Below are positions 1-64,000 of a stretch of DNA of 64,000 bases, one piece after another (position 1 is the first letter of the stretch; the number at the start of each line of letters is the position of its first letter). Below the pieces are notes generated by a model. It made no database searches. It saw nothing but the letters and a program-made list of their open reading frames with translations, and was not told where the DNA came from. The DNA comes from Candidatus Latescibacterota bacterium (GTDB lineage Bacteria; Latescibacterota; UBA2968; GCA-2709665). A program made the translations under genes and the position numbers. The DNA lies in assembly GCA_963662665.2 (NCBI GenBank), contig CAXXJS010000061.1, positions 1-64,000 of the forward strand, read 5' to 3'.

Positions 1-2
1 CC

Positions 3-611
3 GGCCTGCCGCTGGGTCTCACGGCCGCGGACCTGCATCTGCACGACACGTATTACGTAATCGGCCATTTCCACTACGTGGTGGCGCCGGGCACCATATT
101 CGCGCTGTTTGCCGGGGTCTATCACTGGTTTCCCAAGGTGACCGGCCGCATGATGAACGAGGCGTTGGGCAAGCTGCATTTCTGGTCCAGCCTGATCTTT
201 ATGAATGGCGTGTTCATGCCGATGTTGTTCGTTGGAATGGCCGGGGTCTCCAGGCGGCTTTACGACCAGACCCAGTACGCGTACGGGGCCCAGGTGCAGG
301 GCCTGACTGCAATGAGTTCCTGGTCTGCATGGCTGCTGGGGCTGGCGCAGATATTTTTTATCATCAATTTCTTTATGAGCATCAGGAAGGGCCGGAAGGT
401 GGAGTCGGACAATCCGTGGCAGGCCACAACCCTGGAGTGGGCGACGCCCACGCCGCCTCCGCACGGGAACTTTGCGGTTACGCCCACGGTCTACCGTGGG
501 CCGTACGAATATAGCGTGCCCGGGGCCTCGAGTGATTTTACGCCGCAATACGCGTCCGAAAACGGGCAGGTCGCTCAGCCTGAACCCGCGCCCGAGCCCG
601 ACGACGATTAA
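3..611 (+). CDS. ctaD: Cytochrome c oxidase subunit I, C-terminal part (5' end outside window)
   Basis: Frame open from window start: LHDTYYVIGHFHYV heme/Cu motif, YHWFPKVTGR, ATTLEW. Confidence 0.95.
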   Translation, partial: GLPLGLTAADLHLHDTYYVIGHFHYVVAPGTIFALFAGVYHWFPKVTGRMMNEALGKLHFWSSLIFMNGVFMPMLFVGMAGVSRRLYDQTQYAYGAQVQGLTAMSSWSAWLLGLAQIFFIINFFMSIRKGRKVESDNPWQATTLEWATPTPPPHGNFAVTPTVYRGPYEYSVPGASSDFTPQYASENGQVAQPEPAPEPDDD

Positions 612-664
612 CACCGCTGCCTGCGGCCGGAGTGACGGCCACGACAACGCAAAGGAGATAAACG

Positions 665-1264
665 GTGTCCGTTGAAGAAATTCCCCACACGGTGGAGCCG
701 CATCCGGTAACCGGGGTGTATAACGGGAAGTTCGGGATCTGGTTGTTCCTGGCGTCCGAGGTGATGCTGTTTGGCGCCCTGTTTTCAACGTTGGTCCTGC
801 TCAGGGTAGGCGCACCGTCCTGGCCCCACGGCTGGGAGTTGCTGAATGTCCCGCTGGCCACGCTCAATACGTTCGTGCTTATCGCCTCCAGTGTGACGAT
901 GGTGATGTCCTGGGCATCCCTGAAAATGGACAATTTCGGCAGGTTCAAGCTCTATATGGGCCTGACGGTATTGCTGGCGTTTGTGTTCCTGGTTGTGAAG
1001 TACTTCGAATACACCCACAAATTTCATCTCGGCATCTATCCGTCCACCAGCACGTTTTATGCCACGTATTTTACGATGACCGGCCTGCACGGACTGCACG
1101 TGATCGGTGGCATCGTCGTAAATCTCTACTTGCTGTTCCCGGGAAGCAGGCTCTGGCACACGGCGCCCGAGCAGTTTACCAACCGGATCGAGTGCGCCGG
1201 ACTCTACTGGCACTTTGTGGATCTGGTCTGGATCTTTTTATTCCCGATTCTATATCTGCTGTAA
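665..1264 (+). CDS. ctaE: Cytochrome c oxidase subunit III
   Basis: WLFLASEVMLF, TGLHGLHV, GLYWHFVDLVWIFLFP; operon context. Confidence 0.93.
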   Translation: MSVEEIPHTVEPHPVTGVYNGKFGIWLFLASEVMLFGALFSTLVLLRVGAPSWPHGWELLNVPLATLNTFVLIASSVTMVMSWASLKMDNFGRFKLYMGLTVLLAFVFLVVKYFEYTHKFHLGIYPSTSTFYATYFTMTGLHGLHVIGGIVVNLYLLFPGSRLWHTAPEQFTNRIECAGLYWHFVDLVWIFLFPILYLL

Positions 1265-1274
1265 GGAGCATGGT

Positions 1275-1592
1275 ATGGCTGATAGCGCCGAAGAGATCAG
1301 GAAGCATGTTCGGGTTTACATTCTGGTATTTGCCGCGCTGGCCGTGTTGACGGTCGTCACGGTGGGGGTGTCCTATCTTCAGATCGAGTCGGTGGCGGCC
1401 ACGGTCCTGATCGCGCTGTTCATCGCGAGTATCAAAGGCGGGCTGGTCGCCGGATATTTCATGCATCTGGTTTCGGAAAAACAGATCGTCTACTGGGTGC
1501 TGGCGCTAACTGTCGTGTTTTTTGCCGTTCTGATGCTGTTGCCGGTAATTACCGAATTCTCGGGCGCGGGCGACTTGACCGGCAGTTTTTAA
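1275..1592 (+). CDS. ctaF: Cytochrome c oxidase subunit IV family protein
   Basis: Three TM helices, KGGLVAGYFMHL motif; AGGAG upstream. Confidence 0.85.
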   Translation: MADSAEEIRKHVRVYILVFAALAVLTVVTVGVSYLQIESVAATVLIALFIASIKGGLVAGYFMHLVSEKQIVYWVLALTVVFFAVLMLLPVITEFSGAGDLTGSF

Positions 1593-1611
1593 CCGTGAAC
1601 CGGAAAACGCG

Positions 1612-1818
1612 ATGTCTCTGAAAGCCTTCCACGTGGTATTCGTCGTTCTGTCCATTCTCTGCTGTCTGGGATTCGGCATCTGGGCGGTTCAGGACTATGT
1701 TGCAACGGGCAATGGAACGAATCTCGTACTTGGCGTCGGCTCATTCGCGGGGTGCGGCGTGCTGGTCTGGTATGGTTTGTGGTTCCTGAAAAAGCTCAAG
1801 GGATGGAGCTATCTGTGA
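1612..1818 (+). CDS. Small two-TM membrane protein of the cox operon
   Basis: MSLKAFHVVF, two hydrophobic helices, coupled to next ORF. Confidence 0.7.
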   Translation: MSLKAFHVVFVVLSILCCLGFGIWAVQDYVATGNGTNLVLGVGSFAGCGVLVWYGLWFLKKLKGWSYL

Positions 1819-2111
1819 GGCGTACCTGTGTTGCCGCGGCCGTGGCCGTTGCAGTGATGTTTCCCGAGATGGTTCGGGCCTGCGCGGTGTGTTATGGAAA
1901 TCCGGAATCGGATATGGCAAAGGGCGCGGCGGCCGGGGTTCTGGTGCTTATGGGCATCATCGTGTCCGTGCTTGCGGGGATTGTGGGCGTGACGGTGTTC
2001 TGGATGGTTCGGGCACGCCGCTGGCGGAAAGCAGGTGGGCAATATCGAACCGGGCGATCATCCGGTTTTTCCGACATGAACGGCAAGTGGCTTGCCTCCG
2101 ACGCGGAATAA
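1815..2111 (+). CDS. Small membrane protein with signal peptide and CAVC motif
   Basis: GTG overlaps upstream stop; ACAVCYG followed by a TM helix. Confidence 0.6.
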   Translation: MRRTCVAAAVAVAVMFPEMVRACAVCYGNPESDMAKGAAAGVLVLMGIIVSVLAGIVGVTVFWMVRARRWRKAGGQYRTGRSSGFSDMNGKWLASDAE

Positions 2112-2124
2112 GCGGGGCGGGCGG

Positions 2125-3144
2125 GTGAGCCGGACGGAAATGGATTTCACGATGTCGCGGGGGTATCGCTGGCTGCACCGGTTTTCAGTGTTCACGGCCG
2201 GCGCGACCCTTTTTTTAATTTTCGCCGGCGCAATGGTCAGCAGTACGGGTTCGGGACTGGCGGTTCCGGACTGGCCGCTTTCGTACGGTATGGTCTTTCC
2301 GCCCATGGTCGGCGGGATCTTCTACGAACACGGACACCGGATGGTGGCGACGTTTGTGGGGATCCTTACCACGGTACTTGCAGTCTGGTTGTGGCGTTGT
2401 GAAGAACGGGCCTGGCTTCGGGGCCTGGGCGCGGCGGCTCTGGCTGCAATTGTCCTGCAGGGCCTGCTGGGCGGTCTGACGGTGCTGTATCTCCTGCCTA
2501 CGTGGATTTCAGTGATACACGCCTGCCTGGCGCAGGCTTTTTTCTGTCTTACCGTTGGTATCGCGCTGTTTACGTCGGCCGGGTGGCGGACGGCCGCCGA
2601 GCCGTTACGGGAGGCGGGCGGTGTGCCGCTGAAATGGCTGGCTGCCGCCGGCACCGGGGTGGTTTTCATTCAACTTGTAGTCGGCGCGCTGATGCGGCAT
2701 ACCGAATCCGGCCTGGCCATACCCGACTTTCCGCTTTCCTTTGGCCGCCTGATTCCGCCGTTCTCCGAATTGACGGTCGATGCGACGGACCCGTTTCCTA
2801 TCTCGGTAGATACGTACCGGACCCGCGTGGGCATTCATTTTGCCCATCGGGCCTGGGCAGTTGTTGTGTCCGGAATGTTGGTCTGGGCCGCTTGCCGCGT
2901 CCTGTGCGCGCACAAGACAAGACCCGAATTGACACGGCCTGCCACGGCGTTGCTGGCGCTGCTCCTGGTTCAGCTTGGGCTGGGCGCGCTGGTGATCTGG
3001 ACCGGTAAGGACGTTGCGATAACGACGTCTCATGTGGTGGTGGGCGCGACCGTGCTGGCTGCGAGCGTGGTGTTGACGCTTCGCGTATGGCGGACGTATA
3101 TCGCGAAAGATCTCGGTACAATGTACACGGGCTCGGACCCCTGA
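2125..3144 (+). CDS. ctaA: Heme A synthase (COX15/CtaA)
   Basis: GSGLAVPDWP, EHGHRM, HFAHR; about 8 TM helices. Confidence 0.9.
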   Translation: MSRTEMDFTMSRGYRWLHRFSVFTAGATLFLIFAGAMVSSTGSGLAVPDWPLSYGMVFPPMVGGIFYEHGHRMVATFVGILTTVLAVWLWRCEERAWLRGLGAAALAAIVLQGLLGGLTVLYLLPTWISVIHACLAQAFFCLTVGIALFTSAGWRTAAEPLREAGGVPLKWLAAAGTGVVFIQLVVGALMRHTESGLAIPDFPLSFGRLIPPFSELTVDATDPFPISVDTYRTRVGIHFAHRAWAVVVSGMLVWAACRVLCAHKTRPELTRPATALLALLLVQLGLGALVIWTGKDVAITTSHVVVGATVLAASVVLTLRVWRTYIAKDLGTMYTGSDP

Positions 3145-3164
3145 GTGTTGGAGGTTCTACCTTT

Positions 3165-4070
3165 ATGAAACCGCAGGTTGAGGCCGGGGCGGCGAGTCTG
3201 GCCCCACCATGGTTGCGCGTGATGGACTACGTGGCTCTCACCAAGCCCAAAATTACGGTATTCGTGGCTTTGAGCACGTCTGTAGGATTCGTCGTTGGCG
3301 CGGCCGGTGTTTTCGAGTTCTATCGACTCCTGCATACGCTGCTGGCAACGGTCCTGATCGCGAGTGGTTCCGCGGTGCTGAATCAGTTCCTGGAACGGAA
3401 AATGGACGCCCGGATGGAGCGGACGGCGAACCGGCCGCTTCCCGCCGGCCGCCTGTATCCGGAAGAGGCCTATCTATTCGGGCTGCTGCTTTCCGGAACC
3501 GGGATCCTGTATATGGGGCTGCGAATTAACTGGCTGGCGGGCTTTCTGGCGGCGTTGACGTGGGTTATTTATCTCTTTCTGTATACCCCGATGAAGCGGA
3601 AATCAACGCACAATACCGCCGTTGGCGCCATCGCGGGGGCATTGCCGCCCATGGGCGGTTGGGCCGCGGCGCAGGGAGAGATCGGCGGCGGCGCGTGGCT
3701 GCTGTTCGGCATTATGTTCTTCTGGCAATTCCCGCACTTTTTCTCTATTGCATGGATCTACAGAGAGGACTATGGCCGCGGCGGTTTCAAGATGATTACC
3801 ACACACGATCAGTCGGGTCGCCGGACGGCCAGGCAAATTAACGTCTACAGCGCGATCCTGCTGCCTTTTTCTTTGCTCCCCGCGCTGGCGGGTCTGTGCG
3901 GCGCACTTTACATTGCGGTGGCCGCGGCAGCGGGGTTCTGCCTGCTGTATTCAGGTATTGTGTTTGCCGGAACCCGATCCGAGAAAAACGCGAGGCGGTT
4001 GTTGCGCGCAACGCTGATTCATTTGCCGCTGCTTTGGATCGCCCTGTTGTTCGATACGTTGCTGTGGTGA
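3165..4070 (+). CDS. ctaB: Protoheme IX farnesyltransferase (heme O synthase)
   Basis: LTKP, DARMERTANRPLP, FWQFPHF, REDY. Confidence 0.95.
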   Translation: MKPQVEAGAASLAPPWLRVMDYVALTKPKITVFVALSTSVGFVVGAAGVFEFYRLLHTLLATVLIASGSAVLNQFLERKMDARMERTANRPLPAGRLYPEEAYLFGLLLSGTGILYMGLRINWLAGFLAALTWVIYLFLYTPMKRKSTHNTAVGAIAGALPPMGGWAAAQGEIGGGAWLLFGIMFFWQFPHFFSIAWIYREDYGRGGFKMITTHDQSGRRTARQINVYSAILLPFSLLPALAGLCGALYIAVAAAAGFCLLYSGIVFAGTRSEKNARRLLRATLIHLPLLWIALLFDTLLW

Positions 4071-4161
4071 GACCGGACTTTGCAAACCAGGTATTTCCGG
4101 GTGATAGGGGTTGCCTATCACCTTTCTCTTTTCGGAAGGTGACGGATTCAAGGGAGTATAT

Positions 4162-5103
4162 GTGTCGTTTGCCATAGCAGTTGCCGGGTTGCGCCATTGT
4201 TACGGAGAACGGAGAGCGCTGGACGGCATTGACCTTCGAGTTGAGAAGGGAGAAGTCTACGGCCTGCTCGGCCCGAACGGCGGCGGGAAGACGACGCTGT
4301 TCCGCATTCTCACAACGCTTCTGGAACCCACGGATGGAACGGTTCGCATATTGGGCCGTAATCTCCTGAGAGACGGAGCGGAAATACGGGCGCGCATCGG
4401 GGTTGTGTTTCAACACGCCAGTCTGGACCTCAAGCTTACGGTTCTTGAGAATCTGCGCCACCAGGGCCATTTATACGGCCTGCGCGGGCGGAGCCTGCTG
4501 GAGCGAATTGAATCGGTTCTCCGAAGGGTGCGCCTCACCGATCGGAGAGACGACCGAATGGAGACACTTTCCGGCGGACTTCGTAGGCGTGTGGATCTGG
4601 CAAGAGGGCTGCTGCACGAGCCTGAATTGCTGTTGTTCGACGAACCCTCCAGTGGATTGGACCCGCTCGCCCGGAGGACTCTATGGGACGATCTGCAAAT
4701 GTTACGCGAGGAACAGGGTGTTACGGTTTTGCTGACCACGCATTTCATCGAGGAAGCCGAGCGATGCGACCGGGTGGGAATTCTGGATCGCGGGCGGCTT
4801 GTCGCGGAAGGTGCGCCGGAGGTGCTGAAGCGTTCTATTAACAAGGACGTGTTGGTGATTGAAGCGGAACATACGGAGGCCTTGAAGGCCGATATTGAAA
4901 CGCAAGTGTGCGTTGCACCTGTGCTTTTGGACGGTACCGTACGGATCGAATGTGACGACGGGCAGGCGATGATGGCGTCGCTTTACGCCTGCTTCCGTGA
5001 ACGGATATCCGCAATCAGACTGGGAAGGCCCACCTTGGAAGATGTGTTTATTCGCAAGACCGGGCGTCCGTTCGCGGCGGGGGAGGGTGGAGATGACCGC
5101 TGA
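4162..5103 (+). CDS. ABC transporter ATP-binding protein (DrrA-like)
   Basis: Walker A GPNGGGKT, LSGG signature, LLLFDEP. Confidence 0.9.
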   Translation: MSFAIAVAGLRHCYGERRALDGIDLRVEKGEVYGLLGPNGGGKTTLFRILTTLLEPTDGTVRILGRNLLRDGAEIRARIGVVFQHASLDLKLTVLENLRHQGHLYGLRGRSLLERIESVLRRVRLTDRRDDRMETLSGGLRRRVDLARGLLHEPELLLFDEPSSGLDPLARRTLWDDLQMLREEQGVTVLLTTHFIEEAERCDRVGILDRGRLVAEGAPEVLKRSINKDVLVIEAEHTEALKADIETQVCVAPVLLDGTVRIECDDGQAMMASLYACFRERISAIRLGRPTLEDVFIRKTGRPFAAGEGGDDR

Positions 5104-5902
5104 CCCAAGGCGCGGCGAAGGGTTCCTTCTCCCGGCGGCTACGCTGTGGAAGCGGGAACTCGTGCGGTTTGCAAGAGACCGGCACCGTTTGTTCGGCGCC
5201 GTCCTGCAGCCGTTCGTATTCTGGCTGCTTCTGGGCATTGGCATGAGTGCGTCTTTCGCGCCCGCGGGTCTGGCGGGTACGATAAGTTACCTGGAATACA
5301 TCTATCCGGGCACGCTCCTGATGGTGTTGCTCTTTACCGCTATTTTCTCGACGATTTCGGTGGTCGAGGACCGGCGGGAGGGGTTTATGCAATCCGTGCT
5401 GGTCGCCCCGGTTTCCCGAAGCGGGGTGGTTCTCGGAAAGGTACTGGGAGGTACGACACTGGCGGTGTTGGAAGGGATGGTATTCCTGGTGTTCGTCTTT
5501 CAGCTGGACATCCCGGTCAGCCCTGTCTCACTCGCCGCAACGGTGGCGATTCTGTTCCTGGTTGGCCTGGCGCTTACCGGCCTTGGTTTTGCAATTGCGT
5601 GGAGAATGGCGTCCACGGCGGGGTTCCATGCAATTATGAATCTGTTCCTGTTGCCCATGTGGGCGCTTTCAGGGGCGTTGTTTCCGCTTTCGGGCGTGCC
5701 GGAATGGCTCGGTTGGGTGATGCGGATAAATCCATTGACCTACGGCGTGGCGGGTGTGCGGCACACGCTTTATATGGAGGCGCCTGAATTGACAGGGCGG
5801 ATTCCGCCGTTTGAGACGTGTCTTCTTGTGACGTGCCTTTTTTGTCTGTTGACGTTGAGCATTTCCATGGGCGTGATCAGGCGACGGGAAGGAGCGCGAT
5901 AA
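5093..5902 (+). CDS. ABC-2 transporter permease
   Basis: Six TM helices, EDRREG, LSGALFP, NPLTY. Confidence 0.88.
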   Translation: MTADPRRGEGFLLPAATLWKRELVRFARDRHRLFGAVLQPFVFWLLLGIGMSASFAPAGLAGTISYLEYIYPGTLLMVLLFTAIFSTISVVEDRREGFMQSVLVAPVSRSGVVLGKVLGGTTLAVLEGMVFLVFVFQLDIPVSPVSLAATVAILFLVGLALTGLGFAIAWRMASTAGFHAIMNLFLLPMWALSGALFPLSGVPEWLGWVMRINPLTYGVAGVRHTLYMEAPELTGRIPPFETCLLVTCLFCLLTLSISMGVIRRREGAR

Positions 5903-5907
5903 ACACG

Positions 5908-6540
5908 ATGGGCGTTCCCAGACAGGTTCGCGTTTTCTGGTTGGTGCTGATAGGCGCAACGCTGTTGATGCTGACGGTGGGGGCGTTTTTGTTTTTGCGT
6001 GAAATCAAGGCGATACGGGCGCAGTCGCGGCTGCTGCCGGTTCTGGGCAACGTGCCGGAGTTCGTACTCGTGGAACGCAGCGGGTCGGATGTACGGCTAT
6101 CGGACCTGTTAGGCCGGGTCTGGGTCGCGGATTTCATCTTCACCCACTGCGCGGGTCCGTGTCCGCTGCTTTCGGCACAGATGCAGGCGCTCCAGGCGCC
6201 GTTGCGGGGGGTGCCTGATGTGCGGTTGGTGTCGTTTTCGGTGGATCCGGAGCGGGATACGCCGGGAGTACTTTCGGAATACGCGGATCGTTACCAGGCG
6301 GATGAGGATCGCTGGCTGTTCCTGACGGGCGAGAAGGCCAGGGTGTACAGTGTCATTCGCGAAGGATTTCAACTGGCCGTGGGTGGCGTGGAAGAAGGCA
6401 CCGACCAGATTATGCACAGTCTGCGCTTTGCACTTGTGGATAGAAAGGGGCGCGTACGGTCCTATTATGACGGGACCGACCCGGGTCTCCTGGAGAAACT
6501 GCTTCCCGAGCTGAAGATGCTGCTGAAGGAAAACGACTGA
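5908..6540 (+). CDS. SCO1/SenC copper chaperone
   Basis: FTHCAGPCP, SVDPERDTP, conserved His, N-terminal TM. Confidence 0.92.
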   Translation: MGVPRQVRVFWLVLIGATLLMLTVGAFLFLREIKAIRAQSRLLPVLGNVPEFVLVERSGSDVRLSDLLGRVWVADFIFTHCAGPCPLLSAQMQALQAPLRGVPDVRLVSFSVDPERDTPGVLSEYADRYQADEDRWLFLTGEKARVYSVIREGFQLAVGGVEEGTDQIMHSLRFALVDRKGRVRSYYDGTDPGLLEKLLPELKMLLKEND

Positions 6541-6681
6541 GTTAATCCTCATCCCGGGGTGCGGTTCCAATTCCCGTTCACTCATTGCCTTTCGAACAAT
6601 GCTCAGATTAACCCCGGATGTCAGCTGACGCCACGGTCTGTTTGATGGAACCCGATAGCTGCCAGGGAGTTAGAACAAGCG

Positions 6682-7473
6682 TTGCAATCCCGGACTTGCC
6701 GAATTAATGGGGAAGCCCGGGCGAATGCGGTCAAAGCGGCTTTGCCCCCTGCCGTCACTGCTCTGAGGTATACCGTGCGCTGGACACTGGCGTTGGGTTG
6801 TTTGTTTTCCTTAATGGGATGCGGTCTTCTTGACAAACAGGAACAACCGCAGATTGTGGCGCTAACCACGGACCAGGACGAATATCCTTCCGTAGGCCGG
6901 GGAAGCAAGGTTCAGATTACGCTGTTCACAGACGACACGGACAACGACGAACTGGATTACCTCTGGACGGACCTCATGAGGGAAGCAGGAGGCCAATTCG
7001 AGGCCAGCCGACTGGATTCGCTGCGGGGTCTCTTCCAGGACTCGGTGACCGTGGTCTGGGTCGCGCCGGTCGCGGTGGGGGTCTATACGCTCAGGGTTGA
7101 GGTGGATGACGGGAAGTCAGGAACCAAAACAGAGGGGATGGTTGAAATCAATGTCACGCAGGGCGCGCCCGTGGCCGATGCAGGAATGAACCGTACCATC
7201 GCCTACGGGAGCGGACTTAGCGTAACACTGGACGGCACCGGCAGTTCAGACCCCGAGCGGGACGCCCTCCGGTACACCTGGACGCAACTTGACGGCCCGG
7301 GTGTCGATTTCGATGCCGAGAACAGCAGGCCGGTCTTCCGGGCCGTCGGGCCGGCGGATTTCGTCTTTGAATTGCGCGTCCGCGACGACGTTGTCGTTGC
7401 GGAGGGCGCAATCACAAGCGATCCGGACACCGTAACAATACGAGTGGACGACCGTCTGGGTTTTGGATTCTAA
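6682..7473 (+). CDS. Putative lipoprotein with Ig/PKD-like domains (start uncertain)
   Basis: Lipobox-like LMGC; PVADAG...LDGTGSSDPERDALRYTWTQ. Confidence 0.7.
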   Translation: MQSRTCRINGEARANAVKAALPPAVTALRYTVRWTLALGCLFSLMGCGLLDKQEQPQIVALTTDQDEYPSVGRGSKVQITLFTDDTDNDELDYLWTDLMREAGGQFEASRLDSLRGLFQDSVTVVWVAPVAVGVYTLRVEVDDGKSGTKTEGMVEINVTQGAPVADAGMNRTIAYGSGLSVTLDGTGSSDPERDALRYTWTQLDGPGVDFDAENSRPVFRAVGPADFVFELRVRDDVVVAEGAITSDPDTVTIRVDDRLGFGF

Positions 7474-8788
7474 GGCGTTGTCCCGTTATTCATTGGCGAG
7501 AGGAGCAGGCATTGACCTGCTTTTTTTGTTTCCGGCATTATTGGAGGGGACGTTGGCGCGGGTCACGGTAAATTCGGTTTTTCTCACCGCGGAAAAAGGC
7601 GCCCACCTGCTGGGTGGGATGCTGCTCTTGGTGGGGGTGGCCCGGTTTCTCGGGGAGGGCGGACTGGCGGACTATGTCTTCGTGATTGGTCTTACCGCTT
7701 TTTTCGTTCCGCTACTGGACTCGGGCTTGAACAATCGCATTATCAAGGCCGCGGCTTCAAGCCCCGCCGAAGGCCGTACCTTGTGCTCGGAAGCCATTTC
7801 GTTCAAACTGGCGCTGGCGCTGCCGGCACTGGCGGTGATGGTGGCGGCCGCCTGGGCGTTCGGAACCGGACGTGATGTGACACTGGCCGCGCTTCTTGTG
7901 GGCGTTTCCACGGTTCTGATGAGCATGGGAGACGGGCTCAACGCGGTCTTCAAAGGTCTCCAGCGATCCGGATACTGCGCCGTGCTGATGATCGGTCTCA
8001 ACGTCGTGCTGCTGGCAAGCGGCATAGGCGGGATGATTGCCGGTTGGGATATTGTAGGCGTGGGGACGTGTTATCTGGTCTGCCGGGCGGGGTATCTGGC
8101 GGCGGGGTTTGTCTTCATCCGGCGCGTTGCGGGCGAATTCGGTTCTATTCCTCGTCCGGGTATCAATCGGCGTCGGATCGTGGAGGGGTTGAAACACCTG
8201 CCCGCGGTGTATTTCCTGGTCAATCTGTTGAATCTGAACTACCTGACGGCCTATTATCAGACCGGAGGCGGCGCCGAAGCCGGCTATCTGGCCGTCGGGT
8301 ATCGGTTGGCGGCCGCGTTGCTTATTCTGATTGGCGCGAGCTTCGAGGCCGTCCTTCCTGCTCTGAGCACCCTGCGGTCCGATCGACGGGCGTTCAGGAA
8401 ACTCATTGCCCGGTCCTCTCTGGCGCTTGCGGGCGTTGCCGTTGCGGTTTCGGCCGCCGCGCACGGGATGCTTGCACCGGGGGTATCCTGGCTTCTGGGC
8501 CAGGCGTATCTTCCGTCGGTGCAGTACGCAAGTCTTCTGGTATGGTGCGTACCGCCCTTTGTGCTGTGCGGTTTGGCGCATACCGCGCTTCTGGCTGCCC
8601 ACGAGCAGGGTTCGGCGGCAGTATGGATGGTGGTTCTGGTCGCTGCGGGAACGGGCGCCGGCGTTCTGGCGCATCATTTCCGGGGCGCCGCGCTGACGGC
8701 GCTGGTACCCGCGGTTACCGGATGCGTACTTGGTGTGGTTCTCTGGAAAATGGTTGCGAGCCGGCGACCGGCACTCAAAACAGGCTGA
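7463..8788 (+). CDS. Wzx/MOP-type polysaccharide flippase-like membrane protein (start uncertain)
   Basis: About 12 TM helices, ARFLG...DSGL pattern. Confidence 0.7.
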   Translation: MDSKALSRYSLARGAGIDLLFLFPALLEGTLARVTVNSVFLTAEKGAHLLGGMLLLVGVARFLGEGGLADYVFVIGLTAFFVPLLDSGLNNRIIKAAASSPAEGRTLCSEAISFKLALALPALAVMVAAAWAFGTGRDVTLAALLVGVSTVLMSMGDGLNAVFKGLQRSGYCAVLMIGLNVVLLASGIGGMIAGWDIVGVGTCYLVCRAGYLAAGFVFIRRVAGEFGSIPRPGINRRRIVEGLKHLPAVYFLVNLLNLNYLTAYYQTGGGAEAGYLAVGYRLAAALLILIGASFEAVLPALSTLRSDRRAFRKLIARSSLALAGVAVAVSAAAHGMLAPGVSWLLGQAYLPSVQYASLLVWCVPPFVLCGLAHTALLAAHEQGSAAVWMVVLVAAGTGAGVLAHHFRGAALTALVPAVTGCVLGVVLWKMVASRRPALKTG

Positions 8789-10901
8789 GTTGCTCAAATG
8801 CGGACTGTTTCAGGAGCGGAAAGAGCCGATCGAACTCGAGTTCGCCGAAGAGGCCACGGAACCGCCCGGCCATATTGTGCAGTCGCCGCAGCAGATAGCC
8901 CCTGTCTTCATCGTTTGCGTAGGTTTCGATCCGCGCCAGGCTGCCGTCGTTTTTCTGGTACACCGTAATCCTGTCCCCCACTTCACATCCCGCGGCGGCG
9001 GCGGCCAGCCGGCGGAGGTTCGGATTTGAAAATGTTTTCTCGGTAATGCTCTCCCTGCGGCAGATTTCTCTGTGATCGAATTGACCCGCCTGCAGGCGGT
9101 CGGCGAATTCCATGTAGAGGGCTGACGCGGCCTCGTTCCGCCGGTTGATCAACAGCGGAGCGAGCTTCCGGATGAATTCACGGTAAACGCGCTCGTCGCG
9201 CCGGCTTCGCAGGCTGCTGCCTTTGATGATGAGGCGCCCTTCGTAATCGACCAGGATATAGTTCTTGGCTTTGAGACTGATCATGCCCTGGTACCGGCCG
9301 TCGTGGGACAGGCGGATGCCCTCGGGCAACGCTGTTGAAAGCGCTTCGACGAAGCGATGCTCCTCCCCTTCCGTATCGATTCCGGGGGGCACGACGAAAT
9401 ACACGCCGTCGGTATCCGCTTCGATGAGCCGGGCACCCTTTTCCCGCAGCATCGACACAACCTGCCGGGCGATCTGCTGCCCAAGGCTGGTGATGCGTGC
9501 CGCGGCCGTATAGTCGTTAAAATTCGCCCTTCCGTACGCCAGGTACCCATAGAACGAGTTGATCAGGATCTTGTAACTCCCCTGCAAGCCGTCCCAGTAG
9601 GACCGGTCGGCATCGCTATCTGCATCTTTCAGGCTGGATTTGGCATCGAGGCGTCGTCTGGTGAGGCGCCGCAGCATGGGCAGGAATACGTTTTCGGTAT
9701 CGGATCCGGGCCGGATACCGTAGTTTAACATGATGGAAGGGTAGAGGCTTTCCACGTCGGCCTTGACCACCCGGCTGAAAATGCCTGAGGCAAATAACTC
9801 GGTATATCCTCCGCCGAATGACTCGGCGTGCTGAGGCCGGGGAACGGCCAGGCCCCTGCGCAGGTAGGACCCGATCATCAGGGCATTGATTTTTTCGCCG
9901 GGCCCGGTTATCGCGGTGTCCTGGAACCGAAACGGCAGCACCTGGGTCTGATAGAATTCGGTTGTGGCGACCATTTCGCTCAGCGCACGAACGTCGCGGA
10001 CGTCGTCCAATGCGTACTCCGCTACCCGGCCCGGATCTTTGCGCCAGATCCTGTGGATGTCGGCCCCTTCTACGAAGACACGGTCCGTGCGTTCCAGGCC
10101 AAGGGCCCGAACGACGTTCTTCAGGCCGTAGCTCTCCAGGCGACCGCCGATGTCATATCGCTGGACCTGGTGATAGGTGTCGATAACGTGGCGGCCGTGA
10201 ATGTAGGCCGGACGGAATGTGCGGCTGCGGGCGCCCACCCGGTATCGGCGCAGCCCGTTCCCGGCTTTCATTTCGGAACCGTCCCGGCCCCAGGGCAGGT
10301 TGACGTTGAGGGCCCGGGCGCGAACCAGGATGTAGTTCAGGTCGAAATCGAAGATGTTGTGCCCTTCGATAATATCCGGGTCGCGGCTGCGGATTCGTTG
10401 ATTCAGGATCTCCAGGAGTGCGCTTTCGGGCATCTTCCGGGCGCCGAGCACTTCCTCGTAGTTCCTGTTGTCCGAAAGCGCAACCAGGATAATGCCTGCG
10501 TCCGGCGCCCTGGGGTTCAGGCCGGTGGTCTCGATATCCAGCTGAAGGCGATGGGCGTCGTTGTAACGCAGGCCCCGAAAATGCGTGTTGCCGGAAAGCA
10601 ACAGGTGCTGTTTAACCGGGTTGTTGAAGTCGAAGTGGACGATGCCGTCGGCGGACAGCCGCCCGCGGGCATCCAGGAAGTCGTTCCAGGAGTGGAATTG
10701 GACCAGATAACGAAGCTGGCCGGCGCCCGTGAGACGCGCGATTTTTCGAACGCCTGAGAGGCCGGCCCTGTCGCAGTCCTCCGGCGCCTCGACCAGCAGC
10801 CACGGCGAAAACGGATGGGTCTCGCGTCCGGCGCGGGTATAGTACGCCATCTGGTTTCCGTCGATCAGTTCAACCGCAAGAATTTCGGATTGTGGACGCA
10901 T
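8775..10901 (-). CDS. polB: Family B DNA polymerase with 3'-5' exonuclease
   Basis: LDIETTG, GHNIFDFD, DVESLYPS, KILINSFYG, ADTDG; C-terminal QLSLF. Confidence 0.9.
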   Translation of the reverse strand: MRPQSEILAVELIDGNQMAYYTRAGRETHPFSPWLLVEAPEDCDRAGLSGVRKIARLTGAGQLRYLVQFHSWNDFLDARGRLSADGIVHFDFNNPVKQHLLLSGNTHFRGLRYNDAHRLQLDIETTGLNPRAPDAGIILVALSDNRNYEEVLGARKMPESALLEILNQRIRSRDPDIIEGHNIFDFDLNYILVRARALNVNLPWGRDGSEMKAGNGLRRYRVGARSRTFRPAYIHGRHVIDTYHQVQRYDIGGRLESYGLKNVVRALGLERTDRVFVEGADIHRIWRKDPGRVAEYALDDVRDVRALSEMVATTEFYQTQVLPFRFQDTAITGPGEKINALMIGSYLRRGLAVPRPQHAESFGGGYTELFASGIFSRVVKADVESLYPSIMLNYGIRPGSDTENVFLPMLRRLTRRRLDAKSSLKDADSDADRSYWDGLQGSYKILINSFYGYLAYGRANFNDYTAAARITSLGQQIARQVVSMLREKGARLIEADTDGVYFVVPPGIDTEGEEHRFVEALSTALPEGIRLSHDGRYQGMISLKAKNYILVDYEGRLIIKGSSLRSRRDERVYREFIRKLAPLLINRRNEAASALYMEFADRLQAGQFDHREICRRESITEKTFSNPNLRRLAAAAAGCEVGDRITVYQKNDGSLARIETYANDEDRGYLLRRLHNMAGRFRGLFGELEFDRLFPLLKQSAFEQLSLF

Positions 10902-11017
10902 GGTTCGCAGCCCATTTCATTTCTGGACATGGTCGGGTTGGGTACCCTACAATATAGCCAAGTGAACAGCGTGGTGGAAGGGCTATACGGATTCATTCTC
11001 CAGGTGGAGTACCGCAT

Positions 11018-11764
11018 ATGAACCGGCTTCAACCTGAATCAGGCGCTTCCGCGCCGGCCGCCGAGCGTTCGCGAACGGCACTGCTGCTTCGTGTTGGCAC
11101 CTGGATCGTGGTGGTGGTGGCGTTTCTGGCCGCAGCGTGGTGGGCGTGGAAGCAGAACCCCGGTACGGCCGATAGGGCCGTGGGCTTCCTCGCGGGTTTG
11201 GCTCTGTTTCTGATCATCGTCGATCTCTGGACCCTTGCAATCGCCCGGTTCTGGCGCCCCGCGCGGTCGCCACTCAGGGTGCCGGTCCGCACGCCGGTCG
11301 TCCTCGCATTCCTGCACGCCGGCCTGTGGTTGTGCATGCGCTACCTGCTTGCACCCGAAGTCTTCGATCGCTCCGGCACGGCGCCCGGAGGGGAAGGGGA
11401 TCCGGCGATACGATGGGGGATTGCGCTGCTGTTCGGCCTGCTATGGATGGTCGGAACCGTAGCCCTCTTCTTCGAGGTCCGGCTCCTGCGCTGGGTGCTG
11501 ATCTCGGAGGATACGGCGGTGGTTGAAGAAAAACCCGAAGAAGCCGAAGAAGGGTCCGACATGCCCGCCGGGCCCGAACACACCTACGAAGTGCAGACGA
11601 TTCTGAGTCGATTGGGATACGAGACCGGACCGGTTGACGGCGAACTGAACGAGGCCACCCGGGAGGCGTTGCGCAAGTTTCAGGCGGATGCCGGGCTGGA
11701 ACCGACCGGGGAGGTGACCATGCTGACCGTCATCGAATTGCGGAACCGGTGGGGGGACAGGTGA
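11018..11764 (+). CDS. Membrane protein with C-terminal peptidoglycan-binding domain
   Basis: Four TM helices, then LGYETGPVDG...ALRKFQADAGLEPTG. Confidence 0.85.
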   Translation: MNRLQPESGASAPAAERSRTALLLRVGTWIVVVVAFLAAAWWAWKQNPGTADRAVGFLAGLALFLIIVDLWTLAIARFWRPARSPLRVPVRTPVVLAFLHAGLWLCMRYLLAPEVFDRSGTAPGGEGDPAIRWGIALLFGLLWMVGTVALFFEVRLLRWVLISEDTAVVEEKPEEAEEGSDMPAGPEHTYEVQTILSRLGYETGPVDGELNEATREALRKFQADAGLEPTGEVTMLTVIELRNRWGDR

Positions 11765-11834
11765 CGGCAATATTTGACAGGACGGGTAAAACGGCCACTT
11801 GATCGTCGTATGCGGTGACCTGAGGAGTAAGACC

Positions 11835-12095
11835 GGGCGGTCGGCTCAGAAACCGTTTGGCCGAGCTTTCGAGAAAGCCAATATTTACAAGCGGATAACG
11901 ATATACACGCTACGGCATTCCTTTGCGACACACCTGCTTGAACGCGGGACCGACCTGCGATATATCCAGGTGTTGCTGGGGCATGCAAGCCCAAAAACCA
12001 CACAGATCTATACTCGGGCGACGAATCGGGATCTCGCGAAAATCCAGAGCCCGCTGGATGCATTGATGGAAGAAAGGGAGGCAGTTTTTGATTAG
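11835..12095 (+). pseudogene. intI: C-terminal fragment of an integron-type tyrosine recombinase (copy 1)
   Basis: [26 protein letters not shown]...TTQIYT...KIQSPLD; N-terminal two-thirds missing; the His of HxLR is replaced by Tyr. Confidence 0.8.
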
Positions 12096-12229
12096 CGACG
12101 ATGCCGCCATAGGCGGCATTCCTGAACATGCTCGGGCTACAAGCTTCAAAGTGGGATGTTCCCGAACGTTCGCAGATCTTCGGATCAGGTACGCATTACC
12201 GTAACGGTTCGGTAATACCGTAGTTAGCA
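12096..12229 (+). other. attI-like recombination region, copy 1
   Basis: Repeat containing CGAACGTTCG and ATTACCG-N8-CGGTAAT, ending at GTTAGCA 12223; similarity among copies stops at the GTT. Confidence 0.7.
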
Positions 12230-12420
12230 GAAATCGCCCCCACCACCCCCAGAAGAACCGTGATTGCGTGCAAAAATAGCCCCACCCTCCCCACCATCAT
12301 CACTCGTTCCTATACTTGGATTTATGCGACAGCGGAGAAATCCCGAGTCAGATCTTCCCTAAATCCAAATCTCGAGATAATTATCAACCATTCGATTGAC
12401 AGAAAACAAGGGAGGCGAGA

Positions 12421-12537
12421 ATGTTCGGCATAGGTCTTTGGGAAATCCTGCTTGTCCTCCTCTTGGGCATGATAGGTTTCTGGCTGTGGATGCTCATTGA
12501 ATGTGCAGTTAAGGAACCGTCCACTAAACTGGGGTAA
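12421..12537 (+). pseudogene. Truncated small membrane protein (PLDc_N-like)
   Basis: GGAGG RBS; MFGIGLWEIL...FWLWMLIECAVKEPS then early stop. Confidence 0.5.
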
Positions 12538-12557
12538 CCCCAGAGAGAGGTGACGCG

Positions 12558-13934
12558 ATGGTACCCTGGATCTTCGTGCACAATCCCCTGGAGCACTGGC
12601 TGGACGACTACCCGCGCATCTTCGACGCGTGGGAGGCGGGAGGGGTGGGCGGCATCGTGGTGGGACGGATGTGGCTCAGGAACCAGGCCGGCATGCCGTT
12701 GTGGGGGGACACCCTCACCCCCTCGTTTGCGGCGGACCCAAAGGTGTACGCCGCGTTCGGCATCAAGCCGCCCCCGGAAACGGCCCGCACCCCCGAGAGG
12801 GAGAAGCAGCTCCACGCGCTCCTCGACAACGCCGCCTCCCGGGGCTGGCACATCATGATCTTCGACTCCAGAGACGGGCTCCGGCTGCTCTACCAGCGGG
12901 GCCAGGGTACCACCAGCGGCCTAGCCGAGGAGGAGGACCCTTTCGGGGCCATCGAGGTGGCCGCCGGGGTGCACGACCTGGCCAGTGCCTATCCCCAGGC
13001 CCACGGCGTCATCTTGGACCAGCCCGGCGAGACCTTCTACGAACTTGCCTTCCATCGGGGTAAGGCCCTACTGGAACTGGACGGTCGCATGCGGCACCGC
13101 CTGGAAGCCATCGGCGCCGATGTGGAGCGCGTCGCCCGCGGCATGGCGCACCTGAACGAGCGTTTCCACAACCTGACTCCGGATCTGGTGCGCTACCACG
13201 CGTCCGGCGGCATGCTGGGGGCACTGAACCTGTTCGACCTGAACGAGGATGCCCTGTACTGGCTGCGCGCCCGCCGCGAAGCGGCGCGGGGGTTCATGCG
13301 CGCCGTGCACGCGCAGATGCAGAGAGTGGGAGGGAAGGTGGAGCTGGGGGGCATTCCGCGCACCGCCGCTTTCTCGTCACTGACCGGGCACGAATTTGGC
13401 GAGATGGCGGAGTACTTCGACTACGTCTGCCCCAAGCACTACTTCTGGCACCGCGGGAATGACGGCCTCTACGGCACCATGGCCCGCTGGGTGCAGCAGG
13501 TCCTGGACTGGAACCCGACCCTGTTGGCGGCAGACGGCTTCGCCGTGGTCAAGGCCTTCCTGGGGCTGGAGCTTCCCGGGGTGCAGACCCTGGCGGACAT
13601 GGAACTGGGGTTCCCCGAGGAGTTCTACTCGGAGCTGGTGTACAACGAGACGCGCCGAGCGCTGGAGGCCATCGGGGATGTGAACAAGGTGATCGCCTGG
13701 GTGTCGACGGGGCGCCGTCCGCACGGGGGCGAGCCCATGACCGCCCGCGACCTGCACGGCATCCTGACCGCCTCCGAGCGGGCCGGCCTGCAGCGCTTCC
13801 TGTTCCAGCCGGACCCTGATCTGAGCGCCCCCGAATGGAGCGTGATCTCCGACCTGTGCGGCAAGCGCTGGCACCCGAGCCGCGACGGGTACTGGCCCTC
13901 GGACTCCAGCAGGCCCGACGCGTTCAGCAGGTAG
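12558..13934 (+). CDS. Uncharacterised protein, possibly glycosidase-like; paralog of 32460-33773
   Basis: Shared blocks EHWLD, PKHYFWHRG.DG.YGT, VIAWVSTGRRPHGG. Confidence 0.75.
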   Translation: MVPWIFVHNPLEHWLDDYPRIFDAWEAGGVGGIVVGRMWLRNQAGMPLWGDTLTPSFAADPKVYAAFGIKPPPETARTPEREKQLHALLDNAASRGWHIMIFDSRDGLRLLYQRGQGTTSGLAEEEDPFGAIEVAAGVHDLASAYPQAHGVILDQPGETFYELAFHRGKALLELDGRMRHRLEAIGADVERVARGMAHLNERFHNLTPDLVRYHASGGMLGALNLFDLNEDALYWLRARREAARGFMRAVHAQMQRVGGKVELGGIPRTAAFSSLTGHEFGEMAEYFDYVCPKHYFWHRGNDGLYGTMARWVQQVLDWNPTLLAADGFAVVKAFLGLELPGVQTLADMELGFPEEFYSELVYNETRRALEAIGDVNKVIAWVSTGRRPHGGEPMTARDLHGILTASERAGLQRFLFQPDPDLSAPEWSVISDLCGKRWHPSRDGYWPSDSSRPDAFSR

Positions 13935-14975
13935 GCATGCGCCCGTTGCGGGACTTATCTGCGGGATTCGTCGCTTCGCCGACTCGGGGAGTCGACGTTC
14001 CCAGGAACCGGCTAATCACAACGTGATTCACCCAATGCGCCGGAAGGCCCGATCCGCCGCGACCCCTTGGCAACGGACGCCACAGGCCCTGATCCCCGGC
14101 CGGCGTTTCCTCCCTGGCACATTGACATCAGGAGACCCCTTACGTATCGTTCAGAGAGATATGACACGTAAGGGAGATTTGACCATTTGTTGCCATCCTG
14201 GTCCTGTCTTCTCGCGTTTCCTCGGGTCTCTGATCTGCCCCTGCGAGCGCATCATGCTGTTGCTGGCATTGGGCGCACGTCAATGTCAGTGGTAGCCTGG
14301 GCAGAAGTTGGGTTGGGGCATTACAATTCTTGGCTCCAATGTCCTTGGTGCTTCTATCTATTTCTTATTTCGAAGACCTAAGCGGATTCGGGAACGCAAT
14401 CAGGAATCACTTGAGCCGTAGCGAACATATCGAGCCTCCCATACACTTCGTGCGTGGTGCTCCGAAGTGACGGCCTCGGACATCGACGTAGAAGATCTGT
14501 ATTGTCGGGCCATGAGCGCCGTCGCAAAATAAAGCGCTCCTGGACCCACCTCAACACCACTACCCACACATTGGCCTGTGTCACACCGGTTGCTTGATTT
14601 TTACACCTATCGAAGTGGCGAAAAGGCGACGGAGAAAACTGAATATCCGGCGGAATGCACCTTCGTCTTGTCCAAAAGCTCACTTGCTAATGACTTGATT
14701 ATGCCGAAGGCTGCGCCCCTACCCAGAGGGCATGCCGCTAAGTTCGGGATCACTTTGCTCGCGTGCCGCTTGGAGGGGCCACTGCCCTTGTTGGTCCTGA
14801 CGTGAAGGTTTTGGAGAGATGTCGTGATCTCTTCGGTATTGCCTAGGGCTAAACCATTTTTTCGAATCGGATCTCAGGTCATCCCAATCAGATGAGAGGA
14901 ACCAAACCTATGTCGCACGCTGTAAGTACGCCCCGATCTCCAGGACCGAGAGGGGCGCCACCCCGATGCGACTTC

Positions 14976-15127
14976 TGCTAACACGGGCTATTCGCTCCGG
15001 TCGCTTCGCTCCCTCCGGCCCTTCGGCCACATTCCCCTTTGTCACGTCGCTTGCTGAGAGACGCAAGCGCCGCGCCAATCCGGCTTCGCCGGACCGGGGA
15101 ACGTCGTATAGCCCGGGAACGTTATGA
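14976..15127 (+). repeat. attC site
   Basis: TGCTAAC...GTTATGA; CGGGCTAT/ATAGCCCG arms; TTCTGCTAAC is the reverse complement of cassette start GTTAGCAGAA (12223). Confidence 0.85.
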
Positions 15128-15321
15128 GAAAATGCCGTTTTTGTCTGAATAGTTGAGAATCAGGGGGCAGAGGCAAAACCATCCCCACACCAGTGGGCCA
15201 TCTAATAAGGCTGGGCGCAAAAAGCGCTTTGGTTTCCGCCCGATTCAAGTTATATTTTGGGAAATAGTTGTATTTGTTTGGCTTAATGGACATTTTCGAG
15301 CCAAAGATCGGGGGCCATTAC

Positions 15322-15624
15322 ATGTCTGCAAAAACGCTAGACCAGCATATTGAGACAACTCCTGGCGTTTCAGGAGGAAAACCGCGCATTGTCGGGCATC
15401 GTATTACCGTGCAAAATATCGTGATCTGGCATGAGCGGATGGGAAAAAGCGCTGACGAAATTGCGACAGAATATGACCTGACGTTGGCGGACATTTATGC
15501 GGCATTGAGTTACTATTTTGATCACCGTGATGAGGTGGACCGGGATATAGAAGAAAGTGAGGAATTTGGTGAAACTTTACGCCGACAAAGCCCTTCTCGA
15601 CTGAAATCAAAGCTCCAGGAATAG
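15322..15624 (+). CDS. DUF433 family antitoxin-like protein
   Basis: PGVSGGKPRIVGHRITV...LTLADIYAALSYY. Confidence 0.88.
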   Translation: MSAKTLDQHIETTPGVSGGKPRIVGHRITVQNIVIWHERMGKSADEIATEYDLTLADIYAALSYYFDHRDEVDRDIEESEEFGETLRRQSPSRLKSKLQE

Positions 15625-15631
15625 GATCCAC

Positions 15632-15961
15632 ATGGCTAAGGTCAGATTCTATACCGATGAGCACGTTTCGAAGGCTGTGGTGATTGGATTGCGCCAAAGG
15701 GGAGCAGATGTTCTCACCGTTAGTGAAGCAGGCCTACTGGGCGCCTCAGACGAGGAACATTTGAGGAAGGCACGGGCAGAAGGACGGATTATTTTCACTC
15801 AAGATATCGATTTCTTACGCCTGGCTGCGGCAGGCATCGAGCACACAGGGATCGTCTACACATCTCAGGTCACTACGGCAGGTAGTATTATCCGCGGTCT
15901 TATGTTGATTTATCAGGTCTTGGAAGCGGAAGAAATGGAAGGTCACATTGAGTATTTGTGA
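15632..15961 (+). CDS. DUF5615 PIN-like toxin (VapC45-like)
   Basis: FYTDEHV, ASDEEHL, IFTQDIDF, HTGI; adjacent to DUF433. Confidence 0.85.
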   Translation: MAKVRFYTDEHVSKAVVIGLRQRGADVLTVSEAGLLGASDEEHLRKARAEGRIIFTQDIDFLRLAAAGIEHTGIVYTSQVTTAGSIIRGLMLIYQVLEAEEMEGHIEYL

Positions 15962-16004
15962 CGACTTAATGCAGAGGTCTGAGGGAGAAAAAAAAGGGAA
16001 AACA

Positions 16005-16036
16005 GAGGGGTGATGGTCGCCCCTTCTTTATTTTTC
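16005..16036 (+). terminator. Probable intrinsic terminator after the TA pair
   Basis: AGGGGTGA-TGG-TCGCCCCT stem followed by a T-rich tail. Confidence 0.55.
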
Positions 16037-16038
16037 TA

Positions 16039-16274
16039 AAGACCACACAGATCTATACTCGGGTTACAAATGGGGATCTCGCGAAAATCCAGAGCCCGTT
16101 GGATGCATTGATGGAAGAAAGGGAGGCAGTTTTCGATTAGAGACGATGCCACCATAGGAAGCATCCCTGAACATGTTCGGGCTACAAGCTTCAGCGTGGA
16201 ATGTTCCCGAACGTTCGCAGATCTTCGGATCAGGTACGCATTACCGTAACTGTTCGGTAATCCCGTAGTTATAT
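16039..16274 (+). other. intI 3' tail plus attI-like region, copy 2
   Basis: Encodes [33 protein letters not shown] (stop 16140); very similar to copy 1; ends at GTTATAT 16268. Confidence 0.8.
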
Positions 16275-16300
16275 GCAACCGTGGTCGAAGAGGACACCGC

Positions 16301-17113
16301 GTGGATGATTTGACTGATATACGCGAGATGTATAATGCTGGTTGGGAGGTCGAGGCTACCAGACTACAGCGCCACCAACTCGAGGGTGAGATCACCTGGC
16401 GCTATTTGGATCTGCACCTTCCACCCACTGGCCGGCTTCTGGAGATTGGCTTCGGGACAGGGTTCTACACCTTTGCCCTCGCGGAGCGGGGTTACCAGAT
16501 AACGGCTGTCGATCTCGCTGATGAATATGTTACCCGTTGCAATGCGAAGGCGGAAGAACTCGGCCTATCTGGTCAGATTGACTTCCGGACGGCTGACGCC
16601 CGAAAGCTGGATGGTGTACCGCTTCACGACTTCGATGCGGTGCTCCTTATGGGACCTCTCTACCACCTGGTGCTCGAAGCTGATCGAACAGCAGCTTTGC
16701 AGTCTGCGTACGCCTGCGTCAAACCTGGGGGAGTGATCTTTTCAGCACTGCTTTCTCGGTTGGGTGTTCTCGGTAATCTTATCAAAGAGAATCCCTCCTG
16801 GATTGAGGACCAGGATTACGTTAGGTCACTCGCCCAGCACGGCCGCCGCCCCGCCGGTGCGCCAAAAGGGGGATTTCGAGGTCACTTCGTACGTCTTAAT
16901 GAGGTGGCCCCCATGCACGAGACGGTCGGATTCCGCACACTCAAGATCGCCGGCGTCGAGCCAGCCATTTCTGCAGACGACGAGAGCTACAACAAACTTG
17001 AGGGAAAGCAAAGAGAACTTTGGTTGGATCTGCTATTCGAAATCAGTGGAGAGCAAAGCATGGTAGCTTCCTCTCGGCACATACTCTACATAGGTGAAAA
17101 GCCAAAGGACTGA
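16301..17113 (+). CDS. Class I SAM-dependent methyltransferase (cassette)
   Basis: LLEIGFGTG, FDAVLLMGPLYHL, KPGG. Confidence 0.9.
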   Translation: MDDLTDIREMYNAGWEVEATRLQRHQLEGEITWRYLDLHLPPTGRLLEIGFGTGFYTFALAERGYQITAVDLADEYVTRCNAKAEELGLSGQIDFRTADARKLDGVPLHDFDAVLLMGPLYHLVLEADRTAALQSAYACVKPGGVIFSALLSRLGVLGNLIKENPSWIEDQDYVRSLAQHGRRPAGAPKGGFRGHFVRLNEVAPMHETVGFRTLKIAGVEPAISADDESYNKLEGKQRELWLDLLFEISGEQSMVASSRHILYIGEKPKD

Positions 17114-17128
17114 GACGACCACGGCAGC

Positions 17129-17216
17129 ATATAACACGTCGGGCTGCGGCTCCGGCCCTTTCGGGCCTTCGCCCAACTTGCCTGCGGCAGGTTCGCAGCC
17201 CGCGAGGACGTTAACA
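17129..17216 (+). repeat. attC site
   Basis: ATATAAC...GTTAACA; CGGGCTGCG/CGCAGCCCG arms; GCATATAAC is the reverse complement of GTTATATGC (16268). Confidence 0.85.
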
Positions 17217-17380
17217 GAAAGCACGCGCCAAAATCAGAACCAGCGGCCATCTTGGCCGCCAAGAAAACCTTTGATATGCTTCTGTTGCCTGTTGGATTTT
17301 TCTACAGCGAATTGGATATGTAGAGTTTCTGCGACCACGACTGAGATATTCCGCGATTCTTCCGTATGGGCAATAGTTAG

Positions 17381-17570
17381 CCCCAATTGGAAAAAACAGC
17401 AGCGCGGTGACGCGACGAAAACCCCTGAAGCGGGGCGTAACCGTCGTCCAAAAGGACAATTTTTCAGTTCACGTCCAGTGACATGGTGTATCCTGGTAAT
17501 CAGAAGTCTAATCGCCTTTATCTGCTTGCATATATTCGGTTTTACTTTCCCGAAGAATTACGAATCAAGG
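17381..17570 (+). mobile_element. ~190-bp MITE-like element, copy 1
   Basis: Six related copies in window; ends CCCCAAT.../...GAATCAAGG; flanked by TTAG direct repeat. Confidence 0.75.
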
Positions 17571-17599
17571 TTAGCCACCAACCGCGTTGGGAACAGACC

Positions 17600-18772
17600 A
17601 TGGGCTCAAATCGGCTCCAGCCAACAACCCGGAAGACCTTCGTCAGCGACCGACAAGATGGCCGCTTTATCGACACGGCGGGCTTCATACACGCGTTCAT
17701 CAAATCCCACCGACCAAAGCTCGCGTTCGATCCGGATATGGATGCCCGCGAATTTCCTGCCTGGCGCGAACGGCTGCGCAAGAAGGTGCTCGAGTTGATG
17801 GCGTTTCCCGAAGTGGTCCGTCAACCTGCGCCTAAACGCGTCGGCGTCGAGCAGCGTGCCGGATACCAACTCCAGCGTTGGGAGATATATCCCGAACAGC
17901 ACTGCGTCGTACCCTTTCTGATGCTGGTCCCGGATGGCACGAGCGACCAGTCGCCCGCGCCGGCGGTCCTGTGTTTCCCGGGGTACAGCGGCAGCAAAGA
18001 AGGAATGGCCGGTGAGCGGGAATTGAACGACCGCAAACTCGACTGGAGTGAAGAGAAGTGGCGCGACAACTGCATCGCCTTGCACTTTGTGCGCCAGGGA
18101 ATGATCGCCGTGGCGGTTGACAATCCCGCTCGTGCCGAAGCGGACAGTGCCCTTCGGGATCTTTCGGGGGTTTCGCTGTGCATGCTGTGGACAGGGCGCA
18201 ACTATCTCGGCATTTCGGTCTTTCAGAAGACCCAGATCCTGCAGTGGCTTGCTCAATCGAGCATGGTAGACTCGAAGCGCATCGCAACATGTGGTCTATC
18301 GCTGGGTTCCGATCCGGCCGATATCGTCGGGCTGCTCAATCCGGATCTGGTCGGAGCCGTCATCCATAACGACTTCCTGTGCGACTGGCGCGAACGAACG
18401 ATTGCCCAGAATGCCTACGGCTCGACCCCTCACCACGTGGTCCCCGGAATGTATCGTTGGTTTGACGCTCCAGACATTCAAGCGGCACTGGCCCCGCGGC
18501 CTCTGCTCTACACAGAAGGTGGTCGCGCCCCTCATATCAGCAGGATCCGGGCCGCCTATAAAATGGCGGGGGCTCAGGACAACGTGCAGGTCTATCACTA
18601 CAAGAAGTATGAGAACGCAGACGCTCGCCTCTACGACGACCAGCCGATCCCAGAAGGGCTGGCGGATGAAGAGTACTTCCTCTATGCCAATGTCGATGTG
18701 GCGGAACACCGCTTTCACCCCGAACATGCTGTTCCCTGGCTGACGGAAGTTCTTATGCCGAAGACGGACTGA
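17600..18772 (+). CDS. Alpha/beta hydrolase (Abhydrolase_7-like)
   Basis: PAVLCFPG, GLSLG nucleophile elbow, LAPRPLL; ATG 17600 preferred because the longer ORF starts inside the MITE. Confidence 0.8.
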   Translation: MGSNRLQPTTRKTFVSDRQDGRFIDTAGFIHAFIKSHRPKLAFDPDMDAREFPAWRERLRKKVLELMAFPEVVRQPAPKRVGVEQRAGYQLQRWEIYPEQHCVVPFLMLVPDGTSDQSPAPAVLCFPGYSGSKEGMAGERELNDRKLDWSEEKWRDNCIALHFVRQGMIAVAVDNPARAEADSALRDLSGVSLCMLWTGRNYLGISVFQKTQILQWLAQSSMVDSKRIATCGLSLGSDPADIVGLLNPDLVGAVIHNDFLCDWRERTIAQNAYGSTPHHVVPGMYRWFDAPDIQAALAPRPLLYTEGGRAPHISRIRAAYKMAGAQDNVQVYHYKKYENADARLYDDQPIPEGLADEEYFLYANVDVAEHRFHPEHAVPWLTEVLMPKTD

Positions 18773-18790
18773 GAGCGGACAAAGTAGAGT

Positions 18791-18844
18791 GGCTAACAGG
18801 GCTTTCACCCGACTCGCTTCGCTCGTGGGAAGCCCTCGTTATAA
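18791..18844 (+). repeat. attC site (short)
   Basis: GGCTAAC-AGGGCTT...AAGCCCT-C-GTTATAA; GTGGCTAAC is the reverse complement of GTTAGCCAC (17570). Confidence 0.8.
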
Positions 18845-19122
18845 TTGAAGAGAGAAGTCAGAGAGACGATGTAGTTTGCGTTATTTTCGGGGACTGATTT
18901 CAGAACTGGCGTAAGGCATTCTCTGACTTTGCTCCTGTTGCTCGGGACGATCCTGAGTTGACGGCGACAGCCAAGCCTGGGCTGCTGCTGGCTGGGTTCA
19001 GCCTGATATTTCTCGGCTTCTCGATCATGATGAGCGGCCGTGAATCATGGAAGGCCGTTCTCTGCGTTCTCCGCGGGCTCTGCGGCTAAAAGAAGACGGT
19101 ACAGATTTTCGAGGTCATCGCT

Positions 19123-21381
19123 ATGATCAAGCCGGGTCACGAGTGGGTACGGCGGGCGCGCACCTTTCAGATAGAGCAATACCACCCGCCCTTCTGGCCC
19201 GACATCGACTTTGACGCGAAGCAGCTCGTCGATGTCGGGCGGAAATACCACGCCAACGCCATTTGGTTCGGCAGCGCGGGCAAATGGGCGGTCTTCCCCA
19301 ATGAGTTCTTTCCCCCGCATCCTCAATTAAGTGAGCGCGACCTGCTCGCCGAGACCATCGCCGAGGCCCATGCGCGTGACGTGCGCGTCATCGGGTACAT
19401 TCCCGTGGGGCACATTATTCCCGAAGACAACATGCTGATCCATCATCCGGAGTGGATGTACCGCCCCAGCCCCGAAGGCGACGCTCCTGTCCTGAGGCAC
19501 CACGGCGGCGGATTTCACCGGCACGTCTGCTTCAATACACCGTACCGAGAGGCCATCTGCGCTTTCATCGCACAAGTGGTGGACCACGACGTCGACGCGA
19601 TCTACACCGATTCTGCCTGTCCTTACCATTCGCACCACACCCCGCAGTCGCCCTTGTGCTACTGCGACTATTGCCTCGAGAAGTTCGAGAGGCAATTCGG
19701 CTGCCCAATGCCGTATGCACCCGATCCGCACAGCCTGCCTCGGGAAGACCAGGAGATGCTGGAAGAGTGGAGCCTGCAGTACGGCAGGATCGTCGGCGAT
19801 GTCTTTCTCGAATTCGCCGCCGCGACGCGAAAGAAGAAGGACATCCCGGTGCTGACGCACGGCCTGAGTGTGGGCGACTGGCCCGAACGCAGGATCGTGG
19901 AGGTGCACGATGGATTCCTCTACGAGGCCGGGGGCGACTTCCTTCATCGGCTCGAGGCGGCCAGTCTGGCCGAGTCGTCGGGTTGGGCCATGTGGCAATA
20001 CGTCGGCGCCTTGACGGGCTGGTCGCGGGCGCAGTGCTTTGGCATGGAACTCGTCGAGGAGGCGGTAGCCAGCTTTGCTTCCGGAGGGGCCGTCCTGGTG
20101 GCGTGCGGCGTGAACCTTTGGCTGTCGCCTCCCCATAAAGCCAATCGTGAGCTGGCGGAACTCCTTGAGATCCTGGAGATGAACGAATCACTCTTCGAAG
20201 ATCTCCACCCGTCACCGTTTGTTGCTATTCCGTTTGTTTTGCCGGTGCGGGTGTATGAGATGCTCGAGCGGTTGCGGTTCCGCGCCGAGCCCCTGGTGAT
20301 GCGCGATCGTCGGCACGATGTCATCGGCCAGTCCAAGCAGGACCTCGCCGACCGTCCGGGGGAGCTCGAGGCCCCGCTCTCCGAGGCGGGCTATCTCGTG
20401 CGCACGCCCCCGCAGCAATCCTGCCGTCGCGGGGCCTTCTCGGCCATGCTGGCCAACCATTTGCCGACATCGGTGATCGAGGAGCGGGTTCTCTCCGATC
20501 CAGCGGCGTTGGCAAAGTATCCCGTTCTGTTTCTGCCCAACGTCGGCCATCTCACGCAGGAGGAAGTCGAAGGCATCACGGAATATGTGAAGGCGGGCGG
20601 GCGGCTTTTGGCGACGTACCGGACGAGCCTGTACGGTGCCGAGCCCGATGAGATGCGCGACAACTTCGCCCTGGCGGACCTTCTGGGCGTGGACCGCGTG
20701 GACCCGAACCCCGACCAATTCGCTGATTACGAACAACACCTCTGGGCCGCCGGGACGTTCGACACGTACGGCTGCTGCGTTCCAGGTCAATGGCTGGCCG
20801 AGGGGTGCTCGCATGAGCTGTGGCCGCTCAATCGGTTCGAGTTCGTCCAAGCGCGGCCGGGAACCGACGTGGTGGCGAACATCGTCTTCGGCGGGCGCGA
20901 GGACGACGCTCTGTGTCCCGCCGTCACCTGCCGGACGGTTGGCAAGGGCCGCGTCGTCTATCTGGCCGCGCCGGTGGAGGAGCTTCATTTCGAATATCGC
21001 CTGCTGGTGGTCCGCGATCTTCTGGGCGCCGTGGTGGATTGGCTCTACCCGGAGGGCCGGCCTCTGATGACCGATGGCCCGAACCAACTCGTGATGATTC
21101 CGAATGAGAAACCGGGAAGCCAGGTGTTGTTTCTGATCAATCACACCGGCGAGCGCGTCGAGCATCTGCCGGGGATCTGGCCGCGCTTCAGCCCACAGTT
21201 TGACTATGTGACCACGATACCCGAAGTGAACCTGCGCTGGCAGCTCACGGAGCGGGGCACTCCTCGTCGCGTGTGGGACGTTTGCACGGGAGATGACCTG
21301 GAGGTCACGTTCGACGGAAACCGCTTGGAAACCACATTAACGAACATTGGACAGTACGCGATGATTGCCGCTGAGTTCTGA
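19123..21381 (+). CDS. Putative glycoside hydrolase (GHL6-like TIM barrel plus beta-galactosidase trimerisation-like domain)
   Basis: RDLLAE...VCFNTPY, CYCDYC, LFLPNV, GKGRVVY. Confidence 0.7.
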   Translation: MIKPGHEWVRRARTFQIEQYHPPFWPDIDFDAKQLVDVGRKYHANAIWFGSAGKWAVFPNEFFPPHPQLSERDLLAETIAEAHARDVRVIGYIPVGHIIPEDNMLIHHPEWMYRPSPEGDAPVLRHHGGGFHRHVCFNTPYREAICAFIAQVVDHDVDAIYTDSACPYHSHHTPQSPLCYCDYCLEKFERQFGCPMPYAPDPHSLPREDQEMLEEWSLQYGRIVGDVFLEFAAATRKKKDIPVLTHGLSVGDWPERRIVEVHDGFLYEAGGDFLHRLEAASLAESSGWAMWQYVGALTGWSRAQCFGMELVEEAVASFASGGAVLVACGVNLWLSPPHKANRELAELLEILEMNESLFEDLHPSPFVAIPFVLPVRVYEMLERLRFRAEPLVMRDRRHDVIGQSKQDLADRPGELEAPLSEAGYLVRTPPQQSCRRGAFSAMLANHLPTSVIEERVLSDPAALAKYPVLFLPNVGHLTQEEVEGITEYVKAGGRLLATYRTSLYGAEPDEMRDNFALADLLGVDRVDPNPDQFADYEQHLWAAGTFDTYGCCVPGQWLAEGCSHELWPLNRFEFVQARPGTDVVANIVFGGREDDALCPAVTCRTVGKGRVVYLAAPVEELHFEYRLLVVRDLLGAVVDWLYPEGRPLMTDGPNQLVMIPNEKPGSQVLFLINHTGERVEHLPGIWPRFSPQFDYVTTIPEVNLRWQLTERGTPRRVWDVCTGDDLEVTFDGNRLETTLTNIGQYAMIAAEF

Positions 21382-21444
21382 TTGAATCATCGACCTTGCC
21401 AGGCTGATATCCCAACGTCCTTCCCGGCAACACAAGAGGATATA

Positions 21445-22365
21445 ATGAATATTGCTACTGAACCCTGCCCTGGGCAGCTACGCCACCACTCTTACGCCGT
21501 GGTGCGCGGTTTGTTCGACGCAGCGACGACAAAACGGCTGCGCGAGATCTGTGAGCGAGTGCTGGAACAGTGGCGGCGCGCTCCTCGCTGTGACAATCCA
21601 CCGGTGGGGCCCCAGGCCAATTACATGAGGCACCTGAACGACCCGGAATATCACCGCGATCACCCCGACGATCTCGCCTTTCTGCTCAATGCCATGGGGT
21701 CGCCCCAAGTTGTCGAATCGCTGAGCGCAGCCTTGGATGAAGAATTCCTCTTCGCCTTGAGCAGTCTCTACTGTAATCCGACCGGAGAAAGCCAGGACGG
21801 ATTTTGGCACAAGGACAAGATCGGTGCAGAAGCAGACGTATCACGAAGACCGGAGACCGGAGCCGGGTTGCAGATGCAAATCGCATTGGTCCCTACCGAC
21901 GATCTCGAAGTGGTGCCGGGGTCTCACCTGCGTGACTACTCCCCCGAAGAGCACGCGATCTGCGTCGCCGATGATGGGATCCACAACCGCTCGAACGATA
22001 TGCCTGGCGCCGTTCGTCTCCACCAGGAACCCGGTGACGCGGTGCTGTTTACCCAGTTGTGCATTCATCGGGGCCGCTATCACACCGACAAGCTCAGGCG
22101 CTCGTTGATGATCTCGGTAAAAAAACGGGCCGCCGCAGAGTTCACGATGCGCCAGCGGGGGCTGAACTACGCCAGTGACCAGCCATGGTTTTTGCTGCCG
22201 CAATACTTCGATGGCGTCAGTGAGGATGCGCGAGCGTTCTTCCAGGAATTCGTCGGCTTCTACGCCCCGCATTGGCGCGCCCGGCTGACGGAGGTGTTGA
22301 AGTACTCGAGTCTGGTACAAAGGCTGGCGGAAGCCGGCGAGCCGTACCCGTTTTTTGGTGAATGA
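21445..22365 (+). CDS. Phytanoyl-CoA dioxygenase (PhyH) family protein
   Basis: WHKD, LEVVPGSH, PGDAVLF...IHRG. Confidence 0.85.
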   Translation: MNIATEPCPGQLRHHSYAVVRGLFDAATTKRLREICERVLEQWRRAPRCDNPPVGPQANYMRHLNDPEYHRDHPDDLAFLLNAMGSPQVVESLSAALDEEFLFALSSLYCNPTGESQDGFWHKDKIGAEADVSRRPETGAGLQMQIALVPTDDLEVVPGSHLRDYSPEEHAICVADDGIHNRSNDMPGAVRLHQEPGDAVLFTQLCIHRGRYHTDKLRRSLMISVKKRAAAEFTMRQRGLNYASDQPWFLLPQYFDGVSEDARAFFQEFVGFYAPHWRARLTEVLKYSSLVQRLAEAGEPYPFFGE

Positions 22366-22444
22366 GAAGTCTGTCTGAATGAATTAGCGGCTACATTTTG
22401 ATACATAAGGCCCCGACAATGAACGGATACGAATTAATAACGAC

Positions 22445-22545
22445 GGCTAACACCGGCTTTACGCTTCGGGGCATCCGCCCCTGGGCCCTGCGGGCACATG
22501 GGCCTTTGGGACTGGCCAACGTCGTAAAGCCAAGAACCGTTATCT
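22445..22545 (+). repeat. attC site
   Basis: GGCTAAC...GGCTTTACG/CGTAAAGCC...GTTATCT. Confidence 0.8.
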
Positions 22546-22905
22546 GAAATGCCAGCCAAGACTCCGGAGACCTTGACCAGTTTTGCCTCTTCGGTTGTCG
22601 GCTGGAGTTACGTGATGGAAGTTCCTGCAGAAAGAACCGTCGTTTTTGCACATGCGCGAAGCGGAAGTACGACGCCTGCCCAATCCATGTCCGAGCCGGA
22701 TTTCCTTGCTTTGCGCGAACACACTATGTATCTTAAGCACTGTAACATGCCGACTGCCTATTGCTACGCCCATGTACTCCCCCCGCATGGCATCCCGACG
22801 GTTTTGACCCGACGACGATCCGCATTCGTAAGCCAGCCTCTACGACTATCGCTGCTCCCTTAAGTGTCTCCCCCCAGAGGCCTTCACCTGAACAGGACTG
22901 TACCC

Positions 22906-23958
22906 ATGCTAAATGAAACCCAGATCAGAGAACTGGTGGCCGAGAACGGTGCACGCGTCAACGAGGGGCGTCCGATCAGGCAGATTATCGCCGATGGTGA
23001 TCTTCCGCGTCTCGATGGTTGCACCATCCTGGAGGGGAAGGTATCGGACTCGGTGTTTGGCGAGAACCTCGCGACCAGCGAAGGCCAGCCGATCCGGCTG
23101 ATGTTCCGGAACAACCGGATATCGACGCACGACGTGAATCGCGGGGCCATCCCGTTCAAAGATCAGGTGCTGGCGAACAATCATGACCACATGCTGCGTC
23201 TGGTGGAACACGTACTGGGCAGTTCTCAGTTCAAGGTGCCTGGTCTTCAGGCCAGTTCGACGGTGATTCCGGCAGAGAATTTGAAGCTGATCATGGTGGA
23301 GAACGTTCTTCGGATGTATAACGCCGAGAGCAGCACCCCGACGTCCCTCTACCAGCACTGGCTGCAAGCCAGGGAGGCGGGTGAGACGACCCTCGACTAT
23401 GCGGGCCATCAGATCGATGTGGATCAGTTGTCCGCCAATGGCGTGCTGCCATACCTGATGGATACGCCGAGCACCAAGGACAAGGTGGATCGTACGATCG
23501 ATCCACAGTATCTCTTTGACAACAATGTCTGCACGCCCGGCCAATACAACGAGCTCCGCAACGCATCCATCATGGCTTTCGGGATGGTCTCCCAGTATCT
23601 CGCCGAGCGCGGAATGATCCTCGTGGACACGAAAACGGAACACGGGGTCAACACAGAAGATCGGATCGTGGCGGCAGACGAATTGTACACGATGGACTCG
23701 AGCCGCTTCTGGCGTATAGACGACGACGGACAGCCGCTGACGCGGGATGGCAAACCGGTTTCGTTTTCGAAAGAATTCGCGCGAGGAATGGTTACCGAGA
23801 AGGACCAGCAATTCACGGATGAGCAGGCGGGAGAAATCGCTGTCCGCTACATTCAGGGTCTGCAGCATCTAACGAGCAAGGCATTCGAGCCGGATCTACG
23901 GCCTCGCGATCAACGCATCGTTGAATCAACCAATCTCATTCTGGACCATCTGCTATAG
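22906..23958 (+). CDS. purC: SAICAR synthetase family protein
   Basis: EGKVSD, NRISTHD...IPFKDQVL, TPSTK, ILVDTKTEHG, DELYTMDSSRFW. Confidence 0.85.
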   Translation: MLNETQIRELVAENGARVNEGRPIRQIIADGDLPRLDGCTILEGKVSDSVFGENLATSEGQPIRLMFRNNRISTHDVNRGAIPFKDQVLANNHDHMLRLVEHVLGSSQFKVPGLQASSTVIPAENLKLIMVENVLRMYNAESSTPTSLYQHWLQAREAGETTLDYAGHQIDVDQLSANGVLPYLMDTPSTKDKVDRTIDPQYLFDNNVCTPGQYNELRNASIMAFGMVSQYLAERGMILVDTKTEHGVNTEDRIVAADELYTMDSSRFWRIDDDGQPLTRDGKPVSFSKEFARGMVTEKDQQFTDEQAGEIAVRYIQGLQHLTSKAFEPDLRPRDQRIVESTNLILDHLL

Positions 23959-24070
23959 ACCGAAACAGGAGCAGGTCGACACTGCCCTTCTCCTCGTCCT
24001 TCCGGGCGATGGCGTGCCGGAACGGGTAAGGCCGGTGAAGGTGGCGTGGGTTGGACCTCATCGAAGAGAG

Positions 24071-24119
24071 GAAACGAAAGGGGCTTGCGTCGTGCGACGT
24101 AAGCCCCGCTGCGTTAGAC
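24071..24119 (+). repeat. Degenerate attC-like hairpin
   Basis: GGGGCTTGCGTCG/CGACGTAAGCCCC stem followed by GTTAGAC; R'' weak. Confidence 0.45.
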
Positions 24120-24239
24120 GGAGCAGAAAACAGCCCAGACGTTCTAAGGTGCGCTTTCGAATCCGCCGGTATCCTGCCAAGCCGACGAGGCCGGTTCCGA
24201 GCAGGAGAAGCGCGGTGTCACAAGTTAGGCGAGGGAGTA

Positions 24240-24983
24240 ATGGACGTAGACTATGACAGATTAGCGGAACATTACAGGAACCACAGAAGACCCGACCCAA
24301 GGATAGCTGCGCGAATTCAGTCTCATATTGAGGGTGCCAGGCGCGTGTTGAATGTCGGCGCTGGTATTGGGTCTTACGAACCGGACGAATGTGAAGTCGT
24401 CGCTATAGAACCATCCCATGAGATGCTCATGAAGCGAGACAACGCCAGGGCTGCATTGGCTCAGGGCGTTGCAGAGGCGTTGCCATTTGGAGACGATGTA
24501 TTTGATGTCACAATGGGGATTCTAACCATACATCATTGGTCAGATATCGTGTTGGGCCTTCGGGAAATGGTCAGAGTCTCAAGAGACAAAGTCATACTTT
24601 TCACCTGGATAGGATACGGCAGTGATTTCTGGCTCGAGGACTATATCCCTGAAATAGTGGGAGTCGACTATGAGCTGTTCCCAACATTAGCAGAATTGCA
24701 TCAGATACTTGGTGGGATTTCAGTGGAGACAATTGAGATACCATATGATTGCTCCGATGGGTTCATGTGTGCGTATTGGCGAAGGCCTGAGGCATACCTG
24801 GACCCGGAGGTAAGGAAGGCCATATCGACATTTTCGCGCATATCCGATATTCAAGAGGGATTGGCCAAACTGCGAAATGATATTGATGACGGCCTTTGGT
24901 GCAAGAAGCATAAGCACCTGCTTGAGAGGGAGAGTCTGGATCTGGGGTATAGGCTGGTCGTGTGTAGAGTCCAATGCGCCTAA
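24240..24983 (+). CDS. Class I SAM methyltransferase (type 11), cassette
   Basis: VLNVGAGIG, AEALPF, IHHW; GTTAGGCG (24224) matches CGCCTAAC (24977) overlapping the stop codon. Confidence 0.88.
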   Translation: MDVDYDRLAEHYRNHRRPDPRIAARIQSHIEGARRVLNVGAGIGSYEPDECEVVAIEPSHEMLMKRDNARAALAQGVAEALPFGDDVFDVTMGILTIHHWSDIVLGLREMVRVSRDKVILFTWIGYGSDFWLEDYIPEIVGVDYELFPTLAELHQILGGISVETIEIPYDCSDGFMCAYWRRPEAYLDPEVRKAISTFSRISDIQEGLAKLRNDIDDGLWCKKHKHLLERESLDLGYRLVVCRVQCA

Positions 24984-25134
24984 CCGATCTCGCTGATGCA
25001 GATGCAAGAAGCCCTGCCGCACAGTTCAGCCCCTTGAGAAGGAATCAAACAATAAGCGCAGAAACCCGCTATCTGTCGTATGCACCGCATTTCTGCCCCT
25101 CTAAAACTTCGCTTCTTAGGGGTGCGTTGTCAGC

Positions 25135-25237
25135 AGCGAACACGTCCTCTTGCGCTTCGGTCGCGTCCGCTCCCTTCGGCCTGGCGGCAACCCGCCCATA
25201 CACCCGGGCGGGTTCGCAAGTGGCGAGAACGTTAAGC
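25135..25237 (+). repeat. attC site (degenerate R'')
   Basis: CTTGCG/CGCAAG arms, internal AACCCGCCC/GGGCGGGTT hairpin, R' GTTAAGC. Confidence 0.65.
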
Positions 25238-25250
25238 GCCAGATTGGGGG

Positions 25251-25283
25251 TTGATATGGCATGGGTTTGTTGATATATTCAAC
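25251..25283 (+). promoter_or_regulatory. Sigma70-like promoter with overlapping operator
   Basis: TTGATA-N17-TATATT; GTTGA-TATAT-TCAAC inverted repeat over the -10; ATG 7 nt after the -10. Confidence 0.6.
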
Positions 25284-25286
25284 TAA

Positions 25287-25673
25287 ATGAATTATTCAAC
25301 CGATTGGCCAGGCCAGATTCGCCGTTTGCCGTCCAATAAAAGGGCTGTGGCTCACGAACCGGAAACTGCCAGATATGCCAAGGCGCGAGCGAAGCATCGG
25401 TATTTGATCAACCAGGGTACATACCTCGGCTTCCAGCGGACTCCAGGAAGGCAGACGGAAATTGAGGTCGCTGTCTGGGCACCCCCTGATACGGGAAGAG
25501 GATACGGGCACTACGGTTGCTTTCGGGTATTCGTAAAGGACGGCGAGGTGCTGAGCTCTGTCCTTTTCTGTTACTATGACGGAACGGAGGCATCTCCGGG
25601 TTTCAGATCCCTTGAGAAGGCGCAAGCTTTCGCGAAACAGCAGGGTTTCGTTAAAGGAGATACAAATGGCTAA
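25287..25673 (+). CDS. Hypothetical protein, candidate toxin
   Basis: 128 aa, basic, overlaps downstream HTH gene; no family recognised. Confidence 0.55.
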   Translation: MNYSTDWPGQIRRLPSNKRAVAHEPETARYAKARAKHRYLINQGTYLGFQRTPGRQTEIEVAVWAPPDTGRGYGHYGCFRVFVKDGEVLSSVLFCYYDGTEASPGFRSLEKAQAFAKQQGFVKGDTNG

Positions 25674-26136
25674 ACTGAGCGAGAGAAATTATAAGTATCA
25701 GGCAGCTGGACGGACTTGGGTGGTACCAAAGCTCCATCTCGAAGAAATGCCTGATGGTACAGTAGCGGTGCTAGAGGAAGAGATCGATAGGATTCATCGA
25801 GCGATTGCAAATGAGATCTGCGGGTCACCTGAGAATCTCTCGAAGGAGGAGCTGGAATTCCTATGTGATGTTGCTGAGACCCCCTTTTCACAAGTTGCAG
25901 GCTACCTTGGTGTACACAAAAGTACACTCACGAAGTGGCGTAGAAGTGAGCTACCAAAGAACGCATTGAATCTTCTTCTCAAGAGATGGTTCTGGTTCAA
26001 GCTCTTTGGTTCATTTGTTGGAAACAACACAGTCAGGTACAGAGAGCTGGAAGATGAAACCACATTCTTGGCGCACGCAAGGAATGAAGCAATTGGTAAG
26101 AAACTCGCCGAGTCGATAAAGAAGATGACAGCATAG
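25666..26136 (+). CDS. HTH protein, MqsA/HigA-like antitoxin candidate
   Basis: AAGGAG RBS; FSQVAGYLGVHKSTLTKW HTH. Confidence 0.7.
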   Translation: MAKLSERNYKYQAAGRTWVVPKLHLEEMPDGTVAVLEEEIDRIHRAIANEICGSPENLSKEELEFLCDVAETPFSQVAGYLGVHKSTLTKWRRSELPKNALNLLLKRWFWFKLFGSFVGNNTVRYRELEDETTFLAHARNEAIGKKLAESIKKMTA

Positions 26137-26147
26137 AGCAATCCGGC

Positions 26148-26249
26148 GCACAACACGCCCACTTGCGCTGCGGCGCATACGCGCCTCCGACCCAACCTGC
26201 CTCTGCTGCGCTTCGGCAGGTTCGCAGCCCGCGAGAACGAACGTTAAGC
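26148..26249 (+). repeat. attC site
   Basis: GCACAAC...GTTAAGC with internal AACCTGCC/GGCAGGTT hairpin. Confidence 0.7.
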
Positions 26250-26313
26250 GATAACGCGTGTTTCACGAACGGTTGCTTGTCAGGCACCTCACTCCTCACA
26301 AAAGAGGTTGTAC

Positions 26314-26931
26314 ATGTCCGAACAGAAAGACCAAAACGACGCACTCAAGGTTGCAGTTAGGGAAGGAGAATTCGATCGTGTACGGCAGTTGATCGAGGCT
26401 GGCGCCGATTCCGGTTGCATCACGGCGGCGATCATCCCCCCTATGGTTGAAACTGCAGAGCACGGAGAAATCATGCGCTATCTTTTCGCCAATGGAACGG
26501 ACGTAAATGACAACAATTTCGGCGAAGGCACTCTGTTGATGTTCTCTGCCGGCCGTGGCCAACTGAAGTACCTGCAACTCTATCTGGATGCAGGAGCTGA
26601 TATCAACTTAGCGTTGGCGGTCAATGGACTTACAGGTCTCCACAGCGCAACCGAGGTGAACAATCTTGAGGTCGTCCGATTCTTCATTGATGCTGGGGCC
26701 AACGTGAATGCGAAGAGTCATGATGACGCCCCCACTTCCAGTGATGATCCGCCTCGAACCTATGGAGAGACACCGCTCCATTTTGCAGCAGCATTCGCAG
26801 ACAAAGGGATTATCAAGCTCCTGCTTGAGGCAGGCGCCGACAAGGGGTTCTTGTCCGCAAGAGGTAAAACACCGCTCGAGTATGCGCTTGAACGGGAACG
26901 TCCGGAGGAGATTCTTGACTTACTCAGGTAG
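26314..26931 (+). CDS. Ankyrin repeat protein (cassette)
   Basis: GETPLHFAA, LLEAGAD, GKTPLEYA. Confidence 0.9.
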   Translation: MSEQKDQNDALKVAVREGEFDRVRQLIEAGADSGCITAAIIPPMVETAEHGEIMRYLFANGTDVNDNNFGEGTLLMFSAGRGQLKYLQLYLDAGADINLALAVNGLTGLHSATEVNNLEVVRFFIDAGANVNAKSHDDAPTSSDDPPRTYGETPLHFAAAFADKGIIKLLLEAGADKGFLSARGKTPLEYALERERPEEILDLLR

Positions 26932-26942
26932 GAAGCGCCTTC

Positions 26943-27030
26943 GCTTAACAGCACGTTTTGCGCTGTGGCGCCTTGGCCTGCGGCAACCCCTCGACGAGTT
27001 CGGGGTTCGTAAACCGTGGAAACGTTAACA
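26943..27030 (+). repeat. attC site
   Basis: GCTTAAC...GTTAACA; TCGCTTAAC is the reverse complement of GTTAAGCGA (26243). Confidence 0.8.
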
Positions 27031-27234
27031 GAAATCACGCTCCGAAGCCAAAACAGGCGGCGGTCCCGGCTACCAGGAAAATCTTTGAACCACTTCTTTT
27101 ACTTGATGGATCTGTTCTACAGCGAATGAGCTATACGGAGTTTTTCGACCGGATTTTTCCGAATATGCAAGCGTTGGCGGCGAGAAGACCAATATGAGTG
27201 CACAATAAGTGAAAGGCTACCCGGTGACGGTCAA

Positions 27235-28110
27235 ATGAAGCTACACATTCTCGGTACCGGTGGTCCGCGTCCCAGCCGTATGGGTGAACGCTACGGGTGT
27301 TCCTGCATTCTCGAGATCGGTGACGATCGTATCATGATTGATTGCGGCCCCGGCACCACCTACAAGATGGCACGCATGGGAATGAGCCCTGCACAGGTGA
27401 ATTCGGTTTTCCTGACTCACCATCATTCGGATCATATCGTTGATTTCCCGTGCTTTGCCTTGCTACGGTACGATCTCGACCCCGGCGATCTTCCACCCCT
27501 CAGAGTCTTTGGTCCGCCTCCGACTGTCGAATTCGTCAATCGCCTTTTTGGCAAGGACGGCGCCTTCCTTCCCGACGTCGTTGCGCGTCGAGAACACCAC
27601 ATCAGCCACCACGGGCACGTGGGGAGGGGCGGAACGCTTCCCCGTCCGGGCATGAAGGTCGATGTATCCGACATCAGTTCAGGAGCGGTTGTCGAAGGGA
27701 AGGGTTGGAAGGCGACGGCTGTACGGGTTCCTCACGTCGAGCCTTACCTGACCGAGTTGGCGTACCGGATCGATACGGATAGCGGCAACGTGCTCTTCCT
27801 TTGCGATGCAGCGGACTGTCCGGAACTGAGGCCATTGGCCAGGGGGGTCGATACATTCGTTACGGGGCTCTCTATGCGCAATTTCAAAGAGAATGACGAA
27901 GATGCTGGGCATCCGATCCGGGGCGTCAGCGCGGACATATCAGAGGTCGTTGACATTGCTAATCAAGCTGGAATATCGAGGGTCGTGGTCATCCACTGCG
28001 GTTCGCCGTGCAGTGAGGACGTCGTCGGCAGGCTCCGCCGAGGTTACCATGGGAATGGGTATAGCGGTTGTATCGTGCGTCCCGACGAGCTTACGACGGT
28101 TGAGATATAG
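27235..28110 (+). CDS. MBL-fold metallohydrolase (RNase Z/arylsulfatase-like)
   Basis: LGTGGP, IDCGPG, THHHSDH. Confidence 0.88.
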   Translation: MKLHILGTGGPRPSRMGERYGCSCILEIGDDRIMIDCGPGTTYKMARMGMSPAQVNSVFLTHHHSDHIVDFPCFALLRYDLDPGDLPPLRVFGPPPTVEFVNRLFGKDGAFLPDVVARREHHISHHGHVGRGGTLPRPGMKVDVSDISSGAVVEGKGWKATAVRVPHVEPYLTELAYRIDTDSGNVLFLCDAADCPELRPLARGVDTFVTGLSMRNFKENDEDAGHPIRGVSADISEVVDIANQAGISRVVVIHCGSPCSEDVVGRLRRGYHGNGYSGCIVRPDELTTVEI

Positions 28111-28157
28111 GTTGTGTAAGAGCGAGGAAGCGGCCTCAGCCCGGCACGGATGATCTA

Positions 28158-28347
28158 CCCCAATTCAAAAAAACAGCAACTCGGCAACGAGACGAAACCC
28201 CCTGAAACGGTGCGTAACGGTCGTCAAAAAGGATATTCTTTCCGTTCACGTCCGGCGACCTGAAGTATCCTGGAAATCCGACGCCAAATCGCCTTTATTA
28301 ACTTGCGTAACTTCGATTTAACGTCCCCGAAAAGTGACGAATCAAGG
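28158..28347 (+). mobile_element. ~190-bp MITE-like element, copy 2
   Basis: Homologous to 17381-17570 along its length; flanks not duplicated. Confidence 0.7.
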
Positions 28348-28378
28348 TTGGAAGGAATAAACTCAAGAGGAGCGTTGC

Positions 28379-28789
28379 GTGAGAATCAGAGGATTCGCTT
28401 TTGTCGGCCACCCGGTGACGAGTCTCAAACGCGCGCGTGAATTCTACGAGACGGTTCTGCGTCTGCCTGAACCCGAAGTCATTGACCCGCCGCGCGGCCC
28501 CGATGGGGATGACGGCTTCATCGAGTACGCAGTGGGCCCCCACGATACGCTCGCGGTCACCACGACCTGGTTTCGTGGCGAACCGCCAGCCGTACTCAGC
28601 GCGGGACTCTCGGTGGAGGTGGAGGATTTTGAAGAGGCCATCGCGCATATAGAAAGCTGTGGCGTATCGTTTGAAATGGGACCCTTCGAAGGAGCCCGCT
28701 GCAGCATCGCCGTGATCAAGGACCCGGACGGGAATCAGATTGGTATCCATAAGCTCAAAGAGATTCCTGATGTGTCGAAGCGAAGCTGA
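28379..28789 (+). CDS. VOC/glyoxalase family protein
   Basis: RAREFYETVL, KDPDGNQI. Confidence 0.88.
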   Translation: MRIRGFAFVGHPVTSLKRAREFYETVLRLPEPEVIDPPRGPDGDDGFIEYAVGPHDTLAVTTTWFRGEPPAVLSAGLSVEVEDFEEAIAHIESCGVSFEMGPFEGARCSIAVIKDPDGNQIGIHKLKEIPDVSKRS

Positions 28790-28869
28790 TCAGTCCGATT
28801 GGGTTCGTAGCAGTTCTCCGCACGGACCAGCCCGAATGCCGGCTGGCGCTGGCGGGGCAACTTTAAAAA

Positions 28870-29073
28870 GGGTTCTCGCAAGAACCCAAGAGCACGTTGA
28901 CGAAATAATGAATGAGAATGAACCAGCATTCGATTTGAGGCGTTGGCTGATTAACAATAGGCGTTCCTGAACATCTTTGGCTCAAGGCTCCAACGTAACG
29001 AGCTTTCGAACGTTCGCACATCCCCCGACCAGATGCGAATTATCGTAAATATCCGGTAATACGGTCGTTATCT
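28870..29073 (+). other. Diverged intI 3' tail plus attI-like region, copy 3
   Basis: VLARTQEHVDEIMNENEPAFD resembles [21 protein letters not shown]; CGAACGTTCG and CGGTAAT-N6-GTT (29067) conserved. Confidence 0.7.
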
Positions 29074-29093
29074 GCCATGGCAGTTCGGCACTG

Positions 29094-29933
29094 ATGGGAG
29101 AAGTGAAAGTGAAGAAGGGTGAAGAAAGAAGCGAAGAGGAGGTCCTGGATTGGCTTCGTAGTGAATACGAGCAGCCATTTGAGGGATGGGATTTCTCATA
29201 TCTAAAAGGACGAAGGTTAGAGATTGGTTTTGACTTCTGGGACTATGCCTCAACTGCAGCAGACGCGGTACGCACAAGTCGTGTCGTTTTGGATCAGGAG
29301 ACAGGAGGCGGCAAGAGGTTCAAAAAAATTCTGGAGAGGTGCGCTTTCGAAGGGCGCGCCTGTGCGACGGAGGGTTATCCACCCAATGTATCTGTGGCTC
29401 GAAAGCGTCTGGAAGCACTCGGGGTTGAATTCCACGAGGTGTCTGATCCAGGCAAATTGCCTTTCGGGGATGAGACTTTCGATCTTCTTTTGAACCGTCA
29501 CGGGATGTGCACGTTCGTAGAGGAGTTTAGAGTGCTGAAGCCTGGTGGCGCGCTAATCACGGAGCAGGTGGGCAATGGAACAAACCTTGAAATCCATCAA
29601 TTGCTTGGAGTACCTCTACCGCAGTCCAATGAGCTTGGCAATTTGAGTGGTGCGCGTTCAGCCGCTGAGAAAGCGGGGTTCGCAGTAGTAAATGCAGCCG
29701 AAGCCTATCCGCTCACGCAGTATACCGATGTCGGCGCACTTGTATACTATCTGAAGTGTATCTCATGGCAGATTCCCGATTTCTCTGTTGAGCGTTTCTC
29801 TGACAAACTGTTGGAGTTGCACCGAAAGGTGTGCGAAGAAGGACGGGCCATCGACGTTTGTTTTCATCTGTATTTGCTGGTTCTCCAGAAACCTGGTGGA
29901 GACGGGCTTTTTGCGCGTCAGTTGAAACCTTGA
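29094..29933 (+). CDS. SAM-dependent methyltransferase (cassette)
   Basis: PFEGWDFS, LDQETGGG, LPFGDETFDL, LKPGG. Confidence 0.88.
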   Translation: MGEVKVKKGEERSEEEVLDWLRSEYEQPFEGWDFSYLKGRRLEIGFDFWDYASTAADAVRTSRVVLDQETGGGKRFKKILERCAFEGRACATEGYPPNVSVARKRLEALGVEFHEVSDPGKLPFGDETFDLLLNRHGMCTFVEEFRVLKPGGALITEQVGNGTNLEIHQLLGVPLPQSNELGNLSGARSAAEKAGFAVVNAAEAYPLTQYTDVGALVYYLKCISWQIPDFSVERFSDKLLELHRKVCEEGRAIDVCFHLYLLVLQKPGGDGLFARQLKP

Positions 29934-29958
29934 AGTGGATCCGAGAGCTTGCCACGGC

Positions 29959-30037
29959 AGGTAACAAGTGGCTCACGGCTCCGCTTCGCTCCGCACGAAC
30001 CCGCGATCGCGGGTTCGTGAGCCACTGAACGTCAGGC
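29959..30037 (+). repeat. attC site
   Basis: AGGTAAC-AAGTGGCTCACG...CGTGAGCCACT-GAAC-GTCAGGC; R'' complements GTTATCTGCC (29067) with one mismatch. Confidence 0.75.
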
Positions 30038-30190
30038 GAATGCCGAATTGAGATGGCTACAGGTTCGGAGTTGTCACGCGCCTACATGGGGCGCTGCTCG
30101 GCACAATCGAACGATCCTTACGTGTGGATGCAGGGCTGTAAATTCCATGGCGGAACGCAAGTCAGACCTTTCGGAGATGCGAGTGTCCAA

Positions 30191-32326
30191 ATGGGAACGA
30201 AGATAGGGCTGATCCTCCTCTCCCTCGCCGTCGGCGCCACGGCGACAGAGGAGGGCCTCGTGGCGCACTACAGGTTCGATGAGGGGGCCGGCTCCGTGGC
30301 CGGCGATGCCTCGGGCCACGGCCTCCAGGGCGCCATTCACGGGGCCGAGTACGTAGAACTGGATCAGGGGTACGCCCTCCGCTTCGACGGGGTGGATGAC
30401 TACGTGGAGATCCCGGACTCGGAGATGCTGAGACTCTCTGATGCGGTCACGGTGACCTGCTGGGTGAACACGCCCGTCAAATCCGGGCAGACCGTGCTGT
30501 CGAAGAACGGCTGCAGCACGCTGCGCCAGAACTACCGGCTCAGCCTCGGCCAGAACGCGGTCCGGTTCTCCCTGGTGGAGTGTCCCGAGCACGGAAAGAG
30601 CGCCGCCGGCGGAGGCGTCAAGCGGGACAGCTGGTTTCACCTGGCCGGTACGTACGACGGCGACGGGATCAGGGTCTACGTGAACGGCGGCCTGACAGGG
30701 AGGTACGGTGAGCCCTTCGTGACCGGCACCCTGGAGGCGCCGATGTACATCGGCGCCAGCTTCTACGGCTCCGGCCTGGGCGGCCACTACACGGGTCAGA
30801 TCGACGACGTCCGGGTGTACAACCGCGCCCTGTCAGACCGGGAGATCGCCGCTCAATACGAAGCGGCTAAGGACCTGAGGATATCGATGCGGGATCGCCT
30901 GATGGCACAGACCACGCCGGTGGTGGAGAGGGACACCAGGCCGCCGACGCTCGTGCTCCCCAGCCCCGCGCCGGACTCGAGGGTCGACGGTTCGCCGGTC
31001 ATCTCGGCTGTCTTCGATGACGAGGGCTCGGGCATCGACGTCGCCTCCGCGCGGGTCCTGCTGGACGGCGAGGACGTCACCGCCGCCGCCGCCGTAGCGG
31101 AGGGCGGATTCACCTTCTCGGATACTGAAGCTCTGGAAGACGGCATCCACCAGGTGGAGGTGGTCGTCACCGACCGCGCCGGCAACGCCGGCAATCGCCT
31201 GCGCTGGCGCTTCGGCGTTAACGAGCCGGTGCCATTGGAGTCGCGTTTCGACGGGGACGTGTTTCGCGTCAACGGCGAGCCCTTTTTTCCGGTGGGAATC
31301 TACTCGTCGAACGTCTCACCCACGAGCAGGATGCCCTATATCGCCCAGGCGGCCGAGGCCGGGATCAACTACAAGCTGATCGGCGAAGGCGCCGGGGAGA
31401 TGTTGGACGATCTGCTGGATCTCGGGATGAAGGGGCTGGTGCACGTATACTACGGCTCGCTGGCCCTGGGCAGGGGCGAGCCCGGGCAGCTCACGGAGGT
31501 GGTGGAGCAAACGAAGGACCACCCGGCCATGCTGGGATGGTGGAACGAGTACGCCAGCGTCAACCAGTCTCCCCTGGCGACCGAGACCTACGAGCTCATC
31601 CGGCAGCACGACACGGACCACCCGGTCATCTTCATGCTCACCTGGGGTGGGAGACTCAGCGATGCCTACTTTGTTTACAGCTACCCCATCCTGAACCCGC
31701 TGCTGCCCGACGACTCTGTCACCTCGATTTACGAGCTGATCCTCGACGATGCCTTCGAGACTGCGCGGGTGGAGGGCAAGGGCAAGCATGTGTGGTTCAT
31801 CTCCCAGGCCTTCGACTATCGTCTCGACAGCAAGCGTGGCGAGATCGTAACCCTCGAAGGGGGTTTCCGGCCCAGTCGCGAGGAGATCCGGTCCATGAAC
31901 TACCTCGCCCTGACGAGGGGTGTCAAAGGGCTTCTGTTCTACGCGCCCGGGGGCGAGATCCCCGGCACGGATTACACCGACGACGTGGCCATCTATCCGC
32001 GCCAATGGACCGAGGTGCTCAAGGTCGCCAGCGAGGTGCGACACCTGGCCCCGACACTGGCGGCGGGCACCCAGGTACGGCGCGTGCAGCTCGAGCAGGA
32101 GGGCGACGCCATTCACTTCCTCGAGCGGCTGCACGACGGCGTCCACACCCTGATCGCGGTCAACGTGGAACCGGCCCTGGTCCTGGGCACGTGGCGGTTC
32201 GACGGACCGGTTCAGCCCAAGGTGCTGTTCGAGGATCGCATGGCGCAGAGCGAGTCCAGTGAGTTCATCGATCTGTTCCTGCCACTGGAGGTCCACGTGT
32301 ACCAGTGGACGGAGGCCCGAGAATGA
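30191..32326 (+). CDS. Secreted LamG-like, Ig-like and putative glycoside hydrolase domain protein
   Basis: Signal peptide, LVAHYRFDEG, WFHLAGTYDG, IDDVRVYNRAL, NGEPFFPVG, HPAMLGWW. Confidence 0.75.
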   Translation: MGTKIGLILLSLAVGATATEEGLVAHYRFDEGAGSVAGDASGHGLQGAIHGAEYVELDQGYALRFDGVDDYVEIPDSEMLRLSDAVTVTCWVNTPVKSGQTVLSKNGCSTLRQNYRLSLGQNAVRFSLVECPEHGKSAAGGGVKRDSWFHLAGTYDGDGIRVYVNGGLTGRYGEPFVTGTLEAPMYIGASFYGSGLGGHYTGQIDDVRVYNRALSDREIAAQYEAAKDLRISMRDRLMAQTTPVVERDTRPPTLVLPSPAPDSRVDGSPVISAVFDDEGSGIDVASARVLLDGEDVTAAAAVAEGGFTFSDTEALEDGIHQVEVVVTDRAGNAGNRLRWRFGVNEPVPLESRFDGDVFRVNGEPFFPVGIYSSNVSPTSRMPYIAQAAEAGINYKLIGEGAGEMLDDLLDLGMKGLVHVYYGSLALGRGEPGQLTEVVEQTKDHPAMLGWWNEYASVNQSPLATETYELIRQHDTDHPVIFMLTWGGRLSDAYFVYSYPILNPLLPDDSVTSIYELILDDAFETARVEGKGKHVWFISQAFDYRLDSKRGEIVTLEGGFRPSREEIRSMNYLALTRGVKGLLFYAPGGEIPGTDYTDDVAIYPRQWTEVLKVASEVRHLAPTLAAGTQVRRVQLEQEGDAIHFLERLHDGVHTLIAVNVEPALVLGTWRFDGPVQPKVLFEDRMAQSESSEFIDLFLPLEVHVYQWTEARE

Positions 32327-32343
32327 ACCAGGGCTGGCAAATC

Positions 32344-32426
32344 ATATGACACGCTCGTGCCCGGCTTCGGACATCCGCCCTTCGCGCAACCGCATTCGCG
32401 GTTCGTGCACCGCGGGAACGTTAACG
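32344..32426 (+). repeat. attC site (degenerate R'')
   Basis: ATATGAC...GTTAACG; internal AACCGC/GCGGTT hairpin. Confidence 0.65.
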
Positions 32427-32459
32427 GAAATCGCCGCTCCCATCCCAAAGGAGGGAAAA

Positions 32460-33773
32460 ATGAAACTCTGGGTATTCACCTGCAGCGACAGCCCGTTCGA
32501 ACACTGGCTCGACGGGTTCGAGGAGCGGTTCGACGCATGGGAGGATGGCGGCGTGAGGGGCTTGGCCGTCGGCCGCATGTCATTCCTCCAGGAGGATGGC
32601 ACCACCATTCCGGCGTGGGCTCCCGACCCGAAGGTGTACGAGGCTCTCGGGGCGGAAGTCCCGGAGCAGCGTCCGCGCGACCTCTCGAAAGAGAAGAAGC
32701 TGCACGCAATGCTGGACAATGCCGCGGAGCGGGGCTGGCGACTGCTGATTTTCGCCGGAGGCGGCCCGACCGCCCACGTGCAGGACCAGATGAACGCCTT
32801 TCCACAGGTGCACGGCGTCGTTGTCGACGGTCCGGGCGAAAACCACTACGAGCTGGCCTTCCACCACGGGGGCGAACTCCTGGAGATCCGTCCGGGTGAG
32901 GAGGCCCGGTTCGCCCAGGTCGGCGCCGAGATGGATCGAATACAACGCGGCATCACCCACTTTCGGGAGCGTCTGCACAATCTGACACCGGAAATGGTGC
33001 GGTACCACGCCGACGGGGGGATGCTGGGGGCAATGCTCCTGTTCGACGTCAACGAGGACGTACTCTACTGGCTGCGCAAGCGGCAGGAGCGCTCTCGCTT
33101 CGACTGGCAGTACATGCGGCAACAGGTCGACGCCGTCGACCGCAAGGTGGAGCTGGGCGGTATCCCGCGGGCCGTGTCGTGGTCATCGCTCACCGGACAG
33201 AATTACTGTCAGATGGCGGAGTATTTCGACTATATTTTTCCGAAACACTATTTTTGGCACCGCGGCATGGACGGGATGTACGGAACCATATCCCGCTGGG
33301 TAAGACGGTTGCGAAAGTGGAATCCGTCCTTGAGCGAGGCGGAGTGTTTCGCCGTCGTGAAGGCGCTGTTGGGCATCGAGCTGCCTGGTGTCAACTCGCT
33401 GATGGATATGGAGATGGGTTTCCCGGACGAATTCTTCTCCAGGGTGGTCTACAACGAGACTCGGCGGGCCCTGGCGGCCATAGGTGATCCCGACAAGGTG
33501 ATCGCCTGGGTGTCCACGGGTCGGCGCCCCCACGGCGGCGACCCGATGCAGGCGCGCGATCTCTACGGCATCCTGACTGCTTCGCAGGAGGCGGGGTTGA
33601 AGCGCTTTCTGTACCATCCCGAGCCGGATTTCGGGGCGGCGGAATGGACCATCATCTCGTCGATGTGCGGAAACCAATGGGATGAAGACGCCGGCGGGTA
33701 CTGGCCGACGGGGACCGACAAGCCAGGGTTCTGGGACGGCGGGCGCGAGGTACCCGAAGAGGGCCGAATATGA
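32460..33773 (+). CDS. Uncharacterised protein, paralog of 12558-13934
   Basis: Colinear similarity; GGAGG RBS. Confidence 0.8.
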   Translation: MKLWVFTCSDSPFEHWLDGFEERFDAWEDGGVRGLAVGRMSFLQEDGTTIPAWAPDPKVYEALGAEVPEQRPRDLSKEKKLHAMLDNAAERGWRLLIFAGGGPTAHVQDQMNAFPQVHGVVVDGPGENHYELAFHHGGELLEIRPGEEARFAQVGAEMDRIQRGITHFRERLHNLTPEMVRYHADGGMLGAMLLFDVNEDVLYWLRKRQERSRFDWQYMRQQVDAVDRKVELGGIPRAVSWSSLTGQNYCQMAEYFDYIFPKHYFWHRGMDGMYGTISRWVRRLRKWNPSLSEAECFAVVKALLGIELPGVNSLMDMEMGFPDEFFSRVVYNETRRALAAIGDPDKVIAWVSTGRRPHGGDPMQARDLYGILTASQEAGLKRFLYHPEPDFGAAEWTIISSMCGNQWDEDAGGYWPTGTDKPGFWDGGREVPEEGRI

Positions 33774-33863
33774 GCAGGATCCTTGACTCGTTGCGGGAGC
33801 GTTTCCCGCGGGCGCGGACGATGGCCTGGTTCGACAACGCTCGTCCCATCCCGGAGATGTGAA

Positions 33864-34625
33864 ATGAAAGATTCCCTGTCATATTCCGTTGGGATAATTG
33901 CAGATATTCACGGCAACGTGGCTGCACTCAACGCTGTTATTGAGGATCTGCAAAGCCAACCCTACAATTGTCTGGTGGTCGCCGGCGACCTGGTGCTGAA
34001 CGGACCCCGCCCGGTCGAGAGCCTTGACGCGGTACGAAATCTGGGCGCTCCCACGATTTACGGGAACGCAGACCTGTTGGTCTTTGATGAACAGTATTCC
34101 GGGGAGAGACTGGACTGGGTGAGGGAGAAGCTGGGAACAGATGGCTTGAGCTATCTAAGGAATCTGCCCTTTGAGCACCGGATAACCCCACCCGGAGGGC
34201 AGTCTCCGGAGGATGATCTTCTCATTGTCCATGCAACGCCGACTGATGTGGCCGGTTTCTTGGTTCTTCAACCTGATCAGGATCCGTTCAGGCCTCTGAC
34301 CGTTACGCCAGACGAGGAGGCCGGGACACTGCTCGGGGATGCGATGGCCAATCTGATTGTGGCGGGTCACCTGCACTATGCGGCCAATGGCGTTCCGTGC
34401 GGTCAGCGGTATAGCATCATTGATTCAGTTGGGTTTCCGTTTGACGGGGATCATCGAGTCGGATATGCCAGCGTGTGGTGGGATGGGCAGGAATGGCATG
34501 TGGAGAATCACAGATTGAGTTACGATTACCACAGGGTTGTGGAGGATGTCAGGGGTTGTGGTGCGCCTTTTGGTGAGTTGTCGGCCCAAAGGATTCTTCA
34601 AACCAGATTCAGGCCGGTCATGTAG
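33864..34625 (+). CDS. Calcineurin-like metallophosphoesterase
   Basis: ADIHGN, AGDLV, GNAD, GHLH. Confidence 0.88.
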   Translation: MKDSLSYSVGIIADIHGNVAALNAVIEDLQSQPYNCLVVAGDLVLNGPRPVESLDAVRNLGAPTIYGNADLLVFDEQYSGERLDWVREKLGTDGLSYLRNLPFEHRITPPGGQSPEDDLLIVHATPTDVAGFLVLQPDQDPFRPLTVTPDEEAGTLLGDAMANLIVAGHLHYAANGVPCGQRYSIIDSVGFPFDGDHRVGYASVWWDGQEWHVENHRLSYDYHRVVEDVRGCGAPFGELSAQRILQTRFRPVM

Positions 34626-34740
34626 AATCAGAAGCCTGATGTTGCGCGCTGTGTGTCTGCCCGTGACAGGCTTCGCCGCGATGGGGCTGCCGGCGGTTAA
34701 CAGGCCGTTATGCGAAGCAGCGGAAAGGAAATGAAGCGCC

Positions 34741-35397
34741 ATGCTGAAAGCCATTCTTTGGGACAACGACGGCGTCCTGGTCGACACCGAAGGCCTGTAT
34801 TTCCAGGCCTGCCGCGAAACCCTTGAACCCCTCGGCGTCCGCCTGAGCGAAGCCCGTTTTATCGAGTCCTTCCTCAAGGCCAGCGATGGTCTTACCAGGA
34901 TCGCCGCCGAACACGGCATTGACGAACAGGCGCTGGAGTCCGCCCGCATCTGGCGCAACGCCCGCTATACCGAACGCTTGCGCGCCGGCGTACCCGTCAT
35001 CGACGGCGCTCGCCAGGTGCTGCGCCAACTTCACGGCACCGTGCGCATGGGCATCGTCACCAGTTCGCGGCGGGAGCACTTTGAGATCATCCACGCCGCC
35101 ACCGGCCTGCTGGACTGCATCGATTTCACGCTTGTGCGCGAAGACTACCGGCATTCCAAGCCGGACCCCGAGCCCTACCTCACGGCCATGCGGCAAAACG
35201 GCCTTAGCGCCGCCGAATGCGTCGTTATTGAAGACTCGGACCGGGGGCTGCGCGCCGCACTGGCGGCCGGGCTGCGCTGCATCGTCATACCGCAGGGCCT
35301 GACGCGCGGCCTGGACTTCACCGGCGCCACGCGGCAACTGACCGATATCCGTCAGGTCCCACCGCTGATCCATGAACTGATGCAAACTCAACCCTGA
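34741..35397 (+). CDS. HAD family phosphatase
   Basis: WDNDGVLVDTE, KPDPEPY, IEDS; stop codon falls inside MITE copy 3. Confidence 0.92.
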   Translation: MLKAILWDNDGVLVDTEGLYFQACRETLEPLGVRLSEARFIESFLKASDGLTRIAAEHGIDEQALESARIWRNARYTERLRAGVPVIDGARQVLRQLHGTVRMGIVTSSRREHFEIIHAATGLLDCIDFTLVREDYRHSKPDPEPYLTAMRQNGLSAAECVVIEDSDRGLRAALAAGLRCIVIPQGLTRGLDFTGATRQLTDIRQVPPLIHELMQTQP

Positions 35398-35582
35398 TTT
35401 ATCATTTTTCGGGGACGTTAATTCGCATATACGCAAGTGTATAAGGGCGATTTGAAGTCGGATTTCTAGGAACCTTCAGGTCGCTGGACGTGAACGGAAA
35501 AAATGTCCATTTCAATGACCGACTCGACCCAATTTGGAAAGACTTTTCGCGGCACCGCGTTGTTGCTTTTGTGTAATTAAGC
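35392..35582 (-). mobile_element. ~190-bp MITE-like element, copy 3 (diverged)
   Basis: Reverse-complement homolog; TCAA on both flanks. Confidence 0.65.
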
Positions 35583-35601
35583 TCAATGCCGGGAGAAACC
35601 A

Positions 35602-37059
35602 ATGACGGACGAGAAAGCGGCCTTCCTATTCATTGACAATACGTTAATAGAGAGTCTCGACAACGTCGTGCAAGGGGTCGTATCCGCAAAGAAGGTTTCG
35701 CAACAGCCGCTGATTGAGAAGGATCGGGCCTGGGAAGAGGAGTGGCTGATGGGCGGCTACGTCAACGTCCTGTACGATGACGACGAAAATATCTTCAAGA
35801 TGTGGTACGGAGTGAGCAGAAGACTGAGCGAAGCGCGTGGCGACGTGGCGGACGGACTGGCCTACGCCGTGTCCCAAGACGGGATCCACTGGGAAAAACC
35901 CGTCCTCAACCTCGTCGAGGACAGCGGCAGCAAAGAGAATAACCTGGTTTTTCCCTTCTTGAGGTGGGGGGCCGGGACAGGAGTCATGAAAGACCCCGTC
36001 GAAACAGACCCAGCCAAGCGCTACAAGATGCTCTTTATGTTCCAGAGTGGAGACATGATATTTGCCGGCATAGTCCAGCCGGTCTGTGTGGCGTATTCTG
36101 CCGACGGGATTCATTGGAACGTGCCCCAACGCTGGCTCAACCCGGTCATTCCACAGGGCTCGGATACCCACCTGGTCGCTTATTGGGATGCGAAAATCCA
36201 CCGCTACGTCGTTTATCTGCGGGGCCGGCCTAACGTGCGCATCATTTGCATGGCCGAGAGCGATGATTTCGAAAACTGGACCCCGCGCAAGATCATCGTC
36301 GCACCCGATGAGCACGACCCCCCGCAGGACCAGGAGTTTTACGGCATGAGTTCGCTGGCGTATCGCGACTTTCGTATCGGCTTCCTGTCGGTGTTTCACA
36401 CGCTCCACGAGGGGTGGATCGCCCGAAACCGGATCGAAGATTGGATGCCCGAATGGATGAACCGGATGGACATTCAGTTGACCTACTCGAAGAACGGCCG
36501 GACCTGGCATCGGGCGGGCAACCGTGAACCCATTCTGGAATGTGGCCCCCGCGGTAGCCACGACAGTGGAAATGTCTATCCGTCTCACGCCCCCTTTGTC
36601 CACGGCGACGAGATCTGGGTCTATCACAGCTGCTCAAACGAATTGCACGGCGAGGGGACGCGCTACGGCGAAGAATCCCGGCGGGGAATCAATCTGGCAA
36701 AGGTCGAAAAGGATCGGCTGGTCTGTCTGAAGACGGAGGCGCAGGGGGTCGTGACCACGGTCCCGCTGAGTATCGAGCCCAATGCATTGTGGATCAACGC
36801 CGATGCGACCGGCGGGTCACTGCGAGTGGAGATACTCGATCCGTTTGATCGGGTCGTGCCGGGTTTTGGCAAAGAAGACTGCAGACTCTTCTCAGCGAAT
36901 GAAACAGAATACCGGGTACAATGGAAAAGCGATCCGCAAGGCGCAGTCGGGGATAAAGAGGGCGGGCTCGAAGAGAAGATGGTCTCACAGGCACGCGGGG
37001 GGATCAAGGTCAAAGTGTACCTTGACCGCGCCAGGCTATTTGCTCTTTATGCGTCCTGA
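35602..37059 (+). CDS. Five-bladed beta-propeller glycosidase-like protein (GH32/43/130-like)
   Basis: Repeated S.DG..W motifs, WEKPVL, KRYKM. Confidence 0.7.
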   Translation: MTDEKAAFLFIDNTLIESLDNVVQGVVSAKKVSQQPLIEKDRAWEEEWLMGGYVNVLYDDDENIFKMWYGVSRRLSEARGDVADGLAYAVSQDGIHWEKPVLNLVEDSGSKENNLVFPFLRWGAGTGVMKDPVETDPAKRYKMLFMFQSGDMIFAGIVQPVCVAYSADGIHWNVPQRWLNPVIPQGSDTHLVAYWDAKIHRYVVYLRGRPNVRIICMAESDDFENWTPRKIIVAPDEHDPPQDQEFYGMSSLAYRDFRIGFLSVFHTLHEGWIARNRIEDWMPEWMNRMDIQLTYSKNGRTWHRAGNREPILECGPRGSHDSGNVYPSHAPFVHGDEIWVYHSCSNELHGEGTRYGEESRRGINLAKVEKDRLVCLKTEAQGVVTTVPLSIEPNALWINADATGGSLRVEILDPFDRVVPGFGKEDCRLFSANETEYRVQWKSDPQGAVGDKEGGLEEKMVSQARGGIKVKVYLDRARLFALYAS

Positions 37060-37180
37060 AGCCATTTAGGGATTCAACAACCATCCACGGCGAATAAACT
37101 GTATCTGGCTTTTCAGCAACGAGTGGAACTTGCCGAACTTTCTCCCCAGAATCGCAAGTCAGGCCGTTCGGAGGTCCGCT

Positions 37181-38308
37181 ATGAAGTGGGAACTGCTGCA
37201 TCCGGACCAGGAGCAAGCCGAGGATGTACCCTGTAAGCGGGCGGCCTTCGGCGGAATGTTGAGCGACGATGGATCCGTCTACCTGTTCGGTGGGATAAAG
37301 GTGATGTACGGCCGGCCGCAAGGGCCTGGAGATCTTTCCGTCCAGGGCTCATTGAACGACCTGTGGCGCTACGACCCGGGTCGAGGCCGGTGGACGCGGT
37401 TGGAAGACCACGACGGGCGCATCGGGTTCAGTCCGTCCGATACCAGACCATGTACCCGGAAGCTCACGACCTGGCTGCCCGTGAACGGCAGGCTTTATCT
37501 TTTTGGCGGGTCTTCAGTGCGGGGTCCCGGCAAGCGGGAGATCAAGCTGAACGATCTCTGGGCCTACGATCCGAAGACAGCCTCGTGGGAGCTGATAGAG
37601 CCCGACGACGGGCGCGCATCAGGAATAACGGCGGATGGACATCGACCCGCCGGGTACGGCGGTATGGGGGCGGCCGTTCTGGGTGATAGCCTGTATCTGA
37701 TGGGGGGACATGGCGCGATGACGCACGCACAGCTGTGGACCTGCGAGGCATCGGCCGGGAAATGGGAGTACCTTGGGCCTGCATCGAATGGGCGCAACGG
37801 CTGGCCGCCGAAACGATACTGTCCCGTGCTGGCCGGCTGGAACGGCAGGCTCTACCTGTGGGGCGGTCGGGACAGTCAGAGTCGAGCGCCGGAGTTCTAC
37901 AACGATCTGTGGGAATACGATCCCGACGGAGGCGTCTGGACCTGCATTCAGGAGAACCGGGCGGATGATGATACACGGCCTTCCCCTCGGTACGGGCTGG
38001 GATACGCCGTGATTGGAGATCACCTGTATCTGTTCGGAGGATTTGCAGGAGGAGAAGGGGAGCATCCCCAGCTGAACGATCTGTGGACGTACGATCTTCG
38101 TGCCGGCCGGTGGGAATGTCTATGTCCGCACAACGGTGCGAAGGATTACTCTGCCGGCGCCGAACGTCCCGGTGTCAGGCGAATCCCCGTTATGACAGTG
38201 GAGGGCGAGTCCGTCTATCTCTTCGGGGGGCTGGACCTGGCGACCGGGCCGCACGGGGAGGGGCCGCTGGCGGCGTACAACGATTTCTGGCGCGGAACAC
38301 CGGGCTGA
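37181..38308 (+). CDS. Kelch repeat protein
   Basis: Repeated LYLFGG...NDLW.YD units. Confidence 0.9.
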   Translation: MKWELLHPDQEQAEDVPCKRAAFGGMLSDDGSVYLFGGIKVMYGRPQGPGDLSVQGSLNDLWRYDPGRGRWTRLEDHDGRIGFSPSDTRPCTRKLTTWLPVNGRLYLFGGSSVRGPGKREIKLNDLWAYDPKTASWELIEPDDGRASGITADGHRPAGYGGMGAAVLGDSLYLMGGHGAMTHAQLWTCEASAGKWEYLGPASNGRNGWPPKRYCPVLAGWNGRLYLWGGRDSQSRAPEFYNDLWEYDPDGGVWTCIQENRADDDTRPSPRYGLGYAVIGDHLYLFGGFAGGEGEHPQLNDLWTYDLRAGRWECLCPHNGAKDYSAGAERPGVRRIPVMTVEGESVYLFGGLDLATGPHGEGPLAAYNDFWRGTPG

Positions 38309-38324
38309 CAGGTTCATATAATTG

Positions 38325-38762
38325 CTATCGTATGGCCACGCTGTCGTCGGTATCAAGAGCGTCAGCAATCCGCTGCGCGTATCCCCTCATAAGTGGCGGT
38401 AGTGCGTCTCTGCCGAAGAATTCAAATCCATAGGTTTCCGGATTTGGTTTGAACTCGCCCTCCGCTGATTTCGCTAGAAAGACCAGCGCTACAACCTGAT
38501 ACTGTGGCCCCAGGTGAAGGTATAGTGAGTCGCCTGGGTCCGAGTATACGCCCGAAAGTCCACATATGTCTACCGCAAGCCCAGTTTCCTCTTCCACTTC
38601 TCGAAAAGCTGTATCGAGAATCCTCTCCCCAGGTTCCATAAATCCCCCGGGGAGAGCCCATTCGTTGTTGTCTTTGCGTTTGACTAAAAGGATCCAGCCT
38701 CGTTCATCGAGGATCACGCATTCGGCGACGATTTTGGGTGTTATAAGCTCCTTGAAAGGCAT
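38325..38762 (-). CDS. NUDIX hydrolase
   Basis: PGGFMEPGE...REVEEETGL. Confidence 0.9.
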   Translation of the reverse strand: MPFKELITPKIVAECVILDERGWILLVKRKDNNEWALPGGFMEPGERILDTAFREVEEETGLAVDICGLSGVYSDPGDSLYLHLGPQYQVVALVFLAKSAEGEFKPNPETYGFEFFGRDALPPLMRGYAQRIADALDTDDSVAIR

Positions 38763-38888
38763 TCTAACCCCTCCTCTTCAACAGACGGTGCTTTGCTTAT
38801 TTGGTTCCCAAGGGCTTACCAAGAGTGCCGTGAGCGAAGCGTTGGCTGACTGTAATAACACTGATTTCTTGTTTGATGCACGGCTCCT

Positions 38889-39968
38889 TTGGGGTCATCA
38901 CGGTTATGCGAAAGTGAGTTCGGCGTGTTTAGAGCGGATCTCTTCCAGGCGCACCTGGAAAACTGGGAACTCATTCTGCAGGAGCGAACCGTTGAAGCCA
39001 TCGAACGGATCGCGTCTGTTCCTGGCGTTGGGGGTGTGATTCTTGGGGGTAGCATTGGGCGAGGAATGGCGTGGCCCATATCAGATATAGACCTCATCTA
39101 CATTACTACCAGGGCGGCGGACAACAGTCTTCCAAAGGCAGTGGACGAACTTGCGTTGTCCATCACAAGGGAGTGGGCTCGGGACACGTGGCCGACGTCT
39201 GTTGACGCAGGCCGACTCCATTTTACAGCCGATGAGGCGGACGACTTGATCAATGGCAAGCGTCACTTGGACAAGCTGATGGCCAATGAGAGGATTTTCC
39301 ATGCGACCGACAAAAGCCACCTCGGTCAATCAGTTCACGCGTCTGAGGATTGCGATACTCCTGCATTTGTTGCGCTACTTTCCGATGGTCGATTTGACCC
39401 ATCGGTTGTCCGGGCACGCCAAATCGAGCGAGTCAGACGTGTAACAAGGCTCGCCCATCGAGTGAAGTCACATCTGCAGGCAGGTCGTCTGAATGCAGCA
39501 GGGATCTCTATACAGGAACTCGCGCGTGTTATAATCCCATATCTGAAGGAAAGTTGGGGGCATGGAGATCGGTCCTTTGGGAGGGTTTTCACTCGCTTTT
39601 GCGTTCTGGCTCAGGAGCACCTGGAAGAAGGAATTGCGAATCGTCTCATTCGTCTGTTCTCTCTTACGGCGGATGAGGTAGAAGCACGGTACGCGAAGGC
39701 TCCAGCTAATGTTGTGGAGCGGCACATCACATCGTATCCATCCCGCCTGGCCGCGGGCGAGGAGGTCACGGAGCTCGATGACAAACGCGATGTCCTGTAT
39801 GCCTATACGTGGTATGCAGTTCGTTCTGGTGAAACTGGTTCGTGGCTCCTCAATGAGGACCTGCACAAGTCTCAACTCAAGTTGTCATTGGATCAAACAG
39901 CATCCATATGGGCCGAGGTGGTCTCGAAGGAGCCGGATTGCGTATCCAGCGAACTCACCTTCGCATAA
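38889..39968 (+). CDS. Nucleotidyltransferase-domain protein (start uncertain, probably downstream of 38903)
   Basis: LGGSIGRG...SDIDL; GTTATGCGAA (38903) matches TTCGCATAAC (39960). Confidence 0.7.
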   Translation: MGSSRLCESEFGVFRADLFQAHLENWELILQERTVEAIERIASVPGVGGVILGGSIGRGMAWPISDIDLIYITTRAADNSLPKAVDELALSITREWARDTWPTSVDAGRLHFTADEADDLINGKRHLDKLMANERIFHATDKSHLGQSVHASEDCDTPAFVALLSDGRFDPSVVRARQIERVRRVTRLAHRVKSHLQAGRLNAAGISIQELARVIIPYLKESWGHGDRSFGRVFTRFCVLAQEHLEEGIANRLIRLFSLTADEVEARYAKAPANVVERHITSYPSRLAAGEEVTELDDKRDVLYAYTWYAVRSGETGSWLLNEDLHKSQLKLSLDQTASIWAEVVSKEPDCVSSELTFA

Positions 39969-40098
39969 CACGAGCACCCACGGCTCCAGCCATCCGACCT
40001 CCGCCCAACCTGGCTTCGCCGCCCTTCTGGCGCCCCGGCCCCTGGCAACCGGCTTCGCAGGTTCGCAAATCGTGAGACCTTGGCGGACGTCGTTTAGG
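39963..40098 (+). repeat. attC site
   Basis: GCATAAC overlapping the stop codon; family GGTTCG motif; R' GTTTAGG degenerate. Confidence 0.6.
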
Positions 40099-40115
40099 CG
40101 CAGAATGCGAACTGT

Positions 40116-40724
40116 ATGACGACGCCAGAGATTCCCTTCAGCCATTGGCAACCGTTGTCAGTCCGGGAATTGACGCAATTGTTCGCTGGCGCCCCTTTCC
40201 TGTGGGGACTCGCGGGTGGCTATGCGGTTGAACAGTTCGCGGGAAGGCGCGTCCGAGACCACGATGATATTGACGTTATCGTGTTCCGGGATCAACAACT
40301 CGACGTACAGCGATGGCTCTCAAATTGGCATCTTTACGCGGCAGATCCAGCTGGCTCATTGCGACCATGGGCGGAATCAGAGTACTTGCCTTACGGGATA
40401 TTTGACATATGGGGCCATACCGGCGTACGGGTATGGCAGCTTCAGATTATGTTAACTGAAAGCGAACGCGACAGGTGGTTCAGCAAGCGCAGCAGACTGA
40501 TAGGCGGGCAACGAGAAGATTTGATCGTTGCATATAGAGGTGTTCCCTGCATTCGGATTGAGGTTCAATTGCTTTACAAAGCAAAGAATCCTCGTTCGAA
40601 AGATGACCTGGACCTTGAAACGTGCCTGCCGCTGATGTCCGCCGAGGCAAAGAGATGGTTGGGGACCGGGTTGGAAGTTCTGTATCCTGAAGGTCATCGC
40701 TGGCAAAGTCTTCTGTCGAAATAG
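40116..40724 (+). CDS. Aminoglycoside 2''-adenylyltransferase-like nucleotidyltransferase
   Basis: LAGGYAV...RDHDDID, QLLYKAK...KDDLD. Confidence 0.75.
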   Translation: MTTPEIPFSHWQPLSVRELTQLFAGAPFLWGLAGGYAVEQFAGRRVRDHDDIDVIVFRDQQLDVQRWLSNWHLYAADPAGSLRPWAESEYLPYGIFDIWGHTGVRVWQLQIMLTESERDRWFSKRSRLIGGQREDLIVAYRGVPCIRIEVQLLYKAKNPRSKDDLDLETCLPLMSAEAKRWLGTGLEVLYPEGHRWQSLLSK

Positions 40725-40903
40725 TGGTCTGTATAGTCAGGCACGACCGAGATGCGCGCCAAAAGTACGTTTTGTGCAAAGGCGTATACGCTCCTTGGCC
40801 TATAATAATTCCTTCGGCGGTTCGGTAAGCGGCAGATGTTATGTGCAGTTGCAGTCCCGGAGCGACGCCTCCCTGCGCCCTGACCCAAATCCTGGGAATC
40901 CTG

Positions 40904-41677
40904 ATGCCCCGCCCTGATCTCAAAACCACTTTCAATACCGTTGCCTCGCTCTACGACGAAGTGAGGCCCGGATACCCTGATAAGCTTGTCAGGGATGTCC
41001 TGGATTTCTCAGGTATCGATAAAAGCGGGAAAATCCTGGAAGTAGGATGTGGAACCGGACAGGCTTCAAGATTATTCGCCGCCCACGGATGCGAGATGAC
41101 CTGTCTGGATATTGGCCCAGATCTGATCGAGGTCGCGAAGGTCCGACTCAACCACTACAGGAACGTTCGCTTCACCCTGTGTCCTTTCGAAGATTGGGAC
41201 TCGGCTTGCAAGTTTGACCTTGTAATCTCCGCGACTGCATTCCGCTGGGTGAGTCCGGGAGTCAGATTCATTAAAGCCCGTGACACCCTGAAGGCCAGGG
41301 GATCATTGGCTATCTTCTCCAACCAACACGTGAGAAAACTCGAGGGTTTCTTTGCGGAAGTCCAGGAAGTATACAACAAGCATTATGTCGTGTCAGATTC
41401 CCCTCGGGATCCCGGTACTCCGACGACATCAGAGTCACCGGAACCCGGAACTTCCGCTTTTGCCGATCCTATCCACCGAGTGTACGCGTGGACAGCGAGC
41501 TATTCAGCGGAACAGTACATCAAACTCATTGGCACCTATTCCGACCACGTCGCGCTGCCCGAATTCAATCGCACGCACCTTTTTGATGGTATCGCTGACC
41601 TCATAAACAAGAACTACGGAGGATCGATCACCAAGTACTACGAAACTGCTTTAGCATTTCGCAGAAAGAAAGCGTGA
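40904..41677 (+). CDS. Class I SAM methyltransferase
   Basis: YDEVRPGYP, LEVGCGTG, FDLVISATAF. Confidence 0.9.
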   Translation: MPRPDLKTTFNTVASLYDEVRPGYPDKLVRDVLDFSGIDKSGKILEVGCGTGQASRLFAAHGCEMTCLDIGPDLIEVAKVRLNHYRNVRFTLCPFEDWDSACKFDLVISATAFRWVSPGVRFIKARDTLKARGSLAIFSNQHVRKLEGFFAEVQEVYNKHYVVSDSPRDPGTPTTSESPEPGTSAFADPIHRVYAWTASYSAEQYIKLIGTYSDHVALPEFNRTHLFDGIADLINKNYGGSITKYYETALAFRRKKA

Positions 41678-41872
41678 TTGAAGTTTAAAGTATCAACCCG
41701 GTTCCGGCCTTGCCGTGCGTGCAAGGCCGGCGATTGACCGGGACTGCAACAACACGAAATACGACGGTCTGCGGCTCCGGTACGATTGCGCCTCCAATCC
41801 AACTCGCCTACGTCAAGCTCCAGCCCGATCGTACATTATCGGAAATAGACTCATTCGAGGGAGTCTCCAACG

Positions 41873-42640
41873 TTGAGCGAAGACGTCAGACGATTTTACG
41901 ATGCCCTGGCAGCCGATTACCATCACGTTTACGCAGACTGGGAATCGGCAATCAAACGGCAGTCGTGTGTACTGGATCGGTTGATTCAATGTGAATCGTC
42001 AGTAGATGCATCGCTTGTCCTGGACTGTACATGTGGAATAGGCACCCAGGCAATTGGCCTGGCGCGGCGAGGATACGAAGTCTTCGCGTCCGATCTTAGC
42101 CCGAAGGCGATTGCCAGGGCGAAATCAGAAGCAGATAACCGGGGACTGAAGATTGATTTCGCCGTTGCCGATGTTCGTGAGGTGGAATGTGCCTTCTCCC
42201 ACACATTTGACGTCGCGATCAGTTGTGATAACTCTCTACCGCATCTTTTGACTGACGAAGACTTGACTCTCGCTCTCCGAAGCATTCGGCGCACACTTGC
42301 CGGTAATGGACTGTTTATTGCCAGTATTCGCGATTACGATCGGCTGCTTGCGGAAAGACCGTCGTTTATGGGTGGGAACGTCCAGGGTGTACCGGAGCGC
42401 GAGGTCATAACGTTTCAGATCTGGGACTGGTCGAAGGAATCAGATACCTATTTGATTCGGCTCTTCATAATGAACCAGAAACCGGGTGGATGGCAAGTAC
42501 GGGAGGTCAGGACTCGCTACCGGGCAATTCGGCGCAAAGAGCTCACTCTGGCTCTGGAGTCAGCCGGGTTTGCGAAAATTGCCTGGCATACACCTGAGCA
42601 GTTGGGTTATTTTCAACCCGTTGTGACGGCGCGTGCTTAA
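41873..42640 (+). CDS. Class I SAM methyltransferase (glycine/sarcosine N-methyltransferase-like)
   Basis: LDCTCGIGTQ, CDNSLPHL, SIRDYD. Confidence 0.88.
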   Translation: MSEDVRRFYDALAADYHHVYADWESAIKRQSCVLDRLIQCESSVDASLVLDCTCGIGTQAIGLARRGYEVFASDLSPKAIARAKSEADNRGLKIDFAVADVREVECAFSHTFDVAISCDNSLPHLLTDEDLTLALRSIRRTLAGNGLFIASIRDYDRLLAERPSFMGGNVQGVPEREVITFQIWDWSKESDTYLIRLFIMNQKPGGWQVREVRTRYRAIRRKELTLALESAGFAKIAWHTPEQLGYFQPVVTARA

Positions 42641-42831
42641 CCTTGATTGGTTGTTTTTCCGGGACGTAAAATCGAATTTAGGCAAGTGGATAAAGGCGAT
42701 TTGACTTCTGGTTACCGGGATACACCAGGTTACTGGACGTGAACTGAAAACACGTCCTTTTTGACGACCGTTACGCCGCGTTTCATGGGTTTTCGTCGCG
42801 TCGCCGCGTTGCTGTTTTTTTCGGACTGGGG
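42641..42831 (-). mobile_element. ~190-bp MITE-like element, copy 4
   Basis: Reverse-complement homolog; flanks TTAA/TTTA; directly after the stop codon. Confidence 0.75.
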
Positions 42832-42848
42832 TTTATTGAGTCTGCTTC

Positions 42849-42939
42849 CGATAACAGCACGTTTTGCGCTGCGGCGCTGATCGCGCCCTGGCCTACGGCA
42901 ACCGCTTCGCAGTTCGCGCACGGCGGCAAGACGTTAGAT
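42849..42939 (+). repeat. attC site
   Basis: CGATAAC...GTTAGAT; shares AACAGCACGTTTTGCGCTG with attC 26943; TTCCGATAAC matches ATTATCGGAA (41835) with one mismatch. Confidence 0.75.
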
Positions 42940-43043
42940 GAAATGGGAAACGTAAAATCAGACTATTGCAGAATAACTCCAGATAGCGGGAGATGTTCTG
43001 CATATTTATCGCTCAGTCACTGGTTGGCCGCAGAGAATACCGG

Positions 43044-43508
43044 ATGACCAGGAAGATTCCCGAATGTGAATTCCACGATCCAGGACACCTGGTCGACGGA
43101 GATCTTGAGCTTGTCCTCACCGAGGCGCTTCCGTCCGATTCTGAGAAGGGACGGGTGCCCGAGTACCGTTTCGAGATGCGGCTCATTGTCAGCAAAGCGA
43201 CGATCGGCAGCATCCGCCTCAGGACCCGGTTGACGGAAAGGCTCGAACAGTATGGAGGAAATCTGAGCTACGATGTTCAGGAGGAATACCGTGGGAACAG
43301 ATATGCTGCCCGCAGTTGCCGCCTCCTGTTCCCCCTTGCTCGCAGCCATGGATTGGACTCGCTGTTGATCACTTGCCGTTCCGATAACGACGCATCCAGG
43401 AGGACCTGTGAGCTGATCGGGGCGACATACGTCGACACCATCGAAACCGAACGGGAGCCAGGAGAATTCGGGCCAACGTGCCGGTACAGACTGGACCTGG
43501 ACACATAA
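43044..43508 (+). CDS. GNAT family N-acetyltransferase
   Basis: GGNLSYDV...YRGNRYA, ITCRSDNDASRR. Confidence 0.85.
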   Translation: MTRKIPECEFHDPGHLVDGDLELVLTEALPSDSEKGRVPEYRFEMRLIVSKATIGSIRLRTRLTERLEQYGGNLSYDVQEEYRGNRYAARSCRLLFPLARSHGLDSLLITCRSDNDASRRTCELIGATYVDTIETEREPGEFGPTCRYRLDLDT

Positions 43509-43518
43509 AGGTCGTCTC

Positions 43519-43728
43519 ATGAAGCATATTATCGTAGCCAGAGAAGAAGGCCGATTCCTGGGATGGCCGGCCAACGACGGGGTATGGAGCTGGGCGGACG
43601 AGATCGTCGTTGGCTATACGAACGGCGGCAACGAGTGCCTGTTCTTCCTGTCGGTGCGGGTCCCACAGGTGATGGCGGGGTTCCTGATGGACAGCGTAGA
43701 GGTCGGCTACTATGTGCATATCGGCTGA
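43519..43728 (+). pseudogene. N-terminal fragment of a sialidase/BNR-like protein
   Basis: GRFLGWPANDGVWSWADEIVVGY, then unrelated sequence. Confidence 0.45.
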
Positions 43729-45157
43729 ATTTAAGCGGGCAGTAGAAGCAGCCGTGAAGGCCATCCACGCCAACGATAGGGCTGGTCTAAACAGCCTCGT
43801 CGCGGAGTACCCCGGTCTGCTCGCGTGGTCCAATCCGGACGACGAGCGTCCCGTTCTGCTCTACGCCACCGTCTCCTATGCCAACTTTCCCGGCACCGGG
43901 GATGAAGACGTCTTCAACCGGCCCGACTGTGCGCGCCTGCTGCTCGATGCTGGCGCGGTAATGCACCCCCGGGTCTACTTGAGGGCGATCGACACCGGCG
44001 CACACGGCATGCTGGCGCTGTTTGACGAATACGGCGTACTGCCGGAAAACCTGCGTACGTTGACCGCGAGGGGCGATCTCGACAGGGTGCGGGGATGTTT
44101 CGACCCTGCCGGCGCCCTGCGCAACGTTGGACGCCCGGACGCGGAACTGCGCATCGGGTACACCGGCGCCGAGGCGGACTGGCCCGATCCCGCGGATGAA
44201 CAGTTGATCATTGCCGACGCGTTTCTGTACGCCTGCCGGCTGGGCCGTCGCGACGTCGCGCATTTTCTGATGGATCGTTGCCTTCAACTGGACGAAGATC
44301 TCCGGACCCGTGTGGACGCGTTGCAGGGAAAAACGGCCTTTACCGAGTACCTGCTGGAGAAGCGGCCGGAGGGGGGAAGACAGGTGCGCTCGTACCGGGA
44401 GGCGGACGACGATCCCGGTCTGATCTGGCGTCGTGCCGTGGAACTGCGCCTGCTCGCCGCCCTGGACGATGGAGACGGGGATTCCATCCGCGATCTGCTC
44501 GCCACCGAAAGCTTTCTTCTTGGACCCCGCTATCTCGAGACCCAGGAAATGTTGCTTGCGGTAGCGGCCTGCTCCAGGGGAAAACTGCCGGTGATCGAAG
44601 CCGTGATCACCGCCGGCGCCGCCATCACCACGGTGGTTGAGCCGCCGGCGTCTGGCGCCGTCCTCTATGCTCTCGAATACGGAAATGCCGACTACGTTCC
44701 GGCCTTGTCGCAAATCTGGCCCGTGCCCGACGATCTGCCCCACGCTGCCGGTCTGGGCGACATGGAAGCAGTCGAAAAGAGGTTCGCGAAGGGGATTCCG
44801 CAATTGGGCGATCCTACCTTGTATGCCTGCGCACCCGGGGAATCGCCATTGGCCAGCGTTCAGGAGATTGTCGACAGGGCTTTGGCCTGGGCGGTGCAGA
44901 ACGGGAACTACCAGATCGCGGACTATCTCCTGGACCACGGAGCCAATATCAACACGAGATGGAGCACTCACGAGCCGGCCAGCATCCTGCACGAATGCGC
45001 CTTCGCCGGCCGCATGGAACAGGTGGTTTATCTCGTTCGCAAAGGGATCGACGTGACTCTCAGGGATCATCGACACGATGCCACCCCGGAAGACTGGGCA
45101 CGGCACGCGGGTCAAAAAGAAGTCGCCGAATATCTTGCGGGATTGAAGGGCAGGTGA
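43712..45157 (+). CDS. Ankyrin repeat protein (possibly N-terminally truncated)
   Basis: LLDAGA, ALAWAVQNG, LLDHGANIN, ILHECAFAG. Confidence 0.8.
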   Translation: MCISAEFKRAVEAAVKAIHANDRAGLNSLVAEYPGLLAWSNPDDERPVLLYATVSYANFPGTGDEDVFNRPDCARLLLDAGAVMHPRVYLRAIDTGAHGMLALFDEYGVLPENLRTLTARGDLDRVRGCFDPAGALRNVGRPDAELRIGYTGAEADWPDPADEQLIIADAFLYACRLGRRDVAHFLMDRCLQLDEDLRTRVDALQGKTAFTEYLLEKRPEGGRQVRSYREADDDPGLIWRRAVELRLLAALDDGDGDSIRDLLATESFLLGPRYLETQEMLLAVAACSRGKLPVIEAVITAGAAITTVVEPPASGAVLYALEYGNADYVPALSQIWPVPDDLPHAAGLGDMEAVEKRFAKGIPQLGDPTLYACAPGESPLASVQEIVDRALAWAVQNGNYQIADYLLDHGANINTRWSTHEPASILHECAFAGRMEQVVYLVRKGIDVTLRDHRHDATPEDWARHAGQKEVAEYLAGLKGR

Positions 45158-45311
45158 TCCGCGGTTCCGTTTGCGCTATCTGACAAGCTCATCCGGCGGA
45201 TCGTAGAGAATCCCGGCTGTTTCGACCGGCCGTGACGGAGGTGAAGCTGAGCCTGTGCCGATCACTTGCGCCGGCATGGGGAAATAACCTTCAGGTTGGG
45301 CAATTCTGCAT

Positions 45312-45512
45312 ACGGATATCGCAAGAACCCAAAGGCACCTTGATGTAATAATGAATGAGAATGAAGCAGGATTCAACTAAGGACGGTAGCTGATGAATAG
45401 CATGCCTGAACATCTTCGGCTACAAGCTCCATCGTAACACACTCTCGAACGTTCGCAGATCCTCCAACCAGATACGAATTACCGTTACTATTCGGTAATA
45501 CCGCAGTTAGGC
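45312..45512 (+). other. Diverged intI 3' tail plus attI-like region, copy 4
   Basis: TDIARTQRHLDVIMNENEAGFN* (stop 45380); closest to copy 3; CGAACGTTCG, ATTACCG-N8-CGGTAAT, GTTAGGC 45506. Confidence 0.72.
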
Positions 45513-45676
45513 GGCATTTCTGGGACTGCAACGGCTGAAGCAGCCCTCGGAGCTGAAACACCTGCAATGAGCTGCCAGGTCAAAACCACACCTGACCCGG
45601 ACACAGTTCCAGGTCCTGCGGCACAAGAGAGAGTCGGTACTCCACCGATGGTGACGGTGCTTTTGTGGAGGTCGGA

Positions 45677-46636
45677 ATGGCCATACGAAGCTTCGACGAG
45701 CTAACTCACCAAGGACGAATCCGTCGGTTACGCAAGGTGGCAGAGGCCGCGCTCCGCGAACTGGGTTTCGGAAAATGCCGTTGTCGCAAGTTGAAGTGGA
45801 CCTGCGATTCAGGCGAGTATCGAGTGCGGATTCACCGTGACAAGAAGGCGCCCCAGATAATTGAATCGGAATTGGATTGGCTGGAGGCTCTATGCCACGA
45901 TACCACACTCTCCGTTCCACAGCCCTATAGATCGCCTGACGGCAAAAGAGTTATCGTGGCAGATGTTCCAGGCGTACCCGGACCATTCCCAGTATCCGTT
46001 ACTTCTTGGCTCAACGGACGAATTCTGGATCAGGACCACCGATCGCCTCGACACTTCGAATTGCTTGGCCGCCTTGCGGGTGAGTTGCACAATCACTCTG
46101 AAGAGTGGTCGCCACCCACGGGTTTTGATCGCCCCACGTATGACGCTGAGGGACTTATTGGTTCCCGTTCGAAGTTTCCTTTAGATGAGATTGGACCGGC
46201 TCCTGTTCGCCGCGACCTGGAAACGGTCTATGGTCGGCTAACAGAAGCGGAACAACATATGGGCGGCGACACAGAGATGTTCGGCCTCATTCACGCAGAC
46301 CTCGGTTTCGGAAATGTCCTCTTTCGACCGGGTCACGCCATCGCGATTGATTTCGGCGACTGCGGATTCGGCTACTACTTGTATGACATCGCTGTTATCC
46401 TGGCCGGCCCCTACGGTCGACCCGGTTACCAAGAGAGGTCTGATGCGTTTTTGAAGGGGTATCGTGAAGTTCGTTCACTCAGCATGGATTTGGAACAGTA
46501 CATACCTACCCTAATGGCCAGTCGAGCAGCTGCGAATATCCTGGAAGCAGCCGCAAAGTCACCAGACCATTCCTTGATTGAGAGCCAATGGAGGTATCGT
46601 GTTCAACCGCTGTTGAGGACTGAGTTTCCGGGGTAG
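45677..46636 (+). CDS. APH/homoserine kinase type II-like phosphotransferase
   Basis: IHADLGFGNVL, IDFGDCG, YDIA. Confidence 0.85.
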   Translation: MAIRSFDELTHQGRIRRLRKVAEAALRELGFGKCRCRKLKWTCDSGEYRVRIHRDKKAPQIIESELDWLEALCHDTTLSVPQPYRSPDGKRVIVADVPGVPGPFPVSVTSWLNGRILDQDHRSPRHFELLGRLAGELHNHSEEWSPPTGFDRPTYDAEGLIGSRSKFPLDEIGPAPVRRDLETVYGRLTEAEQHMGGDTEMFGLIHADLGFGNVLFRPGHAIAIDFGDCGFGYYLYDIAVILAGPYGRPGYQERSDAFLKGYREVRSLSMDLEQYIPTLMASRAAANILEAAAKSPDHSLIESQWRYRVQPLLRTEFPG

Positions 46637-47085
46637 ATCAATGTATATCCGGGAGGATATGCTATGGCTTATTTCCCGTCACAACCCAGGCCTCTCCATT
46701 GGTCCATTCGACTGATTCAAAGCCCGCGTTGATCAGTAGCGTAGTGATGGTCTGCGTTTGTAATGGCAAGTTTACTTTGAATCGTCCAGCATCCGCTCCT
46801 TCCAGACGTACTGAGCTTCGCTCGAAGTTGCTCAGCTTACTTTCCTCTCCCTCGGGAAAAACGCAGTACGTCCCTTCGACATAGGTACCGCATGGCGGAG
46901 AAGTTCTTGAAGGACAGAGGAATCCCGCCAAGGTCGTCGATACGCATCACCCGGGCGGCAACTCCAGCTTTCACGACGGACTGTGGCGCGAGGATTTCGC
47001 CACTTCGCCATGTCTGCTGACGCAGGTTCGGGAGGACGTTACATAAGATAGGAAGAGAGAATCAACATAACGTGAGGAAGTAACG

Positions 47086-47982
47086 ATGAATTACCAGTTC
47101 AGGCTAAACTGCGGGCTCTTACGCTTATTTGACGAGTTTGATTCGGTTCCAGATGAGTTGGCGCCTGGCTTCGAATATGAACTCTCACATCCTGAGCTCG
47201 AACGTCTGCGCGAAGCATACGGATTTGATCAGGTTGCAGGAGGTGGAGACGACTGGTCCAGGGTCCTGAACTTGATGCAGTGGATGTCTGAAGGCGTATG
47301 CCACAGAGGCGACATAACCAAATCGCTGCCCGAAGTCTGCAAATCCCTGCCGATGAACGCTACGGGACTCTTGAGATATTCGTTCGGCAAGGGTGAAGAC
47401 TTCGGTATCAACTGCTACATGCTGTCTATCGTGCTGACGGAGGCCTGCCTGTCTCTGGGATTGCAGAGCAGAATCGTGTCTCTGAATCCCTTGAATCCGT
47501 ACGACTATGACAATCATGTGGTATCGGTGGTTTGGTGTACTTCTCGCTCGAACTGGGTGATGGTTGACCCTTCGTACAATGCGTATGTGTGCGACTCTGA
47601 CGGGATGATCCTGAATCCATGGGAGATCAGGGATCTCCTGTGCCGCCACAAGACGATTTTCTGCAACGACGAGCTGAGTCACAATGGAGCCATGTACAGC
47701 TCGCAAGACTATCTGACGTACCTGGCGAAGAACCTGCTCTACCTGCACTCCCCATGCTTCAACGGCTTCGGAAGCGTTACTTCAGGGAAGACGTGGCTCA
47801 CGCTGGCCCCGAAGCACCTGGACGTTTGCAAGCGTGAGACCTATAACATGAAGTGGCGTGAGGAGGCCGAGAGCGGGAACTGGGAGTACGAAGAACTTCG
47901 TAGCCGTCTCGAGAAGCGAAGGCTGGCGGGAGGCCACGCGTACACGTCATCTGTTGCGTCATTCGCGCAAGCCCCGAACTGA
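47086..47982 (+). CDS. Transglutaminase-like domain protein
   Basis: INCYM...NHVV...WVMVDPS Cys-His-Asp triad; GTTACAT at 47038 upstream. Confidence 0.75.
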   Translation: MNYQFRLNCGLLRLFDEFDSVPDELAPGFEYELSHPELERLREAYGFDQVAGGGDDWSRVLNLMQWMSEGVCHRGDITKSLPEVCKSLPMNATGLLRYSFGKGEDFGINCYMLSIVLTEACLSLGLQSRIVSLNPLNPYDYDNHVVSVVWCTSRSNWVMVDPSYNAYVCDSDGMILNPWEIRDLLCRHKTIFCNDELSHNGAMYSSQDYLTYLAKNLLYLHSPCFNGFGSVTSGKTWLTLAPKHLDVCKRETYNMKWREEAESGNWEYEELRSRLEKRRLAGGHAYTSSVASFAQAPN

Positions 47983-48035
47983 GCAAAACAGCGGAAGAGA
48001 ATTGACGTACGCGGAAACCACACACAATTCCACGA

Positions 48036-48302
48036 ATGTCAAATTCCGGGGCCTATGGCCGATGGTTCAAGAAACAGCTGGAACCTCACCTGTGGTCGGA
48101 GATCGAGGCGACTTTTGCTCGAGCAGACCTGGAAGAGAACTGGAAGGCTATGTTCAAGACAGCCGAAGTATTCGGGCGAATGGCTACCGAAGTTGGGGCT
48201 CATCTGGGCTTTGCCTATCCTCTTGAGCTTGATCGGAATGTCACCGAGTATCTTTTGGAGATTGCAAAGATAAGTGAGAATCCGGTCCGCGATACCCGCT
48301 GA
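48036..48302 (+). pseudogene. C-terminal fragment of an aminoglycoside 6-adenylyltransferase-like protein
   Basis: GRWFKKQL...ENWKAMF...LGFAYP; catalytic N-terminus absent. Confidence 0.6.
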
Positions 48303-48377
48303 CACGTCCGCGCCCGGCTTAGGACCTAGCCCTTCGTCGAGGCGTTGCGCGGTTCGGGCGCGCCGGGAATGTTAGAG
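48297..48377 (+). repeat. attC site
   Basis: CGCTGAC...CGCGCCCG/CGGGCGCG...GTTAGAG. Confidence 0.7.
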
Positions 48378-48489
48378 GCGATGCAAAGCAGGCCGCTAAA
48401 AAGCCGATCCTATGTGTCGAACCCAGGAATCTGAGTCGTGCACAGCACTTCAGTGGGATGGGTCTGCCCGTCCTGAGCTCTACTGCAAG

Positions 48490-48663
48490 GTATAGATGAT
48501 TCTGAATCGGTTGGGATACGAAACCGGGCCGGTTGACGGGGAACTGAGCCAGGCCGCACGGGAGGCATTGAGAAAATTCCAGGCGGATGCGGGATCGGAT
48601 CCCATGGGGGAGGTGACGATGCTGACCGCGATCGAATTGCGAAGTCTTTGGGCAGGGGAATAG
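48490..48663 (+). pseudogene. Diverged copy of the 3' end of the PG-binding gene (about 11591-11764)
   Basis: ILNRLGYETGPVDGELSQAAREALRKFQADAG...IELR; in-frame TAG at 48493. Confidence 0.75.
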
Positions 48664-48853
48664 CGTGGGAAACGCTTGCGCAGTCGGGATGCTGGGGCCG
48701 CTTAAGCGACCTGGACAGCGGCCCACAGAGTCAGTTGACAAGAGATCCGGGATCCTCTGAGTGTTTCCATTGAGGAAAACGGCACGCCCAACCCGGTGCG
48801 ATTCCAACACAGACTAACACACTGATGCGTTAATTGACATCTCCGAAAATCTC

Positions 48854-48882
48854 TTGCAAATGATATCAAAATTTGATATCAT
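48854..48882 (+). promoter_or_regulatory. hicAB promoter and operator
   Basis: TTGCAA-N17-TATCAT; perfect inverted repeat TGATATCAAA-A-TTTGATATCA (48861-48881). Confidence 0.7.
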
Positions 48883-48888
48883 TTACTC

Positions 48889-49143
48889 GTAAACAAACGG
48901 CACCGGGATACTCTGGCTGATACTTTCAGGACGCCCGTTTCTACCGGACTGGAATGGAGGCGTATAGAAGCTCTTTTCAAGGCAATTGGAGCTGAATCGA
49001 TTGAAGGCAGAGGTTCACGGGTGCGGTTTGCGCTTAATGGTGTCGTCGCCACCTTTCACCGTCCTCACCCTCACAAAGAGGCAAGAGTCTATCAAGTGCG
49101 TGATGCGAGACATTTCCTACAACGGGCAGGAGTTACCCCATGA
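48889..49143 (+). pseudogene. hicA: HicA toxin, intact frame but GTA in place of a start codon
   Basis: NKRHRDTL...WRRIEALF...EGRGSRVRF...FHRPHPHKEA; absent from the ORF track; ATGA overlap with hicB. Confidence 0.8.
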
Positions 49144-49484
49144 ACACAATGACCCATAAAGGATATGCGGCTCGGATTGACTATAGTGATGAAGATGGCT
49201 GCTTCATTGGTCATATTGCAGGGATCAATGATGTGGTAGGCTTTCACGGCGAATCGGTTGAAGAACTGCGTTACGCCTTTGAAGAATCTGTTGACGACTA
49301 TCTTGAAACCTGTGAAAAGCTCAACAGATCCCCTCAAAAGCCGTATTCCGGCAGACTGATGTTGCGCATTCCTCCAGAGGTTCACGCAGCGATCGCGACG
49401 GCGGCTGAAGTAAGTGGAAAGAGTATCAATCAGTGGGCGACAGAAACGCTCGCCGGTGTTTTGGCGCCGGATGCACGACGATGA
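49140..49484 (+). CDS. hicB: HicB antitoxin
   Basis: HKGYAARIDY, FHGESVEEL, KPYSGRLMLRIPPEVH, SINQW. Confidence 0.92.
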   Translation: MNTMTHKGYAARIDYSDEDGCFIGHIAGINDVVGFHGESVEELRYAFEESVDDYLETCEKLNRSPQKPYSGRLMLRIPPEVHAAIATAAEVSGKSINQWATETLAGVLAPDARR

Positions 49485-49521
49485 GAAAAGCGAAAACATC
49501 TTACATTCGGAAGGGTCATTA

Positions 49522-50580
49522 ATGCCACGTCATGACATTCATTGTCGATTCTTCTCGCAGGAAGACCTCCTGGCCGCAGGATGCCTGGATATCCGGATGG
49601 CGATGGACGCTGCCGAATCGGCTATTCGTGCCTTCGATGAAGGAGACGTTCTGTTTCCTGACAAGATCGTGCAGATCTTCAACGATGAAACCCAGGAGAG
49701 AATCAACTGTCTGCCGGCCACGTTCAAGGGTAAGGGGATATGCGGCATGAAGTGGGTGTCGGTCTTTCCACCGAATCCGGTCAAACATGGTATTCAGAAT
49801 CTCTCGGCAGTGATCATTTTGTCCGAGATTGTTCATGGATTTCCAATTGCGTTCATGGAAGGCACGCTATGTTCCAACGTTCGGGTTGGAAGCATCGGCG
49901 CACTGGCCGCCAGGTATCTGGCGCGTCAGGACTCAACGTCGATCGGATTCATCGGCGCCGGTGAACAGGCAAAGATGCATCTGATCGCGATGAAGGCCGC
50001 CATACCATCCCTGACAACATGCGGTGTTGCCGCGAAACTGGGTGCTGAGGAAGAACAGTTCACGAAGGAAATGTCTGCTATCATTCCGGACATGGATTTT
50101 TCGGTCGCGAATTCAGACCTCGAACGTGCCGTAAACGGAGCGGACATCATTGTCACGGCAACAAGTGCACAGGCGCCGCTTCTTAAGGCGGAATGGATGA
50201 AACCCGGAGCTTTCTACAGTCATATTGGCGGCTGGGAAGATGAATACAACGTAGCGAAACAGTGCGAAAAGATTGTCTGCGATGACTGGGAGACCGTGAA
50301 ACACAGAACACAGACGCTCAGCCGAATGTACAAGGACGGCCTGCTGACGGATAACGACTTGCATGCGAATCTCGTGGAATTGGTGCGTGGTACGAAGCCG
50401 GGAAGGGAAAACGACGACGAAAGAATCTATTTTAATGCGGTGGGTTTGGCCTACGTTGACGTTGGGATCGCCATTGCCATGTATGAGAGAGCCCTCGAAG
50501 CCGGCATGGGACAGGATCTGCAACTGCAGCGTGAGATGATATTTGAGCATGCAGACCTTAAAGATTGGGTGCGACTGTGA
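49522..50580 (+). CDS. Ornithine cyclodeaminase/mu-crystallin family protein
   Basis: GMKWVSVFPPN, IGAGEQA, ADIIVTAT, VGLAYVD. Confidence 0.88.
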   Translation: MPRHDIHCRFFSQEDLLAAGCLDIRMAMDAAESAIRAFDEGDVLFPDKIVQIFNDETQERINCLPATFKGKGICGMKWVSVFPPNPVKHGIQNLSAVIILSEIVHGFPIAFMEGTLCSNVRVGSIGALAARYLARQDSTSIGFIGAGEQAKMHLIAMKAAIPSLTTCGVAAKLGAEEEQFTKEMSAIIPDMDFSVANSDLERAVNGADIIVTATSAQAPLLKAEWMKPGAFYSHIGGWEDEYNVAKQCEKIVCDDWETVKHRTQTLSRMYKDGLLTDNDLHANLVELVRGTKPGRENDDERIYFNAVGLAYVDVGIAIAMYERALEAGMGQDLQLQREMIFEHADLKDWVRL

Positions 50581-50868
50581 CAAACGTGGCCGCGTGCGAG
50601 TGCCGAGAGAGGTCATCGGCCAACCATCGCATGCGCCGGAAGCGCCGATTCTTTAGGTACTGAATGGAAAGCCAACAGGCGGCTCAGTGATCCCGGTCAT
50701 TGGTGTCGACGGATACCGATCAGAATCCCCACCGGACAGGCTGTCTGGTGGGGATTCTGCACGACGTACGCTGCCTTGCGCTTGCGTTCATCCCGCACAC
50801 ATGGGGTCGCAACCCGGCGAAGTCGTTTGAGGCCCCGCGACGTGGGCGGATCAAGAGGGAAGTTTCCG

Positions 50869-51447
50869 ATGAGGATTTCAGTCGTCAGCAGCAGTCTCGA
50901 TGCCGACAGTCGCAGCAGGGTGCTTGCCGCCATGTGTCGGAACGCATTGGAGGACCGGGGGCATTCCGTTGACTTCATCGATCTTCGACAACTCGATCCG
51001 CCGAATTTCGACGATGACGAGATCTATTCATCTGAGGTGTACCAATCGTGCCACAGGATCATTGCGGCATCTGATGCGGTAATATTGGCCAGTCCGGTAT
51101 ATAACTGGGCGTGTTGCGCTGAGCTCAAGAAATTTGTCGAGTATATCGGCTCTACGCCACCCGGTGAATCGCTCAGAGGGGCGTTCTTTGACAAGGTCGT
51201 GATGTTTGTCAATTCGGGCGGCTTGCCGCACAGCTATATGGCGTTTGCGTCGCTGGCAACGTCCCTGATGCTGGACTTCAAGTGCATTGTCAGCCCGTAT
51301 AATGTGTATGCCCACGACGGAAATTGGGGTGAGGGAGGCGGCCCCGACGATGCGACTACGGCCAGGTTAAACAAGTCACGGTCTGTACTGATTGAGCTCG
51401 CGGAGCGACTCCAGAGCCGGTCGTATGTGTCGAACTGGGAAATCTGA
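50869..51447 (+). CDS. NADPH-dependent FMN reductase
   Basis: SSSLDADSRS, ASPVYNW, LKKFVE. Confidence 0.85.
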   Translation: MRISVVSSSLDADSRSRVLAAMCRNALEDRGHSVDFIDLRQLDPPNFDDDEIYSSEVYQSCHRIIAASDAVILASPVYNWACCAELKKFVEYIGSTPPGESLRGAFFDKVVMFVNSGGLPHSYMAFASLATSLMLDFKCIVSPYNVYAHDGNWGEGGGPDDATTARLNKSRSVLIELAERLQSRSYVSNWEI

Positions 51448-51459
51448 GGCGTGAACAAC

Positions 51460-51541
51460 CTATAATACCGTGCCCCTGGCTCCGGGCCATACGGCCCTTC
51501 GCCCAACCGCTTTGCGGTTCAGGGGCACGAAGACGTTACAC
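51460..51541 (+). repeat. attC site
   Basis: CTATAAT...CGTGCCCCTG/CAGGGGCACG...GTTACAC. Confidence 0.75.
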
Positions 51542-51615
51542 GACATGGGAAGATTGCGGGCAGAAAGCGCTTGCCGCCATCCACAACATTTGACAATATC
51601 TCGTTCGGGGGCACA

Positions 51616-53454
51616 ATGTCTGATCATCGAATGAATTTCCTAATCAGAGACGTGACAAGAGACTTTCGAAACGTTTGTGCCAGCGTGGCAATGGTTGTGC
51701 GTACCGCCCCAAGTCAGTTGGTGCGTTTAGTTGTCCTAATGATAGTCTTAGGGTCAGGACCATCTGCGATCCTGTACATTCAGAAGATGGTAATTGATGA
51801 AGTTGTGGAGCACAAGGAATATTCAGTTGATGTATCTCTGTCAGTTGCTCTTATCGTGGGGATGATTGCCTTTGTTATATGCAATCTTCTGATGGACTCC
51901 ATCGAGACGATTCAGGGATTCCGAGTGGGGATTTTTGGGCGGGTTGTTGAGGGCAGAATAAAGGAGAGGGTATATCATAAGATCGCAATGTTTAACGATA
52001 TAGCACTTTTTGAGACACCCCAACTATTGAACGAACTCGAGCTTGCGCTTCGCGGAGTTGGCAGACTAAGGAGTCTTACCGCCGTAGTTGGGAATCTTTT
52101 GACCGGAACATTCGTGGTGATTCCTGTATTAGTTCTGTCAGCTTCGATTGAGTGGTGGGTTCCAATCGTGATTTTCGGCCTAATGGTGCCGTCTGTTTGT
52201 GTTCAATTCTATTACGAACAAAAGGCGTGGAACCTAGAGGCGCGACAAGCAAGTCTTCAAAGGCAGGTTGGGATCTTCGAAAGGATCCTGACTTCGAAGG
52301 AATTCGCAAAGGAGCTTCGGTTGTTCGGGATCCAGTCGTTGATCCTCGATCGTTGGAAGGATAAGTTTTGGTCTGCCTTCAGAGAAAGCTACGAGGTGAC
52401 GAGGCGTGGAACTTATCAGATTCTATTTTGGTCGCTACTCAGCGGTGTCGGAGTCGGTGCGCCGTTCGTGTACGTTGTTCTCGCAGTCTTGGATGGGCGT
52501 TTTTCGGTCGGTGATCTAGCGCTCTACGTTGGTCTTGTGTTCCAGGCACAGCGCGGCATTTACGTCATGGTCTGCAATGCGTCCGAGCTTCGCATTCTTG
52601 GGCTAGGTACCGGGCCAATCTTTCACATTCTCAATCTTGAACCAGGACTGAAGGATCAAGGCGGAGAAGTCGTTGAACGACATAAGTCAGCAATCGACAT
52701 TGACGGACTGTCCTTTTCGTATCCTGGAGAGACTCGTCTTGTACTGAAAGACATTAATCTGAGACTGCGAGACGGGGAGACAGTTGCAATTGTTGGAGAG
52801 AACGGAGCAGGAAAAACCACGCTTGTAAAGTTGCTATGTCGGCTCTTCGACCCTGTTAAGGGATCGATTTCCTGGAATGGTACGGATATCCGGGAAATTG
52901 GCTTAGCGGATCTAAGACGAAAAATCGGTACGGTGATGCAGGACTTCGCGCGGTTTCCGCTCTCGGGTGCAGAGAACATTGGCATCGGGTCAATTGACAA
53001 CCTGTGTGATAGGGATGCTATTGAAGCCGCAGCCACCGGTGCCGGACTTCGTGAGGTCCTTAAGACGCGGCCAGGATTTATGGACAAGCACTTAACAAGG
53101 GAACTCGATGACGGTATTGAACTATCCGGGGGGGAGTGGCAGCGGGTAGCACTTGCTCGAGCCTTCATGAGGCTGTCGCGATGCAGCCTGGCAATCCTGG
53201 ACGAGCCTACTGCGGCCCTGGATCCGAAAACGGAGTATGAAATACACTCCGTTCTAGCAGACATTGCTAAGGACAAGACTTCCGTGATTATTACACATCG
53301 GCTTTCCCTCGCTCGAATTTCTGACAGGATCGTTGTCCTTGAAGATGGTAGAGTCGTGGAGGAGGGCACTCACGAGGAGTTGATGTCGATCAGAGGCGTG
53401 TATTCATCAATGTTCAAGCGGCAAGCAATTCGCTACACGGATAATCCGGCATAG
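51616..53454 (+). CDS. ABC exporter, fused permease and ATPase
   Basis: GENGAGKT, LSGGEWQR, ILDEPT; N-terminal TM domain. Confidence 0.92.
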   Translation: MSDHRMNFLIRDVTRDFRNVCASVAMVVRTAPSQLVRLVVLMIVLGSGPSAILYIQKMVIDEVVEHKEYSVDVSLSVALIVGMIAFVICNLLMDSIETIQGFRVGIFGRVVEGRIKERVYHKIAMFNDIALFETPQLLNELELALRGVGRLRSLTAVVGNLLTGTFVVIPVLVLSASIEWWVPIVIFGLMVPSVCVQFYYEQKAWNLEARQASLQRQVGIFERILTSKEFAKELRLFGIQSLILDRWKDKFWSAFRESYEVTRRGTYQILFWSLLSGVGVGAPFVYVVLAVLDGRFSVGDLALYVGLVFQAQRGIYVMVCNASELRILGLGTGPIFHILNLEPGLKDQGGEVVERHKSAIDIDGLSFSYPGETRLVLKDINLRLRDGETVAIVGENGAGKTTLVKLLCRLFDPVKGSISWNGTDIREIGLADLRRKIGTVMQDFARFPLSGAENIGIGSIDNLCDRDAIEAAATGAGLREVLKTRPGFMDKHLTRELDDGIELSGGEWQRVALARAFMRLSRCSLAILDEPTAALDPKTEYEIHSVLADIAKDKTSVIITHRLSLARISDRIVVLEDGRVVEEGTHEELMSIRGVYSSMFKRQAIRYTDNPA

Positions 53455-53513
53455 TTATGAGTAATGCAAGCTCATCGAAATGACGTACTCGATTTTGATA
53501 AAGGGGACAGGAA

Positions 53514-53624
53514 ATGAAGACGTATGGACGATGTGACGATCAATTTGTTTCTCAAGAATTTGGAAGCGAAGGGTTGCTGCTCAGTCTTCAAACGGGGCAA
53601 TATTACTCACTGAATCACACTGCT
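53514..53624 (+). pseudogene. PqqD/RRE-like fragment
   Basis: VSQEFGSEGLLLSLQTGQYYSLNHTA runs into an attC-like site. Confidence 0.5.
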
Positions 53625-53749
53625 ATTGCAGGCACCGGGTTCACGGAGTTTCCGCGACCGATTGCAGTGGGTAAATTCTGCGCCGCCTTCAGGCGGCTTG
53701 GGTTTCGCCAACCGGCTAAGCCGGTTCATTAATCCACAAAACGTTACCT
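53625..53749 (+). repeat. attC-like site
   Basis: ATTGCAGG.../GTTACCTGCAAT ends; internal AACCGGCT/AGCCGGTT hairpin. Confidence 0.6.
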
Positions 53750-54092
53750 GCAATGCGCCGCTACGGCCGGTGCCGGGCCGGGAAAACCAATGGAATCCCG
53801 CTATCCCAGATCCAGAGACGAAACGGGCCCACTGCCTGATCAGTCAGAGATTACGGAACTCTGCAAGCGATTCTGGGATCTGGAAGTAAACCGCGTCCGC
53901 AGGGCGAATTCGCGGTGCGTCTTCTTTTGCGACAGTTTGCGGAACCGGATCAAACACCTTCAGCCCTGTTTCACACCTGTTCTCCTTGTAGGGGCGTCCC
54001 TTGTAGGCACCCGGCTTCGGGGGTCGTGGTGATGTCTTGTAGCTGTTTGCGGCGCGGGGGCACGTCATTTTCGCGCATCGAGTATTGACCTG

Positions 54093-54602
54093 TTGCAGGG
54101 GGAATCGATGTTCTCCGACGCTTCAATTGTGGTGATTGCTTTTCTCATCCTTGGTCCCGTTTTTGTTGGTATTCTCTTCAAGCTTTTCAGCCCCAAAATG
54201 CGCTCAGTTATCGATGTGCGAGGGCTTTCGGCGGATGAACAATTGGCTTTCCTTGAAGCCGCAGTGATAACGCTCCACGTTTAAGACCAACGACAAATGT
54301 CTGAGGAAATCGGGTTTCGGTCATTCCTTGGGCGTACCGAATGGAGAATTGACACTAAGAAAGAAATGGTTGGAATCCGCCCAAGAGCGTTGCGTGCTTT
54401 ACAGGACCCTCTTGATCTGGAAGCCTATATGAATGGCATCAAGGCAAAGTTATCCAGTGATAGGGTGGCAGATGCAATTCTGTCGGCCTGCAGGGATTTG
54501 AGTGAAAATGAGGGTGTTTCGCGGATTGAGGGCAGATTGTTGGCAGAACTTGAACGCAAATTACGTCCCGAAATTGAGCAGGTCCGAGTCGATGAGGGTT
54601 GA
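54093..54602 (+). pseudogene. Hypothetical gene split by an in-frame stop
   Basis: ORFs 54093-54284 and 54297-54602 are in the same frame, separated by a single TAA. Confidence 0.45.
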
Positions 54603-54729
54603 ATTCCTCGTAGGAAGCACGGGATCGAAGGCGTGTGCGTTTTCGACGCAATCAACAGCTTGAAATGAAGGAGTCGGTTAACCGATGCGAGTCTCGGCTT
54701 CCTCTGGATCGATCGGGATCTGACCATCC

Positions 54730-55521
54730 ATGCACTTATACACCTACTTGCTGAAGATCCAGCTGCTCAACGCGCTGGCCTACCGCTTCGAGTATCTGTC
54801 ATCCATCGGGCGGAACCTGTTCTTCCTCCTCGGTTCCGTCTTCCTCTGGCGCACCGCGTATCGGGGGATCGACCAGGTCGCCGGAGTCACCGAGGCGCAG
54901 ATGGTTACCTATGCGGTCGTTGCCGTGCTGATGAATGCATGCTTTACAGTCAGCATCGACGACGTGCTTTTTAGCAAGATCCGCGCAGGTGAAATCGCAC
55001 TCGACCTGATCCGTCCGGTGAACCTTGTCTGGTACTGGATGACCGAAGACGTGGGGCGTTCGTTTGCCGCAGTCACACAGTTCGCCCTGCCCCTGCTGGC
55101 CGTCTCCCTCCTCTTTGTGGCGCCCCCGCTGCCCGCGGGAGTGGAAGCGTGGCTGCTGTTTCTGCCGAGTTGTGCGCTGAGCTTCCTGCTGCTGTGGCTG
55201 CTTAGCGTCCTGGTGGGCATGACGGCCTTCTGGGTCACGGACTTCGGGGACGTGGGCTCAGTGAAGACTAGCCTCGTCTTCGCCCTGTCGGGACGATTGG
55301 TGCCGATGTGGCTCTTCCCCGACTTCATCGCCGATGTATCGCGGTGGCTGCCGTTCCAGTACATGTACCAGGCGCCGCTGGAGATCTACATCGGTCGCGC
55401 CACTGCCGCGGAGGTCGTCCACATTCTCTCCGTGCAGGCGCTCTGGGTCGTGGTCTTCGCCCTGCTCGTTGGTCTCGTCTGGACGCGCGCCCAGCGGCGG
55501 GTCTTCGTACAGGGAGGATAG
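54730..55521 (+). CDS. ABC-2 family permease
   Basis: IRAGEIALDLIRPV, LSGRLVP, C-terminal VQGG. Confidence 0.88.
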   Translation: MHLYTYLLKIQLLNALAYRFEYLSSIGRNLFFLLGSVFLWRTAYRGIDQVAGVTEAQMVTYAVVAVLMNACFTVSIDDVLFSKIRAGEIALDLIRPVNLVWYWMTEDVGRSFAAVTQFALPLLAVSLLFVAPPLPAGVEAWLLFLPSCALSFLLLWLLSVLVGMTAFWVTDFGDVGSVKTSLVFALSGRLVPMWLFPDFIADVSRWLPFQYMYQAPLEIYIGRATAAEVVHILSVQALWVVVFALLVGLVWTRAQRRVFVQGG

Positions 55522-55529
55522 GTAAGCTC

Positions 55530-56345
55530 TTGATCGCCGACGTGCGTCATCACCTTTCCGTTGGAGCCCTGTATGGCCGCTTGTCGATACAGCGTGCGTT
55601 GGAATATCCGTTTTCGCTGCTGAGCATCTGCCTTGGACTGGGCTTCAACTACATCTGGATTGGCGTCGCCCTGAACGTGCTGGTCGACCGGTTCCAGCCG
55701 CTATCAGGATGGACTTTCCCACAGCTCGCCTTTCTTTATGGGCTGAGCCTGATGAGCCGTGGCGTCATGTCCATCCTGTCATTTCAGTCGCGCCAGATCG
55801 ATCGTTTTGTCACGCGCGGCGAGTTCGACCTGATGCTTCTCAGACCTCTGGAAATCGCATTCCACTTTTCCTGTCACCGAATCAATGTGGTCGGCCTCGT
55901 GCATCTGGGCATTGGCGCGGGCTACTTCCTCTATGGGGCCCGGCTGTCCGGTTTTGTCTGGACGCCGCTGCACGTTGCCGAGGTACTCCTCGTCATCGCT
56001 GGCGGGTCCCTGATCTACTGGTCCTACCTTACGCTCATCAGCTCCATTGCGTTCTGGACCATGCGAAGCCAGCCCCTCGTGGACGCCAGCATGGAACTGA
56101 TGGCGCGTGGCACGTTTTACCCGTTGACCGTGTACCCGTGGCCCCTGCAGGCGCTATTGACCTTTGTACTGCCCCTCGGCTTCATCGGGTTCTACCCCGC
56201 CTGCGACTTCCTCGGCCAGAATGCGAACACGTCTCTGCCCCTTGACGTGGCCCTGTGGACGCCCGCCGTGGGTGTGGCCATGCTCGCCCTGGCGCTGGCC
56301 GTCTTTGCCGCCGGCCTTCGCCGCTATGAAAGCGCAGGATCGTAG
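55530..56345 (+). CDS. ABC-2 family permease
   Basis: GEFDLMLLRP, YPLTVYP, C-terminal YESAGS. Confidence 0.88.
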   Translation: MIADVRHHLSVGALYGRLSIQRALEYPFSLLSICLGLGFNYIWIGVALNVLVDRFQPLSGWTFPQLAFLYGLSLMSRGVMSILSFQSRQIDRFVTRGEFDLMLLRPLEIAFHFSCHRINVVGLVHLGIGAGYFLYGARLSGFVWTPLHVAEVLLVIAGGSLIYWSYLTLISSIAFWTMRSQPLVDASMELMARGTFYPLTVYPWPLQALLTFVLPLGFIGFYPACDFLGQNANTSLPLDVALWTPAVGVAMLALALAVFAAGLRRYESAGS

Positions 56346-57344
56346 ATGCCACATATAGAGTTGGAGGGGGTTTGCAAGACCTTCCGCGTGACGGCGAAGG
56401 GAAAGGGGTTGGCCGGTGCGGTGAAGGGCTTGTTCCGTCCCAACCGACGTGAAGTGTACGCGGTGCGCGACGTGAGCTTTGCGATTGAACCGGGCGAGCT
56501 GGTGGGATTCATCGGTCCAAACGGCGCGGGGAAGTCGACGACGATCAAGATGCTCTCCGGCATCCTCTACCCCACGTCCGGGCGCGTCACCGTCGTCGGC
56601 CTCTCGCCCCAGAGGCAACGGCGGGCGGTTGTCCGGCGAATTGGCGCCGTGTTCGGTCAGCGCAGCCAACTGAACTGGGACCTTCGCCTGGGTGAGTCCT
56701 ACGAACTCTTCAAGCGGATCTACCGCATTGCCGACGACGACTTCGAGCGAAGCCTGGCCGAGCTCTGCGAGGTCCTCGGCATCGGCGACCTGCTCGACAC
56801 GCCGGTGCGGCAGTTGTCCCTGGGACAACGCATGCGCGGGGAGTTGGCCTGCGCCATGCTGCACGCGCCGGATATCCTGTTTCTCGATGAGCCCACAATC
56901 GGGATGGACATCGAGGTGAAAGCGGCGATCCGGGCATTCATCCGAGACATCAATCGACGCCGGTGCACGACCGTGCTGCTGACCACGCACGACCTGGATG
57001 ACGTGGAGGAGCTCTGCGAGCGACTCATCATCATCAATCAGGGACGGATAATCGAAGACGGGCCACTGGCGGCGCTCGTCGACTCAATCACCCCGCACCG
57101 CTATCTGATTGTCGAGTGCGATCCGGGCGCCGGAGAGCCGCTGAGTGGGTTCGCGCATCCCAACGCGGAGATCCTCGAACGGCGGAACAATGTGGTCCGC
57201 ATCCGCTTTGCGAGGAGCCAGGTGTCTGCGCCGGCTCTCATCGCGGAGCTGTCGGCCCGCTATCGGGTGCGCGACGTGTCCGTCCAGGAGCCCGACATCG
57301 AGGACGTGATTCGCACGGTCTACGGGCGCGACGTTGAACACTAG
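56346..57344 (+). CDS. ABC transporter ATP-binding protein
   Basis: GPNGAGKST, LSLGQRMR, FLDEPT. Confidence 0.92.
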   Translation: MPHIELEGVCKTFRVTAKGKGLAGAVKGLFRPNRREVYAVRDVSFAIEPGELVGFIGPNGAGKSTTIKMLSGILYPTSGRVTVVGLSPQRQRRAVVRRIGAVFGQRSQLNWDLRLGESYELFKRIYRIADDDFERSLAELCEVLGIGDLLDTPVRQLSLGQRMRGELACAMLHAPDILFLDEPTIGMDIEVKAAIRAFIRDINRRRCTTVLLTTHDLDDVEELCERLIIINQGRIIEDGPLAALVDSITPHRYLIVECDPGAGEPLSGFAHPNAEILERRNNVVRIRFARSQVSAPALIAELSARYRVRDVSVQEPDIEDVIRTVYGRDVEH

Positions 57345-57433
57345 ACGCAGTCAGAGTGTTCAGAAAGCAGGATGATTTCCTGTGCTGCCAGATCGTTGTT
57401 CGGCACGCGATCACAACAAAATAGGAATGTAAT

Positions 57434-58075
57434 ATGAAAATTCTCTTCGTTTGCCTGCTCACGCTTCTCTTCTCGGTTTCGACCCTCGAAGCGGATTCCG
57501 GCTCCGCCGACGACTACGGACGGAGCCGGCCAGACGGCCTGATCATCCCGTGGCAATCGCTTCTTCAGGGTAAGGGCCTCCAGGGCTGGCAGGCGACCAC
57601 GTCATCCGGAGGGTGGTCTCGCGTTGGCGACGCCGTTGTCGGCGAACTGGATGGCAAACGCAAGTCCCATATTTTCCAGGGGGATGCCAACTGGAAGAAC
57701 TACGAGTATTCGCTTTTCGTCACGCTGGGAGAGGGCTCCTGCTTGCAGTTTCCCTTCCGCGCGACTGACAACAGGAAGGGCTTCTACTTTGTCGAATTCG
57801 ATTATGCGTGGCAGTCGATCAACGTCACGTTGCGCGAGCCGGGCATCCGCGGCGTTACCAAGCTCAGTGTCGTCAACTACGCTCTGGAAAAGGGCCGCGA
57901 GTACCACCTCATCATCTCGGCCCGGCACCGCTCGCTGACCACCTATATTGACGGTAAGCTCGTCAACCAGGTGACCGATGCCAGGTACGACGGGGGAGGC
58001 ATCGGCATCGCAATGTGGTGGGACACGCGAGCGGAGTACCGCGATCCGAAGATACGGCATTACAGTTGGCCGTAG
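57434..58075 (+). CDS. Secreted DUF1080-like beta-sandwich protein
   Basis: Signal peptide, WQSLL.GKGLQGW, YIDGKLV, GGIGI. Confidence 0.65.
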   Translation: MKILFVCLLTLLFSVSTLEADSGSADDYGRSRPDGLIIPWQSLLQGKGLQGWQATTSSGGWSRVGDAVVGELDGKRKSHIFQGDANWKNYEYSLFVTLGEGSCLQFPFRATDNRKGFYFVEFDYAWQSINVTLREPGIRGVTKLSVVNYALEKGREYHLIISARHRSLTTYIDGKLVNQVTDARYDGGGIGIAMWWDTRAEYRDPKIRHYSWP

Positions 58076-58181
58076 CGCTTTGCCCCGGAGATAGATCGCC
58101 GAAATTCGACTGAATAGAAGCAGAGGAAACAGCTATCAGCCGTCAGCTTGAATCAATAACTCCATCAGATAAACGGTCCAA

Positions 58182-58312
58182 TCACTCCCCCCTCGAGGGG
58201 GAGTCGGAAAAGCCGAGCCGGCCCCCTGAACCGGGCCTGCGGTCCCTGAGCCTTGTCCTCTGCCAGTCTTAGGACCGTCGAAGGGGCCGGCGACGGCTGA
58301 TGCGGTGGGGGG
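58182..58312. repeat. REP-like palindromic intergenic element
   Basis: ACTCCCCCCTCGAGGGGGAGT palindrome, AGCCG/CGGCT arms, closing GGGGGG. Confidence 0.45.
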
Positions 58313-58716
58313 ATGTCAACTTCGTAACGCATAAAAACAACATAAACCACAGGTACGTACCCTGTGTCTCCGGCAACTCACTGTGAAGGCTTGCGGACCT
58401 GCAGACACAAATGGACATGGAAAATTAGAGGAGTCTCTCGTGGCTGAAGTTCCCTTGGTCAGAATTGGACGCCCATCTGTCCCGATTCGGATTTTGCTTA
58501 CCGATGCAGAATTCGTTACATTTCCCGCGGGATTTCGTCGGTAGGATCCATATCCCAGGGAGAACACGGCACCATTGGCTGGGATTCCACGTCTATTGCC
58601 AAATTGACTTGGCCGTTTACGCTTTGGACCCCATCGGATTGAAGTCAGATTCAACATCGGTTGACACGGCACCTCTGACTTCGGGGGTGCCGGGTATTTT
58701 ATGGGTCATGTGACCA

Positions 58717-59157
58717 ATGAAAACCCGCCACAGAGCGTATGCGTATATCACCAGTGGGAGCCGCCTGCTCCTCTTCACTCAGCCCGGGGCGCCGGAAGCC
58801 GGCATTCAGGTTCCCGCGGGGACGATCGGGCCCGGTGAGAAGCCGGAGGATGCCGTGATGCGAGAAGCCGAAGAGGAGACGGGACTAACCGGGCTCAGAT
58901 ATGAACGGTTCCTGGTCCGGGATACACGGGACATGCGGGATTGCGGGAGCGATGAACGACAACATCGCTGGTTCTTTCATCTAACCGTCGAAGCACCAAC
59001 GGAGGAAACCTGGCGTCACGGAGAACATTCGGAGGACGGATCGCTTATCCATCCGTTCGATTTCTTCTGGGCCGACGTCAGAACACTTCCTGATCTCGTT
59101 GCGGGATACGACGACAAGATTGATTTACTGAGAGAGTCAATGGACGCATGCGGGTAG
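58717..59157 (+). CDS. NUDIX hydrolase
   Basis: PAGTIGPGE...REAEEETGL. Confidence 0.9.
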   Translation: MKTRHRAYAYITSGSRLLLFTQPGAPEAGIQVPAGTIGPGEKPEDAVMREAEEETGLTGLRYERFLVRDTRDMRDCGSDERQHRWFFHLTVEAPTEETWRHGEHSEDGSLIHPFDFFWADVRTLPDLVAGYDDKIDLLRESMDACG

Positions 59158-59310
59158 CGCAATCGTCCTGTAACAGACGGGATCCCGCTGCGACGTCCCT
59201 CAGGCGACCAGGCGCCGTAGTCAACGGTTTCGCGATTCGGGTGCGGTGAGGCGTTCTCTGCGTGGCGCCGTCGTTGACCCGGCAACCCGAGTTCAGGAAG
59301 GCTTGAAGAG

Positions 59311-59964
59311 ATGACAGATCGAATCACCGATGATGACTTCGCCGAACAGCGTTCTGCGATCGATTCAGATATGGATGCTGGCGGAGATCGTGACCAGCTC
59401 GATCAGGCAATTCGTACGGAAGCCGATGGACTGCTTAGGACAAAAGGCTTGAGAGGTCTACTCGAAGACTACGGTACTCCCCATGTCACGGGTAGTTACG
59501 CGTTGCACCTGATGACCTGGAGGGATCTCGATATCTGTCTGGAAGCGCCGAATTTATCTGAGGGATCGTTCTTTCGTCTGGGAGGCAGGATCGCATCCTG
59601 CCTTGCGCCGGTAAGAATGAGTTTTCGCAATGAACGCATAAACCGGACTCCAAACCTACCGTTGGGTCTCTATTGGGGTGTCTATCTCGGGGATGAGAGA
59701 AAAGGCGCATGGAAGATTGATATCTGGGCCGTTGATTCTGAAGAATGCGAGCGCCAGCTTCAGTTTAATCGACGGCTTGCAGCGGCCCTGACACCTTCAT
59801 TTCGCAGTAAGATTCTCAGCATCAAACAGGCCTGTTGGAAGGATCCTGGATATCGGAAGACGTATACGAGTCAAGACATATACCGTGCGGTGATCGAACA
59901 AGGCATAGAGGACGTTGATGGCTTCAAAGACCACATGAAGGGCAGGGGCGTGAGCGTCTGTTAA
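59311..59964 (+). CDS. Nucleotidyltransferase-like hypothetical protein
   Basis: TGSYALHLMTWRDLDI, WKIDIW; stop overlaps R''-like TGTTAAC. Confidence 0.65.
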   Translation: MTDRITDDDFAEQRSAIDSDMDAGGDRDQLDQAIRTEADGLLRTKGLRGLLEDYGTPHVTGSYALHLMTWRDLDICLEAPNLSEGSFFRLGGRIASCLAPVRMSFRNERINRTPNLPLGLYWGVYLGDERKGAWKIDIWAVDSEECERQLQFNRRLAAALTPSFRSKILSIKQACWKDPGYRKTYTSQDIYRAVIEQGIEDVDGFKDHMKGRGVSVC

Positions 59965-60125
59965 CACCATGGCGGCTGCGGGCTTTTCGGTTCTTCGCAC
60001 AACCGATACGGCGGCATATACTCATAGGTTCCGAGAAAGTCACGCTTCACTTTCATTCCGACAATTCATCACCTCAGGTTTTGAATGACTGCTCCAAAAC
60101 CTCACTTTCGGTCTTCAGGCATTGA

Positions 60126-60314
60126 CCTTGATTCGTAGTTCTTCGGGGAAGTAAAACTGAATATATGCAAGTAGAAAAAGGCGATTGACTTCTGATTACC
60201 AGGATACACCAGGTCACTGGACGTGAACTCAAATAATGTCCTTCTTGACGACCGTTACGCCCCGTTTCACGGATTTTCGTCGCGTTGCCGAGTTGCTGTT
60301 TTTTCGGATTGGGG
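60126..60314 (-). mobile_element. ~190-bp MITE-like element, copy 5
   Basis: Reverse-complement homolog; flanks TTGA/TTAA. Confidence 0.75.
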
Positions 60315-60471
60315 TTAATTGCCTGCGGCGATTTACTATTTTTCGAGTCCGCGTCATTTAACTGCAGGGTCTGTGCCGCGGCGCGGAGCCTGTCCTGAGT
60401 TCACCGAACGGGCGCCCTGGCCTCCTGCAAATCGCTTTGCGAGTCCAGAAACCGGAATAACTTTAGACGAT

Positions 60472-61083
60472 ATGGGAATGGGACATCGACGAGCAAGACT
60501 CGCTTCTCCGCAGCACCGGATCGGGCGGCGGATCCATGTGGTTGGCAATAGTTGCTCCGGAAAAAGTACCCTGGGTAAACAGTTGGCGGCCGACCTTCAG
60601 GTCCCGTTTGTGGAATTGGATGCACTCAATTGGCAACCCGGCTGGGTGGGGTTACACGAAACAGATCCGGAGGAGTTTGAGAGACTCATCGCGAAGGCGA
60701 CTGATGGAGACGGATGGGTTGTCGCTGGTTCATATATGAGTTTTTCGCAACGGGTTTTCTGGCCGCGATTGGAGACGGTGGTCTGGCTGGATTTACCCGT
60801 GTACCGGCTCGTCTGGCGCGTACTCTCGCGATCGTGGCGACGCTGGCGGTCAAACGAACTGCTATGGGGCACCAACTATGAGCGGTTTTGGCCCACGCTG
60901 AAGATCTGGAACAAGGAAGACTCACTCGTGTGGTGGATAGTTACGCAGCATAGGCGTAAACGCCGGAACATGCGAGCATATATGTCAGAGCCTCGCTGGA
61001 AGCACATACAGTTCATGCGTCTCGGATCATCGGCCGAAGTTGCTGTATTTTCTCCTGTCAGCGGAATGAAGCCGCAGGCCTGA
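60472..61083 (+). CDS. Adenylate kinase-like P-loop protein (FlaR/topology modulation family)
   Basis: RIHVVGNSCSGKST, ELDALNW, WVVAGSY. Confidence 0.85.
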   Translation: MGMGHRRARLASPQHRIGRRIHVVGNSCSGKSTLGKQLAADLQVPFVELDALNWQPGWVGLHETDPEEFERLIAKATDGDGWVVAGSYMSFSQRVFWPRLETVVWLDLPVYRLVWRVLSRSWRRWRSNELLWGTNYERFWPTLKIWNKEDSLVWWIVTQHRRKRRNMRAYMSEPRWKHIQFMRLGSSAEVAVFSPVSGMKPQA

Positions 61084-61143
61084 ATCTCGTGCGCAGTGTC
61101 TTTCTGAGAGACAGATGGGAATTCGAACCCGTACGAAGAAGAG

Positions 61144-61878
61144 ATGTACGTTACAAAGGAAGGAATACGCTTGAACAGCCAGAACGATGTTCCCGGAATG
61201 GCGCTGATACCGGCAGGAGAATTTTTGATGGGCGCCGTGAATAACGATGATATGGGTTACACCGGAGCCTTCCTTGAAGAGAATCCCCAGCACCAAGTCA
61301 ATCTGGAAGCATACGCTATCGATACCCATCTGGTTTCGGTAGAGCAGTATCACGGATTCATGCAGGCGGCAGACTATCGCCCTGAGACCTGGCAGGACAA
61401 CTGGCTGGATGCACCCATTCAGCCTGTCAGGAGTATTTCATTGCCGGATGTTCTCCAATATTGTGATTGGGCGGGAAAGAGGCTGCCCACCGAGGCGGAA
61501 TGGGAGAAGGCGGCCAGAGGAGGCCTGGTCAACCAGCTGTTTCCGTGGGGTGACGATGCCTTTGATGGATCGCAGGCGGCAGATCGCAAGATAGAAGAAG
61601 GCCCTCCGGACGTCGGTACGTTCCCACCAAACGGGTTCGGACTCTACGACATGGTTGGCTCCTTGTGGCAATGGTGCAGAGATGACAGGCGACTCTATAC
61701 CAATGACCGCAGACATTGTCCCATAGGGCCCCTGGGAGGTGAAACGCGGTCGGCACGGGGAGGCGACTGGTATACCAGCCCGTTTCATAAGCGATGCTCC
61801 AGGCGGGGGGGCGTGCGCTTGAGAGGCGGGTCGGGAAATCTGGGATTCCGTTGTGTCCGGGACGAAATCAATGCCTGA
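61144..61878 (+). CDS. FGE-sulfatase (SUMF1/EgtB-like) domain protein
   Basis: IPAGEFLMG, RLPTEAEWEKAARG, NGFGLYDM, NLGFRC. Confidence 0.92.
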   Translation: MYVTKEGIRLNSQNDVPGMALIPAGEFLMGAVNNDDMGYTGAFLEENPQHQVNLEAYAIDTHLVSVEQYHGFMQAADYRPETWQDNWLDAPIQPVRSISLPDVLQYCDWAGKRLPTEAEWEKAARGGLVNQLFPWGDDAFDGSQAADRKIEEGPPDVGTFPPNGFGLYDMVGSLWQWCRDDRRLYTNDRRHCPIGPLGGETRSARGGDWYTSPFHKRCSRRGGVRLRGGSGNLGFRCVRDEINA

Positions 61879-62069
61879 CCTTGATTCGACATTTTTCCGG
61901 GACGTTAAATCGAGTATAGGTAAGTGGATAAAGGTGATTTAACGGCTGATTACCAGGATACACCAGGTCACTGGACGCAAACTGAAAAAATGTCCTTTTT
62001 GACGACCGTTGCGCCCCGTTTCAGGGGTTTTCGTCGCGTCGTCGAGTTGCTGTTTTTTTCGGATTGGGG
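61879..62069 (-). mobile_element. ~190-bp MITE-like element, copy 6
   Basis: Reverse-complement homolog; directly after the TGA stop; flanks CTGA/TTAA. Confidence 0.75.
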
Positions 62070-62123
62070 TTAACTCTGACGGGTCCACTCCACAACCGCC
62101 GTTCATGCGAGGAGAGTTTAGAG

Positions 62124-63332
62124 ATGAGCCATGAATTCAGCGTTCGTGCAGTCAATTGTGATCACCGGGCCTCCGACGAGGCGGTCTACGAGAACCTGGT
62201 ACGGGCCACCGCCCCGCTTGAGCGTTCCTGGGAGAAGCTGGAGAAGGCAGGCCGCATCGCGCTCAAGTTCAACATGGGGCATACGAATGTGATGCATTTC
62301 AAGGGCCGCCGCCGGGAGCTTGTCGACGACGCCGTCTGCCGGGCCGTCCTTCGGCTCCTGCGCGAGCGGACCTCTGCGGATCTTGTCGCCGCAGACACGT
62401 TCTGCCGGGACGCGTCCGGGGCCGTGACGGACTACTTCAACTATCTTCCGCTGCTGGAGGAATTCGGCGTCGAGCACGTGGAATCCAATTTCCCGCCGTT
62501 CGCCGAGTATGACGTGCCCGGCGGTGGCAGCATGTTTCAACGCTACACGCTCAGCCGGTGCTTCAGCGAAGCGGATGAGGTCATTTCCGTCGCCAAGATG
62601 AAGAACCACCTGTTTATGGGTGTCACGCTTTGCACGAAGAACCTGTTCGGGCTCACGCCCACGATCCCGCCTGAGGGACGCGTGCGGACGTACTTCCATC
62701 ACGCAATCCGGCTGTCCTACGTGCTCCCGGATCTGGCGCGCATTACCAACCCGTGTCTCAATATCGTGGACGCCACGACCGGTCAATGGGGCCGTGAATG
62801 GGACGGTGAGGGCCGCGTGTGCGACACCCTGATCGCGGGCGATCAGATCATCGCCACCGATGCCGTCAGCGCGAGCCTGATGGGGCACGATCCAGCGTCC
62901 GATTGGCCGACGCCGCCATTCCGCCGCGACCGCAACCATCTGCTCGTGGCCGCGCAGAGCGGATTCGGGACGGTCGATCTGGACGAAATTGACTTCGAGA
63001 GTGAGGTTGAGGGTCCCTTGAACGAATTCGACTCTGAAGAGGAAGATCCGCCTGCGATCATGGCCACCGTAAGAGAAACGGCCTGCGAGCAGGGACTGTT
63101 CTATCGCGATCGTATGCAATCGATGATCGAGAAACACGGAGGAAACTTCGTCTATCTGCAGGATGGCGAGGTCAAATGGAGCGGCGAGAACCCGGCGCAC
63201 ATCAGGAGCCACCGCGAGTTTACCGGCAAGAAGCCGGGTAGCGCGTTGTTTCTCAAGAAGGTCGATCCCGAGGAACGCGAAGGCGAGCGCTTTGAGGCTT
63301 ATGAGGATTGCCTTAGACGAATGCGCGCCTGA
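62124..63332 (+). CDS. DUF362 family protein
   Basis: LKFNM, VAKMKNH...VTLCTKNLFG, IVDA, ATDAV. Confidence 0.8.
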   Translation: MSHEFSVRAVNCDHRASDEAVYENLVRATAPLERSWEKLEKAGRIALKFNMGHTNVMHFKGRRRELVDDAVCRAVLRLLRERTSADLVAADTFCRDASGAVTDYFNYLPLLEEFGVEHVESNFPPFAEYDVPGGGSMFQRYTLSRCFSEADEVISVAKMKNHLFMGVTLCTKNLFGLTPTIPPEGRVRTYFHHAIRLSYVLPDLARITNPCLNIVDATTGQWGREWDGEGRVCDTLIAGDQIIATDAVSASLMGHDPASDWPTPPFRRDRNHLLVAAQSGFGTVDLDEIDFESEVEGPLNEFDSEEEDPPAIMATVRETACEQGLFYRDRMQSMIEKHGGNFVYLQDGEVKWSGENPAHIRSHREFTGKKPGSALFLKKVDPEEREGERFEAYEDCLRRMRA

Positions 63333-63387
63333 GGCAGCCGCGGCCAGACGCAACGCGTCAACCGCGGAAGACTCTAGGGCACTCGAA

Positions 63388-64000
63388 ATGATCGGCTCTG
63401 AAAGCCAACCTATTATCGTACTTGGTGTGGAGCGTAGCGGGACATCTGTTGTTGCTGAGATGGTGCACGCATGGGGAGCGTACGCTGGCCCTTCCGAACA
63501 GTTGCACGCAGCTGATGCGCACGCACCCAGAGGATATTGGGAATATCTGCCGTTGTGGGATTTTCTGGCCGAGTTAGGGGATTTTGCTTCCGGAGCGACG
63601 TGGTGGGACGCTGAATTCCAGCAGCGAATGGAAGACAGAGCCTCTGAACCGGGTTACAGAATTAAAGCCGCTGAACTGATGTCAGAAATGGACGAGGGTG
63701 GTAAGTGGTTCTGGAAGGATCCTGCGCTCTGCCATTATTTGCCGTTTTTTAAGCAAATTTGGGGAGAGGCGATTTATCTGATCACCGTTCGCCACCCTCT
63801 CGACACAGCCGTGTCATGGCAAAAGTTCATCATGCCGCCCAATTTGAATGTCCGGATCTCGTTTGCGGCGACGAATCTGCTTCGCTGGCAGCACATGATG
63901 GCGCTGATCCTGCGCTACACCGACGACGCGGCGTACCGGCTTTTTGTTGGGTACGAAGATATCATGCGAAATCCACACCTGCAGGCCGAGAGATTGTCCA
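63388..64000 (+). CDS. Sulfotransferase family protein (3' end outside window)
   Basis: IIVLGVERSGTS, PRGYWE, WKDP, VRHPLD. Confidence 0.85.
   Translation, partial: MIGSESQPIIVLGVERSGTSVVAEMVHAWGAYAGPSEQLHAADAHAPRGYWEYLPLWDFLAELGDFASGATWWDAEFQQRMEDRASEPGYRIKAAELMSEMDEGGKWFWKDPALCHYLPFFKQIWGEAIYLITVRHPLDTAVSWQKFIMPPNLNVRISFAATNLLRWQHMMALILRYTDDAAYRLFVGYEDIMRNPHLQAERLS

Follow-up and report, generated by a model that had tools for sequence, protein, structure and literature searches.

Results

The window (the whole 64,000-nt stretch of contig C61 that was analysed) comes from the genome of a sponge-associated Latescibacterota bacterium and contains a long array of mobile gene cassettes, within which four copies of the array's own entry site are left over. 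These modules, m1 (~11823-12226), m2 (16038-16271), m3 (28855-29070), and m4 (45298-45509), are co-oriented, and each consists of the 3′ stump of a recombinase gene followed by a conserved non-coding core of ~112-134 bp with GTTA at its end. A sequence-only reading of this DNA had put the four at the right places, although the left ends of m3 (~28855) and m4 (~45298) lie about 15 bp further left than it gave. BLASTN searches with each module against the whole 4.86-Mb assembly recovered only these four as full copies, all on the + strand of C61. The motifs described in that reading as following the integrase tail, CGAACGTTCG and ATTACCG-N8-CGGTAAT, are present, with one mismatch in the left arm in m3, and the alignments end right after GTTA, in line with its observation that similarity stops at the GTT. 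Its two subfamilies are borne out as two lineages: m1 and m2 are 92% identical over 234 bp (BLASTN), m3 and m4 are 76-78% identical over ~200 bp, and identity between the two pairs is 67-81% in the last ~112 bp.

The m1 and m2 stumps derive from the 3′ end of a tyrosine recombinase gene, here called int-A (tblastn). The m1 stump (11823..12095, + strand) holds residues 244-332 and the stop, is 85% identical by tblastn to the intact gene of the relative G013, and matches TIGR02249 at positions 242-315 (87.6-90.6 bits) as well as Pfam Phage_integrase; its attI-like core follows at 12096..12226 (+), located by alignment and by a profile built from 35 distinct cores (E 1.1e-42), with the G of GTTA at 12223. 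In m2, residues 301-332 and the stop are left (16038..16140, +; tblastn 94%, alignment), ahead of a core at 16141..16271 (+; G at 16268, E 3.8e-44). The diverged stumps of m3 (28855..28955, +; alignment to m4 and m1, translation) and m4 (45288..45380, +; translation) belong to a second lineage, so far diverged that tblastn with the relatives' intact int-A finds no match in them, and both keep a matching ~20-residue C-terminal pattern in the aligned frame. The homologous stop no longer closes the frame in m3 and is kept in m4. Their cores lie at 28956..29070 (+; G at 29067, E 1.9e-26) and 45393..45509 (+; G at 45506, E 1.5e-31). The two stump lineages pair with the two core lineages. The m4 stump recurs with the same upstream flank in G007 and G001 (87-89%), and a shorter match is found in G005 (84%). 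Outside the window, the profile detected a fifth, partial core of 53 nt at C61:90296-90348 (E 8.6e-9). A weak profile match on contig C25 was rejected, the GTTA end being absent on inspection. The window also holds a relic of the int-A 5′ end, residues 1-53, at 54093..54251 (+; tblastn 77%, its DNA 83% identical to the beginning of the G013 gene), which is the N-terminal extension of a long reading frame, ahead of the recombinase fold.

The array borders on a conserved chromosomal gene with a peptidoglycan-binding domain (11018..11764, +; Pfam PG_binding_1), the last core gene before m1, which is syntenic and 84-86% identical in G013 and G011. Eight of 44 modules examined (m1 and seven in relatives) directly follow this gene. 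Behind m1 lies cassette 1 (12224..15121, +) with its attC-like site at 14976-15127; it is 98-99% identical to the cassette behind an internal module in G013, G011, and G007, while the modules ahead of it in the four genomes are only ~91% identical. A contig of run X15 carries cassette 1 among different neighbours, diverging at 11907 and 15125. The toxin-antitoxin cassette that follows (15122..16037, +; Pfam DUF433 at 15268-15624 and PIN-like at 15632-15961) has no attC of its own and contains a terminator-like hairpin at 16005-16025 (terminator scan). An attC-like site at 17129..17216 (+), recognised by its R″/R′ and L″/L′ inverted repeats, closes the methyltransferase cassette behind m2 and gives a hairpin when its bottom strand is folded (z -2.8). 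Another, with R′ = GTC, follows the first cassette of m3 at 29959..30037 (+; hairpin z -3.3). Further sites lie on the + strand at 18791-18844, 22445-22545, 25135-25237, 26148-26249, 39963-40098, 42849-42939, 48297-48377, and 51460-51541.

All eleven attC-like sites, recognised visually in intergenic DNA and then positioned by script, share one orientation, lie at gene boundaries, and have R″/R′ boxes and an L″/L′ inverted repeat, as the attC array of an integron does. Four of the eight that were folded (29959 and three from the 18791-51541 set) beat nearly all shuffles, and the other four do not. Sites that fold well have L stems of 8-11 bp, free of single-base bulges, and asymmetric spacers, with 3-5 nt on the R″-L″ side and 6-8 nt on the L′-R′ side; extrahelical bases on the R″-L″ arm of folded attC sites are described by Bouvier (2009, PMC2727003). 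In the family member G017, one attC-like site built in this way stands behind a canonical IntI, and the design therefore does not reveal which enzyme uses it. An integron also has a promoter, Pc, that reads into its cassettes. A consensus scan for sigma-70-like promoters, a weak test that may not fit this phylum, gave no match in any of the four modules and does not support the suggestion that they might carry internal promoters.

For the junctions, bases 5-17 after the G of GTTA were compared with the flank of the next attC-like site, over 13 positions. Complementarity is 10/13 for m1 (attC at 14976), 11/13 for m2 (17129), and 10/13 for m3 (29959), against a background of 154 non-cognate pairs with mean 3.75, sd 1.71, and maximum 8; m4, at 7/13, is no better than background. 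The match between post-GTT bases and the next R″, which had been reported for three copies, thus holds and extends further. Among 11 consecutive pairs, the cassette start pairs with its own R″ flank at 10-11/13 in four, and these best four include the cassettes directly behind m1, m2, and m3. Two modules of G013 reach 10/10. These matches support the earlier proposal that each module received a cassette by site-specific recombination, each module GTT being, on this evidence, a cassette junction.

Intact int-A genes are present in relatives, where the sequence-only reading had recommended looking for full-length donors. In G013, a 333-aa frame lies immediately ahead of a core that shares 94% identity with m1; G011 has an uninterrupted 270-aa frame about 780 bp after the border core gene, in the order core gene, int-A, site, cassettes. 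The relatives' intact genes open the array and read in its direction, with 134 bp between gene and the same GTT, and the 134-bp site after the int-A stop is conserved in G013, G011, and L023. It thus has the features of an attI (beside the integrase gene, G|TT, first cassette joined), and this genome holds 4-5 copies of it, not one. Counting this genome, 15 of 22 family genomes carry cores, among them 12 of 14 other genomes of the genus and both of the sister genus, at 1-7 per carrying genome; G013 has seven beside its intact int-A. Almost all core matches end at query position 130-134, which is the GTT, and the left ends of the 44 modules spread over reference positions 912-1283, with at least five different breakpoints among the eight modules that abut the same core gene. 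Several relatives' cores, like the fifth copy here, are trimmed to 48-80 nt. The canonical, co-oriented IntI of G017 stands in the same layout as int-A, with 178 bp from its stop codon to the GTT of the first cassette and an inverted repeat ~8 bp before that GTT.

Judged by its sequence, int-A is not a canonical integron integrase. Canonical IntI proteins carry an additional domain of ~35 residues near patch III, a segment that lets them read folded attC sites. Intact int-A scores 214 bits against TIGR02249, below the 265-bit cut-off, and the match is split in two, with model positions 175-234 left out. It has 27 residues where VchIntIA (PDB 2a3v), its best solved-structure match at 151.8 bits, has 69, so that an IntI-specific segment of ~42 residues is missing; the alignment to the G017 IntI has 45 gap positions. 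IntegronFinder expects the IntI-specific domain and a score above threshold, and int-A has neither. Like VchIntIA, int-A has N-terminal SAM-like and catalytic domains and a C-terminal 'SPLD' end, and the stump keeps the conserved HxxR, H, and Y positions; unlike VchIntIA, it has no IntI-specific insertion. The earlier description of the recombinase as IntI-like is therefore apt for the shared domains and motifs and fails on the insertion and the family cut-off. int-A shares 46% identity with a recombinase found alongside an IS91-type transposase and only 36% with the family's canonical IntI. The 15 genus genomes, this one included, yielded no canonical IntI at the TIGR02249 cut-off, and no match exceeded it in this genome or in 16 genomes of the two genera. 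Searches with the relatives' gene (tblastn) and with profiles found no intact int-A in this 92%-complete assembly, which leaves the proposed integrase acting in trans with no candidate in this genome. Across the genus, int-A appears intact in only 2 of 15 genomes, which is odd for a working system.

Comparisons of neighbouring loci bear on how the modules arose. A block of two small genes, one ORF, int-A, and the site is 99% identical over 1753 bp between G013 and G007. Its start lies inside the R′ box, behind an attI-like GTT in one species and an attC GTT in the other, in agreement with the earlier suggestion that arrays capture site-carrying blocks. The two junctions differ at three of four bases after GTTA, which leaves G|TT unproven as the point of exchange. 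In G008, a 97% identical copy of the toxin-antitoxin cassette continues into its own attC-like site, while the window copy continues into m2, and homology breaks at the left end of m2 (16043). The m2 left end is a deletion junction because the cassette's own attC, kept in G008, has been replaced here by stump and site; the cassette before m2 thus has a partial attI in place of its attC, as in the delta-attI type. For the units that end in m2, m3, and m4, the nearest pinned upstream site is an attC GTT, and no further attC was pinned ahead of the module. From these comparisons, we read the left ends of the modules generally as deletion junctions.

Discussion

We think it probable that the modules are what remains of several copies of a single integron-like platform whose int-A was deleted from the 5′ side, because relatives have an intact int-A upstream of the core, and because the right end is fixed at the GTT and the left ends vary. 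The platform would consist of int-A, read toward the cassettes, and a double-stranded attachment site of ~134 bp with crossover at the terminal GTT, and the layout still found in G011 would be ancestral. Additional platforms would enter arrays in blocks reaching from one GTT junction to their own attI-like GTT, behaving as cassettes with an attI instead of an attC as 3′ site. Surplus int-A copies would then be lost through deletions from the 5′ side that often take the attC of the preceding cassette, leaving stump and site with a fixed right and a ragged left end, and cassette uptake at each site would have come either before or after this decay. What is left in this genome is four stumps, one head fragment (in the window), and the 53-nt partial core at 90.3 kb; with no intact int-A, its array is probably frozen. 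We infer that int-A would be the enzyme acting at these sites and that the blocks would move by site-specific recombination. A bolder proposal, which we hold only tentatively, is that Latescibacterota may have a second kind of integron in which int-A serves as functional integrase. Its platform would be transported and inserted in the manner of a cassette, giving arrays several sites and letting strains whose copy is intact load cassettes at more than one depth. The missing IntI segment of int-A, its closer identity to an IS91-linked recombinase, its apparently intact state in only 2 of 15 genus genomes, the four folded attC-like sites that do not beat shuffles, and the m4 junction score of 7/13 count against our explanation.

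It is also conceivable, if unlikely, that the modules are kept as working entry points, served in trans by int-A or by another integrase from the unassembled 8% or a mobile element, with cassettes entering, and perhaps expressed, at several depths. The ~112-bp core is still recognisable (67-81%) between lineages whose stumps are beyond tblastn detection, three of the four best start/R″ matches lie directly behind m1, m2, and m3 as recent insertions would predict, and an intact int-A coexists with seven cores in G013. Yet the assembly has neither an intact int-A nor a canonical IntI, promoter-like matches are lacking in all modules, the trimming of cores to 48-80 nt looks like decay, and core conservation may reflect mere young age. 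A still less probable reading, to which we give only slight credence, makes the modules not attI sites but the right ends of an int-A-carrying mobile element that homes to the GTT of integron attachment sites, in arrays built by a since-lost canonical IntI. The closest characterised neighbour of int-A here is indeed the recombinase of an IS91-type pair (Y2_Tnp, Zn_Tnp_IS91), and in G017 that pair sits exactly at an attI GTT and an attC GTT as 100% identical 2535-bp copies, with a module-like right end of hairpin, ~8 nt, and GTT. An element at a cassette boundary would likewise precede a cassette start, and the same family has a canonical IntI. However, the Y2 transposase (PF04986), the HUH enzyme that marks the IS91 family, has no match in G000, G013, G011, or G007 (all four genus genomes searched) and six in G017, where the element is itself an ordinary cassette, its first bases pairing with the R″ of its attC-like site; the modules have no such R″ and do not fold end to end. 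In addition, int-A and core stand at a fixed chromosomal border in G011, like a resident platform, and the 15 genus genomes hold no canonical IntI despite cassettes 98-99% identical between species.

That the modules are assembly joins of separate loci seems very improbable. Logan contigs of three DNA runs do break inside m1 (12059-12185) and m2 (16104-16230) and none bridges a whole module, so that the segment order of the window is without independent support; a k=31 assembler, however, is expected to break at exact repeats. Pieces of 127 nt specific to m1 and m2 occur without differences and at even depth in three runs from two studies, and similar arrays hold 4-7 cores in the single-contig genomes G007 and G014 and in a 5.6-Mb contig of G013.

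Integrons are defined by one type of integrase and one entry site. If a recombinase without the IntI domain runs arrays, integron finders that require this domain would miss a whole class and file such arrays as orphan CALINs. Cassette-like movement of the platform, if true, would account for the spread of arrays to further loci and species, and would give internal attachment sites in chromosomal arrays an origin, beyond the clinical class 1 and 2 integrons. The genus holds natural intact and decayed versions of the platform. Even if int-A is not the enzyme, the locus remains a clear case of repeated platform decay in a large array of an uncultured, sponge-associated phylum.

Among known systems, the nearest are delta-attI-type cassettes in mobile integrons, the co-oriented integrons of Treponema, and CALINs. 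According to Wu et al. (PMC3607928), each integron has only one attI site, and the sequence-only reading followed the same rule, to which delta-attI-type cassettes are published exceptions. As described in a 2026 report (PMC12901181), these lack an attC and end in a partial or whole attI (attC-ORF-delta-attI), keep from 8-12 nt up to 238 nt or the whole 65-bp attI1, and have recombination-proficient sites. The array units here likewise have an attI copy at the end instead of an attC. In contrast to the cassettes of that report, most copies here are long (48 to ~400 nt), and they include a recombinase stump, dragged along because int-A is co-oriented; they occur genus-wide at 1-7 per genome in large chromosomal arrays and belong to a non-IntI recombinase. 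Co-oriented ('inverted integrase') chromosomal integrons, such as those of Treponema, have a canonical IntI (PMC3607928, PMC4889954), unlike the platform here. Cury et al. (2016, PMC4889954) define a CALIN as a cluster of attC sites without an integron integrase and report IntI pseudogenes near 15 of 279. The array here is a CALIN in that sense, with attC-like sites and no intact integrase nearby, and differs from those described there in having several remnants inside the array, each with its attachment site kept, from a non-IntI source. Nemergut et al. (2008, PMC2426708) report that about a third of intI genes are pseudogenes, that multiple copies are present in a fifth of hosts, and that some copies come from intragenomic duplication; pseudogenes are scored there as genes, whereas the remnants described here are repeated attI-bearing modules within one array.

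Genomic setting and attC-like sites

The assembly that holds the window comprises 4.86 Mb and is 92% complete, and the window takes up the first 64 kb of one 270-kb contig; some runs holding small shares of this stretch are labelled as sponge metagenomes. Up to position 11764, the window carries core metabolism and housekeeping genes (cytochrome oxidase subunits and their assembly, SCO1, a family B polymerase, and a peptidoglycan-binding protein). From 12226 onward, nearly all genes lie on the + strand, and the content is an accessory mix of methyltransferases, toxin-antitoxin pairs, NUDIX, GNAT, ankyrin and Kelch proteins, a phosphotransferase, and nucleotidyltransferase-like enzymes. Between these genes recurs an attC-like layout: ..AAC, a short spacer, an arm of 8-11 bp, a variable central part, a second arm complementary to the first, a longer spacer, and GTT... 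Eleven such sites were chosen by eye in intergenic DNA and then pinned, all in identical orientation; home-made detectors (constrained folding, anchored stems, local arm alignment) were dropped as too noisy or too strict in GC-rich DNA. Rfam at gathering thresholds gave no match within the window. In a MAFFT alignment the L stems stand one column out of register from site to site. When folded, the sites have an R''-L'' arm without single-base bulges, the arm on which the cited part of PMC2727003 places the canonical extrahelical bases of attC. We considered tying this feature to a recombinase without the IntI insertion, and gave up this argument because a site of like design follows the canonical IntI of G017, another member of the family.

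Several cassettes deserve mention in their own right. Two paralogous genes without a Pfam family (12961-13897 and 32770-33706; 458 and 504 codons, 69% identity at the DNA level) are each represented in the arrays of relatives as well. Resistance-like folds, as family-level matches in an environmental symbiont, occur at 45665-46636 (APH-family phosphotransferase), 27235-28110 (metallo-beta-lactamase), and 28379-28789 (glyoxalase/bleomycin resistance), and an aminoglycoside nucleotidyltransferase-like gene lies at 40116-40724 (a weak match, likewise at family level). A small ORF of ~56 codons (48452-48660) shares 82% DNA identity with the part of the core gene at 11018-11764 that encodes the C-terminal peptidoglycan-binding domain; the repeat of this tail at 48494-48641 was considered as a second array border and rejected, being part of this cassette ORF. 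A ~200-bp repeat family occurs in both orientations (17375-17577, 28157-28349, 35387-35521, 42634-42838, 60122-60321, and 61872-62075), with 77 BLAST hits genome-wide, 15 of them on the window's contig, no Rfam match, and, in three DNA runs, a contig depth 4-20x that of its surroundings. The family resembles a MITE-like element and seems unrelated to the modules described below.

Four modules and their cassette junctions

The sequence-only reading had claimed four repeated modules inside the array, and alignment and BLAST bear this out: m1 to m4 (~11823-12226, 16038-16271, 28855-29070, and 45298-45509) are the only full copies in the genome. A profile search added a core remnant of 53 nt (contig 90296-90348), which a copy of the ~200-bp repeat has truncated; a weak profile hit on another contig was rejected as its GTTA end is absent. 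In every module, the attI-like core holds the palindrome CGAACGTTCG and two inverted 7-mers 8 bp apart, followed six bases on by GTTA, after which similarity stops entirely. Upstream, each core is preceded by the last codons of a tyrosine recombinase gene (89 in m1, 32 in m2); the ~20-30 diverged codons of m3 and m4 are recognisable in the aligned frame only. Stump and core alike divide the modules into two lineages, m1/m2 and m3/m4, and a search of 22 family genomes turned up no complete gene of the m3/m4 lineage. A 53-codon head fragment of the recombinase is kept at 54093-54251. No sigma-70-like promoter was matched within any of the four modules.

In integrons, a cassette's opening bases are complementary to the R'' side of the attC that belongs to it. 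We compared positions 5-17 after each junction G with the flanks of all pinned attC sites, taken as reverse complements. Against a background of 154 non-cognate pairs (mean 3.75, sd 1.71, max 8), m1, m2, and m3 scored 10/13, 11/13, and 10/13 with their next attC, as did one ordinary attC-to-attC pair (10/13). The proposal that the module GTT is a cassette junction thus holds for three modules, over a longer stretch than had been claimed; m4 scored 7/13, not above background. Several ordinary neighbouring attC pairs also scored low, probably because intervening attC sites have decayed or were missed. The pairing after 12223, 16268, 29067, and 25231 is ~15-17 nt long, compared with the textbook 7, and a semi-conserved motif directly after the R' box is common to many cassettes. 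By eye, one cassette starts with GTC instead of GTT (30031-30037), and the site that appears to end it (~34636-34644) has an R'' of ..GAT instead of ..AAC; the two could still base-pair, suggesting a compensatory change.

A recombinase distinct from canonical IntI

Intact copies of the recombinase, which we call int-A, occur in relatives. Its closest solved structure is the Vibrio integron integrase, matched in two pieces, with int-A residues 217-243 occupying the place of VchIntIA residues 171-239. Compared with the canonical IntI of G017, it shows 36% identity and 45 gap positions at the same place. It falls below the cut-offs of both TIGR02249 (214 bits vs 265) and the XerA/'integron integrase' model (218.6 bits vs 220), and its family is very large and spread over many phyla (7796 with E <= 1e-20 among 8000 candidates scored). 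int-A is not a canonical IntI. No canonical IntI was found in the window's genome or in 16 genomes of the two genera, and among the 41 genomes searched, the window's included, just 2 have one. The canonical gene of G017 is arranged likewise, co-oriented and 178 bp from the GTT of the first cassette. The position, orientation, and junctions of int-A would make it the natural candidate for the array's integrase.

Without a gap, int-A is 46% identical to a G017 recombinase paired with an IS91-type Y2 transposase; no Y2 transposase was found in the four genus genomes searched. In G017 this pair is packaged as an integron cassette (L087/L088, G017:C1:2494700-2497233; L089) whose R'' box is complementary to the cassette's own start. 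Of its 2535-bp copies, 100% identical, one is the first cassette after the canonical IntI, which is co-oriented, and one lies within a different attC.

Recurrence and proposed gain and decay of platforms

The core is present in 12 of 14 other same-genus genomes and in both sister-genus genomes, with 1-7 copies each, and in none of five genomes from three further genera of the family. In int-A homologues from other phyla (52% and 42% identity), no recognisable core lies downstream. When 40 modules from relatives were compared with the four of the window, right ends were constant at GTT and left ends ragged, from reference position 912 to 1283 (the gene ends near 1196). One relative (G013) has the core behind an intact 333-codon int-A frame. 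Another (G011) has an uninterrupted 270-codon frame and core at the array border, ~780 bp after the peptidoglycan-binding gene, the simplest and presumably ancestral layout. In eight modules (seven relatives and m1) the border holds a stump alone, with at least five different breakpoints, and one int-A copy in G007 has an internal deletion.

Platforms, that is int-A with its site, are also found in different contexts with a GTT junction at both ends. A 1753-bp block made up of two small genes, one ORF, int-A, and the site is 99% identical between G013 and G007, two genomes whose conserved chromosomal DNA is 12-16% different from each other's relatives. It starts directly after the border module's GTTA in G013 and directly after an ordinary attC's GTTA in G007. 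The block may thus behave like a cassette with the attI-like core as its 3' site. Three of the four bases after GTTA differ between the two genomes, so that the exchange point can be placed only approximately. A target duplication around the block was rejected, the left/right likeness being the semi-conserved first ~15 nt common to many cassettes. Loss is recorded at 16043. The toxin-antitoxin cassette before m2 is 97% identical to a copy in G008 that continues into its own attC; in the window, homology ends at 16043 and the m2 stump follows, so that a deletion or replacement took out the attC and the 5' part of the recombinase gene.

Cassette traffic is recent. Between species whose flanking core genes show 84-86% identity, cassette 1 (12224..15121) and several further cassettes reach 97-99%. 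On a contig of another sample, cassette 1 lies between different neighbours, and the sequences part at the module and at the R' box of the attC. G013 has two copies, at 99% identity, of a 1.1-kb unit at 21427-22549 (dioxygenase-like gene and attC), and a separate contig from another sample carries the unit in other surroundings; at 21427, its left boundary, the window has no recognisable attC.

Other readings compete with repeated platform gain and decay. An assembly error is unlikely as the source of the modules, to the point that we give it hardly any weight: although no contig bridges a module, module-specific 127-nt pieces show 0 differences at even depth in three runs (two studies), and the same architecture is seen in relatives whose genomes are single-contig or near-complete. 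Joints that 'go back' in the contig lay-out were explained by a paralogous gene and another organism's contig. That the modules are ends of an int-A-bearing element homing to attachment-site GTTs is improbable; the G017 element behind this idea proved to be a cassette of the ordinary kind that carries an attC-like site of its own, found in identical copies at attI and at attC. Somewhat less doubtful, though still doubtful, is that the module sites are used in trans today. An RNA-labelled run over parts of the window was rejected as proof of transcription, its sequence being that of a relative.

Comparison with known integrons

No literature on integrons of Latescibacterota was found by title or start of abstract, and, at listing level, papers on IS91 with a tyrosine recombinase and attC, or on attI duplication in chromosomal arrays, gave no description of this arrangement. 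Its pieces are familiar from the cited parts of earlier work: co-oriented integrons (PMC3607928, PMC4889954), CALINs with nearby intI pseudogenes (PMC4889954), frequent decay and duplication of intI (PMC2426708), and partial attI copies inside class 1 and 2 integrons (PMC12901181). For the units ending in m2, m3, and m4, the nearest pinned upstream site is an attC GTT with no other attC pinned before the module, and they match the 'attC-ORF-delta-attI' architecture as presented in PMC12901181. What is new is that these known pieces come together in one large chromosomal array and do so in genome after genome of a genus, that the stumps record repeated platform gain and decay, and that the recombinase fails the IntI definition.
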